From NCBI RefSeq assembly GCF_052425735.1, contig NC_135764.1, positions 6,634,001 to 6,698,000 of the forward strand: 64,000 nucleotides of DNA, given 5' to 3'. The stretch comes from Oculina patagonica (lineage: Eukaryota). The stretch's first letter is position 1. The number at the start of each line of letters is the position of its first letter. The position numbers and the translations under genes are program-made. The notes under the pieces are model-generated. The model was not told the origin of the DNA and made no database searches. It saw only the letters and a list, made by a program, of their open reading frames with translations. Below, in pieces: positions 1 to 64,000 of the stretch.

Positions 1-1254
1 TACTAGCTGGAGAACCGTGATATCGACACTACAAATGAGGTTGTTCATTTTCTATGCATTTCTGCATTTGGTGAAGTCAATAACAGTGACTACGAAGTAT
101 GGAGACATCGAAGGTCTGGTGGCATCATACCCTGCATACTCATACCCGAATGCCTCCGGTCCGTTCAAGTCTGTCAGTAAGTTTCTAGGAGTTCCATTCG
201 CCGCTCCGCCGATTGGAGAGCTCAGACTAAAACCACCACAACCGCCAAAAGAGTGGAAACCGAACGTTCGCCCGGCGAAGAAGCATGGAAACGTTTGTTG
301 GCAGGGTAAATATTATGAGCAGATGATCAAGCATTTTGATCCAAATTTTTCGTACAGCGAGGATTGCTTGTATCTCGACGTCTACACCCCAAATGTCAGC
401 TCGAATTTACCCGTAATGGTTTACATTCACGGTGGATCTTACGAGCTAGGAAGTGCAGTCTTGTTTCCTGGCGATATTTTGGCTCTGTACGGCGTGGTAG
501 TAGTTGTCATCCAATATCGTCTGGGTCCATTTGGTTTCTTGACGACGGGTGACTTGGCGGCCCCTGGGAATTATGGAATGTTGGATCAGGTTGAAGCGCT
601 CAAGTGGGTCAAAGAAAACATTGAACATTTTGGCGGGGACCCCAACAAGGTGACCATATTTGGAGTAAGTGCTGGTGGAACAAGTGTAGCCCTACATTTG
701 CTGTCACCCCTATCGCAGGGCCTTTTCCACCAAGCCATCGCAGAGAGCGGAGTGGATTTGAGTTCCTTTGCCATTCAGCCAGTTTCCTACGGCCTCCGTT
801 TCGCTGAAGAGCTCGCTCAGAAGCTGGATTGTACTACAAGAGACCACGAAGCAATGATCGCCTGCATACAGGAATCAAAGTCTCTTCGAGATACCGACTT
901 TTTTTGCATGAAGTATGAGTCGAAGGTTTATCCTGTGCAGTCAAAAAGCCGTATGCATGATTTCAGCGTGGATTTTCTCGGAAACTATTGGAGGGATGAA
1001 GTTCAAATTCGGCGAAGAGATAGAGCAACAACTCACCGATCGATAGCCGTCGTCAGATAGGTGAGGTTTTCAGTAGTTTGGCGTTAATTCCGGTTTGAAG
1101 TGGAGGAGGTCGCTGCTGGCGGCCGCCGACTTGCAAGCCTTGTCTCCTCTTTCTCTCTTACTGGCCTTCGGCCGGCTAAATCAGTTAAAAAAGTGCTTAA
1201 AACGGCCCGCGCAGGCGAAGAAATACAACACATGAGTCGATAAACGTTTCATTA

Positions 1255-1405
1255 AACTTTATTGAGATATTTAGAGCGAAATGTAGTTAGATATGTTATT
1301 TCCAGAGCTTTATTTCAGTAACCCTTATAGATTTCAAAATTTCTTTTGTTCGTCTCATGTCAACAACAATAATTAACCACGAACACATAGGGTGGTCTGC
1401 CTGTG
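1255..1405. repeat. Solo arm of the fold-back MITE family seen complete at 44948-45251
   Basis: Near-identical to 45100-45251 and ending in GGTGGTCTGCCTGTG. Confidence 0.85.
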
Positions 1406-1823
1406 ATGCAACATTGCTGTCAACGCGAGGTCACGTCCCTAACGACCTAGGATGATGACGAAATAGAATGGGCGCTTGTAGCGACCAAATTTGGCCTAAA
1501 AAAGAAGCCTTAAAAGAAGCCCCCATCTCTTGCATTTGTTTTAACTTCAATAATACATCTTTGAAAAGAGCAAGTTTTTTGGTATGGTTTATTTTTGACG
1601 TTTGTAATTTTTAAACGATGTAAGTGCTAGTGGCTATTTATTCGTGTTTTAGTTACGCAATCCATTGTTTGTGCGACGCTTTTTATAGATCGCCTTTTTA
1701 ACATTGTTATATAACGTTTGTAAATGACAAGTCACGTTTTTTCCACGAGATCGCGTGATCACCCACAGCGGAAAGTAATCCCTTGAGAAATTAAAATATT
1801 CCCTTGAGAAATTAAAAACGTCC

Positions 1824-2071
1824 ACACACATGTAAATTAGGAGTTGTGGCACAAATTGTGACAACTCGCTCGGCTCGCCCGGGCTCGCCTCGCTCCTTGT
1901 CACAATTTGTGTCCACAACTCCTAATTTACATGTGTGTGCGGAACGCAAGACGCCTTTCTTACCCCTCTCGCGAAACGAGTTGCAAAAAAGGCGTTGGCG
2001 GCACCTCTAACGGCCCGCAGCAACAGAGAGCGCCACCTGTGTGCTAGATTTATTTTTCAATTGAACAAATA
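1824..2071 (+). repeat. Left TIR (248 bp) with 115-nt terminal hairpin 1824-1938
   Basis: Reverse complement of 17914-18161. Arms 1824-1864 and 1897-1938 pair with a single 1-nt bulge. Confidence 0.95.
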
Positions 2072-2085
2072 TTTTTCTTTAGTAT

Positions 2086-5000
2086 ATGCAACAGATGGCT
2101 GCCGCAAGATATTCGTCAGAAGTTTTGCAAGCTAAGATGGAGGAAAACCTCCGTGAATTTCAAAGAAACCCCCAAAGAAATTTGTCTTTTTCACTCGCCC
2201 ACACCGATTTTAACGAATGGCTTAGAGTATGGAAAATGGACATACCCGAAACTGACACAAACAACAAAGATCTTTTAATTTTTGCAAAAAAACACAAAAA
2301 AAAGTTTTATGATCTTTTGGAAAGCGAAATTGATGACTTACGAAGCTTAAAAGCAAGCTTTGGACTTGAAGTTAAATTTTCGATACAAAGAGACGGAGTT
2401 ACGCAACACATGAACCACTATTTCAGTGAAAGAGAACCGCACGTGTTTTCAAAAAACACCAAAGAAGAAATCGAAAAAGAGTTTGTCAGATTTATCGAAA
2501 AAGCAAAGGGAAAAATTGAGGCTTGGTCAGAGAAGGGCTCGGGGTGGAAAATTGAAAGAATAGAAATGGCGTATATCAATGTCGCGCGTTATCAGCCATT
2601 GAGAGGGGGGAGTTATCTGCCTTTACCACCAAAATTGGCAAACAAAAAAGCAGTTATTAACGTGCAAAACAGGGATAACGAATGTTTGAAATGGGCTTTG
2701 AGAGCTGCATTATTTCCGCCAAGAGATGGGAAAAATCCGCAAAGAACAAGCAGATACCCAGTTGACGACGGAATAAACTACAATGGAATCGATTTTCCAA
2801 CGCCTCTAAAGCAGATTGACAGGCTTGAGGCGCAAAACAACAACCTTGCAATAAATGTGTTTGGATGGGAAGACGACTGTGTGATACCTCTCAGAACAAG
2901 CAAAAAAGAAAATAGCATTTCCCGTATAAACCTTATGTTAATTGAGTCAGGATTAATTCAGCACTACTGTTTTGTAAAAAGAGTATGCGCTCTGCTTTAC
3001 GATCAGACTAAATCACACAACAAAAAACACTTTTGCATGATGTGCTTGACCGGTTTTACAAGAGCAGACTTGCTCGAAAAGCACGAAAAATATTGCAATG
3101 GAGTTAACGGCAGGCCAACAAGAATCGAAATGCCGGAAGAGGGGAAAAACACTATTTCTTTTAAAAACTACCACAAACAAATGAAAGCGCCTTTTGTAAT
3201 TTACGCCGACTTTGAGGCATTGTTAAGAAAGATGCAAGGATGTAAACGCGAAACGGCCGAGGAGCGCCAGAAAAGAAAAGACCTTGGTGAAGAAGTGAAA
3301 GACATGAAGCCGAGTTACACAGACAAAACAGAACAGCACGAGGCATGCGGATTTGCTTACACAGTTGTAAGGAGTGATGGTGAACACGAAAAAACATTTG
3401 TGTACAGAGGACAAAACGCCGTTGAAGTATTTTTGAACTGTCTTTTAAGTGAAGAAAGAAAAATAAGATATGAATTGTCAAAGCCAAAACCTCTTGTGAT
3501 GACGGCAAAAGACTGGGTAAACTTCAAAAATGCAACCAATTGCCACATTTGCGAAGAAACGCTAATGAAACAAAACTTTTTGGACTCTTTGCCAGTTTGG
3601 ATTGGAAACAAAAAGGAGCTTAATTACTTTGGGCAGATGCACAAAAAATGTTATTACAGAAAGGAAAAAGAGGAAAAAAACCTGGATACCGAAGCCCACT
3701 ATAAGCTAAAAAAGCTTGAAAAAGAAACACACAAATTAGCAGCGAAAAACCAAAAAAACTGCTTAGCGTGCCACAAGCCGCTTATCCAGCCGAACTACAA
3801 GGATGTGGTAAAAGACCATTGCCACATAACAGGCAAGTTTCGAGGAGCCGCGCACAACATTTGTAACTTGATGATGAGAATAAATCCAAAAAATGTCCAA
3901 ATACCAGTTGTATTTCACAACCTAAGGGGCTATGATGCGCACCATTTAATGCAGGCAATGTCAAAGATTTCAAAAGAGGCACAGAAAGAGGTAAAATGTG
4001 TCGCAAACAACATGGAAAAATACATCACATTTTCATTTGGCGGACTGCGTTTTATTGACAGCTTAAACTTTCTTCAAGGAAGTCTTGATTCACTTGTAAC
4101 AGCGACACCGAAGGAGTCATTAAATATAACAAAATCTATTTCAACACAGTCTGATGAAAGTTTTGAACTTCTTTGCAAAAAGGGAATCTATCCTTACGAA
4201 TACATGGACTCATGGGAAAGATTTAGCGAAACAAGTTTGCCTGAAAAAGAAAAGTTTTACAGCAAACTTAATGATGAGAACATAACGGATGAAGAGTACA
4301 AACACGCGCAAAACGTGTGGGAAACCTTTGGCTGCCAGACCCTGGGCGACTACCACGATTTGTACGTTAAGACAGACGTTTCTCTGTTGGCTGACGTTTT
4401 TGAAAACTTCCGAAAAATCTGTCTTGAGAAGTACGGGTTAGATCCCGCGAATTATTACACGACGCCAGGCCTTTCTTGGGACGCACTTTTGAAAAAGACA
4501 GGCGTGGAGCTTGAGTTACTTACGGACTATGAAATGCATCTTTTTGTTGAAAGGGGATTAAGAGGCGGAATTTCGATGGTAAGCAAAAGATATGCAAAGG
4601 CGAACAACCCTTATGTTGAGGGATTTGACCCGAGCCAGCCAAAAAAATACATAATGTACCTCGATGCGAATAACCTTTACGGGTGGGCAATGAGCAAGCC
4701 GCTCCCAAAAAGTGGTTTTAGATGGAAAAAGGTTATGCCGACAGAAAAAGAAATAATGACAAAAAAAGAGTTTGCAAAAGCTGGATGGATTTTAGAGGTG
4801 GACTTAGAATACCCGAAAGAGCTGCATGACGCCCAAAACAGCTATCCATTAGCGCCAGAGAAAAAGAAAATAAACAAAGAAATGTTTTCACCTTACCAAA
4901 AGAAAATAATAAAAAATCTTGATTTAAAACTGCCAGAAAGCGAAAAGCTTGTATTGACTCTCGAAGACAAAACTAATTACGTCGTGCATTACGAAACTTG

Positions 5001-5936
5001 CAGTTTTATTTAAAACAAGGAATGAAACTTAAAAAAGTGCACAGGGTCTTAGAGTTTGAACAGGAATGCTGGATGGAGCCCTACATCCGGATGAACACAG
5101 AATTCAGAAAAAAAGCAAAGAACGACTTTGAAAAGAACTTTTACAAGCTAATGAATAACTCGGTTTTTGGAAAAACAATGGAAAACCTGAGAAACCGTGT
5201 AGACATAAGAATAGCGCGAAGCGACGAAACAAAGAAAATAAGAAAATTAGTTGCAAGCCCATTGTATTCAAGGCATGTAATGTTTTCAAACGATCTAGTT
5301 GGAATAGACATGCGAAAAAGCAGGCTTTTTCTTAATAAACCGGTCTACACAGGCATGACCATCCTTGACGTAAGCAAGCTATGCATGTATGACTTCTTTT
5401 ACAACCATCTGAAAAAGGAGTACGGAGAGCGTTGCGAGCTTTTGTATACAGACACAGACAGCCTTTTGCTTGAGATAGAAACAGAAGACGTTTACGCGGA
5501 CATGGCAAAAAACATTGACAAGTACGACACAAGCGACTACCCAAAAGAGCATTCACTTCATTCAAACGAAAACAAAAAGGTGTTGGGAAAAATGAAAGAC
5601 GAATGCGCAGGAAAACTAATTTCAGAGTGTGTTTGTTTGAGGCCAAAAATGTATTCAATAATGACAGAAGACAAAAAAAATATAAAAAAAGCAAAGGGGG
5701 TAAAAGAGTGTGTGACAAAGAATAAGATAGATCATGAAAACTTCAAAGATACACTTTTTCAAAACAAGGAAAGCTTTCACGAAATGCACATGCTAAGAAG
5801 CTATGCCCACGAGATGTATTCAATAGTGGTAAACAAAAAATCGCTGTCGCCTTTTGACTCAAAGCGATGGATAGCGGATGATGGGATACATACAAATGCT
5901 TACGGGTATAAGTTTTGCGAAACAAAGCCTACATAA
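2086..5936 (+). CDS. polB: Protein-primed family B DNA polymerase, split by a 1-nt frameshift near 4993 (ORFs 2086-5013 and 4998-5936)
   Basis: Exonuclease motifs YADFE, FHNLRGYD and YVKTDV. Polymerase motifs YLDANNLYG, KLMNNSVFGKT, YTDTDS, PKMY and KAKGV. An endonuclease VII-like segment DHCHITGKFRGAAHNICN is present. Adding one base gives the expected YVVHYRNLQFYL. Confidence 0.95.
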
Positions 5937-5978
5937 ACATAACGTTTAGAGCTTTTCTGAGCCCAAGGGGCTAAAGCA

Positions 5979-6968
5979 CTAAGTGCTTGGTGGTAACTGT
6001 GTATTTGGAGGAATAACAAGCAATTCTTCACGCACGAAGCCGCGCTTTGGACCATCGTGCAAGTAATAAAGAACTGGCTGATTAGGTTTAGTAACAGACC
6101 TTTCAATGCTGTAGACTTTTAATGACCAAATCGGATCTGTAGCCCTTTTTACGCCGCCTTCCAGCTCGCCAGGTTGGTAGAGAAAGCGCACATTAACGAG
6201 GGAGGGGAGTTTTTTTTCTTTCTTGCCAACAGGTCTTGTATATTTTGAGGACGGTTTTGACGAAACAGCCTTTTCTTTAATTGCAGCAGCAGGTTTCTTA
6301 CCAGTAAGACTGGTTACTTCGTTGTTCAGAGCGGCAACAACTTCGGGAAGCCTTTTTACCCACGCTGTCGACCGCTGGCCAGATGGCAGGTTCATCTCGA
6401 CACCGTACTGATAACCAAACAGGCGCCCTGCCAGTGTTTGATTAAAACGTTCAACAATAGCTTGATCTCTGTGGATATTAACACGCCCGCGTCTAATATA
6501 GGTTTTGTGATTTTCCATTTCTTTGGTAACAGCTCCCATGAATTCGCGACCAGGGTCAACTTGCAGCATCTGTGGCCATTTTAGTGCACTTCGCCTGTAA
6601 ATTGTCTGAAAACCTTTTGCAACCTCAGTTGAATCTTTGGAGGTCAAAGGCTCAGCCTCTTTGAAACGGCTGGCAACGTCAACAACAGTCAGCGCGTATT
6701 TGTAAACTTTTCGCCCTCGCGGCAGTTTGTCGTGTGGCAGAAAAAGAAGGTCCGCCTGGTGGACCGCGTTAGGGGTAGAAACATCGAATTTTGGGCGAGG
6801 AACGTATCGTGGTGCCGGAAGGTAGATCTGCCAAAGGGCCTGCTTAACTAGCCACTTTTTTGCGGCATCTTCGGAAACCTTGGCAGCCTCGGCTAATTTT
6901 TTTATCGCTGCAATTCCCTTCCAGTAGCACTGGGGGCTATAGTAGACTTTCGAGATCTTTGCATCCAT
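5979..6968 (-). CDS. int: Retroviral-like (rve, DDE) integrase of Polinton type
   Basis: Motifs HQADL, YALTVVDVASRF, QVDPGREF and AIVERFNQTL give a D-D-E triad. The ORF is intact (329 aa). Confidence 0.93.
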   Translation of the reverse strand: MDAKISKVYYSPQCYWKGIAAIKKLAEAAKVSEDAAKKWLVKQALWQIYLPAPRYVPRPKFDVSTPNAVHQADLLFLPHDKLPRGRKVYKYALTVVDVASRFKEAEPLTSKDSTEVAKGFQTIYRRSALKWPQMLQVDPGREFMGAVTKEMENHKTYIRRGRVNIHRDQAIVERFNQTLAGRLFGYQYGVEMNLPSGQRSTAWVKRLPEVVAALNNEVTSLTGKKPAAAIKEKAVSSKPSSKYTRPVGKKEKKLPSLVNVRFLYQPGELEGGVKRATDPIWSLKVYSIERSVTKPNQPVLYYLHDGPKRGFVREELLVIPPNTQLPPST

Positions 6969-6994
6969 GCGTATACAAGAAAAAAAAGAAACGT

Positions 6995-7420
6995 TTAAAG
7001 AAACCGAAAGGCAGCGTACCCAAGAGCAAGAGCGCCTGCGCCAACGAACATCAGTTCACCTTGTTTCTGCTGCTCGCTTGGCTGATAAAAATCAGAGAAC
7101 TTGGGTTCTTTCGGAGGAATCATTTGTTTGTCAGGATGTGCCTGGTTGTAGAGTTTGAAAGCGTAGTCTGTGTTCGTAAAGTTCTGTTTCGCTTGCTGTT
7201 TGATCTCATTGTTGGTTTCGATCCAGTCGAGAAGCTTCGTGCGGTCGCGAGAGTACTTCGCGTACGCTGCCTGGTAAGCCTCGAGAGCTTTGTCGTGTCT
7301 TTCTTTTTCTTTCAAAGCGGCGTCATCTCCGCCACCCAAAGCTCGAGCAAGATAGTTGCCGCCAATGAAAGCAGCAGCGTTCAAGATAGCTCCGCCAGCC
7401 ATAATCGCGACGCTTGCCAT
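6995..7420 (-). CDS. Viral protein, 141 aa, hydrophobic N- and C-termini around a coiled coil (putative membrane/virion protein)
   Basis: ATG-initiated, tightly packed in the minus-strand gene block, with Gly/Ala-rich hydrophobic ends. Confidence 0.75.
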   Translation of the reverse strand: MASVAIMAGGAILNAAAFIGGNYLARALGGGDDAALKEKERHDKALEAYQAAYAKYSRDRTKLLDWIETNNEIKQQAKQNFTNTDYAFKLYNQAHPDKQMIPPKEPKFSDFYQPSEQQKQGELMFVGAGALALGYAAFRFL

Positions 7421-7455
7421 TGTGTGTTTTTGTTCTTATATTAAGATATTTTTTT

Positions 7456-7674
7456 TTAATTGGTGGGGAGAATTTTCTGGTCCTCGAGATACTGTTTAAG
7501 TGCAACGCTGCCAGCCACGACGGCTGTGAACTTTACATAGTTCATAAAACTGCTGCTTGGGTCAGATGTGAAGTTTTCTTTCACAACTTTTTTGGCAGCC
7601 CAGCCGATTCCGGCGGCGAGACCTGTAATGGTGGCGGCATCCATGAGTGTTTTCACGAGCTTGTTGTCAGACAT
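7456..7674 (-). CDS. Small viral membrane protein, 72 aa, two hydrophobic segments
   Basis: Segments AATITGLAAGIGWAA and FTAVVAGSVAL. AT-rich upstream motif shared with neighbouring genes. Confidence 0.7.
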   Translation of the reverse strand: MSDNKLVKTLMDAATITGLAAGIGWAAKKVVKENFTSDPSSSFMNYVKFTAVVAGSVALKQYLEDQKILPTN

Positions 7675-7808
7675 GGTGTTTGTTATAAAATAAAAAATAA
7701 ATATTTAAATTGAAAAATAATTTTATGAATTCTTTTAATCTCATCAAAGAGTTCTAATAAAAAAAAAGTTAATTGCTGAAGTCAGAAAGTAAAACAGAAA
7801 TCACTTTC

Positions 7809-8183
7809 TTAAAAACTTTCGATGGTCAAACCAAGATCATCAACCGCAGAATTAAAGATTTTTTGCATTTCAGCAAACACCGCACATTTTGCTTTTACAA
7901 TCATCTCTTTTCTTTTTTCTTCATTTTCTATTTTTTCATACTCTTTTAAAAGCGTTCTTAAATCACAATAACACACGTTTAAACTTTGCGCAGATTTTTC
8001 AGCAATTGCATAAAAATTTTTTAATTTTTCTGGTTCCAGCCGGTTTAAATAGGCTTTTCCCTCATTCAAAGCAGCTGTTGCTCGTACCTCATCTTTTTCA
8101 AAGCATTTTGAAAGCATAGAAAGCACAAAAAAGTTTCCAAAATCCATTGGGACAGACATAGTGTATGTCCTCGTGTCGGTCAT
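7809..8183 (-). CDS. Hypothetical viral protein, 124 aa
   Basis: ATG ORF bounded by AT-rich spacers, preceded by the shared upstream motif. Confidence 0.6.
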   Translation of the reverse strand: MTDTRTYTMSVPMDFGNFFVLSMLSKCFEKDEVRATAALNEGKAYLNRLEPEKLKNFYAIAEKSAQSLNVCYCDLRTLLKEYEKIENEEKRKEMIVKAKCAVFAEMQKIFNSAVDDLGLTIESF

Positions 8184-8241
8184 CGTGTTTTGTATACTTT
8201 AAAAAATCGAATGTTTAAATGAAAATTATTTAATAATTTTT

Positions 8242-8799
8242 TTAATCCATCGGACGGATTCCTCTTTTTGAGCCATTTTGGTTTGTTGGTTGCGGAATTC
8301 TAGAGCCCGTTTGGCGCGTGTCTGAAGAACGCGTTGCAACCCTTCCAATACTTTCTGCTGTAACTGGTGTGTCATCAGTTATAAGAGTTGGCGGAGCTTT
8401 AAATGTTGGACTTCTTTTTTCGTTTATAAAGGCTTTTATGTCTTCGCGTTTCACATAAGTTGTAACGGTTGCAACGCCGATACCAAGCAAAGATATCCAT
8501 TGATTTGTGGTGAGACCGCTTGATTGCGGCTGAGCCTCGGGCGGAGCTGGTTCCGTTACGGCCGGTGGTGTTACACTTCGCTTAGCAGATGCAGATTTCT
8601 TTTCCTTTTCTTTTGCAATTATTGCAGCAGCCTCGACAGCAGCTTTTTTCTGTGCTTCACGAGCCTGTTTTGTTTTTTCAGCTGCAAGCTTGCCAGCAGC
8701 AACTCGCTTTGGATTTTTGGCAGGCTTTGTTGCTGGAGTTGTTGAAGTAACTTGTTTCTGTTCTTCTTGAGCGATCGGAGTTTGTTCGAGCTCGGCCAT
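8242..8799 (-). CDS. Viral protein, 185 aa: basic/Ala-rich N-terminus, Pro-rich linker, single hydrophobic helix
   Basis: KNPKRVAAGK basic motif and WISLLGIGVATVTTYV hydrophobic stretch. Start context TAAATG. Confidence 0.7.
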   Translation of the reverse strand: MAELEQTPIAQEEQKQVTSTTPATKPAKNPKRVAAGKLAAEKTKQAREAQKKAAVEAAAIIAKEKEKKSASAKRSVTPPAVTEPAPPEAQPQSSGLTTNQWISLLGIGVATVTTYVKREDIKAFINEKRSPTFKAPPTLITDDTPVTAESIGRVATRSSDTRQTGSRIPQPTNQNGSKRGIRPMD

Positions 8800-8907
8800 T
8801 TATAATAAAAAAAAATAATATTTAAATAGAAAATTGCTCAGCAAGATTTTTTGCTAAGCAATTGCTAAGCATTGTTCAGTAATTACTTAGCATTTTCTTA
8901 GCATTGC

Positions 8908-9552
8908 TCAGAAAAAATCTTCAGTAGTGTTTGTGTCCGCATCTTTGGAAGCACCTTTGGTTTGCAACTTTGTCGGGACCCCTTGGGCGTCTTTGACGCG
9001 TGCTGCGCACGTCCCCGCGCCAGGCGCGGCTTCGTTTAAAACAATGTGCTTTGTTGTGATGAGCGCAGCATTTGCAACGGCAAGAAAGCGGCCGCATTTC
9101 AAAGCCAGACCGCCTGCCAAAGTGGACAGCTCTTTACTGATAATGTAGTCGTTTTTGAGTTCCTTTTGATAATCATTGACGTCCTTGATATTTACGGCCT
9201 TACCAACGACTTTGGTAACAAGAAAAATAAAGCTGTCAATCAAGCTGTCGGTTGTTTTGGATCCAACGTATGCCTCATATCTCTTTAAGTACTTTTCAAC
9301 TTCTTTATCTGTCAAGCGCTTCACCTGCTCGTGTGTCAGTTGCACACCGATTGCTTCTTTGGCTTTTCCTGTTGAAACAAGGATTGCAAGCTGTTCACGC
9401 AAAGCAGGAATGTCAGGGCCTTGAATGAGTGCCATAGCGCTTTCTGTACTTTCTGGTTCAGCTCCTAGCAGTTCCATTACGGAAGCTAATTCTTGTTCAC
9501 TTGCAGCGCCCTTGACGCTCTCGGGAGGAGAAGTTGCGAACGGGTCGGCCAT
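8908..9552 (-). CDS. Hypothetical viral protein, 214 aa
   Basis: ATG ORF directly downstream of the ATPase, start context TAAATG. Confidence 0.7.
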   Translation of the reverse strand: MADPFATSPPESVKGAASEQELASVMELLGAEPESTESAMALIQGPDIPALREQLAILVSTGKAKEAIGVQLTHEQVKRLTDKEVEKYLKRYEAYVGSKTTDSLIDSFIFLVTKVVGKAVNIKDVNDYQKELKNDYIISKELSTLAGGLALKCGRFLAVANAALITTKHIVLNEAAPGAGTCAARVKDAQGVPTKLQTKGASKDADTNTTEDFF

Positions 9553-9573
9553 TTATTACTCTAAAAAATATGT

Positions 9574-10173
9574 TCAATAAGAAAATTTTGTGCCGTAAGG
9601 GTGGCGATGAGAAATGACAAGATGCGAAAACTTATTTTTTTTTAGCTTCAAAATGATTTCTTTGTAATCCTCATGGGCAAGTTCGCCAGCGTAATCCTCA
9701 AAGATTGCCTTCGTGGTCTTGGCAGAGGGGGTGTAAAAGAAAACGATTGCCGCAACATTTTCGCGGAATGAGGATGTTATGCTTGTCAATTTTTGAGTTA
9801 ACACCCATACGCTCAAACCTGCGTGGCGAGCAGAGAAAGCAAGATTCACCAACTCCCCTGTTCTTCCTTTTACATCTTTCGAAGCAGCACAGTCGTCGAG
9901 GATGATAAGCGTGTTCGTTCCCTCAAAAAGAAATCTTGAAAGCCTTAACAAAGATTCAACCTCGTGCTGCTCGCAAATTAAAACAAAAAATCGAAGATCT
10001 TCCTCAGCAAAGCGATAATAAGTCTTGTTGTGCGCGAACGTCGGGCAGATGAGCACGATGTAGTCAAACTTGCCTCGGAAAGGGCCACAAAGCTGATTGA
10101 CCACGTATCTTGTTTTTCCTGAGTTCGTTGGTCCCACAATGAGGGCGTTGAAGGGTATATTGGCAGGATCCAT
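9574..10173 (-). CDS. A32/FtsK-HerA-type genome packaging ATPase
   Basis: Walker A GPTNSGKT, Walker B LIILDD, and the A32-family motif ARHAGLSVWVLTQ. Confidence 0.92.
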   Translation of the reverse strand: MDPANIPFNALIVGPTNSGKTRYVVNQLCGPFRGKFDYIVLICPTFAHNKTYYRFAEEDLRFFVLICEQHEVESLLRLSRFLFEGTNTLIILDDCAASKDVKGRTGELVNLAFSARHAGLSVWVLTQKLTSITSSFRENVAAIVFFYTPSAKTTKAIFEDYAGELAHEDYKEIILKLKKNKFSHLVISHRHPYGTKFSY

Positions 10174-10218
10174 CTTCGTTCGTATATGTACCTAAGGTAC
10201 ACTTTTTCAAAGAAAAAA

Positions 10219-11472
10219 TTATAAAAGTACAGATTCTAACTGCCTGCCAAGTATATTCATTTGGGCGTCGCTGATTACGTAAATGTGGCAGTTCAAATTA
10301 CCTGAGCCGCTTGCTTTCCTCTCTAGCTCAAGCTGGACACCGTCCTTTGTGTTCACAAGGCGCGTGCCGCTTCCGTGCATCGAGTGGTCAGCCATGGAAC
10401 GCAGATCAATAAGAAGGCCAAACTTGTCTTCTGTGTAAAACTTTTGCAGAGTCATGTGCTGCGTTTTATTTTTTTCTTTCATGTAGAATCTTTTAACTTC
10501 TCCCCAAATGTCCATTCCTTCGATGCCGTTGTTGTACAGCATGTTTGGCGAGCCGTTGACAGTGATGCTTACTTTTGTAAGGTCCGGGTTAATGTACTTT
10601 TCCGAGCTCCTTGCACCTTTGTTATATTGCTCAATAAATAGGAGCAAGATACCTTTCATGGACCTCCTCTGCGGGTTGACCCTTAGATTCAGACGTGTGT
10701 CGGAGCCTTTTGCAAAAGTCACCACTTTAACACGCTGGATGTGGTCGTAAGCGAACTCTTTGCCGCCCGAATAAGCGCTGAACGCTTCATCTGCAATTTC
10801 CTTGCTTCTTATCATCTCGTACTCCAGCTGGATGTTTGTCAACTTGTATTTCAGTTTTGTTGTATCTGAGCCTCTGACCACATGTTCGGCTGCCGCGAGC
10901 TTCAGTTCGAACACAAGATCGTTGTATAGTGCCTGAGGATAAAATGCCCCATGGTCAGTTAAAATCTGGTGATCCAGGCGGATGCGGTATTTATTACCAT
11001 ATAGCTCATTCAGCTTTTTTTCTGCTTCGACTCCTGAAGTTTTCTTATCGCCAGCATTTGAGCGAATTTTGTTAAGGTCCTCGCTCTGAATGCCCTCTGG
11101 CACCCTGTCGTCGCGCTCCTCCTGCGAAAGGAAAAAATCCTCAAATATTTTGTAGATGTCATAGCCAACCGTGTCCTGCACGACGGTGCCTTCGTACTTT
11201 ACAACAAAATCGTCGACCAGAGCTCGGCTGACGTTGTCAACCAGAAAGTTGTTGGCATGGCCTCCGCTCAAGTCGATGTTGAAGCGCAGCGCCAGCGAGC
11301 CAGGCACAATGACCTCGTTTTCGTTCAGCTTGGGCACTGAAACATACAACGTTTCCTCTGGATTGGCTTCTGTGCGGTCAAAAGTGATTCGTTTTACCGC
11401 GCGCTCGGCTTTCAGTGCGCCGAGTATTTTCTCTGTGCGTCCCGGTCGAAGGTTTTCTTGAACAGCAGCCAT
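10219..11472 (-). CDS. Probable double-jelly-roll major capsid protein
   Basis: 417 aa, beta-strand-rich, adjacent to the packaging ATPase. Patterns such as YKLTNIQLEYE, KVSITVNG and FGLLIDLRS resemble Polinton/PLV major capsid proteins. Needs structural confirmation. Confidence 0.72.
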   Translation of the reverse strand: MAAVQENLRPGRTEKILGALKAERAVKRITFDRTEANPEETLYVSVPKLNENEVIVPGSLALRFNIDLSGGHANNFLVDNVSRALVDDFVVKYEGTVVQDTVGYDIYKIFEDFFLSQEERDDRVPEGIQSEDLNKIRSNAGDKKTSGVEAEKKLNELYGNKYRIRLDHQILTDHGAFYPQALYNDLVFELKLAAAEHVVRGSDTTKLKYKLTNIQLEYEMIRSKEIADEAFSAYSGGKEFAYDHIQRVKVVTFAKGSDTRLNLRVNPQRRSMKGILLLFIEQYNKGARSSEKYINPDLTKVSITVNGSPNMLYNNGIEGMDIWGEVKRFYMKEKNKTQHMTLQKFYTEDKFGLLIDLRSMADHSMHGSGTRLVNTKDGVQLELERKASGSGNLNCHIYVISDAQMNILGRQLESVLL

Positions 11473-11538
11473 CTCTCGATTGGTTTTATTGTTAAATTGA
11501 AAAGTTTAATTTGAAAATATATATATATAAATTAAGCG

Positions 11539-12933
11539 ATGGCAACAGGTGGTGATGATTTTGGATTCGAGGACCCTGATTTGGACAAAGATCTTGACCA
11601 CAACAGTGATAACGATGATGAAGAGGGACAAGAGGTCGACACAACCCGACCATTTCAGCCCGGGGAGGCATCCACACCCTACCATGGGGGTGAACAACAT
11701 GAAATGCAAACGATGCAGCACGAACAGAGCGGGCTGCCAGATACATCCTACGACGAAACACCTTTTCTTGAAAGAACCCCTTCGATAAGTGATCTTCAAA
11801 AAGAAAGTTTTTTGCGGCAAAAACTTAAAAAAGCTGTAGACACGATAAAAGGCAAATTCCCCAAAGCAAATTTTGAAAAAATTAGAATTAGAAGAGGCAC
11901 TGGGAAAAATGAGGGGAAAATTGTTGCTATAGGAACTAAAAAAGGCGAGTACAAGATTCTAAAAGATAATGAGTCAGGCTTCATGAAAAACTTTTTAGAC
12001 AGCTTCAAAGATGAACTTGGGCCGTCAGCTGAAGATCTTATTGCTCAAGACAATGAGAGCATAAGAGATGAACGTCAAAGATTAAGAGAAGCTGAAAGTC
12101 AAATACAACAGGCAGAAACAATTGACATGCAGAAAGAAAAAGCCACCCAAGAAGTAGAAGATTTCAGAATAAGAATCGAGCGAATAAATGCCAAGATGGA
12201 ACAACTTGGGTCAAATGTTGAAAATGAATCAGAATTGCGCAGACTTAAGCAACTGAAAAAAAATCTTGAAAAGGATTTTGAAAACAAAAAAAAAGAAGTT
12301 GCTGCTCTTGAAAAACAAGCTAAGCAGAAGGCAAAAGAACAAACACGAGTCGACCAACTAAGGGCAGGCCTCGCTGCCAAAGAGAGCGAAAGAAACACAT
12401 TGCAAGAAAGGCTCAACGACACAAGAGCGTTGGATGATCTAAAAGAAAAAGAAGCCGAGCTGAAGCAACAAAACGAGGAAGATCAAGCTGTTATAGAGGA
12501 TGAGAATGCATCCCCCACTAACAAACAAGCTGCGGAAGAAAGAGTTGCAGAAAGAACCGAGGAGCTCGGGCGTTTGCAAACGCAGATTGCAGAAAGAGAA
12601 AGGGCGCTTCCACTTCGTGAGAGGATCAAAGAGATCTTCAAAAAATATGGCGTGACAGTAACAGCAATACTTCTTGCTGCTGGTGTCACGATTGGTTCTG
12701 TAATTGGTGCCATTACAAACTCTTTGAAGGCCACCGGCAAAGCGTTGGGAAAAGGCCTAAGTGATATTGGCTCAAAGGTAGCATCAGCTCTGCCTGGTCT
12801 CATTGGCTCGATTGCGAAATTTCTTTTCAAAACCGCTGGTCAAGTAATTGGATTTCTTGCAGAGCACACCTGGCTGCTTATCCTTGCTGTGGTTGCTTTT
12901 CTTGTTGAAAAATACATCAAAAAGAGACGTTAG
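11539..12933 (+). CDS. Viral coiled-coil protein with acidic N-terminus and C-terminal membrane helices, 464 aa
   Basis: Long E/K/Q/R heptad region, then GVTVTAILLAAGVTIGSVIGAI and WLLILAVVAFLV followed by a basic tail KKRR. Confidence 0.8.
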   Translation: MATGGDDFGFEDPDLDKDLDHNSDNDDEEGQEVDTTRPFQPGEASTPYHGGEQHEMQTMQHEQSGLPDTSYDETPFLERTPSISDLQKESFLRQKLKKAVDTIKGKFPKANFEKIRIRRGTGKNEGKIVAIGTKKGEYKILKDNESGFMKNFLDSFKDELGPSAEDLIAQDNESIRDERQRLREAESQIQQAETIDMQKEKATQEVEDFRIRIERINAKMEQLGSNVENESELRRLKQLKKNLEKDFENKKKEVAALEKQAKQKAKEQTRVDQLRAGLAAKESERNTLQERLNDTRALDDLKEKEAELKQQNEEDQAVIEDENASPTNKQAAEERVAERTEELGRLQTQIAERERALPLRERIKEIFKKYGVTVTAILLAAGVTIGSVIGAITNSLKATGKALGKGLSDIGSKVASALPGLIGSIAKFLFKTAGQVIGFLAEHTWLLILAVVAFLVEKYIKKRR

Positions 12934-14593
12934 CGCATAAGGGTGTAGAGCAAAGCTGCTGCTCCAACCGCGCCAACAGCAACAGTTGCTTTGTTTATTT
13001 CGTGTGAATCATTGGCTACGGCCTTCGTAGCTTTAGCGCTTTGCGCGTTGCTAGCTGGTGTTTCAGCAGCGCTTGCGGCGGGTGCCTGATTTTTTTTGCT
13101 GTGGCGCTCTTGTGTATAGGATTTGAAGGGTGGCTGTTTGGTGGGTTGATTTTTGATTTTCCTCCGGCCATCAGTTTAAGAGCTGCTTTTTTTGTAGCTT
13201 TATTAACCTCATCATTCACTCCTAATTTCATCCCAACAACAGCCTGCTTAAGCTGGTTATTGTAACCAACAACGCTTTCTGTGTTTATCACCATACGAGC
13301 GGGCATCAGCCAGGCACCTGGGCAGACTGCAAGGTTAAGCCGAACCTTAGCTTCGTCGATGGCTAGTTGGTATCTTTGGACCGACTTTGCCAGATCAGGT
13401 TGCCTTATAGCGTCTTCAACCAACACGAGGAACTCACTTTGCGCTTCCTTTGCACGGCCGCCTGTTCCAAGTATGCTACTTCGAACGTTCACCTGCGAAC
13501 CGAGAATACAGTAGACAAAAGCCTCTATCGACTGGTTTACTCTCGACAAACCTGCCTGAGTAAGCCCTTCAGTGCCGTTAGGACAAAACCAGTCTGCCTG
13601 TGCATATGCAGCGTCGTCTGGCTCGATGTATTGAATCAAGTTACCTTTGCTTGCAGTTCCACCTTCATCCGAAAATTTATCGTAATCGGGGTATTTTGCT
13701 CCAGTTTTGTTTGGTCCAATGTTAGTAATCCAGATATAAACGTTACCAAGTCCGTGGTTTGCGCCTGTTGTGAAACGGAAATCGCTTGACGGGTCGACAC
13801 CGAACTCAGCGCATATTCTTTTGTAAGAAGCCACGTCGTACTTGTTGTCGAACTGGCTAAAAGTGGGGTCGCCTGGCAAGGCGCTTACGCTCTGAATTCC
13901 CCCCATCTGAAACAATATTCGCCTTATCGTGAAATAAACGTGAAAAAGATAAAAATTACGCACAATCGGTGGCAAGCTAAGAGCTGAGTGCTCTTCATCG
14001 AAAATATCTCGACTTATACCGCAGCCTGTTGTCGCGCACCATACCGCAAAGTTAAGTTGCTGTGGCCAATAGCCCATATTTTGGCTAGCAAGCCACCTTT
14101 TTGACTCTTTTCCTGATGTATGCTTCAGTTTTGTTTTTTGAAAAATCTCTCTTAATTTCGTTGTGAAATATTGGTCTGGTGTGACGTAGATGTTGATTTT
14201 GCTGTTAAATATTTTTTTCAAACTCGGTGCGGCTTCGTGAAATCCAACCGCGGGAATTGGCAAAGATGAGCCTTTTGCGCCGCTTGGTGACAGCTGTTGT
14301 GGAAAACCGCCTGAAATTTGATTCACCCCCAGTGCTTTTTTCATCTCTGGGCTCCAATATTTGCTGTCAGAGCCAAAAACATTTATCAAATGGCCTTGCC
14401 CTGCCTTGTAATAAATGTCTGCCGTTGCTGTGTGGTTGTACGCGAACTCAACCTGTGCAACAAATTTTGTTCGGTCAGAGTTTGGATATTTTGCAAGAAA
14501 AGGTTTCCATGCATTGTCTTTTGCCGCTTTAGAAATTGTAGTTGCTTCTGGGGTTTTCATCCACTTCATAAAACCTCTTGTTTTTGCATCCAT
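12930..14593 (-). CDS. Large viral protein of unknown function; probable true C-terminus with membrane anchor reached via a -1 shift at the A8 run (13090-13097)
   Basis: The 525-aa ORF spans 13016-14593. The -1 frame continues NQAPAASAAE...ATVAVGAVGAAALLYTLMR* and its TAA (12930-12932) overlaps the TAG of the convergent gene. Confidence 0.75.
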
Positions 14594-14639
14594 GGTCCTC
14601 TTTTATATTAAACATTTTTTATTTTTATTTAATATAAAA

Positions 14640-15335
14640 ATGGTTGTGCTGACTGTTACCACAAAAGAAAATCCGAACACTGTTTATTTTGACCAGCCTA
14701 TTCCAAAACCAAGCTATATCCGGCTTTTAAGTTGTTCTCTTTACAACAGCTGGAATAGTTTGGAAAAGGATGGAATAGTTTTTTATAAACAAGTGAACAA
14801 GGAAGAAAAGGCGCGTTATATACGGCAAGGAAACTTCTCACTCGATGACATTGGGAGTATTTTTGAAAAAGGATTTCCAGAGAAAAACATGTTTTCTGTA
14901 ACAAAAGGCATTGCAGGCCGTTCATTGATAATAAAAGCAAAAGAGCCCAATTTAAAAACTTTTGGACTGAATGAAAGTCTTATTAAGTTCTTTAATTTGC
15001 CTTGGTTTGAGAATTACGCAAGTATTGAAAAGGAATTTTTTGAAACAATTGAGGTAAATAATGTTTCAAATCCTAAAAATTACTTCATCAACTGTGACCT
15101 TATCGACAAGCAACAAAGCTTGCTAAATGGTAAGCCATCAAGCCTTTTAGCGTTTTTTGACATACGTGGAAAACCGTATGAAAAAGTTTATTACCAAAAT
15201 ACACATTTTAACGTCTTGCGCGACGTTTCTGCTGAAGAAAATGTATCATCTCTGACTCTTTCGATTAGAGATGAGAATGGAAAGCCATTCGATTTTAACG
15301 GCACAAATCTTACATATGAGTTGGAATTGAATTAA
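14640..15335 (+). CDS. Probable minor capsid (penton-like, single jelly-roll) protein
   Basis: ATG at 14640 follows an AT-rich spacer. Motifs YFINCDLI..NG.SSLL..F and LSIRDENGKPFDFNG..YELEL are typical of Polinton/PLV minor capsid C-termini. Confidence 0.68.
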   Translation: MVVLTVTTKENPNTVYFDQPIPKPSYIRLLSCSLYNSWNSLEKDGIVFYKQVNKEEKARYIRQGNFSLDDIGSIFEKGFPEKNMFSVTKGIAGRSLIIKAKEPNLKTFGLNESLIKFFNLPWFENYASIEKEFFETIEVNNVSNPKNYFINCDLIDKQQSLLNGKPSSLLAFFDIRGKPYEKVYYQNTHFNVLRDVSAEENVSSLTLSIRDENGKPFDFNGTNLTYELELN

Positions 15336-15371
15336 ATTAAATACAAAAATAACTTTTATGTATACGAGACC

Positions 15372-16058
15372 ATGTCATCTGCTAATGTTCTCCCGAGTGC
15401 CCCTGCTTATGGTGATCGCGAAGAAAACAGCGTAAAACAAACACTGTATCCCGCTTTGCCAAATCAACCAGAAAACTTTAGGTTAACAAAAATCAATCAA
15501 ATTTGTTCAGAATTTGACAAAGAAGTTGCAAAATACCGAGCTGTTTTGAAAAAGTATAAAAAGGTGAAGTCTTTTTTTCATTATTCCGCAATTTCAATGG
15601 GTGGTTTGTCCAGTGTTCTCTCTGCTTCCAGCCTTGGAACAGCGGTAACAGTCGTTGGTTTGCCGGTAAGCGTTCCTCTCGCAGCATGTGCTGCAATTAC
15701 AGGCGTTTTGTCAGCCGCTTTCACTGGAGCGAGCAAAAAACTTGAACCAAAAATTTTGAAAAATAATGAAATTACTTCGCTTGCTGTTGCCAAACGTGAA
15801 ACTGTCAATAGACTTGTCTCTGCCGCTCTCATTGACAATAAAGTTGATGACAAAGAGTTCCAAATTATTTTGGATGAATATTCTCGTTACATGGCTCTCA
15901 AAGAGACTGTTCGCAGGCACCTTTCAAAAAATTTAAGCCAAAAAAAGTCATCTCCACAGCCGGACATTGAGAAACTGAGACAGGAAATTCGACAAGAAGA
16001 ATTAGATAGGTTAAAAAAAAGAATATCAGCAGAGTCGAAATCAGATTTGAGAAAATAA
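15372..16058 (+). CDS. Viral membrane-associated protein with PSAP and LYPxL motifs and central hydrophobic hairpin, 228 aa
   Basis: VLPSAPAY and TLYPALP near the N-terminus, with a ~45-aa Gly/Ala/Ser/Val-rich hydrophobic region flanked by amphipathic helices. Confidence 0.75.
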   Translation: MSSANVLPSAPAYGDREENSVKQTLYPALPNQPENFRLTKINQICSEFDKEVAKYRAVLKKYKKVKSFFHYSAISMGGLSSVLSASSLGTAVTVVGLPVSVPLAACAAITGVLSAAFTGASKKLEPKILKNNEITSLAVAKRETVNRLVSAALIDNKVDDKEFQIILDEYSRYMALKETVRRHLSKNLSQKKSSPQPDIEKLRQEIRQEELDRLKKRISAESKSDLRK

Positions 16059-16100
16059 ACACTGGATTTAATCTGAGTGTTCAGAAAAATAAAATTAACG

Positions 16101-16187
16101 CATGACACAAATCGTGACATTGTGTTACACACAGCGTGACATTGTGTGACACAGAGCGTGACAGTCACGCGTGACGTTGCGTGACAG
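16101..16187. repeat. Array of GTGACA-containing short repeats
   Basis: About 8 copies of (C/T)GTGAC(A), including a ~22-bp tandem unit. Confidence 0.7.
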
Positions 16188-16202
16188 GTCAAACGAAAGG
16201 GC

Positions 16203-16413
16203 AAAACCCTGGTCGGGGGGTGCTCGTTGGCTGTTTCTTGCCTAGCCCCGGCTAGGACTTTTTCCCCGCCGCTGACAAGGCGGCTGTCCCACATTTTTAC
16301 CTCTGCCGAGGTTTGAAATCCCGAGGAATTTCTGAGCACCCCCACGTTATCAGTAGGGCCGAGGCGGGTTCACCCAGGGGTATCTCCCACTGAAAGGAGT
16401 CCCCCTATACCCC
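16203..16413. other. GC-rich, highly structured non-coding island (candidate ncRNA or cis-element)
   Basis: 10-bp stem 16216-16225/16334-16343 enclosing several hairpins. A second stem GGGGTAT/ATACCCC lies at 16377-16413. Confidence 0.5.
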
Positions 16414-17386
16414 GTAATTCACCATCCGCACAAGCCATTATAACAGGATTCAAGTGGTTGGCCATCCACTACCTCCCTTGACTTCACCAGAATTTGTGAA
16501 CTAACAAAAAATTACGGCCGCGTTAACTTATATATAGTTCACTTTGTCACGTTTTTCACTTGTGGTACCCTTTCACCTATTTTGAGCAAGTACGCATGCG
16601 CTTTTGGGCATCAGGATGATGTCATCATTAATTAGACACTTGGTAAAGTTTGGTAAATAGGCTAAAATGTTGGTGCTTTTCCAAGCGATTTGCTTTATTT
16701 TAACCGAACTTTCTACTCCCGTTTGGCAAAATGAGGTCAGACAGATAACATATCAAGTCGTGGAAGCAATGCTTGAAGCAGAAAAAAAAATAAACAGGCC
16801 CGATTGAGTCCGATGTTTCGGGAAAGTTCTTTCGATCGATCGATAAACTTCTGTGATCAAATCCTGTTATTTCTCGATTTCTTCTCTTCGCTTCACTTCG
16901 GCAGCTTCTGTGGGGGCACAAAAAATTACAGCGCGTTAACTGAGCGTATTTTTTTTGTAATATCTGTTCTGTTTCGTTTTTTATCGGCCCAAACACTAAA
17001 TCCTGATTAGGCCGCCATGTTTCTTTCTGCTCGTCCAAGGGCCTGAGAACTAGAAATATGGTTTCCAGGCTCTCTCTGAAAATGTCACGCAACTCACGTA
17101 AGTCGCTCGCGATTTTGCGTGCCGCTAGCAGGGCAATCATTTTTTTGTGTCTGTAAACGGTCAGAAAAAATGGTTTTAGCGCGTTTAACGTTAGCGAAGG
17201 TTTTTTTAATGTTGTTTTCTTTTATAAATAAAAAAAAAAAAGTCGCAAGCTTAAACCTTTTTTGTCAATTAAAGGTTCGTCGCCCTAAAGTACAATGGTT
17301 GGTTTAAATGATTGGTACGAAGTTCAGTCTGTCGGCTCTTCTTCCGGCAGTTAATTAATTTGTTTACCCATTTTTTTGCTTTTTCT

Positions 17387-17899
17387 TTAGTTCCATTTCC
17401 ACGACTGCTTTCCAGATTTTTTTGTTAGCTTTAGCCAAGATTTGCTTAGCGATTTCAGTTTTTTTTGCCTTAAATTTTCCGGAATTTTTTCAAAATCATA
17501 GACATAGTCGTACACTTCTCCTAACCTCAAAAAAGCTTCATGATATTTTGTTAAAGTAAGATAATCCAACGATTTTTTTGGTAAAACTGTCGTTATTGGA
17601 ACAAATTCTTCGTTTTTTTCACTGTTGGGTAAGTCTTCACTTTTTCCAAAAAGTTCTGGTTTTTTCAGTTTCATACTTTTTTTTAAAGTAAAGTCTCTTT
17701 CCAACAATTCTTCAAAAATTTCTTTGCTAAGCTCTTTAGTTTTCAGTTTTGAAATTGCTACAACCAAGCCGTGTATAAATTTTGTCATGTCAACACTTAC
17801 ATATTGTTGTAAATATCGATCAAAAATTTTTTCGTTTTGGATGTAAAACTTTCTCGTTCTCGGTCCTTTTGGTTGAAAAACATCTCTCGTTGGCTCCAT
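17387..17899 (-). CDS. Hypothetical basic viral protein, 170 aa, reading inward from the right TIR
   Basis: ATG lies 14 nt inside the TIR boundary, mirroring polB. Lys/Leu-rich. Confidence 0.65.
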   Translation of the reverse strand: MEPTRDVFQPKGPRTRKFYIQNEKIFDRYLQQYVSVDMTKFIHGLVVAISKLKTKELSKEIFEELLERDFTLKKSMKLKKPELFGKSEDLPNSEKNEEFVPITTVLPKKSLDYLTLTKYHEAFLRLGEVYDYVYDFEKIPENLRQKKLKSLSKSWLKLTKKSGKQSWKWN

Positions 17900-17913
17900 T
17901 TACCCTGAGGTGT

Positions 17914-18161
17914 TATTTGTTCAATTGAAAAATAAATCTAGCACACAGGTGGCGCTCTCTGTTGCTGCGGGCCGTTAGAGGTGCCGCCAACGCCTTTTTT
18001 GCAACTCGTTTCGCGAGAGGGGTAAGAAAGGCGTCTTGCGTTCCGCACACACATGTAAATTAGGAGTTGTGGACACAAATTGTGACAAGGAGCGAGGCGA
18101 GCCCGGGCGAGCCGAGCGAGTTGTCACAATTTGTGCCACAACTCCTAATTTACATGTGTGT
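17914..18161 (-). repeat. Right TIR (248 bp) with terminal hairpin 18047-18161
   Basis: Reverse complement of 1824-2071, with no differences seen by eye. Confidence 0.95.
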
Positions 18162-19825
18162 CGTCCCTTGAGAGTAGACAAGAATGTTCCAAATTTTGCC
18201 CCACATAACTGCTATTCTTCTATTTTCGCTTGTAAACAAGCAAAAAAAGTCGCAAAAACGAGACACGGACATACAGAAAGCCTCCGACTCAATCTACTAT
18301 CGGTTCTATGGTGATCTGCGGTGGGCGCCAGTTGTGGACAAACACTTTCTTCTTGACACGCCACGAAATCTGCGAAAGAAAGAAGAATTCAAGAAAGTGA
18401 AGTTGATGATCAGTTTCAACAGTCAGGAGGGTGGGAACGCTCTTGGGACTACGCAAAGTGTGGACAATGGAGTAAGTCCGTTATTTTTCAGGCAATTTGT
18501 AACAAAGCTTGCCCATGGGCGAAACAGCAGGTGAGTTGCGATTTTGTTGTCAGATTAATCGTGTAATACTATCGCTTCCAGATCGGCTTTGATCAGTGTA
18601 CGTAGCTCCATGTTTTATATCTATAACTGTACTTACAGAAGATCAGCTTTTAACGTGCGTTTTCTTACTGGGTGCTTTTTTTTGTTAAATATAACCACCT
18701 ACAACAAATGTTTCGTCTCTTAGGGAAGAGAATGCTGACCTCATCGCGGACGCGTTGGAGTTCATGTACACCCCATGGCCTGACAACAGTGATAAATACG
18801 CACTAAGAAGCCAACTTGTAGACCTCATCGGTGATTACATCTACTTTGCACCAAGTCACGAGGTCGCTGATTTTCACAGCAAAGTTGCTCCAGTGTACAT
18901 GTACGAGTTCGCCCATCGGAAAACGATCGGTAACAAAAATAAGGAATGGATGGGTGTGGTTCATGGTGATAACAAACCTTACGACTTTGGATTTCCTTTT
19001 CTTCCTGGAACTTCTTTAGATTATGACGCAGTCGACAAAAACGTCAGTTCGTTTATCATGGAAGCGTACACAAACTTCGCCAAGACCGGCGATCCAACAC
19101 CAAAGCCAGTCAGCGGTGTTACGTGGGAGAGGTACAACTCCAGTCACAGAGCTTACCTGCGAGTTGACGCTCATCCCAAGATGGCGGCGGCGTTTGCTCC
19201 TCGGCGAATGGCTTTCTGGAATGATTACCATCCTAAACTGGTGCAAGTGAAATTTGATACTAAAGATGAAACGGTCAGCGGTGCTAGTACAGCTGTTGCC
19301 CTGAAATTGTTCATCCAGCTTGCTCTTGTCCTCATTTTAGTGATAATTCATTGAACTAAGTTTAAGTGGATAAAAGAGAAACGTGAGATAATTCGCAGGG
19401 GTAGAGAGATAACATTACCATTGATTAAGGTCCCAGTCGTTTTGTATTTTAGTGTATCGCACGAAATCTCAGTTAGCTTGATTATCACAGTCGATGTTTT
19501 CTGAAACATTCAAGAATTTTAAATGACACAGGAAGAAATTATATTATGAGTAAAAAGGTAAAAAATAATTTTGATATGAGCTAATAACATGCAACTTGTG
19601 TTTGATTCCAATTGAAAGAAATGTTGTGGGTGTTAACATGTAGAATTTTTATTCCTGGAATAAATAAGTGAAAATTTTGTTCAAAATTCAAACTTCTTTA
19701 ATTCCTTTCTTTTATTTAATTAATTCCGTGGTCCTTTGGAAGGAACGCCATTCGATTTCTAAAAATATCTCGGCATCATTTTGGTCCTGAACATCATTAA
19801 TTACGCTGGGTAAATAAATTTGCGT

Positions 19826-20100
19826 GGGAGGCGTGGTGGCCTAATCGTTAGCGCGCCGGACTCTGGATCAAGTGGTGCGGGTTCAAGCCCTGGCCGGGGT
19901 CATTGTGTTGTATTCTTGGGAAAGACACTTTCCTCTTTTAGTGCCCCTCTTCACCCAAGTGTAAAAATGGGTACCGGCGTCATAATGTTGGGGGTACCAT
20001 GCGATGGACTAGCATCCCATTCAGGGGGGAATAGAAATATCCCTAGCCGCTTAATGCTACAGAATCCTGGATAAGCTGCGGCAAGTGTGGGCCATTTGGC
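19826..20100 (+). mobile_element. tRNA-derived SINE (CORE-like body)
   Basis: A box TGGCCTAATCGTTAG and B box GGTTCAAGCCC, followed by CTTGGGAAAGACACTT...GTAAAAATGGG. A second copy starts at 23685. Confidence 0.8.
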
Positions 20101-20664
20101 TTGAGGCTTCGCCAGCGAGAAGCTGGTGGAAGTCAACAGAGAACACCTTCACCTCTCCCCCCTGGAAAATTCTTGGCTCCAGATCGTCATCTTTTTCGCC
20201 AAATAATTGAGCACCCCCACCCCTGTCAGGGAGCTAATATGACATAACTGACAACAAATTCTTCTTCTCTTTTGGTCAGCACTGAGATCACAAACTCTGG
20301 GTAGACCCAATTTTTCCTCAAATCTGATTGGCAGGCTTGTTATCCAGGTGCTAACAAAACGGGCTCTGGAGATAAGATCGCTAGCTTTTGATTGCGTGTT
20401 TGATGAAGGTTCACAGTGAATGTAGTGTACGTGGCCATGGCTTTTATCTACTTATGTCCCTAAAAAACAAACATTCTAAATATCGCTGACTGCTACTTAA
20501 AAGAATGACTTTTTTATAACAGTTAGCTTTAAAAACTAATTAATTAATTTTCATTGTTATGCTTACATATATTATAATTATTGGTAATGCCATGTAATAT
20601 AAAGGTAGAGTCTTCGTTGAACCAAACTGGCCGATACGGCCAGTTTTTCCCGAGTATCGAGTTT

Positions 20665-21800
20665 TCAATTCCCTCGATTCGGGATACTACGTTTAAGGCG
20701 GCGAAATGACAGTAAAACCGGCCCTCCCTGAACCACTGGTATCGAAAAAGCTTCATAAGCGGTAGGCTGAATTTCAGGTCGATGGCGTCTTATTTCTACT
20801 ATCTCGATTTCTGGCGGGCTATTGTCCGGCTGTCTGAAATGAAAAATCTCAAGGAAAGCTCGCCGAAGCTTCTTCTTGCGCCAACAGTAAAAAATAGGGT
20901 TAAAAGCTGAATTCAATATTATGAAAGTTGTGGCCCAGCTCCAGAGAACGAACACAACGCTCGGTTTCACTTTGTGATTTGAAAATGGTAGTAAAAGAAG
21001 TATGATCGAAGGTAAATAAGATAATATCAACGCACCAAGAATGAATGCTAGAGTGTTAGCTGCCTTGTTGTGTTTCTTCACTCTGTTAGCTTCTTCTTGA
21101 GATTGTTGTTCAGTTCGGAGGCGTCTTTGCTGACGCAGTGACACGATGAAAATGTAAACATAGGTGTAGCCGATAGCAGAAATATAAATGGCCGCTACAA
21201 TAGCATGTGCTGTAGCATCCGCGCTGAGATAGTTTGAGAAAGTTTTTGTTTTACTGTCTATACCGACCAAGACACTTTCGTGAATGGTCACAAACACTCT
21301 AAAGCCCCATGAGAAAATTATACCAGCTTTTATCCTTTGCTTTGTGACAATGTCCTGGTACCTCAAGGGATGTTTGATAGCTACTTAGCGATTCACACCG
21401 ATCAACAAAAGGTGATTTAGCGTTGTCCAACTCGCTCCTCCAATGGTTACAGTTTGTGCTTTTTATGGCCCGTCAGAACGAATTTGCTTCAAGCCGACCG
21501 CGATGGTCACGAGATAACAGGCTACCCCAGCCAACAAATCGGAGCCCGCCAAACAGGCCAGAAGAACACGTTCGAGTTGGTTCGAAGCGGCCTCCATGTT
21601 GCCATGGCGAAGATGACTAACACGTTAAGCAGGATGCTTCGAATGAGCGCAACTAAATTGATGACAGTTACAGCAACAAGACTTCCGAATGTATCTTATG
21701 TTAAGTATGCCTTTCGCCAAATGGTACCTTGTAGATAAGGGCATCTTTCTATTTCTGATTTAGACAAACCCATCGACGAGGGCGAAGAAGTGGTCGACAT
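20665..21800 (-). pseudogene. Intronless class A (rhodopsin-like) GPCR pseudogene
   Basis: TM1 LLNVLVIFAM, a DRY-equivalent NR*VAIKHPLRY, TM6 LILSYLPSII and TM7 NSAFNPIFYCWR. In-frame stops and frameshifts occur in the 5' half. Confidence 0.85.
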
Positions 21801-23684
21801 GTTCCAATCGACAATAAATAAAAGGAAATTGAAGATATGAATTTCAAACAGGTGCAGCTGTAGTTTAAAAAACAGGACATAATTCCACACTATTCTTTCT
21901 ACACGGTCGGTAAAAGGGTTTGATCACCAAACGTATGTGAATAGTTAATAAACGTTTTGGAATATCGTATTTAACAACCGATTCACTGAAGTGAAGGTGG
22001 CTAGTGGTGGATATTCACCGAGCGCCGAAGCGGCGAGGTGAGTGTCTACAATTAGCCACCGACACTGAAATAAATCGCTGATTTAGTATTATATGCTAAA
22101 AAAGTGAATTGATTTAGCTCAAATGGATAATTTTTGACCAAATTTTTCGTGTCAGCGAGTACAGTTTTCGTGCGCGAGTTGGTCGGAGGTGAAAAGCAAA
22201 GGATATCCGGAGTTTGAATGGATAATCAGCGCCAAAAACGTTATTCACTGTATGATGAGTATATACTAATGAAAGCTACTAGGCCCAACTAACGAAGCAT
22301 AGAAACCCGAAACTGATCATTTCTTGTGCTTTTGTTGCGAGGGGAAAAGAAAAGGATAAAAAAAAAATTGAGTTTTGTTGTGAAAAATAAGAGCAGATGC
22401 AAAAACTAAAGCATCGGGCTACACATTACAAGAGATTTGATTGGCTTAGCGGCCACTATAAAACTGCATGAACAAATGTGAAGAATCAGTGACCATTTAA
22501 GATTAAAACAAAACGGGGGAAACTATCGAAAGTGTAAGGTAATTCTATTTATGTTTGTTAATTAAGAGCTCTTAACTTTAAATTTGCAAGCAAAAGTCTT
22601 TTATTGGCAAAATCACGGCCACATAACAAACTAGGATGATTTTCGAGCATTGAAAATGGCAGTTTTTTACAAATTGAGATATACTTGAAAAAAAAAAATT
22701 CGGGCCGACGTTTTTTTACGGTCTGCCACAATGCAATCCGTTTGTTTTTCTTCCCGAATGTTGCCCATCCATGCCGGCCTTTTTGTGTTTCTTTTGAGTT
22801 TTTCTACAGTTTCAAGCCGTTATTGTTAGATTTCAGGTAATTCTATGAACGGTTACGTTGGTTATAGTGCCAAAATTGTAGCCCCATAAACTGCTTTTTA
22901 AGGGTCCGCACTTTTCCACTTTTGAGGAGCAGAAATAAAGGCCTCTTTCAGTCTTTCGTCCCAAATTAAAATCATCAAGTTCTAGCATTTAATAAAACAA
23001 TTATTCCAGCTCGCACTTGATGGGACAACAACAACAAGCTTTTATTATTTGCATGACTACATAATTATTTAAGAATACAGTAGTATTGCAGAAGCTACTT
23101 TAATTTACTTACTTATTATTTCATTAACTAACATCACTTGTAAACAGAAAATAACATAACATAAACAGAAAATAACATAACATAAAATAAAAGAATTACA
23201 ATAATTGTTAATTTTAATTATTTGAGGTGGTGATCATTTTGATCGTTGATTATTATCATATGTCATTTTGTTATTTACACGTTATACACTTTATGTCTGT
23301 CCCGAGGGAAACAGTTTTAACTGAGAATCTCAATGTTTCCCAAGGCGAAGCCGAAGGAAACATTGAGAGTCGAAGGATAACAAAATTAACTGGTTCCATC
23401 ATTAAGTGTTTTGTGATATCTATAGCCGGACGAAGACTTAGAAAATGATATTTCGAATAAAAAGATTAAAAATAATGGTGATACGAGCAAACTACATGTA
23501 ACGTAATAAAAATTTGGTTTGTATCTGATCTTAAAAAAAGGTTGGTAAAAAACGTATAAAACTGAATTTTCGGTAACTCTCTGTTACCTTCAACAGAGTT
23601 AAACTTCGATTCTATTTCTAAAAATATCTTGGCATCATTTCGATCCTGAACATCATAAATTACGCTGGGTAAATAAATTAGTAT

Positions 23685-23960
23685 GGGAGGCGTAGTGGCC
23701 TAATGGTTAGCGCGCCGGACTCTGGATCGAGTGGTGCGGGTTCAAGCCCTGGCTGGGATCATTGTGTTGTGTTCTTGGGCAAGACACTTTACTCTCATAG
23801 TGCCTCTCTTCACCCAGGTGTATAAATGGGTACCGGCGTCATAATGCTGGGGGTACCATGCGATGGACTAGCATCCCATTCAGGGGGGAATAGAAATATT
23901 CCAAGCCGCTTAATGCAACAGAATTCTAGATAAGCTCCGGCAAGTATGGGCCATTTGGCT
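23685..23960 (+). mobile_element. tRNA-derived SINE (second copy)
   Basis: Highly similar to 19826-20100, with intact A and B boxes. Confidence 0.8.
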
Positions 23961-24763
23961 TGAGGTTTCGCCAGCGAGTAGCTGGTGGAGGTCAACAGAG
24001 AACACCTTCACCTCTCCCCCCCCTGGAAAATTCTTGGCTCCAGATCGTTATTTTCGCCAAATAATTGAGCACCCCACCCCTGTCAGGGAGCTAATATGGC
24101 ACACTGACAACAAATTCATAAGTCATCTATAATGAAATATAAAAATAAGGATAACGCTGTTAACAAAACCCTTATAAATTGTTTAACTAGAAAAACTCTT
24201 AATATAGTAATAATAGTACAACGTATCAAGATTAAGCTGCATAACACATTTGCATTTTCTCTTTAACTATATGGTCTTCTCCGAAATCTTCAATAAATGT
24301 TGTTACTAACAAGGACCAACAAGACTTTTATAAGCAAACTAGCCTTCCTGATATGCATGATAAAAAGATTCCTGGAAATGGTTGGGTTTCCCCAGTTAAA
24401 GCTCAGCAACAAGCTAAGGTAGAAAAGGACATGGTTCAACCGATAAAAAATATAAGAACAATCTTATCTTAAAAAAGCCATATACTTTTCCTTATGGGTC
24501 AAGGGCCTCAGGCAATGGTGAACGAAAAAAATAAATATTTTTTAGAGAATTTAACCAATAACTATTGTAAAACTTTTAGCGTAGACATCACAGCGGTAAT
24601 ATAACTACAGCAAACATAAAATAAATCAAATCAGAATAGACTGCTTGTAAAAGGCTGAAAAATGACAAGTGAGCCACACGAACGTTTGCTTGGCTCGCTG
24701 TTGATAAAAGCTCATTGTTCTGATTGGTTCAGGAAAATACTCCATTGCCTTGGCGAGCCAAAT

Positions 24764-27525
24764 TTATAACATGGCCAAAATGATGATGAGTGTAATGTGA
24801 AGAAACATCGCCATAGCAACACCAGCGGTAGCACCACTGACCACCATGTATTCTTTGGTATCAAACTTCACTTGCACCAGTTGAGGATGGTAATCATTCC
24901 AGAAAGCCATTCGCCGAGGAGCAAACGCTACCTCCATCTTGGAATTGATGTTAACTCGCAAGTAAGCTCTGTGACTGGAGTTGTACCGCTCCCACGCAAT
25001 ACCGCTGACCGGCTGTGGTGTTGGATCGCCGGTCTTGGCGAAATTTGCGTACACTGCCATTGTAAACAAACTGACGTTTTTGTCTGCGGCGTCATATTCG
25101 GAAAACCTCGAAAGAAACGGGATTCCAAAGTCGTACGGCAAATTGTCCCCGTGAGCCACACCCATCCACTCAGGGTAAAAACTGGCGTTCTTCGAGCGGT
25201 GAGCGAACTCGTACATGTACACCGGAGCATGCTGGCTGTGAATATCGGCGACCTCGTGACTTGGTGCGACGAACACATTATCACCGATGAAGTCTATAAG
25301 TTTGCTTCTTAGTGCGTATTTATTACTGTTGTCAGGCCATGGGGTGTACATAAACTCCGACGCGCCCGCGACGAGCTTGGCGGTATCATTACTGAAGAAT
25401 AAAACGGTAAACAACTTGTTATTTGTGATACTGCAATTCCGACAAGACATCAACAACGAAAACTTACAAAGGATTTAGAATCGTGAATATAGGGTAAAAA
25501 GATCAATTCAATGAAAAGATAATATAAATAACTAAATGAAATTATAAGAATGATTAAATGAAAGTATAAAATTAATTTAATGAAAGTGGCATTCTTTTAT
25601 ATACACAGGGTAATTGCTTTCCCCCAAGAGACTATGACAGATATTTATTTAAGTTAACAACTACAATTAGAAAAATTTCTTTGCCCATCACTTGCATTAT
25701 TTAAAATCAATTTCATATTTGGTATAAAACGTAACACCCCACACATGCAACATTAACAAACAGTATATTGACGTGACCCGCAGCAGTCACCTGTAACAGG
25801 CAACATTATCTACATCACAAGACAATGACAGACAATGCAACACGTGTATAAACATTAAGGTCTCCGCACACGTGGGGTCAAGACGCGGGGGCATGTCGCA
25901 GCAACATGTAGCAGCGACAAAATCTTTTGTTGCTCACACCGAGGGGACTTGAAGCAGGGACGTGTAGCGGGGACATGTCGCAGCGACATGTCCCCTCGTT
26001 TTTGCTGATCACTTTTGGCGCAAGCAGCCCGAATTCCTGCAACATTTTGTCCCTGCAACATGTTGCACGAAGTTCAACGAGTCGAATTCCGTGCAACAAG
26101 TCGCAGGGACAAAACTGCCGCAAAATCATCCCCGCTGCATGTCTCTTCAGTGTGAACAACACATGATTTTGTCGCTGCAACATGTCCCTGCGATATTTCC
26201 CCACGTGTGCGGAGACCTTTACGTGGAAGGCAATAATAGAACCTTATATCCAACATAATAGAGATAACATGTAAAATCAAAAATTTAACATGAAATAGCA
26301 CCGAGGTATTAAAAATTTTTGTATTCAAAGGCTTAGCTACGATGGCAAAGAAAATTGTAACAATCAAAATGTTAACTCACTTAGAATTCCGTGCAAAGGA
26401 AAGCCTTGATAGAAATTCCTTAAAGAATGACGTGCTCACGCCATCTTCCACACTGTCTGTCATTCCTAAGGTCGATTTAGCACTCGGACCAAGATAGGAC
26501 CCACCCTCCTGACTGTTAAAGCTGATCATCCACTTCACTTTCTTGAACTCTCCCTTTTCACGCAGATTCCGGGGGGTGTCAAAAAGAAAGTTCTTGTCTA
26601 CAACGGGCGCCCACATGAGGATATCGATGAAACGATAGTTTACCGCTTCAGCAGCTTTCTGGACTTCTGTGCTTTTTTTCTCGCGTATGCAGGCGACCAT
26701 TGCTTCGTTGTCGTTTGTAGTACAGTCCAGGTTCTGAGCAAGCTCCTTTGCGTAATGGAGGCCATAATTTGTAGGCTGAATGGCAAAAGGGCATAAATCC
26801 ACACCACTCTCTGTAATGGCTTGATGAAAAAGTCCCTCCGATAGAGGGGACAGAAGATGGAGGGCTACACTTGATCCACCAGCACTTTCTCCGAAAATTG
26901 TGACCTTGTTGGGATTCCCGCCAAAATGCTCAATGTTTTTTTTGACCCACTTGAGTGCTTCGACTTGATCCAACATTCCAAAATTGCCAGGGGCTGCAGA
27001 ATCCCCGGTCGTCAAGAAACCAAGAGCACCAAGCCGATATTGGACGATAACTACTACCACCCCGTGTAAAGCCAAAATATCACTGGGAAATGTTATTGAT
27101 GCACCGCCGCTGTAACTTCCACCGTGAATATAAACCATCACGGGTAAACTCAAGCTGACGTTCGGAGTGTAAACGTCGAGATACAAGCAATCCTCGCTAT
27201 ACGTGAAATTCTCAGAGTACATTTTGTACCAATAGTCAAAGCTTCTACTCTGCATGCAAAGGTTTCCATGTTTTTTCGCTGAGAGGACTTCTGGTTTCCA
27301 TGCGACTGGAGGTATTGGTGGTTTTAGTCTGAGCTCTCCAATCGGCGGAGCGGCGAAAGGAACTCCAAGAAACTTGCTGACAGACTTGAACGGAAAAGAG
27401 GTATTCGAGTACGAAGCCTCAAGACCTTGAATGTATCCATACTTTGTGGACACGGTTACCGACTTGACAAGGGGCAAAAATACACAAAATATGGTTGACG
27501 TTGCTATAAAAAGGCTCGAAAACAT
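24764..27525 (-). CDS. Carboxylesterase type B copy 2 (exons 27525-26381, 25391-24764)
   Basis: Signal peptide, GESAG, NSQEG, GVAHGD, GT-AG intron at the conserved position, hydrophobic C-tail. Confidence 0.9.
25858..26218. mobile_element. PIF/Harbinger-type MITE in intron of copy 2
   Basis: TIR AGGTCTCCGCACACGTGGGG...CCCCACGTGTGCGGAGACCT with TTA on both flanks. Confidence 0.85.
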
Positions 27526-28860
27526 GTTATTCTTTCCAATTTCCATTTCCTGTTTAGACTTTCGCAAGCTCGGTCGCCGCAACTCGAACCAAATGCGGCT
27601 TAACTGCTGGCTGTCGGCTTGAAACTTGTATCCTGACCTTTGGCAAATAGACCTCACCAAAACGTTTAATTGATCATGAACTGCTGTGTTTATATTAAGT
27701 TTCAGGAGGAATGTGCGAGTAACAATACATACAGGTGACACAAGGAACATGAATGTAACACGTGGAACAGATATTAAACGCATGGGCAACAAAACACAAA
27801 ATATGGATAACGTTGCTGGTAGCATGAAAAATATGTTATACTTCGACAATTTCCTTTTGCTTTTGTGCAAATCGATATCAGTAAATTGAGCCAATGCTGA
27901 TAAATGCTGGCTAGCTTGAAATGACCTCTGGCAAATAGACGTTTCGTCGAAAGGTTTCATTGAACTGTTGTGTTTATGTTATAAGTATCAGGTGTTTTTG
28001 TCGAGACGATCATGACTAAAACGTCACCGCCTTGTCAGCCTTGTGTTACTTGCATGTTTTGTTACTCCATAGTTAATAGAGGGAAATGGTTAAAAATCCC
28101 GGCAAACATCAAAAGGCGAAAACAAAGAGGCCAAGATTTGGGTTGGGAGTTCCATGAGAGTGCACATCTTTTTTGTTTTGCGCTCATACACTATGTATAC
28201 GTTACGTAATCGCAATGTTTTTATTGGTAAGTTGTATAAACACATGTTACTATTGTATTTGGTCAGGTTTTGTACTCTGTCAACCCCCAAAATAGCGAAC
28301 AAAAACCTATAACAAAGAACTTTGTCGGGCTTCATAACCATGTCCCTCTATTAACTATGGTTACTCGTCGTCATTTTCGTGTCGACATCTGCATTTACAT
28401 TAATTGTGCTGATCGTGATGTGATCCATACGGACGTCATACCAACTATTACAAATTCTATTACATTGTTCTTGTGTCAACATGCCTTAAGACGGCTTTCT
28501 TTAGATTTCAAGGCAACCCAAGTCAGTGATTAAACAAACTATTTCATTAACTTTTTAAGTGTATTTTATTAAAATGACGGTGCCTTATTGTTGCGTATCA
28601 TTATTGTCACTTATGTGGCCGCTGTATCGGTAAAAATGTCTATTAATTTGCGTCCCCCAACAAGTTACGCATCGTAAATATAATCATTATTTGCGATTAT
28701 TTGAGAAAATGCTGGAATTTCACATACGAAGCTAATCAAAGAACAAAATAACGTGCTCACGTGGTCGCATCCACGTGACCATCTTGGAAGACAGAAGTGT
28801 TAACGATATGGAAAAATTACAGCAGGGAATTTTTCTACGCTAAGTGAAATCAACCCTATT

Positions 28861-29074
28861 CGGACAAATCGTCTGAGACGGACAAGTCGTCTTAGTGTGA
28901 AAACGGGACGGAGACGATTTTGGACGTACAAGTCGTCTGAATTTGTCCGTCGATTTGGCCGTCTGGGAAGACCATTTCTTGTCTGGACCAACAAGTCGTT
29001 TAAAAGCCGTCTTGAATTCACACTAGACGAACAAATCGTCAGACGACTTATCTGTTTTCTTGTGTGGAAACGGC
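28861..29074. mobile_element. Truncated MITE-like insert with AGACG/CGTCT subterminal repeats
   Basis: Absent from the paralogous flank at ~42041-42130. Ends in GTGGAAACGGCC (Harbinger-like end). Confidence 0.55.
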
Positions 29075-30330
29075 CATTTTGCTGATTGTTTATAAAGATT
29101 TGGGTTATTTTTGAAAGTCTCAATCTATTACATCCGCGATCTCAAACTAATTTGCATCCTACTCTATTATGTGACGATAAGTTTTTCCTTGCTTGGGGAG
29201 TTAAAACCGACTTTTGGACTGTACGGGAAGTGCGCTGTAGCTACGCTGAAATCTGGCTGAGATATGACTCAAGTACCACTGAAATATGGGGAACTTGACT
29301 CGGTAGAGCACTCACTTGCTGCGGAAACGAAGCCTCGTCAACAAGCTTCAAAGGTACACGGCGATCTACTTCAAGGAACTTCAGAACTACAGACGTAAGG
29401 CAGAGACAGAACTTGGGTCCAACAGTAGTTTATTCGTACGTAGCATGTAGTCTTCGATGTAATCGCCGATGCGATCACCGATGTAATCAAAGAAAGCTTA
29501 CAATGTCGCTTGCTTATATATCATCCTAAGTGAGTTTCTATTGTTAAAATTTTACAACGTGGAAAAGCTATAACAATGCAGCCAAGTGAATGATACAATA
29601 AGAACGGAAAATATTAGTTTACAGTCTTTCTTACTTCCTAAATTTCCTTTGTTACATTAAATGATTGATGGCAAAGAGAAACTCCCCTTGAATAGAACAA
29701 ACGTAGAATATCCGCAACGCGAATTTCCAACAAAGAAATTATGAACGAGCAGATGTACAAAAGTACACAGTCCAGTGCAAACGAATATCTTATAAAGAAA
29801 TTAACTAAGGACAGCTGACAAAAATACAAGTTTTTCCTGAATAAAATAAAATAGAATTTCACAAGCGTTTGTTTTTTAACTTTAAAGTTACTGTTGGCTT
29901 TTCATATTTTCTCACGGACGAACATTTTCTATTATATCGGTAAGACGAGTAAATGCGGCTAAATATTATAATACTGTGTTATTTCATATATATCTTTTTA
30001 TCAGTTTGATTACAATTTCATGACTGTCACTTAAACGTTTCAAAAATACTCATTGATCGCTCTCTTTTCTAAACGAGACTCCCGGTCGAATCTCTACGCA
30101 AAATAGTAGCTATAATTTGAATTTTACAGTGAGCGTTGATTAACGTAACATCTTAAAACTATCTTCCTCTGAAATCACCGAATTATACTAATTTCCCTCG
30201 TTACAATTATATAGACTCCAGAACATCCTATGATGCAGGCCTATTTTATTTCATACACATTTTATAGCTTATGTGAATGCGATTTATATTACGAAATGAT
30301 ATATGTAGAACCAAGAAAGATTTAATACTG

Positions 30331-30369
30331 CTCGACGTTTTGGAGTCATCTTGACTCCATTATCAAGAG
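30331..30369 (-). ncRNA. Degenerate minimal type I hammerhead ribozyme (Penelope-like)
   Basis: Minus strand reads CTC-TTGATAA-TGGAGTC aagat GACTCC-AAAACGTC-GAG. This is hammerhead topology with the cores CTGATGA and GAAA mutated. Confidence 0.5.
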
Positions 30370-31160
30370 GCTTGTACAGTATGCAAATAAATTAAAGAAC
30401 GCTACAAAATAAGCATAAAGCAATGAATGGCCTAAACGAACACCTTAGCGCGGATGGAATCCGTTTGCACGTTAAGTGTTGGCTTACGCATGAATGCAGA
30501 TCGAGGAGGGTGTTATCCGCCGAAGCCGAAGACTAAGGCGGATAACGCCCTCCGAGATCTGCATAATTCTTCATATCATACGAAAGCCGAATTCAATAAT
30601 TGTTTTATTACTCATTCAAAATATTTCCAAGAGCTCTAAAAACACAAAATGAATTAAAATGGCTACTAACTTTGGCGTATAATTTATCGCTAACATGCAG
30701 TGGCCAATTCCTCTGGTGTCGCTGTTTTTTTTTTATGTTTCTCTCCTAAAGATAAGCTTTAAAAATCAAGTGACTTCCCTTCGGAGCTTTTTTGATGTTT
30801 TTGCTATCTTTATCATCTAATATTTTGGCCATTTTTTCGTCGCAATGTTGAAATTTAGCGACCATTTTCGCCTTCGGCTGAGCTCTGCACAAAGCCGTTG
30901 TTGCGTGACGTCAATCGTCCAATAATTATTACGTCACTCGTCCAATAATAGAAGCGTCTTCCAAATTTGGTCGGTGCTAGCCGGTCAAAAGCCAATCAGA
31001 AACGAAGAAATATTTTGAATGAATACTAATATGATATATATTACGATTTATATTACGAAATGATATATATCACGCGATGACCGGGTAAGAAAAGGAATAA
31101 ATGATATAAAACTGGTTTAAGCGTTCTCTTGAAGTTTCTAGCGATATAAAGTAGTCACAC

Positions 31161-32397
31161 TCATAACATCTCCAAAATGACGATAAGTGTAATGTGAAGA
31201 GACATCGCTATGGCAACACCTGCACTAGCACCGCTGACCACTTCGTGTTTGGTATCAAACTTCACTTGCGCCAGTTTTGGATAGTAATCATTCCAGAAAG
31301 CCATTCGCCGAGGAGCAAACGCCGCCGCCATCTTGGGATGAGCGTCAACTCGTAAGTAAGCTCTGTGACTGGAGTTATACCTCTCCCACATAACACCGCT
31401 GACTGGCTGTGGTGTTGGATCGCCGGTCTTGGCGAAGTTTGCGTACACTTCCATGATAAACAAACTGACGTTCCTGTCGGCTGCGTCATAATTAGAGGAA
31501 AGCCCAGGGAAGAACGGGACTCCAAAGTCGTAGAGCACGTTTTCAAAATGGGCCACACCCATCCACTCAGGGTAAATACTGGCCTTTACGGACCGGTGAG
31601 CAAACTCGTACATGTACACCGGCGCGTGCTGACTGTGAATATCGGCGACCTTGTGGCTTGCTGCGACAAAAACGTAATCACCGATGAGGTCCACAAGTTG
31701 GCTTCTTAGTGCGTATTTATTACTGTTGTCAGGCCATGGGGTGTACATAAACTCCATGGCATCTGTGATGAGCTCAGCGGTATCATTACTGAAGAACAGA
31801 AAGTGAACAGTTTGTTATTCGTTACTGCGTTCCGGAAAAAATAAAATAAACTAAAACATACAAAAACTATTTTCCTGCGAGTTAGATTAGGATTATTTTT
31901 GTTTGACGTGCCCAAAAACTTCACTGTCATTGTAACAGCAAAAATCCGAACAAACAAATAAACCAAGAAACAAACAGGCAGGCAGGCAGACAGACAGACA
32001 GACAATCAATAATAAATTAACAAGAGGGTTATTGCATATCCCACGAGAGGATGATCCTTCGAGTCGCTTTCTTGCTTTTAAAAATTGTAGCTCCTGTATT
32101 TAAGTTCTAAGTTACAATAAGCCACTTTATTTTGCCTAATTTTCAACTTAACATTAAACATTATTACAACATCATTACTGTTACATCAACCGTGGCGTTA
32201 TGCTGCAGCAAAGCACTGGAACATGCTACCTCGTGATATTCGTTCCATGGCAGGCTCAAAGGACTTTTTGAAAAAGATTAGACAAACTGATTTCAATGTT
32301 TAATAATTATATTTTATCGCTTTTAGATAGGATTTTTATATTTATATATATATATTTTTAGGAATCTTAATTTAGCTAGATGGTGTTGTTGTTGTTG

Positions 32398-32429
<32 letters not shown>

Positions 32430-34776
32430 CATTTTAAAATAGTCTGATGTGATACTTTTATACCCTTTGTTTTGATGTAAATACTTTTGTAAATACTAAA
32501 CTTTTAATCGTGGAGCACCTGTAAACTAGCTAACAGCTAAGTGTGTACTTTTTCCACGTTAAATAAAGTATGTATGTATGTATGTATGTAACCTTTCCTA
32601 CATTAATAGGTAAATAATACAGTCGAAGCTCTCGTAAGCGGACACCCTCGGGACGCGAAAAAAGTGTCCGTAACTGGAGCTGGCCGCTTACGAGAATGGT
32701 TCTCGTAAGCGGCCACCAGAGGTGTAGGGGATTGATGGCCGCTTACGGGGGCTTGCCCAGCTAACATAATGCCAATATGCATGTAAGTGGTGTTTCGAAA
32801 TGTAACCGGACGTGGATTATGACAAAACAAACACTGAAATATGGTTCTGTAATTACTGTAAAATAATTGTGACGAAAGGCGATGTGAAGTAGATTGATAA
32901 AAATAACATACAGAGGTTGTTAACAGGATTTTCTTTGGGGTGTCCGCTTACGGGAGCTTTAAAACAAAGAAAAAGTCTAAGTCGAAATCTCTGTAAGTGT
33001 CCGCGGCCGCTTACGGGAATGTCCGCTTACGAGAATGTAAAAATACAGAGTTTGTATGGGAGCGTAAAACGGGGTTTCAAACAAGGCGGCCGTAAGTAGA
33101 GCTGTCCGCTTACGAGAGTGTCCGTTAAGAGAGCTTCGACTGTAGTTCATATGTCAATTTGGCATGGAACATTACACCTGTGACATGCAGTATTACCCAC
33201 ATGACATGCAATATTTCAAGTGACGCGTGATATTACAGATGGAGCAAACAGTATATTTACGTGACACGCAATATTCACCTGTAACACGCAACAAGATGTA
33301 CGTGGTGGGAACACTTCACATATGACGTGCAATATTACACTTGTGATATGCAACATATCGTACTGAAAAGGCTATAATTTTTTATTAGAGCCCCAACTGC
33401 AACATTACACATATGACATACAAAATTAAAACTTCAACATGCAATAGTTCTGAGGCATTTGATATACAGTGTTATACTAAAAAAACAAACAAACAAAACA
33501 AAACAAAAACACGACACTGAAATGCAATATCATAAAATTGCCGTTTGATATCCGACGTCACACATAAAAATGACCGAGAAAAGGCTTGGCTAGTATGGCA
33601 AAGAAAAACAATCAAGATGTTAACTCACTTGAAATTTCGTGCATAGGAAAGCTTTGTTAGAAACTCCTTAAAGAATGACGGGCTCACGCCATTGTCCACA
33701 CTCTCTGTCATTCCTAGATACTTAGAGAGCTGCTCAACATCTGTTCCACCTTCATCACTGTTAAAGCTTATCATTAATTTCACTCTCGTGAACTCTCCAT
33801 TCTCACGAAGTTTCCGGGGAGTGTCAAAAAGAAAGTGCTTGTCTACAACTGGCGCCCACATGAGAACATCGATGAAGCCATGTTTGACCGCTTCAGCAGC
33901 TTTTTGAACTTCTGTGGCTTTTTTGTCGCGTATGCAGGCGACCATTGCACTGTGGCCGCTTGTAGCACAGTCCAGTTTCTGAGCAAGCTCTTTGGCATAA
34001 TGAATTCCATACTCAATAGGCTGAAAGGCGAGGAGGCATAAGTCCACCCCACTCTCTGCAATGGCTTGGTGAAAGAGTCCCTTCGATAGAGGGGACAGCA
34101 GAAGAAGGCCTACACTCTTTCCTCCGGCACTTTCTCCAAATATTGTAACCTTGTTGGGATTCCCGCCAAAATGTTCAATATTTTCTTTGACCCACTTGAG
34201 TGCTTCGATTTGATCCAACATTCCAAAATTCCCAGGGGCAGCAGAATCCCCGGTCGTCAAGAAACCAAATGGACCGAGACGATATTGGATAACAACTACT
34301 ACCACACCGTATAGAGCCAAAATATCGCTGTTAAATGTGACTGCTGTACCGCCTGCGAAAGCTCCACCGTGAATATAAACCATCACGGGTAAACTCATGG
34401 TGACATTCGGGGTGTAGACGTCGAGATACAAGCAATCCTCGCTATACGTGAAATTATAAGTCGAAGCCGTGTATCGTTTGAACAATTTTTCCCAGTGTTT
34501 TGGTTGGAAGCAACTGTCTCCATGCTTTTTCGTCTGCCGGATTTTCGGTTTCCATTCTTGTGGCGGTTTCGGTGGTCTTAGTCTGAGCTCTCCAATCGGC
34601 GGAGCGGCGAAAGGAACTCCAAGAAACTTGCTGACAGACTTGAACGGACCGGAGGCATTCGGGTATGATGCCACGAGACCTTCGATGTCTCCATACTTTG
34701 TTGACACTGTTACCGACTTGACAAGGGGCAAATATACACAAAATACGAATAAAGATGCTAGAAGCGTCGAAAACAT
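31161..34776 (-). CDS. Carboxylesterase type B copy 3 (exons 34776-33629, 31788-31161)
   Basis: GESAG, NSDEG, GVAHFE, intact frames, canonical splice sites. Confidence 0.9.
32620..33142. mobile_element. Tc1/mariner (pogo-like) MITE in intron of copy 3
   Basis: TIR CAGTCGAAGCTCTC...GAGAGCTTCGACTG, TA flanks, internal CCGCTTACG repeats. Confidence 0.88.
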
Positions 34777-35850
34777 GTTATTCTTCCCAATTTCCGTCCC
34801 CTTTCTAGACTTTCGCAAGGTCTTCGCTGCGACTTGAACTCAGCAAATGCGGCTAAACTACTGGCTGTCGGCTTGAAAGACTTGTATCCTGACCTTTGGC
34901 AAATAGACCTCAACGAAACGCTTAATTGAACTGCTGTGTTTATATTAAGTTTCAGGAGGAATGTGCGATCATGCATGTAACACGTGGAACAGGTAACACA
35001 CATGGAATATGGAAACAATACACAAAATGTGGATAACGTTGCTACTAGCGCGGAAAACATGTTATACATCGACAATTTTCGTTTGCTTTTGTGCGACTCA
35101 ATCTCAGTAAATTGAGCCGGATACCAATAAATTCTGACTAGCTTGAACTGATCTCTGGCAAGTACACGTTTTCACCATAGTTAGTAGAGTCCCCTCTACT
35201 AACTATGTTTTCACCAAAAGGTTTATTTAAACTGTTGTGTTTATATTAAGTTTCACCAGCCACCACAAATTTTATTATATTGTTCTTGTGTCAACATGCC
35301 TGTTGCCGGCTTTCTTAGGCAACCAAAGTCAGTGATTAAACAAACTTTTTCATTAACTTGTGTATTTTATTGCAATGACGGTGCCTTACTGTTGCGTATC
35401 ATTATTGTCACTGATTATTGTTGATAATTGTCACTTACATGGCCGCCGTATCGGTAAAAATGTCTATTATTTTGCGTCCCCCAACAGGTTATGTATCAGT
35501 CAATTCCAAGCGAGATCATCCCCCCGGCAAACCCCCGGGCCTTTGACTTTTTTCAAAATGCCTGATCAAATTCCTCACTATGTGGGCCAGTTGCACGGTC
35601 AAATACCCCACCAGTCAGTGCTGAAATATCATTGTGAGTCGGTTTTCTCGTTGGATTGCGGTCGTTTTGCCTGCGAGTATAGGTATATGAAGGGAAGGAA
35701 TACAGAATTCTCTTACATAAAGGTAAGTTCCTAGCGAGATTAGATATGTCACGCTTAGAACATCATTAAAATGAAGTGTAATGTGAAGCGACATCGCCAT
35801 GGCTACCCCAGCGCTAGCACCGCTGACCACTTCGTTTTTGGTAACAAACT

Positions 35851-38488
35851 TCACCTGTGCCAGTTTAGGATGAGCCAGTTTTTCTTCACCTGTGCCAGTT
35901 TTTTCCAAAAAGCCATTCGACGAGCAGCAAACGCCGCCGCCATCTTGGGCTGAGCATCAACTCGCAAGTAAGCTTTGTGACTGGTGTTGTACCTCTCCCA
36001 CGTAACACCGCTGACTGGTTGTGGTGTTGGATCGCCGGTCTTGGCGAAGTTTGCGTACACTTTCATGATAAACAAACTGACGTTCCTGTCGACTGCGTCA
36101 TAATTAGATGAAAGACCAGGAAAGAGCGGCACTCCAAAGTCGTAGAGCACGTTTTCAAAATGGGCCACACCCATCCACTCAGGGTAAATACTGGCCTTCT
36201 TGGACCGGTGAGCAAACTCGTACATGTACACCGGAGCATGTTGGCTATGAAAATCAGCGACCTCGTGAATTGGTCCGGTGTAATAACAGTCGCCGATAAG
36301 GTCCACAAGTTGGCTTCTTAGTGCGTATTTATCACTGTTGTCTGGCCATGGGGTGTACATGAACTCCAACGCTTCCGCAATGAGGTCAGCAACTTCTTTC
36401 CTAAACAAGAGAAAGGGATGAATTTGTTTTTACGTTGTGTCTAGTTGAATTTTTTAAACAACATATCCGTCTTAAAGGATTTTCTTGGATTTACTTCCTC
36501 GGATATTTTCATTTCCTGCAAGATTTCTTTTGTATCAGGGAAATTCGAGACCCTTTCTTAAATTAGCTGTGATCTGAAGCGAATCGTTCCCCGCAGGGAA
36601 GAGTTTTAATTTTTTGTCAGGCAAAATGCGTAACACAATTGTCATCATAGACGACAACACTTAAATATTGTGCTCAAGGATGGCCGACAAGATTTAATGG
36701 GAATTTGAATTATAACGATAATTAGTAGAGACTCAGCTGTGTTCTATTGGAAATCCGCGAATCTGATTGGTTCTCCCACTGTTTTCTATTCGCCGATAGA
36801 AAAACAGTCGCGCGCGCGTAGCTCTTTAAGCGGTAAATTTTCTTGATTTTTGTCTTCAAAATGCACAGTATTGTAGGTTTTGGACTGCAATCCTTTAGAG
36901 TTTCTACTAAACGATTAGACTAAAACGGCACAATAGCGCAACAAACAGCACATTATTATTGTTTCTTGCCCAGCTCTTACGTATGCGGAAATTATTTTGT
37001 CCCATACATGCAGTAACAGAATCTAAATGGTCCGCCCACAGGTGCCCCAACTTTATGATGTGAGGTTTGGAGGTGAGAGAATTTGCGAAATGCGATAATA
37101 GGAAAACAGTTTTGACCCGTAACGAAACCGTAGAGCTATTTTAACTGATATCTGCCCCCAGGCAAGGCAGACGGAACACAGATGGATTTTTACCGTTATT
37201 CCACGCCGCCGCATTGAAATAACTGGTGCAAATTCGCCCGTGTTCGTGAACGAGGCTAGCTAAACTAAGAGGCACTGATATTTCAGATTTAAGGAAAAAC
37301 TCCTGATTGCAAAATATCTACTCACCTACTATTTCGAGCACGGGCAAGCTCTGTTATGAATTCCTTGAACAGTGAAGGACTCACTCCATTTTCCACGCTC
37401 TCCGCCAGAGCAAAAGATGAATTCACCATATTACGAAAAGCACCAGCTCCCTCGTTACTGTTGTAGCTGATCATAAATTTTACCTTGTGGAAATTTCCAT
37501 CCTTTCGGAGATTCCTCGGCTGATCAAGAAGAAGTTTGCCGTCTACAACTGGTGCCCAACGATAGTAAATATAAAAGCGATAGCTTATTGTGTCAGCAGC
37601 TTTCTGTATTTCCGCGCCTTCTTTCTCACGTATGCAGTCGACCATTGCGTCATGGTCACTCGTAGTACAATCCAGCTTTTGAGCAAGCTCTTTAGCAAAC
37701 CGAAGACCATACGAAACTGGCTGAGTCGCAGAAGGCCTTAAATCTACCCCACTCTCTGCAATGGCTCGGTGAAAGAGTCCTTTCGATAGAGGCGACAACA
37801 GAAGGAGACCTACACTCATTCCGCCAGCGCTTTCTCCAGATATGGTCACCTTGTTGGGATTCCCGCCAAAATGTTCGATGTTTTCTTTGACCCACTTTAG
37901 TGCTTCGATTTGATCCAACATTCCAAGATTTCCAGGGGCCGCCGAGTCGCCGGTCGTCAAGAAACCAAGTGGACCGAGACGATACTGAATGACAACAACC
38001 ACCACACCGTACAAAGCCAAAATATCGCTGTTAAATGTGACTGCTGTACCGCCTGCGAAAGCTCCACCATGAATATAAACCATCACGGGTAAACTCAAGC
38101 TGACGTTCGGGGAGTAGACGTCGAGATACAAGCAATCTTCGCTATAAGTGAAATTATAAGTCGAAGCCGTGTATCGTTTGAAAATGTTTTCGAAGCGTTT
38201 AGGTTGGAAGCAAATGTTCCCATGTTTTTTCGCCGGGTGGATTTTCGGTTTCCACTCTTGTGGCGTCTGTGGTGGTCTCAGTCTGAGCTCTCCAATCGGC
38301 GGAGCGGCGAAAGGAACTCCAAGAAACTTGCTGACATCCTTGAACGAGGTATGGGGATTGGGCGAGTAGGAAACTACAAGACCTTCGATGTCTCCGTAGT
38401 TTGTTGACACTGTTACTGAGGTGACCAGAGGCAGAAATGCAAAGAATATGAAGAGGCTTTCAAGTAGCGTTGAAAACACAGAAAACAT
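35851..38488 (-). CDS. Carboxylesterase type B copy 4 (exons 38488-37326, 36400-35851), C-terminus frameshifted
   Basis: Triad intact (GESAG, NSNEG, GVAHFE). A net +23-nt templated insertion at 35874-35902 removes the hydrophobic tail. Confidence 0.82.
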
Positions 38489-39288
38489 GATTCTCTCTTG
38501 TAATCCTTCTGTTTGTGCGAGTCGGACTAAGTGTTCGCGAAATGCTAAGCTGTGAGCTATTTACATAACTAATACATTGTTCTATTGACCTTGCTCACGG
38601 TAGCCAATCAGTTTGCGTGTTTCCCAACAAGCCATATGTTCCTGAGCTCCTAATTATAAGCTCTTCGTGGTGAAATAAATTATGTCTTTGTCGAATTTTC
38701 GAGAAAATGCTTGAAGCTTATCAAAGAGTAGGAAAACGTTGAAAGGGGTAGGAAATGGCACCTGTTAATTTTTTTGTTCTCCGAAACTCTGGATCTGTTA
38801 CCGGAATCTCGAAAGGCTTTGCGATGAGCCACAAACTCTAGGTTTTGTGTGTTCGAGTTCTTCTCGAAGTCAAGAACAATTAAGGTCTCGCATCGTTTGT
38901 TTTTTTGATTTAAGTGTCTTTTTACAAATACCACAAAGATTGTATGAAATGTGTTCCAATTTTTTAACAAAAGATATCTTTCTTCGAGCGACACAGTCAA
39001 AGATGATTCGCTTCCCACTAAAGGGGGTGTGTGATCATTTTTAGTTTTGCAACTCTTTGAGTCCTGACTAAACCAACAGGAAGGCAAGTATTAACATACT
39101 TTCTTTATATAAATAAATTTTACGCTTCAGCGTTCTCTTAAAGCGAACTTGGATCACGCAAAAAGAAACCATTCAATCGAGACCGGACGAATCGCCCGAG
39201 GAATTCTAGATCTTCAGTCCAGTGAACAAACCAATAGGAAGCCAAACTGGGTGCTTAAGTTTGGTTTTACAGTTGAACCGGTTTTTAA

Positions 39289-39688
39289 CCCTTAATATGC
39301 TGAAATTATTCCTAAAAACGCGTTTTTTTACCGTTAATCGATTTTCTTGGCTCTACGGTCCAAAAGATCTCTAAATTCGCTAAAAATGCACTTTCTGACA
39401 ATGCAGGAAGATTTGGATGAAGTGTATGCCAGCCTGGGGACTTCTGCAGTGAAAAATGACTCCAAAAATGACTTATAAATACAAAACATGCCAAATCAAA
39501 GCCCAACAGCTCGCCTATGAAGAAAGCAACTGTCGACTACTGACGTCACAATAGAAATGTGAGCCCTCGGTGTTTCGAAACAGCAACAATTTTTACTTGA
39601 ACTTCTTATATGCAATCACGAAGGTCTACAGAATGTCTAAGCCAAGAAAAAACCTTTAAAAAGTCACAGAAACTTGGTAGTTAAAGGG
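39289..39688. mobile_element. piggyBac-like non-autonomous element
   Basis: TTAA|CCCTT...AAGGG|TTAA. The 3' ~150 bp is shared with 53105-53253. Confidence 0.72.
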
Positions 39689-40794
39689 TTAAAGCAATCC
39701 GCGAAATTAGGGTTTCATTACACTTGTAAAAATAAAATCTTAACAAGAGAAACAAAACATCAGAGCAACTTCGGTAAAGTTTTCATCGAAATCAAGCGCG
39801 GTCTCTGCCATTTTGTATTAATTCTCAGACGCGGGCCGGGAATTTGGAACGAGTGTTATAATTGGCCAGACACGGCAGGAGTGGCACAAGCGCAAGCACA
39901 AGTAAAGGAAAAATTTTGATTCTTGTACTTGTGCTTGCGCTAGTTCTTATTCCTGCGTCGAAGCCATTTTCATGGTAAAAACATAGGCACGCTTAGCGTG
40001 CAGGAGTTATTTTTTCAATTTATGGGGTGGCTTGGGGTGAAACTGGGTGATTGTCCTGTTGGGATGGTTTATGCCAAGGGTTGAGCTATTTGTGTATGGC
40101 AGCCCACGGAGTCACTTTTTGCACAAAATTTGCTTGCAAACAAAATAATTTTCACGTGCATTTTGATACATCAAAACTGTTTTATTCAATACGTAAATTT
40201 TCATCATTTAATTGAAAAAACAAAAACTAATTCAATTATCAAAATGTCACAAAATGGCACGTTCTTATTCTGTTTAAAGCGGTTATTTTGTTGCTAGCTT
40301 TCTAGTAACCATTTCCTTTCTTTTGTTTGTTACGGAATACTTTTGGCTTTTTGCCAAACACTGTAACATGATATTGTTGTTTTTCTCACTTTTGTAACAT
40401 GACACCTTTGTTTTTCAAAACGAACGTAACACGATACCCTTGTTTTTCTAGAAAAAAGCCACGTCTCCATATAGACATTGAACGAAAAGTACTATAATAA
40501 ACGAAGTAATAAACGAATCAAATCAAAAACCACTTTCTTCGGGAAAGTTCTTTAAAGCGCACTACACCTGGAGTAATTGTTTCCTGTCAGAACTGTTCAA
40601 CAAAGATTTTCGTTCATTCACAACGTAAATTCTATTCAACAAACAAGAACTAATTGAGTTATCGAATTGTCACGGAATGGCACGCTCTTAGTCTGTTTTT
40701 GCTATCGATCGTAGTTGCTTTTAACAGCAAAGTTAATACTTGTACCGGTTCATTAAATGTTTGAACGAGATGTTTTACAGTTGATTTTTATAGT

Positions 40795-41535
40795 TTACTT
40801 TTGCCGCCCGCTTTGCGAAGTTTGTTGGTAAATTGGAAACTCTGTTATGAAGTTGTCAATTACGTTGCGAGTTTTGCGAATATAATTGCGAACTTCGATA
40901 CAAAGTTCCTAACTTCGGCCCGACTGAACTTTTCAAGTTTGGTAGAGGAGAAACAAGACATGTTGCTCGAAAGTCAGCGATTTCTGAACTAGATGATTTT
41001 AGAACTGGTCAAGGAAGGTTCAAGTAGCTTGAAGTGCAAGACAACGTTTCGCATCTCAGATCACGCAAGTGATTTGCCGATAAATAAATTTTATGCATGT
41101 AGAAATTTGGTCAAATTTTAACTTTTCTGTATGAAAACACATATTTAACGATTTCTGTAAGGCATAATCTTCACTGTCTTCAATTTCAAGTCTTCTGCGT
41201 TTGTAAACCGGATGAAACTGGATGGTTTACCCATATATAAAATTGATTTTAATCGAAGCCGACGCGACGCGACAGGGAAGACTAATTTGCTCGAGACATG
41301 TTTACCGCTCGCGGAACATAAACTTTTTTCATTTTTATGACATTTGTTTCCAACAGTTTAGCGTAGCAAAGCCCTTTTTGATAACATAATTACAGAAGGT
41401 TTTAATAAATTCGGGCCGAAGTTGGGAACTTTGTATCGAAGCTCACAATTTGATTCGCGAACTCGCAACCTATTTGGCAACTTCGTAACAAACTTAATTT
41501 CCCAACGAACTTCGCAAAGCGGACGGCAAAAGTAA
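40795..41535. mobile_element. Non-autonomous DNA transposon with ~130-bp imperfect TIRs
   Basis: TTACTTTTGCCGCCCGCTTTGCGAAGTT...AACTTCGGCCCGA is mirrored at 41411-41535. Confidence 0.7.
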
Positions 41536-42354
41536 CGACAACATAATTCTTCAAATCTACATTGTGCAAATGTTATATGTAATTTTTACTACGGTCAGGA
41601 AAGCTAGCCTCTCCAAACGTACGCTCGAATAAGAAGAATAACAAGTTAGTGTTGGGCCTTTTGCTCACGGCGTGTGCGTTGTAAGTAGGGGAGCGTTACG
41701 AAAAACGTTTTTAATCCAGGGTTAATTCACAACTCACCAATTCCGCCTCCTACAAATCTAAAATCTTCGAACGAAATCGCTCACTACAACTGTGTCAGAT
41801 TGCTTCCCCCTTATAAACTACAATTTGATTGGTTCTGATAGTACCTGAAATCTGATTGGTGTGACAAACAAACATACTTCACTGACCCACTGACTGACTG
41901 ACTGAATGATTACACGGGAACATCATGCCGACTAAGAGCTATTTTTGAAAAAATAACTCAAAAAGAGATGACGTGATTCCGCTTGTGCTTGGGTCGCTAG
42001 TGAAAACAAGAAGCTACTGAAAAATGATTTTGAGCACTCGTGTTAACGATATGGGAAACTGACAGCAAGGAATATTCATACTAAGTAAAATCAGCTATAT
42101 TTTGCTGACTTTTTATTAAGACATGGGGTTATTTATAAAAGTTGGTCTAATTCATTTCATCTCAAACTAATTTGCATTTTACTCTATAGGCTACAGGATA
42201 TAATTCCATACACTTCGCATAGCTTATGTAAATGCGATTGATATTACAAAACGATAAATTGATATTCGATGTTACACGATATAAGTAATAATAGAAGGAA
42301 TACAGAGTTCTCTTACATGAAGTTCCTAGCGAGATTTAATAAAATATGTAACAC

Positions 42355-44834
42355 TCAGAGCATCCTCAAAATGATGATGAGTGAAATGAGAAGAGACATT
42401 GCCATGGCAACCCTAACGCTAGCACCACTGACCACTTCGTTTTTGGTATCAAACTTCACCTGTACCAGTTTAGGATGATAATCATTCCAGAAAGCCATTC
42501 GACGAGCAGCAAACAACGCCGCCATCTTGGGTTGAGCATCAACTCGCAGGTAAGCTCTGTGACTGGAGATGTACCTCTCCCACGTAACACCGCTGACTGG
42601 TTGTGGTGTTGGATCGCCGGTCTTGGCAAAGTTTGCGTACACTTCCATGATAAACAAACTGACGTTCCTGTCGACTGCGTCATAATTAGAGAAAAGACCA
42701 GGGAAGAATGGCACTCCAAAGTCGTAAAGCACGTTTTCAAAATGAGCCACACCCATCCACTCAGGGTAAATACTGGCCTTTACGGACCGGTGAGCAAACT
42801 CGTACATGTACACCGGAGCGTGTAGGCTGTGAAAATCAGCGACCTCGTGAATTGGTCCGGTGTAATAGCAGTCGCCAATGAGGTCCACAAGTTGGCTTCT
42901 CAGTGCGTATTTATCACTGTTGTCAGGCCATGGAGTGTACATGAACTCCAACGCGTCCGCAATGAGGTCAGCAACTTCTTTCCTAAACAAGAAAAGGGGT
43001 AAAATTGCTGTTATATTTAATTCGAGAACAACATATCGATCCGTCTGAAGGTGTTCCCTAAGATGCCTTATTTCCTCGTGAAAAGATAAGGGACGATAAG
43101 GACCGAAATTGATTGCCTAGTGCTTGATCTTCTAACCCCATTATCCCCCATCACCCCACAACCCCACCAATATGTCCCGGTTCTTACATTCCCCTTGAGG
43201 TGATTTGTACAGTCTTTATTTGTTTTGAGTCTCCTGATGTTCTGTGACTTTTCCCGGATGTTTCTGCTTGTTTCCGCACATTCTAAACTATTCCTTAGCG
43301 ACCACACGAATTTTTTGTCACGCGTAATGCGTAACACTATATTATGAACAATGGGTGGCTGGCGGCAAGGCTGCCTTAAAAGTTTTTTGATACAGTTTAA
43401 AAAAAATGTCAAATTATTTGATGGAAATTTGAATTATAACGGTAATCAGAAAACGGCACAACAGTAGTTTTTTTCCGCTGAATGCAACCGAATCGTAAAG
43501 CTACTTGTCCCCAAAGCTAAACAGTGGGGTCAGGAGGTAAGGAACTATTAAATACCGTGACCCTGCGAGCATGCATATGGTCAAATTCGGACGCTTTCAC
43601 AGGCTAACTAAGCTAAGACACGGCTGACATTTCAGATTGAAAGCAAATTACTTTACAAGATGTCAACTCACCCACTGTTACGAGCACGGGCAAGCTCTGT
43701 TATGAATTCCTTGAACAGTGAAGGACTCACTCCATTTTCCACGCTCTCCGCCAGAGCAAAAGATGAATTCACCATATTACGAAAAGCACCAGCTCCCTCG
43801 TTACTGTTGTAGCTGATCATAAATTTCACCTTGTGGAAATTTCCATCCTTTCGGAGATTCCTCGGCTGATCAAGAAGAAATTTGCCGTCTTCAACTGGCG
43901 CCCAACGATAGTAATTATAGAAGCGATAGCTTATTGTGTTAGCAGCTTTCTGTATTTCCGCGCCTTCTTTCTCACGTATGCAGTCGACCATTGCGTCATG
44001 GTCACTCGTAGTACAATCCAGCTTTTGAGCAAGCTCTTTAGCAAACCGAAGACCATACGAAACTGGCTGAGTCGCAGAAGGCCTTAAATCTACCCCACTC
44101 TCTGCAATGGCTCGGTGAAAGAGTCCCTTCGATAGAGGTGACAGTAGAAGGAGACCTACACTCATTCCGCCAGCGCTTTCTCCAGATATGGTCACCTTGT
44201 TGGGATTCCCGCCAAAATGTTCAATGTTTTCTTTGACCCACTTTAGTGCTTCGATTTGATCCAACATTCCAAGATTTCCAGGGGCCGCCGAGTCGCCGGT
44301 CGTCAAGAAACCAAGTGGACCGAGACGATACTGAATGACAACAACCACCACACCGTACAGAGCCAAAATATCGCTGTTAAATGTGATTGCTGTACCGCCT
44401 GCGAAAGCTCCACCATGAATATAAACCATCACGGGTAAACTCAAGCTGACGTTCGGGGAGTAGACGTCTAGATACAAGCAATCTTCGCTATAAGTGAAAT
44501 TATAAGTCGAAGTCGTGTATCGTTTGAAAAAGTTTTCGAAGCGTTTAGGTTGGAAGCAAATGTTCCCATGCTTTTTCGCCGGGCGAATTTTCGGTTTTCA
44601 CTCTTGTAGCGTCTGTGGTGGTTTTAGTCTGAGCTCTCCAATCGGTGGAGCGGCGAAAGGAACTCCTAGAAACTTGCTGACATCCTTGAACGAGGTATAG
44701 GCATTGGGCGGGTAGGAAACTACAAGACCTTCGATGTCTCCATACTTTGTTGACACTGTTACTGAGGAGACCAGAGGCAGCAATGCACAGAATATGGAGA
44801 AACCTTTTAGCAGGGTCGAAAACACAGAAAACAT
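42355..44834 (-). pseudogene. Carboxylesterase type B copy 5 with premature stop (exons 44834-43672, 42982-42355)
   Basis: Near-identical to copy 4, but TGG>TGA at 44598-44600 (QEW>QE*). The downstream frame is otherwise intact. Confidence 0.85.
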
Positions 44835-44947
44835 TATTCTCTCCAGGAATACTTCAGTTCGTGTGAGTCGAGATATATATGCGGTTCACACAACGTCGGT
44901 CTGTTTTCGAGTTGTGAGCTATTGATATAATAAGTACATTGTTCTAA

Positions 44948-45251
44948 CACAGGCAGACCACCCTATGTGTTCGTAGTTTATTATTGTTGTTGACATGAGA
45001 CGAACAAAAGAAATTTTAAAATCTATAAGGGCTACTGAAATAAAGCTCTGGAAATTACATATTTAAACTACATTTCGCTCTAAATATCTCAATTAAGTCA
45101 ACTTTATTGAGATATTTAGAGCGAAATGTAGTTTAGATATGTAATTTCCAGAGCTTTATTTTAGTAGCACTTATAGATTTCAAAATTTCTTTTGTTCGTC
45201 TCATGTCAACAACAATAATTAACTCCGAACACAAAGGGTGGTCTGCCTGTG
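44948..45251. mobile_element. Fold-back MITE (CA...TG termini, possibly P-element superfamily)
   Basis: 304-bp near-perfect palindrome flanked by GTTCTAA/GTTCTAT. The empty site CATTGTTCTATTGACC is present in the paralog at ~38575-38590. Confidence 0.88.
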
Positions 45252-45668
45252 GTTCTATTGACCTTGGAGGGCACTTGCACAAGGGCTATCCATTCAATTA
45301 GTTTGCGTGTTTTCCAACAGGCCAATTGTTAAAATCAATTGTTATTAGCGAAATTTCGAGAAAATGCTTGAAGCTGATCAAAGAGCAGTAAAACGTTAAG
45401 TCAGATGAGAGAATCAATCAATCAATCAATCAATCAACTTTATTAAAAGAGGGTAACGGCAAACAGTAAAAACTACTGACAAACAAGCGGCCCTCGGATT
45501 ACAAATTACAACTACATAATATATACAATTTAAAATTTGAATTAAGAATAAGCCGATGGTGCCTGTAAATTTTTTTTGGTTCTCCGAAACTCTTGATCTG
45601 TTCCCGAATCTCGAAAGGCTTTGCGAAAACTCTTGGTTTTGTGTGTTTGAGTTCATCTCGGAGTCACG

Positions 45669-45769
45669 AACAATTAAGGTCTCGCATCGTTTGTTTTTAG
45701 ATTAAAGTGTTCGTTCGTTCTGAACGAACACTTTAATCTAAAAACAAACGATGCGAGACCTTAATTGTT
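45669..45769. repeat. Perfect 48-bp-arm inverted duplication (hairpin)
   Basis: 45669-45716 pairs with 45722-45769. The paralog at ~38875-38925 has a single copy. Confidence 0.9.
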
Positions 45770-47104
45770 GAGAGTGTTCGTTTTAAATAAAACAAAGATT
45801 TCATGAGATGTGTTCCAATTTTTAACGAAAGAGATCTTTCTTCGAGCGACACAGCCAAAGATGATTCGCTTCCCGCTAAAGGGGGTGTGTGAATCATTTC
45901 AAGTTTTGCCACCCTTTGAGCCCTTACTAAATCAACAGGAAGGCAAGTATTAGTATAATATCCTTTATATGAATAAATGATACGCTTCAGCGTTCTTTTA
46001 AAGCGAGCTTGGATCACGCGAAAAGTAGCTTTAACCAGTCAATCGAGAAAGTTTAATCGCCCTAGGAGTTCTTCAGTCCAGTGAACAAACCAATAGGAAG
46101 CCAAACTGGGTGCTGAAGTTTGATGTTACAATTAGACCGGTTTTTCAATGTCGCATGATTTTCACTAGCTTTACGTGCGTGATAAAATACAGGAAATGTA
46201 TGGACGGCTTGCGTCTGCGGAAAAAGTTGAACCACAATCAACTTTTTCCGCAGACGCGAGTCACGTCCATATATTTACCCTATTTTATTTTACGCACGTA
46301 TGGTCAGTTAAGTTCAGCTCCGTTATCGAAAGTAAAATTACATGTACGCGAGAGTGGAAATCCAGATTTTACCAGATTTTTGAACAGCCAAAATGTATAT
46401 TTGTGTTGCAGGAAACCTCAAAATAATAGTCAATTTTTTTTATTAAAAATTGCTATATTAGACCACTGAAACTGTTAACGAGCATCTTTGGCTGCGGATG
46501 GCTCGGATAGAAACGGATTGCAACTTGAAACGTTAGGCTAAGGTTTTAAGGCTATATCTTCCTTTCGATTATCAAAGATAATGTTTTTATGGGTTTAGTT
46601 GTCTAGCACTAATTTCAGAACAGTTTAGACCAAAAATCTGCGAAATCCCCGTGACATAGCTTCTTTAACACCGAAGGGACAGAGCAAAATGTCCATATTT
46701 TAATATAACACACCGATGACGTTATTTTTATGACCCCTCCTGGCGGGGGTAACTGCCCCCCCCCTGTCCCAAACCCCCTCCCCCCCCGCTAGGTACGGCC
46801 CTGGTTCAATGACTCAAAACAGGCCCCCACGACGTTTACTGTAAATATAAGAATTGTAATTTTAATCTTAGCATAGTTAATTTAAATACACGACCCCACA
46901 AGCTTTTAGCTTTTATTATTATCGCGTCAAAATAAAGTTTTACCTTACCTTACCTTACCTTAAACATCTAAGCATTGAGACACTGTCTTTAAGTAGAGAA
47001 CTACATTGTAAAGCCATTGTACATCTCAGGTATACGAATCACTGTTTTCAAACGAAATGGTCTAAATGATTTAAAGTTGCTAGCTATATATATAGGTTTC
47101 GTTG

Positions 47105-47612
47105 TATTATTTCAGGTAATTCGGTAATTTTCGTTAATTACGAAATCAAAATTTCGCAGAGCAACAGTCTATTATTTGCAAAACAAGGAAAAAATTTCCG
47201 AGTAAAATAAACGACCTTTTCATATAAAGTGAGTTTAACCCGAAAAAGTCAGACCGACGTTTTTCATTAAGGTTACCCAAATTTTAATGAACTCCCAAAT
47301 TTTGTCCATACATGACCGTTCTCGGCTCTTCTGTACATTATTTTAGGTAATTCGGTAATTTTCGTTAATCATATGAGCTCAGTTAATTTAGCGGAGCAAC
47401 AGTCCATTATTTGCAAAACAAGGGCAAAATATCAAACATGGATGATTTTCCGAGTAAAATAAATGCCCTTCTCATATAAAGTGAGATTACCCTGAAAAAA
47501 GTCCGGCCGACGTTTTTCATTAAGCTTACCCAAATTTCAATGCAAACCGTTTTATTCTACTCCCGAATTTTGTCCATACTATGACGGACGTGACCGTTCT
47601 CAGCTCTTCTGT
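47105..47612. repeat. Two-unit tandem duplication (~235-270 bp)
   Basis: AGGTAATTCGGTAATTTTCGTTAAT...GACCGTTCTC is repeated at ~47114 and ~47345. Confidence 0.75.
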
Positions 47613-48065
47613 CCATGTGTTTCTTTTGACTTCTACTGCTTTTTCATACGCGTCAGCAAATTAATGACTAAGCAGTAAAGTAAAATAGAGTATGAACGGC
47701 TTGCTTCTGCGGAAAAAAGTTGAACCAATGTGGATTTCCACTGTCGTGTAATTTTACAGTACGTAATTGGGTGTGAATTTAACTAGCTTTACGTGCGTAG
47801 AATGAAAAATTCTGCGGAAAAAGTTGAACCACATTCAACTTTTTTCCTCATGCAAATATCGCCACATCCATTGAAGAAAGAAATGTGGTTACTAAAGTAT
47901 CACTTCATGACAGTGCAATTTGCTGACGAAAGTACATTCCTAATTAAAGATTATCATGTAAGCGATTGATTCTCTTGTTTCAGTCATTTGTCTTAGTGGT
48001 TCAAAGTGGAGACGTAAGCTATAACTATTTTGTAAGACTGTGCCAAGAAACAAACGGTGATAAGC

Positions 48066-50585
48066 ATGTTTTGGACGCTTCTGATAAGGCTGTCCATGTT
48101 CTGTGCGTTTTTGCCGCTAGTCAAGTCAGAGTCAGTAAGGGTGTCCACAAAGTATGGGGACATCGAAGGTCTGGTGGCATCGATATCGTCCCCTTTTGCC
48201 TCCGGTCCGTTCAAGTCTGTCAGCAAGTTTCTTGGCGTTCCTTTCGCCGCTCCACCGATTGGAGAGCTCAGACTAAAGCCCCCACAACCGCCAATGGCGT
48301 GGAAACCGGACGTTCGCCAAGCGAAAAAGCATGGGAACATTTGCATTCAGAACAAAATCTATGATTTCTACTTCAAAAGCTACGTCCAGAATTTCACGTA
48401 TAGCGAGGATTGCTTGTATCTCGACGTCTACAGCCCGAACGTCAACTTGAGTTTACCCGTGATGGTTTATATTCACGGTGGATCTTACGAAACCGGCACT
48501 GCACTTTCATTTCCCAGCGACTATTTAGCTTTACACGGGTTGGTAGCGGTTGTCATCCAATATCGTCTCGGTCCATTTGGTTTCTTGACGACCGGGGATT
48601 CTGCAGCCCCTGGGAACTTTGGAATGTTGGATCAGGTTCAAGCGCTAATGTGGGTTAAAGAAAACATTGAACATTTCGGCGGGGACCCCAGCAAGGTGAC
48701 CATATTTGGAGAAAGTGCTGGCGCAACCAGTGTAACACTTCATTTGCTGTCGCCTCTATCGGAGGGCCTCTTCCACCAAGTCATTGCAGAGAGCGGTGTA
48801 GATTTGACCCCCTTTGCTATTCAGCCCGTTTCTTATGGCCTTCGTTTCGCCAAAGAGCTCGCTAAAAAGCTGGGTTGTACAACAAGTGACCACGAGGCAA
48901 TGGTCGCCTGCATACGGGGAAAGAGAGAGGCGGACATACAGGAAGCCTCCGACTCAATAAACTATCGCTTCTATGATTATCTGCGCTGGGCGCCAGTTGT
49001 GGACAAACACTTTCTTCTTGACACGCCCCGGAATCTGCGAAACAAAGGAGATTTCAAGAAAGTGAAGTTGATGATCAGTTTCAACAGTCAGGAGGGTGGT
49101 GCTTCTCTTGGGTTTATGGCAAACTCGTCTTTTAGGATGGCGGCAAGTGTGGACGATGGAGCAAGTCCATCATTTTTCAAAGAATTTGTAACAAAGCTTG
49201 CTCACGCTCGAAACAGCAGGTATGTTGCGATTTTGTTGTCATTTGAATTATGAAATGTAATCGTTTACCTCCAAACCCGGAAAAAATGACGTACAGCGTG
49301 TACAAGTGTGAAGTATTTGTGATTTTCTTTTTTTTAAATAAATGTTTTTGTTGGTATGTATTAAAATGTTAGAAAGTTAAAGCTACAAACCCGGTCAAAA
49401 CCTGTTGAGGCAAATTGTGCTTTTATAATTTGTTTGCTACGATTACCGCAATGTCAATACCTCACATGATAACAGCACCCCCCCCCCCCCTCCCCCCTTC
49501 CGCCCGCAATCGATGTTGTTGTTCCTTTTTGCTAAAATATGTTTGGCGAGAAAACGTTTCGCAAAAACCAACATTGAACAGGGGAGGGGGGAGGAAAGGT
49601 ACAATGAATTGGCGAACAATGAAATGAAGTGTATGTAACCTTTTGTTAAGTGTCTCAACAGTTTTGGTCGGGATTGTAGACTACTTTATTAATATGAGCA
49701 TGTTTTGAGACAGTTATCGAAATGAGACTTTTTCATTGTCGACGTTGTATATACATTTGTTTGTCGCATCAATTTTAGTCCCCTCTCAAGATGTTCACTC
49801 ACATCGTGCTCACAGACAATTTACTGAATGCAAAATAATAAGGATGCACAACCCTAGTACATAATATAGTAGAGGTAAAAACTTATTTCTTATACCTATT
49901 GAACAAAAAAGGATCAACTATGAGGGGAACAGTTTACAACAAATCACTTCGTTTCCCGTTCTTTAGGAAGAAAACCGCCGATCTCATCGCGGACGCGTTG
50001 GAGTTCATGTACATCCCATGGCCTGACAACAGTGATAAATACGCACTAAGAAGTCAACTTGTGGACCTCATCGGTGATTACATCTACTTTGCACCAAGTC
50101 ACGAGGTCGCCGACATTCACAGCCAAGTCGCTCCGGTGTACATGTACGAGTTCGCCCATCGGCCGAAAAACGCCAGCATTAACCCTGAGTGGATGGGTGT
50201 GGTTCATTTCCAAAACGTGCCATTTGATTTTGGAGACCCACTTTATTTTCCCAATTATGACGCGGCCGACAGAAACGTCAGTTTGTTTATCATGGCAGTA
50301 TACGCAAACTTCGCTAGAACCGGTGATCCAACACCACAGCCAGTCAGCGGTGTTACGTGGGAGAGGTACAACTCCAGTCACAGAGCTTACTTGCGAGTTG
50401 AGGCTCATTCCAAGATGGCGGCGGCGTTTGCTCCTCGGCGAATGGCTTTCTGGAATGATTACCATCCTAAACTGGTGCAAGTGAAGTTTGAAACCAAAAC
50501 AGATGTGCCCAGTGGTAATAGCGCAGGTGTTGCTATGGCAATGTTATATCACATTGCACTTGTCGTCATTTTGATGGTGTTCTGA
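48066..50585 (+). CDS. Carboxylesterase type B copy 6 (exons 48066-49219, 49967-50585)
   Basis: GESAG, NSQEG, GVVHFQ, intact. Confidence 0.9.
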
Positions 50586-52240
50586 GATGTAGCTGTATGA
50601 CGTCAATACGGGCTCACTTTGGTGCAGTGACTTGTTTAGGCATAAATATAACAAGGCATAAACAGCACGATGTAATAAAATTTTCTTAACAGCGTTTTAT
50701 CGGCAGTTGATGTAAGAAGTATTCGAAGTAAGGCTTTTTTAATGAATGTAACGTAAAGATTGGAGCAGGAAGTGTTGTTATTGATAAATAAATTTTCGCT
50801 CAAGATGCTTTGGCAAATATCCACTGCATTAAGAAACGGGGTATTGGTTTCCAAATATAAGCATTCACTACCGTGTAATACCACCGATGGGGTGAGTGAA
50901 AAATGCTCATACAGGAAGGCTCAGTCCCAGGGTCTAAACCATTACCCTTTCGTATAATTACCATTCTAAACGGAAAAGGTACGGTAACCATTTTTAATAC
51001 CTTCGATGGAAGATGGTATGCGTTTCTCAAAGCTACAGAAGGGATACTGCGCCACTTTTCTGTATTTCATTTTAATAACCCCTTAAAAACTTAAATGAAT
51101 CTGCCTTTCTGGTCGAGATATGTTGAAAGATCCTTTTTATGGTAGACTTTCTCAAAGCCCGGTTTTAGTAGGACGTCGTCGCTTATTTATCGCGACTTCG
51201 TCGCTCAAAAGAGTCGACTTGTGGCAAGTCTATTTTTACCCTTTTGTATAATGCAAAACGTAAAATCACTACCTCTGTTATACTTTCACCGAAGGGACAG
51301 AGCAACGTGTCCGTATTAGAGAGGTGTCCGTATTATAGAGGTATATACTATAACGTAACTATACGCCTAAAATGAGGCCAACACTCGTCGTTTAGCTACA
51401 TCTAAATTGATTATTATGCTGCATTGAGCCACACTGTCCCAGAGATTTTAACCCTCTGAGATGAACAACCCTCTGAGATAGTCGCGGCCACGAGCGCGGA
51501 AGGTGCGAGCATCTAGGGAGTCCGTGGGCATGCATCCCCTTAAACAAATTTAAAAATATAGGCATCTAAGATGCCATTTTCTGTATTTTGAGATCATAGT
51601 GGAAATTTACCATCTGTAAACCATACAAAACCAAGCAAAACCACGAACAAACGCAATTGTCGCACGAAGTCGAGGTAATCCATTGCATTACCGCGTCCAA
51701 AAAACCGCGGGTTTATGCTAGGTTGATAGAGAGGATCCGCATTATAGAGATTTGTTATAAAGAAAATATGTGACAATTTTGTCGGAACATCAGAAATTGT
51801 CCGTAATAGAGAGGTGTCCGTACGAAGAGGTTCGACTGTACCTACACTCTGTAAAAGGTAGCCCTTTCTGGAGGAACTTCCCCGTATCGTGCACTGTAGA
51901 GAGTACCCCGGGGGGGAATATCAAACATACATATTTCTTTCTTGGTAATTATAAGATTTAACAATCAGGACTGTTGTTTTATATACACAAGGCGACCTCT
52001 TTTCAAGGCATTTCGATCATGTGACAACAATTTGGAATAATCGAGCAAATGATGAATCGCGCCCGAAAGTAACGACAGTCACTGGCATCACGAATGAATA
52101 AATGAAAAACTTTATTAGAGTGTCAAAACTACATAGCTAGGGGAGAATCCCCTACTACCTTGGGAACACATGATTAAAAAATACAATAAGTGACGATTAA
52201 TAATATTTAAAACTGTGTAAAATATCAATAGCAATATTAA

Positions 52241-53253
52241 CCCTTTAAGTCCTAACAACGCATTTGTGCGTGGAAAATACCAGCAGTGATTGAAAAAGCT
52301 CTAACTTTTACATATCTGGGCACATGATAGTAATGACTGCTTTTTATGGCAAAGTGATAATTTTCATAGCTTCAAAGCCAACTAACTGACTAAAACTCTT
52401 GATTTCTGTTGCATATGGTTGTTTGTTCAGCAGCAAATCTGAAAATGCCCGTTTTCTACGTAACAGGACAACAACAAAAAACACACATCTTTGCCTCCAT
52501 TTTTTTAATGAAAAAATAATTCTGACTTCAAAAATATACATTTGCAGCAAACTTTGACCCTATTCCCTTCCGTTCACCAAGGAAATTTCCCATCAATCAT
52601 TCAGCAGACTCAGCAATTACTATTCGATTAGAGCTATGCTTGCAAACCTGTAATTTCCTCGTTGCTGACCGAAAGGGATGCTTGGGATAAACAGTCATGG
52701 CGGCGGCATGAAAGGCTTCCTACCTTTATTCCATATAGTTTTTATAAGTGTCGAGCCACCCAATCCTGCCGGCAAAATGTTGCACCGATTGCATTCTTTG
52801 GAAGTCAGAACTCGTCCAAAATGCCTTGGCAGGTCTTGGAATCCACCCACAGAACGGCCAGAGAGACAACTTTACCAATGAACCGCCATCTTTCGATTCG
52901 AATATTTCTGGCGTTCCAATCAAGACAAAATCATCTCTCACCTCTGGTTTCTTTCAGATGCTGGCCTCTACCCACCATTCTAGCTTAATGATGCCAGCCT
53001 GCGGGCTTCTGCAGTGGAAAATGACTCGAAAAAACACTTATAAACGAAATATTCGCCAGATTCGAGCCCTTATGCTCACTCGCCAAGAAAGAAACGGTTG
53101 AATGCTGACGTCACAATGAAACTTTGAGCCCTCAGTGTTTTGAAACAGCACACATTTTTACTTGAGCTTCTTATATGCAATCACGAAATTCGACAGATTA
53201 GTTTAAGCCCAGAAAACTGCTTAAAAAATACCAGAACCTTAGGATTCTAAGGG
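52241..53253. mobile_element. piggyBac-like non-autonomous element
   Basis: TTAA|CCCTTTAAGTCCTAA...TTAGGATTCTAAGGG|TTAA, related to 39289-39688. Confidence 0.72.
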
Positions 53254-53509
53254 TTAAAATCTAAAATTAATCATCCCCCGGAAAGCATGATTTTCCTCGA
53301 GAAGGCGGCGTAAATTGAGCCTATATAAAATATGTATGTGAATATATCAAGTTCACACGTATTAAGCGTCTTATGAGAAGAAATATTTTTTTTAAGAGCC
53401 TGATCCTGCTTGATGGAAGGTTACACGGCCTTATATGCGGACACGCATAATGAGCCTTCGGCAAGCAAGCATGCCAGCCAGCCAATCAACCAGCCAGCCA
53501 GTCAGTCAG

Positions 53510-56171
53510 TCAGTCAGTAACATGGGAAGGGCTTGCCAAAATAGCGACGAGTACAGTCTGTAGAAATATTGCCATAACAGCACAAGCGCTAGCACCGCTG
53601 ACCACTTCATCCTTGGTATCAAATTTCACTTGCGTCAGTTTTGGATGGTAATCATTCCAGAAAGCCATTCGGCGAGGAGCAAACGCCGCCGCCATCTTGG
53701 GTTGCGCTTGAACTCGCAATGATGCTCTATGACTGGCGTTATATCTCTCCCACGTAACACCGCTGACTGGCTGCGGGGTTGGATCGCCGGTCCTAGCAAA
53801 GTTTGCATACACTTCCATGATAAACAAACTGACGCTTTTGTCAACCGCGGTATATCCAAAAGTAATACTTGGCAGCAGCGGGATTCCAAAGTCGTAGGGT
53901 ACGTTATCACCGTGGACCACACCCATCCACTTGGCCCCCAGGGTAACGTTTGAGGGATGAGCGAACTCGTACATGTACACCGGCGAATGTTGACTGTGGA
54001 TATCGGCGACCTCATAACTTGGTGCAACGAATAGATAATCACCAATAAGGTCCACAAGTTGGCTTCTTAGTGCGTATTTATCACTGTTGTCAGGCCATGG
54101 GGTGTACATGAACTCCAACGCATCCGCAATGAGGTCAGCGTTCTCTTTGCTAAAAATTACAACGGTCAAAATACGCTGTTAGTTATTGCAATTGAGTTTG
54201 ACGCCACAACAGAGATAAAACACGAAGAACGTATTATAAGTGCCTTTTTAATAGGGAGTGGGTGGGACCGAATGCCCTTTACTAGGCGTACCTACAAAGC
54301 ATTGGAAGTCATTGATGATCACCTTGCAAAGTCTATGCATCAACTGTTGTTGTAAAGCTGTAAACTCTATCAATAAGCACTGGGCTTGTTTTGCTTAGTT
54401 TTGTATACAGTAGAACCCCGGTAACTCGAACTCGGATAACTCGAACAACCCCGTTAACTCGAACAAACTTCCATTTCCCTTGGATTTGACCCCACTTTTC
54501 AGTCCTTTTTACTCGGTTTAATAACTCGAACTCGGATAACTCGAAAACCTCGTTAACTCGAACTAAATTTCGTTTCCCCTGAACAAAATTTGGGTCAAAT
54601 TTACCCCGATAACTCGAATTCCCGTTCTTGCAAGACGCCACGCGGTTGCCCATTGATTAGAGCAACGAACAGATCACGTATTTGACACCCATTTTCCACT
54701 CTTATCATTAGAATGTATGGCCGTGTTAGAGTTTCTGGCAAAATAAGTTCAATTTGCACTGTACTGTATACTGTAGTGCTGAAAAATCAGTAAACTATCA
54801 ATTATTAACTTGGCAAATTAAGTGTTCAATCGACCCCGATAACTCGAAACCCCGCTAACTCGAACTGTTTTTCGTTTCCCTTCAGAGTTCGAGTTACCGG
54901 GGTTCTACTGTAGTTATGTTTAGAGTGCTTTGTGAAAACACTCTAAACATAACTATACAAAACTTAAAGTGTGAAATCAGCTTGAGTTTTAAATTATTTT
55001 AATCACATAGCAAAGTGAGTGTAAATGTTACTAACCGGCTGTTACGAGCATGAGCAAGCCTTGTAATAAATTCTTTGAAAAAGGATGGACTTGTTCCGTT
55101 GTCCACGCTCTCAGTCAACTCAAACGAGTTACCCATCAGACTAAGAAGTGTTGCACCCTCCTGACTGTTGAAACTTATCATCAACTTAGCTTTCTTGAAA
55201 TTTCCTTTTTCTCGTAGATTCCGGGGGTTGTCGTGGAGAAAGTTTTCATCGACAACTGGTGTCCACAGAGGATGATTGAAGAAACGAAATGTTATTGACT
55301 CGGCCGCCTTCTGTACATCCTGGTCTGTTTTCTCGCGTATGCAGGCAATCATTGCGCTGTGGTCGCTTGTTGTGCAGTCTAGTTTGTTTGCAAGCTCTTT
55401 GGCGTGACGCAGTCCCGATGAAATCGGCTGAATCGCAAAGGGACACAACTCCACTCCGCTCTCTGCAATAACTTGGTGGAAGAGGCCCTCCGATAGAGGT
55501 GATAGAAGATGTAGGCCTACACTTGATCCACCAGCACTTTCTCCAAATATGGTCACCTTGTTGGGATTCCCGCCAAAATGTTCAATGTTTTCTTTGATCC
55601 ACTTGAGTGCTTCGACTTGATCCAACATTCCAAAATTCCCTGGGGCTGCAGAATCCCCGGTCGTCAAGAAACCAAATGGACCGAGACGATATTGGATCAC
55701 AACTGCTACCACGCCGTGTAAAGCCAAATAATCACTGGGAAGTGCAAGTGCTGCGCCGGCCTCGTAGCCTCCGCCATGTATATAAACCATCACGGGTGAA
55801 CTCAAGGTGACGTTCGGGCTGTAAACGTCGAGATACAAGCAATCCTCGCTATAAGTAAAATTCTGGACGTAGTTTTTGAAATAGTAATCATAGATTCTGT
55901 TTTGCATGCAAATGTTTCCATGCTTTGTCGCTTGCCGCACGTTTGTCCACGCCACTGGCGGTTGTGGTGGTTTTAGTCTGAGCTCTCCAGTCGGCGGAGC
56001 GGCGAAAGGAACGCCAAGGAATTTGCTGACATACTTGAACGGACCGGAGGCATTCGGGTAGGATGCCACGAGACCTTCGATCTCTCCATACTTTGTGGAC
56101 ACTATCACTGAGGTCACGACAGGCAAAAAGGCCCAGAGTATGTAAAACCTCTTTAGTAGTGTCAAAAACAT
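53510..56171 (-). CDS. Carboxylesterase type B copy 7 (exons 56171-55036, 54149-53510)
   Basis: HGGG, GESAG, NSQEG, GVVHGD, intact. Confidence 0.9.
54408..54910. mobile_element. Tc1/mariner (pogo-like) MITE in intron of copy 7
   Basis: TIR CAGTAGAACCCCGGTAACTCGAAC, TA flanks, many internal TAACTCGAA repeats. Confidence 0.9.
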
Positions 56172-56744
56172 GGTTCTCTATAACTTCTTTACACGAATTC
56201 TTTTCTTTGGGCTCCTTTTCCGCTCAAACTTATTGTCGGACACGTTTGTGTGTTCGTCAAATGCTGACGTGCTGTATGTCACGTGCATGGTGGGCCCTGC
56301 CTATCAAATATCACGTCTCAGCCCGGAAAGTGTTTTTTTGTGTCATGATTATAATCACGTTATCATGTTTTTTCTTTTTAATTTTTGCGGAAATATTGTT
56401 TCATATATTATATAAAACGCATTGTAAATAAAATGCTGACTTCGTTGTCGGGGGGAATTGTGTGTCCACGTCACGTCGATTACAGACGATTATTTATGGT
56501 TGACCGCTTTGTCTAATCAGTGCATGATAAGTAGTAATAATATGCCTTAGCATGGTAATATCTTATGCCTTTTATCGATCCTGGTCACGCAATAAGTAAC
56601 GACACGAAAGGAAGAGTTAAGGCTAGTTCTAGCCTGCGTAGCTGGCGGTATTGTTGGGTTTTGCGCCCCCGGGCCCGGCCACCTTTCGAACAACAAGAGC
56701 CATACGAAAGCAAGTCTAAACACGCATTCTTAAGTTAGAAAACC

Positions 56745-59390
56745 ATGATTGTGAATCTTCAAATCGGGTTGATAATAATCTTTTCATTTCTGTCTTTGGT
56801 CACGCCAGTATCAGTAACAGTGTCAACAAAGTATGGAGACATCGAAGGTCTTGTGGTTCAATACCCGAATGTCCATACCTCGTTCAAGTCTGTTAACAAG
56901 TTTCTTGGGGTTCCTTTCGCCACTCCGCCGATTGAAAAGCTCAGACTAAAACCACCACAACCGCCAAGAGAGTGGAAACCGAAAGTTCGCCCGGCAAAAG
57001 AGCATAGAGACAGTTGCTTCCAACCTAAACGCTTTGAATTTTATTTCAAACGATACACGGCTTCCGCTTATAATTTCTCGTATAGCGAGGATTGCTTGTA
57101 TCTCGACGTCTACTCCCCGAATGTCACCTTGCGTTTACCCGTGATGGTTTATATTCACGGTGGAGCTTACGACGGCGGTACAGCAGTCACATTTAACAGC
57201 GATATTTTGGCTCTGCACGGTGTGGTGGTTGTTGTCATTCAGTATCGTCTCGGTTCATTTGGTTTCTTGACGACCGGGGATTCTGCAGCCCCTGGAAATC
57301 TTGGAATGTTGGATCAAGTCGAAGCACTAAAGTGGATAAAAGAAAACATTGAACATTTTGGCGGGGACCCCAACAAGGTGACCATATTTGGAGAAAGTGC
57401 TGGTGGATCCAGTGTAGGCCTACATCTTTTGTCGCCTCTATCGGAGAGACTATTTCACCAAGCCATTGCAGAGAGTGGGATAGATTTAAGCCCTTTTGCG
57501 ATACAGCCAGTTTCTTCTGGCCTCCGTTTTGCTAAAGAGCTTGCTCAGAAGTTAAACTGTGCAACGAGCGACCACAGCGTAATGATCACCTGTCTACGCG
57601 AGAAAAAAGCCACAGACATACAAAGAGCCTCCGAATCAATACGCAATCGTTTCACCGATTATTTTCCGTGGGAACCTGTTGTAGACAACAACTTCCTCCA
57701 TGACACGCCCCGGAATCTTCGATCGCAAGGAAAGTTCAAGAAAGTAAAATTGATGATCAGTTTTAACAGTAACGAAGGTGGCACCTTTCTTGGTTTTATG
57801 GTGAACTCGACTTTTGGATTATCAGAAAGCGTGGACAACGGAGTGAGCCGGTCTGTTTTCAAGACTTTCTTACGAAAACTGGCCCATGCTCGAAACAACG
57901 AGTAAGTATACATTTCAGTTCGTTCGCGATATGCATTCAGGAATCATTGAGAAAATATTCAAGGAGAAAAAAATAAGAACACTAATACATACAAGTGATG
58001 AAGCTTGGTAGAGTTTCGATAGGCCAACAGTTTTTAAGGTAATTCCCTAGAAATAGAACTGATCATAGATTTCCAACCAAACTTTGCCAGTTGGTTGTTT
58101 ACCTTAAGGGAAGTTAAAATTTGAAATAAAAAAGGGGGGTCTCTGTATTCGTTTAGGAGCAGGAAGACCTTCATTTACCATACAATTCCTTATATTTCCT
58201 TTGCGAGTACTGCTGAAAGTACGACGTTTTCGGTGATAATGGATTATTCTGCCATAGAAATTGATCTGTATTCATTTTATAGAAAGAATTTGATAGCTTT
58301 TTTCGAACTAAGAGAAAAAAATGATAGGTCACCGAACTCGTTTACGAGAAAACGATGATTTCTCTCTCTCGCGAGCCAAGCCGCATAGAAAAAAGCCACC
58401 ATTTTGTTTATGTGCGCGCGCTTATTTCGCGTAAAATTCTGCGCAGTAAGGATGCGCAATGCAATACTTAGGAATCACCTTAAAGACAACAGCGACAACC
58501 AGTCAACAGCTCGCGTTCAGGGGAATATTTAGGGTACGTCGGCGAGGGGGGCTTGTTACCCATTTCTCCTTAGAAACTTAAAAATCCTCCTAAACCTTAT
58601 AATGACAATATTTTTTCGGATAGAATTTATATTTTAGGCGAAGGAATGCCATATGGTGCGGGGTTGCACTCTCGTCTCAAAAACAACACTTCTCCCTCCT
58701 TGTTTAGTTTGTTGTTCTGTATAAAATATCAGAAATACATTCTTCTGGCTTTATTCCTTCAGTGAAAAAACCGCCGACCTCATCGCAGACGCGTTGGAGT
58801 TCACGTATACCCCGTGGCCTGACAACAGTGATAAATACGCACTAAGAAGCCAACTTGTGGACCTCATCGGTGATTATCTGTTCGTTGCCCCAATTCACGA
58901 GGTCGCTGATTTTCACAGCCAGCATGCCCCTGTGTACATGTACGAGTTCGCTCACCGTTCCAAGAAGGCCAGTATTTACCCTGAGTGGATGGGTGTGCCC
59001 CATTTTGAAAACGTGCTCTACGACTTTGGAGTGCCGCTCTTCCCTGGTCTTTCCTCTAATTATGACACAGCCGACAGGAACGTCAGTTTGTTTATCATGG
59101 AAGCGAACGCAAACTTCGTCAAGTTCGGTGATCCAACACCACAGCCAGTCAGCGGTGTTACGTGGGAGAGGTACAACGCTAGCCACAGAGCATATCTGCG
59201 AGTTGACCCCAATCCCAAGATGGCGGCGGCGTTTGCTCCTCGGCGAATGGCTTTCTGGAATGATTACCATCTTAAACTCGTTCAAGTGAATTTTGAAACC
59301 AAGAAAGATGTGGTCAGCGGTACTAGCGCCGGTGTTGCCATGGCAATGTTTTATCATATTGCAATTGCTGTCGTTTTGATGATGTTCTGA
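56745..59390 (+). CDS. Carboxylesterase type B copy 8 (exons 56745-57901, 58763-59390)
   Basis: GESAG, NSNEG, GVPHFE, intact. Head-to-head with copy 7 across ~570 bp. Confidence 0.9.
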
Positions 59391-59696
59391 AATTTAGTTG
59401 TACGACGTCGTTATGGTGCAGTGACTTTCTAACGCAGAAATATAACATCCCATGAAACACCTGGAGCAATTAGATTCAAGTCAGCGTTATATTTTCAATG
59501 TCCTATTCCAAAATAGGACATTTTTTTAACTGAAGGATGTAACGTATTGATTGAAGCAGTAAACGTTGTTAATTATATGCTCGAGATGCTTTTGCAATGA
59601 ATGAATGACTTAGTTAATTAACCTAACCTATCAATTTATTAACGTCAATGGCAAATTTCAGTTGAATTTATCTACATGACAATGCCTTGAGAAAGA

Positions 59697-59918
59697 GTTA
59701 GCGGTGTTACGTGGGAGAGGTACAACTCCAGTCACAGAGCTTCCCTGCGTGTCGATGCACAACCCAAGTTTGCGGCGGCTTTTGCTGCTCACAGAATGGC
59801 TTTCTGGAATGATTATCATCTTAAACTAACGCAAGTGAAATTTGATACCAACGAGGATATGGTCAGCGGAGTTATCGCCGGTATTGCTTTGGCAATTATT
59901 TTTCAGATTGTACTCGCC
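59697..59918 (+). pseudogene. Orphan fragment of esterase exon-2 3' end
   Basis: Encodes VSGVTWERYNSSHRASLRVDAQPKFAAAFAAHRMAFWNDYHLK..., with no upstream exon. Confidence 0.8.
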
Positions 59919-61122
59919 AAGATTTCAGCGATGTTCTCATAGTATTTCTTCTTTAATCTGCATTGCACTTGAGTCAATGGGACAAATTACTGTAGCAAGT
60001 AACTGTGTCACAACACGGTATCTTTAGTTAGGATTAGTATAAAAGTCACATCCTGTACAATTTGACGATTGGCAATAGCAGCAGAACTGTGTGGAGACAA
60101 CTGACACCATGAGTAACAAAATATGATTACTGAATGTAATAACCAAGTGTAATTCCGGAGCGAATTCCAGGAAAAGGATTGACTGCTTGGCAGTAATTAA
60201 GAGGCAGTCTTTTTTGAATCCGCCCATTGGAATTCGCGTGAAAAAATAATTTTGCTTGAAACTCTGGCAACTGAAAGACTTGACCGAGACTAGGACTTAA
60301 ACAAACTAGGCATCAGCCGTCAGTATCATGAAAGGTCAAAGGCGCTTTGATCGCTTTTGAAGACTTTGAAGGTAGTGATTTCAGAGTTGTTTTCTTTGTA
60401 CTTTGAAAACTTATAAAAAATAACGTGTCTCTTTCATTTGCTTCTCGTAACAAAATAAAACTGCCCAGCAGTTCTATTTTGGCTCTGTGGTCTAAGCGAG
60501 GATTCCTTGTTGAGTTAAACAAATGGAAAACGCGTATAACGCACGTAATTTTAATCCGTCAAGTGACAAGTAATGTATTACATTTCCTCCGTGCCATTCC
60601 CTTTCGCCAATCGACGCAAATTTCAAGTCGGTGATGAAAGATGACCAGTTCTAAGCCAATCAACATATGTGACCGATATGGTAGAAGATAGATTATGAAA
60701 CGGGGGGCACCAGACCCTTTCTTAGTTCCTTGCCCCCTGGGTGGGAACCAGACCCCACCCGGTTAATAATTTTGTGACTTATCAATTATCCCTTAAACGC
60801 CTACCGGGGCCACGGTCCTGCGCCAGAGCACGAATTTCATTTGCCTGGTGATTGACACGAATGAGTACCTGACACGCACGAGTGATTGACACGAATGAGA
60901 ACCTGACCCGAACGAGTGCTTTGATTAAGTACTAAAACATGTAAAATAACACATCTTTAACCGTTCAATTTGCTGACGACATGCGACATATATTCCTTGG
61001 TTTTTCATTTAGCACAGATTGATGCTAGTGCAGTGATTCAATCATTCTCTTAGTGGTCCGAAGTGGATAAGTAAACTCAAACAATTTTGTGAGGTTGCAC
61101 CTAGTGTCTTACCGAAGGAAAC

Positions 61123-63172
61123 ATGTTTTCGATGCTGCTGCTAAGGTTGTTCACATTTTGTGAGTTTTTGCTACTCGTCAATTCAGAGTTAGTAAAAGTG
61201 TCCACAAAGTATGGAGTTATCGAAGGTCTCGTGGCATCCTACCCGAATGCCTCGGCTCCGTTTAAGTCTGTCAACAAGTTTCTTGGTGTTCCTTTCGCCG
61301 CTCCACCGATTGGAGAGCTCAGACTAAAACCACCACAACCGCCAATAGCATGGAAAAACGTTCGGCAAGCGACAAAAAATGGAAACATTTGCTGGCAAGG
61401 TAAACTTTTTGAATTTTATATCAAAATATATGCTACAAATTTCACGTATAGTGAGGATTGCTTGTATCTCAACGTCTACAGCCCGAACGTCAGCTTGAGT
61501 TTACCCGTGATGGTTTATATTCACGGTGGAGCTTACGAGATCGGTTCAGCAATAACACAACCCAGCGATATGTTGGCTCTTCGCGGAGTGGTTGTAGTTG
61601 GGATCCAATATCGTCTCGGTCCATTTGGTTTCTTGACGACCGGGGATTCTGCAGCCCCTGGGAATCTTGGAATGTTGGATCAAGTCGAAGCACTCAAGTG
61701 GGTCAAAGATAATATTGCAAACTTTGGCGGGGACCCTAGCAAGGTGACCATATTTGGATTAAGTGCTGGCGGAACAAGTGTTACCCTCCATTTGCTGTCG
61801 CCTCTATCGGAGGGCCTCTTCCACCAAGCCATCGCAGAGATTGGAGTGGATTTGAGTCCCTTTGCAATTCAGCCGGTTTCTTATGGCCTCCGTTTTGCCA
61901 AAGAGCTCGCTCAAAAGCTGGATTGTACCACAAGAGACCACGAAGCAATGGTCGCCTGCATACGCGAGAAAAAAGGCTCGGACATACAGAAAGCTGCTGA
62001 CACAATAAGCTATCGCTTCTACGATTATCTGCGTTGGGCGCCAGTTGTCGACAAACACTTTCTTCTTGACACGCCCCGGAATCTGCGAAAGAAAAAAGAA
62101 TTAAAGAAAGTGAAGTTGATGATCAGTTTCAACAGTCATGAGGGTGCTGCCTCTCTTGGATATATGGCGAACTCGTCTTTTGGGATGGCGGCAAGTTTGG
62201 ACGATGGAGTGAGTCCGTCATTTTTCAAGGAATTTGTAACAAAGCTTGCCCACGCTCGAAACAGCAGGTGAGTTGCGATTTTGTTGTCAGGTGAACTTAA
62301 TCTCGTTCCTTGGGCACTCTTCCTTTCAAACATTTCCCTCCCCTTCCACTTTAAAGCAAAAAGTGCCCTGGAACGAGGTTAAGGTAAATCACATGATGCA
62401 ATCGTTTCAACGCCAAACACAGTTAATCTTGTCTATAACAGGGACTTTGGGCTAATTCCAAACACAACAGCGCCAGGCCATTGGTCCTTGTTTTCCTCCT
62501 GTAGCTTTTGAAGAAACAATTAACAAAAAATCACTTCGTTTGCCGTTCTTTAGGAAGAAAACCGCCGACATTATCGCGGACGCGTTGCAGTTCATGTACA
62601 CCCCATGGCCCGACAACAGTGATAAATACGCACTAAGAAGCCAACTTGTGGACCTTATTGGTGATTATCTGTACTTCGCACCAAGCCATGAGGTCGCCGA
62701 TATTCACAGCAGAGTTGCTCCAGTGTACATGTACGAGTTCGCTCAGCGTCCAAAGAACGCCAGCATTGTCGAAGAGTGGATGGGTGTGGTTCATGGGGAA
62801 AACGTGGCATATGATTTTGGTATCCCGCTTTGGTTCCCAAGGTATAACGCAGCCGACAAAAACGTCAGTTTGTTTATCATGACAGTGTACACGAACTTCG
62901 CCAAGACCGGCGATCCAACACCACAGCCAGTTAGCGGTGTTACGTGGGAGAAGTATAACTCCAGTCACAGAGCCTATCTACGAGTTCACCCCAATCCCAA
63001 AATGGCGGCGACGTTTGCTCCTCGGCGAATGGCTTTCTGGAATGATTACCATCCTAAACTGGAGCAAGTAAATTTTGAAATTAAGAAAGATGTGGTCAGC
63101 GGCACTACCGCTTGTGTTGCGATGGCAATGTTTTATCACATTGCACTTGCTGTCGCTTTGGTGATGTTCTGA
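61123..63172 (+). CDS. Carboxylesterase type B copy 9 (exons 61123-62267, 62554-63172)
   Basis: GLSAG, NSHEG, GVVHGE, intact. Confidence 0.9.
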
Positions 63173-63187
63173 CGTTTAGTATTTGCA

Positions 63188-63322
63188 CACAGAATGGCTT
63201 TCTGGAATGATTACTATCTCAAACTTACGCAAATGAAATTCGATACGAACAAGGATATAGTCAGCGGAGTTATCGCCGGTCATGCTGCGCTTTGGCAGTT
63301 ATTTTTCAGATTTTATTCTCCA
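63188..63322 (+). pseudogene. Second orphan esterase 3'-tail fragment
   Basis: HRMAFWNDYYLKLTQMKFDTNKDIVSG..., similar to 59790-59918. Confidence 0.75.
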
Positions 63323-63842
63323 ACTCTGCTTTGTAGAGTACACATAACGTGCAAAACGAGGACATATATCTCACGGTATTTGTAGTCGTCTCATTACCCC
63401 CCGACAGTGCGAAAAGTTATAAAATGTGGCAAGTCAGCATTTTAGGGAAATAAATCGTTGGATAATAAATCTCTTATAAGACATTTTACTCTACATTTTT
63501 AGGATCAATTTAGGTTTCTGGGAAACTGCTCACCTACCCCTCCCCAAACTTAACATTTTGCCCAAAGAAAGAAGTAAGTGTTAATGTTAGGTTAGGGGTA
63601 GGGAGGGGTAGGTAGGCAGTTTGTTATTTGTATTTTTACCCGCCCTTCGGACTCGCCAAAATACTACATGACTCGTAAAAATGTACAGCGATACTACATA
63701 CTAAAATGTCTAATAAGATATATGCACTCGCCAAGATTTCAGCGATGTTCTCATATAGTGAAAACGATCGAGTATTAGAAAGAAAGATGTAAATAAATTA
63801 CAGAAGGCTTTCGACACACGTCGAAATGAAAGAAAAATTACA

Positions 63843-63921
63843 TGCCCCGAGCAGGATTCGAACCCGCGTCTCCCTGTTACTATTCAGGCGTGACATCGGG
63901 TCACCACGCTGGATACGTGGC
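63843..63921 (-). repeat. tRNA-derived sequence (SINE head or pseudo-tRNA)
   Basis: Minus strand has the T-arm GCGGGTTCGAATCCTGC and acceptor-like pairing GCCACG/CGGGGC. The D and anticodon arms are non-canonical. Confidence 0.55.
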
Positions 63922-64000
63922 AACTCATAGGTGTGTATTGGATCGAACACGGTCAATCCACAGGGCATTTTCTTCCTATTCTTCCACCAGCGTGGTGATC

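Follow-up and report, generated by a model that had tools for sequence, protein, structure and literature searches.

A Polinton/Maverick-type virus within a Helitron2/Helentron-like element within a carboxylesterase exon of Oculina patagonica: a clean but ordinary nested insertion

Results

The window (64,000 nucleotides of Oculina patagonica contig NC_135764.1, positions 6,634,001 to 6,698,000) contained a forward-strand carboxylesterase gene whose exon 1 was interrupted by a Helitron2/Helentron-like element, which was itself interrupted by a Polinton/Maverick-type virus; this nesting order and its coordinates were confirmed. The pre-insertion part of exon 1 (35-874; 280 codons with a GVSAG serine motif) matched Pfam COesterase (E 1.3e-97), the remainder of exon 1 (18256-18530) covered COesterase positions 258-323 with 97% identity to the paralog L062, and exon 2 (18724-19354) followed a GT-AG intron (18531-18723). 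Excision of 875-18255, proposed in the initial annotation to restore the gene, rebuilt the frame IQE-KRDTDIQ, and with the intron also removed the gene read through 581 residues up to the stop. An open frame after excision was weak proof of these boundaries and was dropped as the sole proof, because many alternative cuts stay open too; the exact register was fixed by empty sites in paralogs. Nine of 11 paralogs were in register across the insertion site (IQG-KRDTDIQ in L062), so that the empty site was exact, and the other two were mis-anchored by two bases. The esterase had 18 paralogous matches within one cluster, and all 10 other esterase-like open reading frames (ORF) tested in the window matched COesterase. 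In six of 24 public runs, with short contigs and paralogs 97% alike, no listed contig bridged the junction of esterase and element, the contigs bridging the empty site were L062 or other paralogs, and window-specific letters at the two nearest diagnostic places numbered 0.

The middle element (875-18255, reverse strand, with the 5' end at 18255 and the 3' end at 875) was non-coding and measured 1038 bp, leaving out the virus and one target copy. Its 13-bp inverted repeats, both on the reverse strand, were asymmetric, subterminal at the 3' side (895-907, 20 nt from the end) and 1-3 nt from the end at the 5' side (18240-18252), and were the same in sister copies, with variants in T-run length at the 3' side. 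A reverse-strand 5' hairpin overlapping the 5' repeat (18223-18246) was genuine: it folded at -6.7 kcal/mol (z -3.2), and 1 of 200 shuffles equaled it. The reverse-strand 3' stem-loop (881-891; 4-bp stem, 3-nt loop, -1.1 kcal/mol) was weak and did not exceed chance (68 of 200 shuffles folded equally well). Of the Helitron2/Helentron hallmarks claimed initially, the asymmetric repeats, the 5' hairpin and the A/T-run target held, and the 3' stem was present but weak. At the target, at least 2 A were present on the left side in 39 of 42 copies, and at least 5 A followed GTCG[C/A] on the right side in 37 of 39. Paralog empty sites gave no target duplication beyond the A run, and two junction A were ambiguous between the end of the element and an AA duplication.

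The element of about 1 kb, supposed in the initial annotation to be repetitive, proved to be multi-copy. Its 3' end had 217 exact genome matches and its 5' end 115 matches with at most 1 mismatch (0 in either reversed control), and the ends were fixed in 29 sister copies. The middle element represents a young dispersed family whose ends are fixed and whose targets are A/T runs. The window copy differed from the majority of sisters by 4 substitutions, which was within the range of the sisters (0-8) and made it a typical member, and it had a private 42-bp deletion. Nesting was ordinary in this family, since sister copies had single private inserts of 2-10 kb: one of about 10 kb contained a gag gene, one of 3.7 kb was LINE-type, and three others measured 5.9, 2.9 and 1.9 kb. 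Long family copies had been considered as autonomous forms and were rejected, their contents being unrelated inserts.

The nested layers total four. The three layers of the initial annotation and their coordinates stood, but the right arm of a foldback miniature inverted-repeat transposable element (MITE) of a 7-bp-duplication family (939-1405), with one target copy (ATGCAAC) following at 1406, had been overlooked. Both junctions of this arm were present in 26 of 29 sister copies, by which the middle-element family has moved about 0.5 kb (467 bp) of foreign DNA, half a MITE. The entire MITE with its 7-bp duplication was found at the same site in one copy (L144), and stand-alone MITE copies were found elsewhere. 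The MITE end motif had 460 matches, and all 4 distinct complete copies had the 7-bp duplication and long inverted arms.

The virus (1824-18161, 16,338 bp) was identified by terminal repeats, target duplication, and polymerase, integrase and ATPase families. Its 248-bp terminal inverted repeats were perfect and identical (left 1824-2071, forward; right 17914-18161, reverse). The first 116 nt of the left repeat formed an imperfect palindrome (-47.9 kcal/mol, z -14.3, 0 of 200 shuffles). The 5-bp duplication CGTCC occupied 1819-1823 and 18162-18166 on the forward strand, and a forward-strand 21-bp tandem repeat of the middle element (1772-1823) had its third unit split by the virus, resuming at 18167. 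Given this duplication, excision of 1824-18166, as first described, was correct, and it rebuilt the third repeat unit. The top sister copies were identical across the virus site save for A versus C in the window at 1819. This C was absent from 29 of 29 sisters and was carried by both duplication copies, which indicates that the virus entered an element already bearing it.

A protein-primed DNA polymerase B with an endonuclease VII domain (2086-5936, forward) was in two frames (2086-5013 and 5022-5936; DNA_pol_B_2 E 9.6e-7, Endonuclease_7 E 2.4e-7). A retroviral-type integrase (5979-6968, reverse; Pfam rve E 2.5e-6, 28.1 bits, under the 32.6 cut-off) fits with the 5-bp duplications of the virus copies, and an A32-like packaging ATPase lay at 9574-10173 (reverse; Pfam Pox_A32 E 7.5e-11). 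The 417-residue ORF at 10219-11472 (reverse) likely encodes a double jelly-roll major capsid protein, a lead given by Atlas feature matches (0.97-0.99) to viral clusters in which capsid families were on 10-24% of members, below the recognition threshold; it had no Pfam match. Among 16 virus ORF, no Pfam match to a cysteine protease or a minor capsid protein was found, and one ORF fell in unnamed Atlas clusters.

The genome contained 97 virus termini and 57 virus places. None of the other 55 testable places was inside the middle-element family (upper 95% bound about 5%); the flat-model expectation was 0.03-0.15 of 56. Of 40 paired virus copies, 39 had 5-bp duplications, none of whose positions favored a particular base, and flanks of different virus sites were mostly unrelated. 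One virus copy (C13) lay within a copy of this MITE that stands alone and has its own 7-bp duplication, and it was rejected as a second virus-in-element nest. Of two others, C4 ended 437 bp away from a young sister copy and C2 about 330 bp away from a diverged relative. Virus contacts with these repeats were slightly above the flat model, these three cases having been spotted after the fact. The junction of virus and element was seen a single time in the 40 candidates scored out of 1401, and likewise a single time in 96 virus-end flanks, and no large size was repeated among 45 paired end distances of the family.

Rep/helicase matches with long open frames numbered 113 in the genome, and a C-terminal endonuclease was present in 2 of 11 Rep/helicase genes tested. 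A Helentron partner was defined by a Rep/helicase-endonuclease fusion together with a subterminal repeat identical over at least 11 bp. Searches with BLAST, a profile and a motif covered 39 places of the 113 matches (18 inspected on both sides, 21 downstream only) and found no partner with matching ends, and a further pattern search gave none either. Set against 146 and 97 listed ends, one of 104 Rep places had an end inside 30 kb, which was a separate short copy. One autonomous Rep/helicase family in the genome had the same end layout with different sequences.

Discussion

The boundaries, the duplications and the copy families are established, as is the fact that the composite occurs once. 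The order of events, the enzymes and the tolerance of the allele, which we infer from one assembly, would be as follows. A foldback MITE would have entered an older 1.4-kb form of the middle element, making a 7-bp duplication; 0.8 kb of the element, together with one MITE arm, would then have been lost by deletion, and the shortened form would have been copied to dozens of sites. Exon 1 of the esterase would next have received one copy in its A run, probably through a Rep/helicase acting in trans, and this insertion alone would truncate the esterase after residue 280. The integrase of the virus would finally have put the virus into this copy through a 5-bp staggered cut with no evident sequence preference. 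The many close paralogs of the gene probably allow the interrupted allele to persist.

A nest formed by separate chance insertions in sequence, with the virus there most likely by chance, is very probably the correct explanation. Movement of the virus as cargo, suggested initially as a possibility in principle, would require that the virus entered a donor copy elsewhere, that the 17.4-kb composite was rolling-circle-copied into the esterase exon, and that the donor was lost or is absent from the assembly. Both ends of the composite match sister copies, so far as to leave the principle intact, 467 bp of MITE have already travelled with the spreading subfamily, and Rep/helicase genes with long open frames, some with the endonuclease, are at hand. 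The composite was nevertheless found only once, no large size recurred among the paired copies, the Rep/helicase places inspected yielded no matching autonomous partner, and the virus, with at least 40 bounded copies, brings an integrase gene of its own, which makes cargo movement improbable. If it were true, a 1-kb Helentron shell would have moved a 16-kb virus without the virus's own integrase; literature searches bearing on this turned up no report of an integrated DNA virus spreading as Helentron-type cargo. Similarly improbable is a preference of the virus for the middle-element family or its kind of region. The copy in the related MITE and the two copies within 500 bp of family members point towards such a preference, but the absence of the family from 55 testable places, 39 duplications without a motif and mostly unrelated flanks speak against it. 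The early suggestion that the repeat family serves as a safe site is not supported, no other virus copy lay in the family among the testable places, and sequence-specific targeting above about 5% is excluded.

Instead of being a rolling-circle element, the middle element might be a MITE that moved by cut and paste, bearing short repeats and duplicating AA/TT, as the two ambiguous junction A, the failed partner search and the weak 3' hairpin would allow. The repeats, however, are asymmetric (20 nt versus 1-3 nt), and the 5' repeat folds with its neighbor as in Helitron2, as given in the available text of PMC3627910; an equal T ambiguity is described for HINEs in that of PMC4067079, and the autonomous Rep/helicase family of this genome shares the end layout with other sequences. 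Cut-and-paste movement is improbable. Fixed ends, asymmetric 13-bp repeats, the 5' hairpin, T-run targets and high copy number support a Helitron2/Helentron-like reading from sequence features; with no partner in 39 places and a weak 3' hairpin, rolling-circle movement is read from the end structure. An assembly artefact, to which the lack of a junction-spanning read or contig in the public runs examined might point, is very improbable, as the exact 5-bp duplication, the exact paralog register and the family-typical ends would all need to be errors.

In the available text of Bao and Jurka (PMC3627910), Helitron2 has asymmetric repeats of 8-15 bp, 0-2 nt from the 5' end and about 20-30 nt from the 3' end. 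In that of Thomas et al. (PMC4067079), non-autonomous Helentrons (HINE/DINE-1) have the 5' repeat 2-4 nt from the end, and mite HINEs have the 3' repeat 38-60 nt from the end. The middle element resembles the elements described there in its asymmetric 13-bp repeats, the 5' hairpin using the 5' repeat, the 5' T, the T-run target without clear duplication, the internal tandem repeat and the lack of coding sequence. Its 3' repeat position fits Helitron2 and not mite HINEs. It differs from the forms described in both in its 3' stem of just 4 bp and in carrying half a foldback MITE and, in the window copy, a virus. The MITE resembles Galileo, a foldback-like P-superfamily transposon, in its long inverted arms and 7-bp duplications, but its four duplications do not fit the GTANTAC consensus in the available text of PMC4168063, and the likeness is one of resemblance only.

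The virus resembles Polintons/Mavericks as portrayed in the available parts of PMC11131425 (coral) and PMC8097293 (vertebrate) in polymerase B, integrase, packaging ATPase, a likely capsid gene, long terminal inverted repeats, a size of 16 kb and many copies. Its duplication is of 5 bp versus 6 bp in vertebrate Mavericks, and its ends are ACACAC versus their AG or AGT repeats. It is unlike the compared Polintons, as far as those sources go, in the 116-nt palindrome at each end, in the polymerase being in two frames in this copy, and in giving no protease match among 16 ORF (Pfam). Viruses nested in transposons are reported from Halocafeteria, where, in the available text of bioRxiv 10.64898/2026.07.28.741278, virophages, along with Polinton-like viruses, also have palindromes within terminal repeats. 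That host is a protist and the palindromes there are mostly without polymerase B, whereas the present element is from an animal and combines polymerase B with palindromes.

The esterase-exon nest is a well-preserved and clean, though ordinary, case of nested insertion within a redundant gene cluster. From it the relative timing of three mobile families can be read and their exact ends taken for annotation, and its middle element is a Helentron-like family that spread with a piece of another transposon. To Polinton specialists, the 5-bp duplication and the 116-nt end palindromes of the virus family may be of greater interest than the nest. If the composite does move, it would be a new, second route of spread for endogenous DNA viruses.

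Interrupted Esterase and Outer Boundaries

The window (C7:6634001-6698000 of the 529-Mb assembly) was spanned by a carboxylesterase gene cluster, with 18 exon matches between C7:6.57 and 6.76 Mb and a COesterase match in all 10 other esterase-like ORFs tested in the window. At least eight more carboxylesterase genes or pieces lay at 24700-63200, on both strands. Removal of 875-18255 from exon 1 had been proposed in the initial annotation to restore the esterase frame. An open frame after excision was a weak test alone, because many cuts near 875 and 18255 kept the frame open. The paralogs bore the proposal out: 9/11 were in register across the insertion site (the other 2/11 were mis-anchored by two bases), and the closest paralog read IQG-KRDTDIQ, versus IQE-KRDTDIQ in the window with the insertion removed. 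On this comparison, paralog register, and not the open frame, decides the outer boundaries. Once the insertion and one GT-AG intron were removed, the esterase comprised 581 residues with zero internal stops, and therefore showed no frame decay. With the insertion present, the frame continued into the middle element and reached a stop at 1060, which we take, from residue positions in the family, to precede the later catalytic residues.

Middle Element

The ~1-kb sequence was multicopy with constant ends: the 29-nt end motif of the middle element (875-18255, minus strand) had 217 exact genome matches and the opposite end had 115 (≤1 mismatch allowed), with 0 for each reversed control, and both ends were common to the best 29 sister copies. 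The middle element is a young dispersed family. Sisters lay in A runs (left side 39/42, right side 37/39) with no duplication beyond the run. The element began with T on the minus strand, and a 13-bp repeat situated 1-3 nt inside the 5' end folded with neighbouring sequence (z -3.2); its partner lay 20 nt inside the 3' end. Of the Helitron2/Helentron hallmarks claimed initially, the asymmetric 13-bp repeats, the 5' fold and the A/T-run targets stood; the stem after the 3' repeat was weak (68/200 shuffles equally good). These features agreed with the Helitron2 description (PMC3627910) and with the HINE description, uncertain terminal T number included (PMC4067079).

Rep matches numbered 113 in the genome, and the C-terminal endonuclease typical of Helentrons was present in 2/11 Rep proteins tested. 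One Rep/helicase family had the same end layout with different sequences; an autonomous partner sharing the middle-element ends was not found in 39 Rep places, nor by position. The middle element appears to behave like a non-autonomous Helitron2/Helentron and is a candidate member of the Helentrons proper. Loci L156/L157 and L182/L183 belonged to an autonomous Rep/helicase family whose frame runs to 2495 residues; an 11-bp subterminal repeat lies close to each of its ends, the flanks are T-rich, and the family looks young because at least nine places score identically.

The right arm of a foldback MITE, followed by one target copy, occupied 939-1405, and both junctions were exact in 26/29 sisters, at unrelated sites. 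In another subfamily, element positions 65 and 532 flanked ~0.8 kb of a different sequence; in one copy, L144, this ~0.8-kb stretch was accompanied by an entire foldback MITE and its 7-bp duplication, ATGCAAC. Stand-alone foldback MITEs likewise had 7-bp duplications (4/4 complete copies seen), and the MITE end motif had 460 genome matches. In the simplest reading, insertion, deletion and then amplification would account for the arm, so that the family would have carried 467 bp of another transposon.

Virus and Target Sites

The innermost layer (1824-18161) is a Polinton/Maverick-type virus, with a perfect 248-bp inverted repeat at its ends and CGTCC on either side. Its coding capacity included polymerase B (split over two frames and carrying an endonuclease VII domain), an integrase and a packaging ATPase; a likely capsid protein is a lead only. 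Removal of 1824-18166 restored a tandem repeat, as first described: the 21-bp repeat then read as in sisters. A 116-nt imperfect palindrome occurred at each end (1824-1939 and 18046-18161; all 97 termini; z -14.3), and two facing dinucleotides varied between copies, in matched and unmatched forms. According to 10.64898/2026.07.28.741278, similar end palindromes elsewhere are mostly in elements without polymerase B, whereas the present virus has it. Polintoviruses are already known from stony corals (PMC11131425).

The 97 exact termini formed 40 pairs and 17 single ends (at most 57 places), termini altered within the first 32 nt, such as the C4 right end, escaping the count. A 5-bp target duplication, versus 6 bp in vertebrate Mavericks, was present in 39/40 pairs, with no fixed base at any position. 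The sole pair without duplication (C9:7576582-7595732; L047, L046) is perhaps a rearrangement between two virus copies. The virus ends at C1:3460119-3497261 and C3:392126-456472 had matching 5-bp duplications and were separated by 37 and 64 kb, respectively. Two virus copies were in tandem repeats (L077/L078 and L096/L097).

Origin of the Nest

Transport of the virus as cargo, by rolling-circle movement of the middle element, is very improbable. No second composite emerged: the virus-element junction occurred once in 40 scored of 1401 candidates and once in 96 virus-end flanks, and no large size recurred among 45 paired end distances. Large passengers look private to single copies, sisters having single inserts of 1.9, 2.9, 3.7, 5.9 and ~10 kb. 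Private inserts comprised L188:1439-7304 (5.9 kb, terminal inverted repeats, TTAA flanks), L189:1024-3934 (2.9 kb, in TTAA), L190:877-2782 (1.9 kb, inverted ends, TA flanks), L140:1942-5618 (LINE-type) and L141/L193 (~10 kb, gag gene plus assembly gap). Both virus target copies had a C without counterpart in 29/29 sisters, the same C being present in L144; the virus therefore arrived after that base change, which fits entry here as well as entry in a donor copy. A narrow literature search found no report of a Helitron carrying a Maverick.

The suggestion that the repeat family is a viral safe site was not supported: 0/55 other virus places (one further place had no flank) were within the family, with an upper bound of ~5%, and the duplications had no fixed base. 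Sequence-specific targeting is not supported. A mild regional preference for the neighbourhood of these repeats is possible: one virus copy lay inside a whole stand-alone foldback MITE with duplication ATCTACG (C13:9168733-9186306; L184/L185), a virus end at C4:54559636 (L139:1637-3499) was 437 bp from a young 1.4-kb sister, and a C2 copy ended ~330 bp from a diverged relative. The C13 MITE itself sits in a tandem repeat. Under a flat model, 0.03-0.15 insertions inside the family would be expected.

Separate sequential insertions very probably produced the nest. In the order that we infer, the middle element would have captured the MITE and undergone deletion, the arm-bearing form would have amplified, Rep/helicase acting in trans would have pasted a single copy into the A run of the exon, and the virus would have integrated with a 5-bp stagger. 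The insertion was probably tolerated because close paralogs of the esterase gene exist. Viruses of this kind nested in transposons have been described in a protist (10.64898/2026.07.28.741278). The nest is ordinary, and all three mobile parts belong to kinds already known.

Follow-up and report, generated by a model that had tools for sequence, protein, structure and literature searches.

Hepatitis A virus reportedly recruits ALIX for non-lytic release, and hepatitis E ORF3 can be added as an analogue of the coral Polinton protein described here. Position independence together with exchange between Ser and Thr constitutes the grammar of late domains, and ligands of ESCRT serve lysosomal sorting and membrane repair as well as viral exit. 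The definitions of the late-domain motifs are available from the study in which a vertebrate iridovirus was found to bud via TSG101, ALIX, and Nedd4 (PMC4880917). The use of late domains by a non-enveloped virus is already known in the case of bluetongue virus NS3 (PMC7409164). Among Polintons, the nematode Mavericks have been proposed as enveloped on the evidence of a fusogen (10.1101/2022.07.12.499685), and according to Jeong et al. it "remains to be investigated" whether Polintons outside nematodes are enveloped as well (10.1101/2023.08.22.554363). Expression of Polinton capsid genes is on record for corals (PMC11131425), and the published guess for the SLATT (SMODS/SLOG-associating 2TM) proteins of Polinton-like viruses (PLVs) is an endosomal-escape pore acting at entry (PMC12220804).

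In searches of the open literature, a link between Polintons and ESCRT or late domains was not found. By term search, ESCRT is not mentioned in the accessible text of PMC11131425, 10.64898/2026.06.19.733378, and 10.1101/2025.10.09.676808, nor are membrane, envelope, or gasdermin in that of PMC11161782 and PMC11296320. Late domains on the membrane protein of a naked virus represent a mechanism known from bluetongue virus, of which the Polinton case would be a further instance. The initial annotation of the locus had considered exit or membrane acquisition through ESCRT unexpected for a naked-capsid element, a surprise that was somewhat overstated given the precedents. To the question of exit, the Polinton family supplies a named protein and two named candidate host partners.

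The Polinton and its hairpin protein

The candidate gene for an ESCRT-recruiting membrane protein (15372..16058, plus strand; 228 aa by translation) lies within a 16.3-kb Polinton in the window, i.e., the whole 64,000-nucleotide stretch of Oculina patagonica DNA that was analysed. The Polinton has perfect 248-nt terminal inverted repeats (1824..2071 and 17914..18161) with 5-bp target-site duplications at 1819-1823 and 18162-18166. The repeats, the target duplication, and the PolB, integrase, and A32 ATPase genes found around the candidate confirmed the Polinton identity proposed in the initial annotation. PolB of the protein-primed type (2086..5936, plus strand) is split into two ORFs in this copy, the second matching Pfam DNA_pol_B_2 (E 9.6e-7), while the retroviral-type integrase (5979..6968, minus strand) matched Pfam rve at E 2.5e-6, below the curated cut-off, and the A32-type packaging ATPase (9574..10173, minus strand) matched Pfam Pox_A32 (E 7.5e-11). 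A probable double-jelly-roll major capsid protein (10219..11472, minus strand) without a Pfam match was recognized from its ESM Atlas look-alikes (0.97-0.98), 10-24% of whose members carry DJR-like_dom, Capsid_N, or Capsid_NCLDV. The element also includes a 525-aa conserved Polinton ORF (13016..14593, minus strand) with a homolog in 46 of 80 loci. Directly upstream of the candidate is a gene without a Pfam match (14415..15335, plus strand; probable start 14640) that we take to be minor-capsid-like from its likeness to Polinton pentons. No protease family that could represent a maturation protease (adenain, an adintovirus trait) was detected among the 14 ORFs scanned by Pfam, and hydropathy revealed no signal-peptide fusion glycoprotein among the element ORFs.

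Three further ORFs look hydrophobic or amphipathic: 6995-7420 (minus strand; 141 aa, with hydrophobic ends in the hydropathy profile), 7456-7674 (minus strand; 72 aa), and 11539-12933 (plus strand; 464 aa, a coiled-coil protein whose C-terminus has two hydrophobic segments), the 141-aa and 464-aa products having no late motif. Together with the 228-aa gene, these sequences suggest a membrane-related gene set. Homology between the 228-aa protein and the 464-aa ORF was not detected (probability 2.9%). The Polinton separates the two parts (35-1060 and 18184-19354) of one carboxylesterase-like gene copy in a tandem array of such genes, and on the left it is bordered by at least ~760 bases of unrelated origin, an arrangement suggesting that the Polinton may be nested within a smaller insertion.

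The translation displays PSAP at aa 8-11 (15393..15404, plus strand), a TSG101-UEV-type motif, and LYPAL at aa 25-29 (15444..15458, plus strand), an ALIX-V-type motif, both as originally reported for this gene. Two AlphaFold2 models were obtained, the first from 57 close sequences (mean pLDDT 74) and the second from 60 diverse sequences (pLDDT 89, pTM 0.68). They give a layout of an unstructured tail, a long helical hairpin with a hydrophobic tip, and two C-terminal helices, with the helices located at aa 33-91, 94/97-154, 160-193, and 199-227. The N-terminal disorder claimed for the protein was reproduced, with aa 1-32 lacking secondary structure in both models and the tail having the lowest confidence (pLDDT 46-57 with 57 sequences and 58-70 with the 60 more diverse ones, in 10-residue blocks).

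The hairpin (aa 72-118; 15585..15725, plus strand) is uncharged by K+R counts, consists of 45% Gly/Ala/Ser, and shows Kyte-Doolittle maxima of 1.55 (aa 79-97) and 1.96 (aa 94-112) around a predicted helix-turn-helix at aa 92-96. The peaks agree with the hydrophobic hairpin of the earlier description, and since the segment is moderately hydrophobic and rich in small residues, its designation as a membrane protein stays a prediction. Among 60 aligned proteins, the flanks at aa 53-68 and 119-134 are basic, averaging 5.9 and 5.0 K+R over 16 residues, respectively, compared to 0.13 in the hairpin. Under the positive-inside rule basic flanks stay cytosolic, and both ends of the hairpin are therefore predicted to be cytosolic. 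A conserved acidic loop (aa 155-163; 15834..15860, plus strand) with the family pattern DxxISDxEF was identified from the columns of alignment A3, in which E162 occurs in 60/60 and D155 in 53/60 sequences; this alignment consists of 60 hand-picked rows, mostly full-length with tails, such that motif column counts from it give a biased rate. The loop presumably resembles the latter half of an EF-hand loop, and with its invariant Glu162 calcium binding is conceivable.

Searches of predicted viral structures with both models returned invertebrate iridovirus proteins as the best matches (A0A068QKD3, A0A5B8RH66, and S6DF61; E 6e-7 to 1e-5, 21-22% identity over ~220-245 columns), and these are likely homologs of the 228-aa protein judging from the modeled folds. 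The next Foldseek matches were giant-virus proteins, many of them SLATT-named, and one from a Polinton-like virus (E 0.0075-0.18). A SLATT-like layout, in which a basic helix precedes two hydrophobic ones, was visible in the hydropathy, the alignment, and the model. No Pfam match exceeded the cut-off for the protein or its relatives; below it, SLATT_1 matched 1/61 relatives (E 0.002, 18.5 bits vs. a cut-off of 26.3) and the RTX N-terminal family 6/61, likening the hairpin to pore-forming hairpins. Taken with the models, the core appears weakly SLATT-like. The ESM Atlas look-alikes of the protein were unnamed viral or cnidarian clusters (0.93-0.94) with low recognition, PHROGs gave scattered weak matches only, the IMG/VR scans and the phage collection search found no relative, and the PDB sequence search returned nothing under E 0.08.

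Within alignment A3, the PADLOC model LeoBC was matched by 26/60 members (best E 3.7e-8) and BnzA by 3/60 (best 2.8e-10), both of which may reflect the common small-residue hairpin only; a 2TM effector model was matched by 1/60. The PDB fold matches were generic helical bundles, the best being BAR domains (Z 12.4 and 12.7); PspA (Z 10.1, rmsd 3.2, 122 aligned) tied with BAR, dynein, and SMC coiled coils, and CHMP1B matched at E 0.03. Due to this generic character, kinship with BAR domains or with ESCRT-III/PspA/Vipp1 was not accepted. Gasdermin was matched neither by Pfam nor among the PDB fold matches listed.

Conservation of the tail motifs

No P[ST]AP or YPxL-type motif occurs elsewhere in the window among 51 ORFs (12,132 aa), and shuffling of the 35-aa tail produced both motifs at a rate of 2e-5 in 200,000 shuffles. 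The first homolog search used tail words, and its counts (92/96 with P[ST]AP and 88/96 with YPx[LIVM]) are biased upward; conservation was therefore judged from a tail-free query, namely the core at aa 36-181, searched against 1.84 billion representatives. This query identified 720 clusters of relatives (50% identity) at E<=0.001, and motifs were counted in the best 150 of the 720, from which 53 rows without a tail of at least 10 aa or without the core start were dropped to leave 97. In these tails from the best 150, YPx[LIVM] was present in 71/97 (shuffled mean 3.2, maximum 8) and P[ST]AP in 37/97 (shuffled mean 0.4, maximum 4), being missing from the other 60; 28 tails had both motifs, 80 had either, and 17 had neither. 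Conservation across homologs, a test named beforehand in the initial annotation, thus held with a query that excludes the tail. Some of the motif-less tails may belong to decayed or mis-started copies. In the weakest score bin (n=50), YPx[LIVM] was kept in 38 tails and P[ST]AP in 15, while the non-tail part of the 97 relatives contained 0 of either motif in 16,909 aa compared to 2,748 aa of tails. From the tail sequences, we infer YPxL to be the probable family-wide signal and P[ST]AP a second, more labile one.

The residues within and around the motifs were constrained, with Ser (29) or Thr (8) as the second residue of PxAP in 37/41 instances (other, 4), Leu/Ile/Val before YP in 69/77, and Leu at position +3 in 59/77, while the free position takes many residues. 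Placement was variable, the distance from YP to the core ranging from 8 to 48 aa and YPxL standing ahead of P[ST]AP in 10/28 double tails. A quick version of the core tree, with 43/84 inner branches open, required 9 changes for the YPxL-first rows, at least 3 of them by starred branches, suggesting that motif order may have been rearranged repeatedly in the history of the family. In 78 distinct segments from coral metagenomes, silent positions of the motif codons differ, both Ser codon families are used, and Thr occurs in 11/61; the silent-site variation and the Ser/Thr exchange indicate that selection acts on the peptide and exclude a DNA-level constraint. The family displays the motif consensus, above-chance conservation, position independence, and disordered setting of viral late-domain proteins.

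The closest database protein was 99% identical and annotated from the coral O. patagonica, through whose genome the Polinton has spread. Among 150 scored of 411 candidate genome matches, at least 93 were full-length at 92-100% without stops, 4 were partial, and 53 were at 47-48%; both motifs were found in an open tail in 29 of the 30 closest copies examined. Two versions of the gene are present in the genome, sharing the first ~18 codons and then diverging (window position 15426; ~48% identity), each with its own LYPxL downstream of the common block. The identity of ~18 codons in otherwise 48%-identical versions suggests that the PSAP-bearing start and the upstream gene were swapped together as one block. 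In a second-version copy (L039 4600-9513), the major capsid gene and the coiled-coil ORF were different, whereas the integrase, ATPase, and minor-capsid-like genes were almost unchanged, and the pattern is, from these sequences, one of module shuffling between element copies.

Metagenome searches found 267 loci, of which 80 were kept and 63 had enough flank. In 61/63, the minor-capsid-like gene shares the strand and terminates <300 nt upstream, a fixed neighbourhood demonstrated for close, coral-type elements only. Both motifs were present in 58 of the 80 loci, YPxL only in 14, P[ST]AP only in four, and neither in four. In the RNA evidence, coverage by the 1 recorded RNA run was thin and patchy, while 3 guessed RNA runs cover all 30 element bins, for which reason their cover may stem from DNA.

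A candidate exit adaptor and its rivals

By analogy with NS3, the 228-aa protein is proposed as an ESCRT adaptor for non-lytic, membrane-wrapped particle exit, with a probability of roughly 0.55. The gene adjoins capsid-module genes, and YPxL and P[ST]AP persist in its family. The uncharged hairpin is predicted to insert into a host membrane, leaving the basic flanks, the tail, and the C-terminal helices cytosolic. The tail very probably binds ESCRT, where, following the motif grammar, LYPxL would contact the V domain of ALIX and P[ST]AP the UEV domain of TSG101. In the last and weakest step, the cytosolic helices may gather capsids or element nucleoprotein before ESCRT-III cuts the bud, for which the plasma membrane, endosome, or nuclear envelope are candidate membranes. 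As no ORF resembles a signal-peptide fusion glycoprotein, a quasi-envelope or vesicle is favoured over an envelope capable of fusion.

Both partner domains are encoded by the host genome, including TSG101-type UEV exons, whose alignment with human TSG101 shows the equivalents of Tyr68 and Met95 to be conserved, and ALIX V-domain exons. One host exon is 93% identical to part of a coral ALIX that can be aligned with its human counterpart across 700 aa, and in that coral protein the position of human F676 is likewise occupied by Phe. The equivalents of Tyr68 and Met95 in TSG101 and of F676 in ALIX presumably take part in peptide binding. Four UEV-domain matches were identified in the host genome (L031-L034), two of them on contig C1 with internal stops that may be intron ends or decay.

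An unlikely alternative is that the protein acts foremost as a SLATT-like pore, i.e., a viroporin or a pore for lysis or endosomal escape, which ESCRT sorts or sheds such that the cell survives. The SLATT-named giant-virus and Polinton-like virus proteins in Foldseek, the weak RTX and SLATT_1 Pfam matches, and the PADLOC LeoBC and 2TM effector matches described above are consistent with a pore, and such a role was proposed for PLV SLATT proteins (PMC12220804). However, the family matches all either miss the curated cut-offs or are of a kind common to helical hairpins in general, and an entry pore of an incoming particle has no clear need for ESCRT recruitment. A pore is also compatible with exit, as NS3 combines viroporin-like properties with a function as exit adaptor (PMC7409164).

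It is more doubtful still that the protein serves as a decoy for ESCRT or as an adaptor for cargo, tying up ALIX and TSG101 or routing host membrane proteins to lysosomes, with the purpose of aiding replication or blunting defence and no role in particle exit. The same motif evidence would apply, the motifs alone fixing no outcome, although a free accessory gene is expected to move whereas the capsid-module neighbourhood is kept in nearly all metagenome loci with sufficient flank. Furthermore, PPxY, the motif for ubiquitin-ligase recruitment, was not enriched (4/97 tails vs. a shuffled mean of 1.7).

Real motifs with partners other than ESCRT, such as adaptor-complex mu subunits, SH3 domains, or a viral (capsid) protein, are improbable. 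By definition YPxL fits YxxPhi and PSAP fits PxxP, but YxxPhi needs no Pro at +1 and Tyr is nevertheless followed by Pro in 73/89 YxxPhi matches of the 97 tails. Among PxxP words, SA (29) and TA (8) dominate, with most other frequent words being by-products of YPxLP, and two ESCRT-type motifs occurring together in either order are hard to explain by unrelated partners. Finally, chance or a DNA-level constraint (an overlapping signal or homogenisation of gene starts), toward which the ~18 codons common to the two divergent versions could point, is refuted and left with a negligible probability by the tail-free counts and shuffle controls, the silent-site variation and Ser/Thr exchange, the variation of spacing and the order swaps in distant relatives, and the separate LYPxL of each version outside the common block.

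The exit-adaptor proposal can be tentatively extended to a large branch of animal Polintons, which would be quasi-enveloped DNA viruses whose two-helix protein recruits ALIX and TSG101 and, as a joint part of the same possible extension, shares its origin with the SLATT-like proteins of iridoviruses and giant viruses. If true, quasi-envelopment would explain movement between cells, between hosts, and into the germ line without lysis, as well as the difficulty of finding free naked virions. The exit-adaptor proposal itself predicts that the particles belong in vesicle fractions, and virome protocols in which membranes are stripped or discarded would miss them. The SLATT-like proteins of eukaryotic DNA viruses would gain a possible new function in exit, beyond entry.

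Comparison with known systems

Membrane-related genes are likewise found in other Polintons, such as GasderminX, Cupiennin, and PLA2X as membrane-active genes of adintovirus virion modules (PMC8502044) and the nematode Maverick fusogen MFUS-1 (10.1101/2022.07.12.499685). In the accessible text of both sources, however, these are read as entry or fusion proteins without a link to ESCRT (PMC8502044; 10.1101/2022.07.12.499685). Viral SLATT proteins are similar to the Polinton protein in having a basic helix, two hydrophobic helices, and a further helix, and are common in PLVs (PMC12220804), although late-domain tails are not mentioned for them in the accessible text of that study (PMC12220804).

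The identical late-domain pair, PSAP and LYPAL, is found in murine leukemia virus Gag (PMC4848597). In Gag these motifs sit on the capsid precursor and PPPY is essential (PMC4848597), whereas the Polinton motifs are carried by a hairpin protein of their own, without enrichment of PPxY.

Likeness to NS3 by sequence or fold was not detected in Pfam, the PDB sequence search, or the viral structure matches listed, and NS3 is in our reading an analogue, not a family relation. It is a protein of a dsRNA virus with PPRY (NEDD4) as its second motif in contrast to LYPxL (ALIX-type) in the Polinton protein, and has a 21-aa glycosylated lumenal loop where the Polinton protein has a tight predicted turn. 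In common with the Polinton protein, NS3 of bluetongue virus (Orbivirus) is small with two membrane segments and basic motifs before the first (PMC7409164). Its late domains include a PSAP bound by TSG101, and this viroporin-like protein links a non-enveloped capsid to non-lytic exit (PMC7409164).
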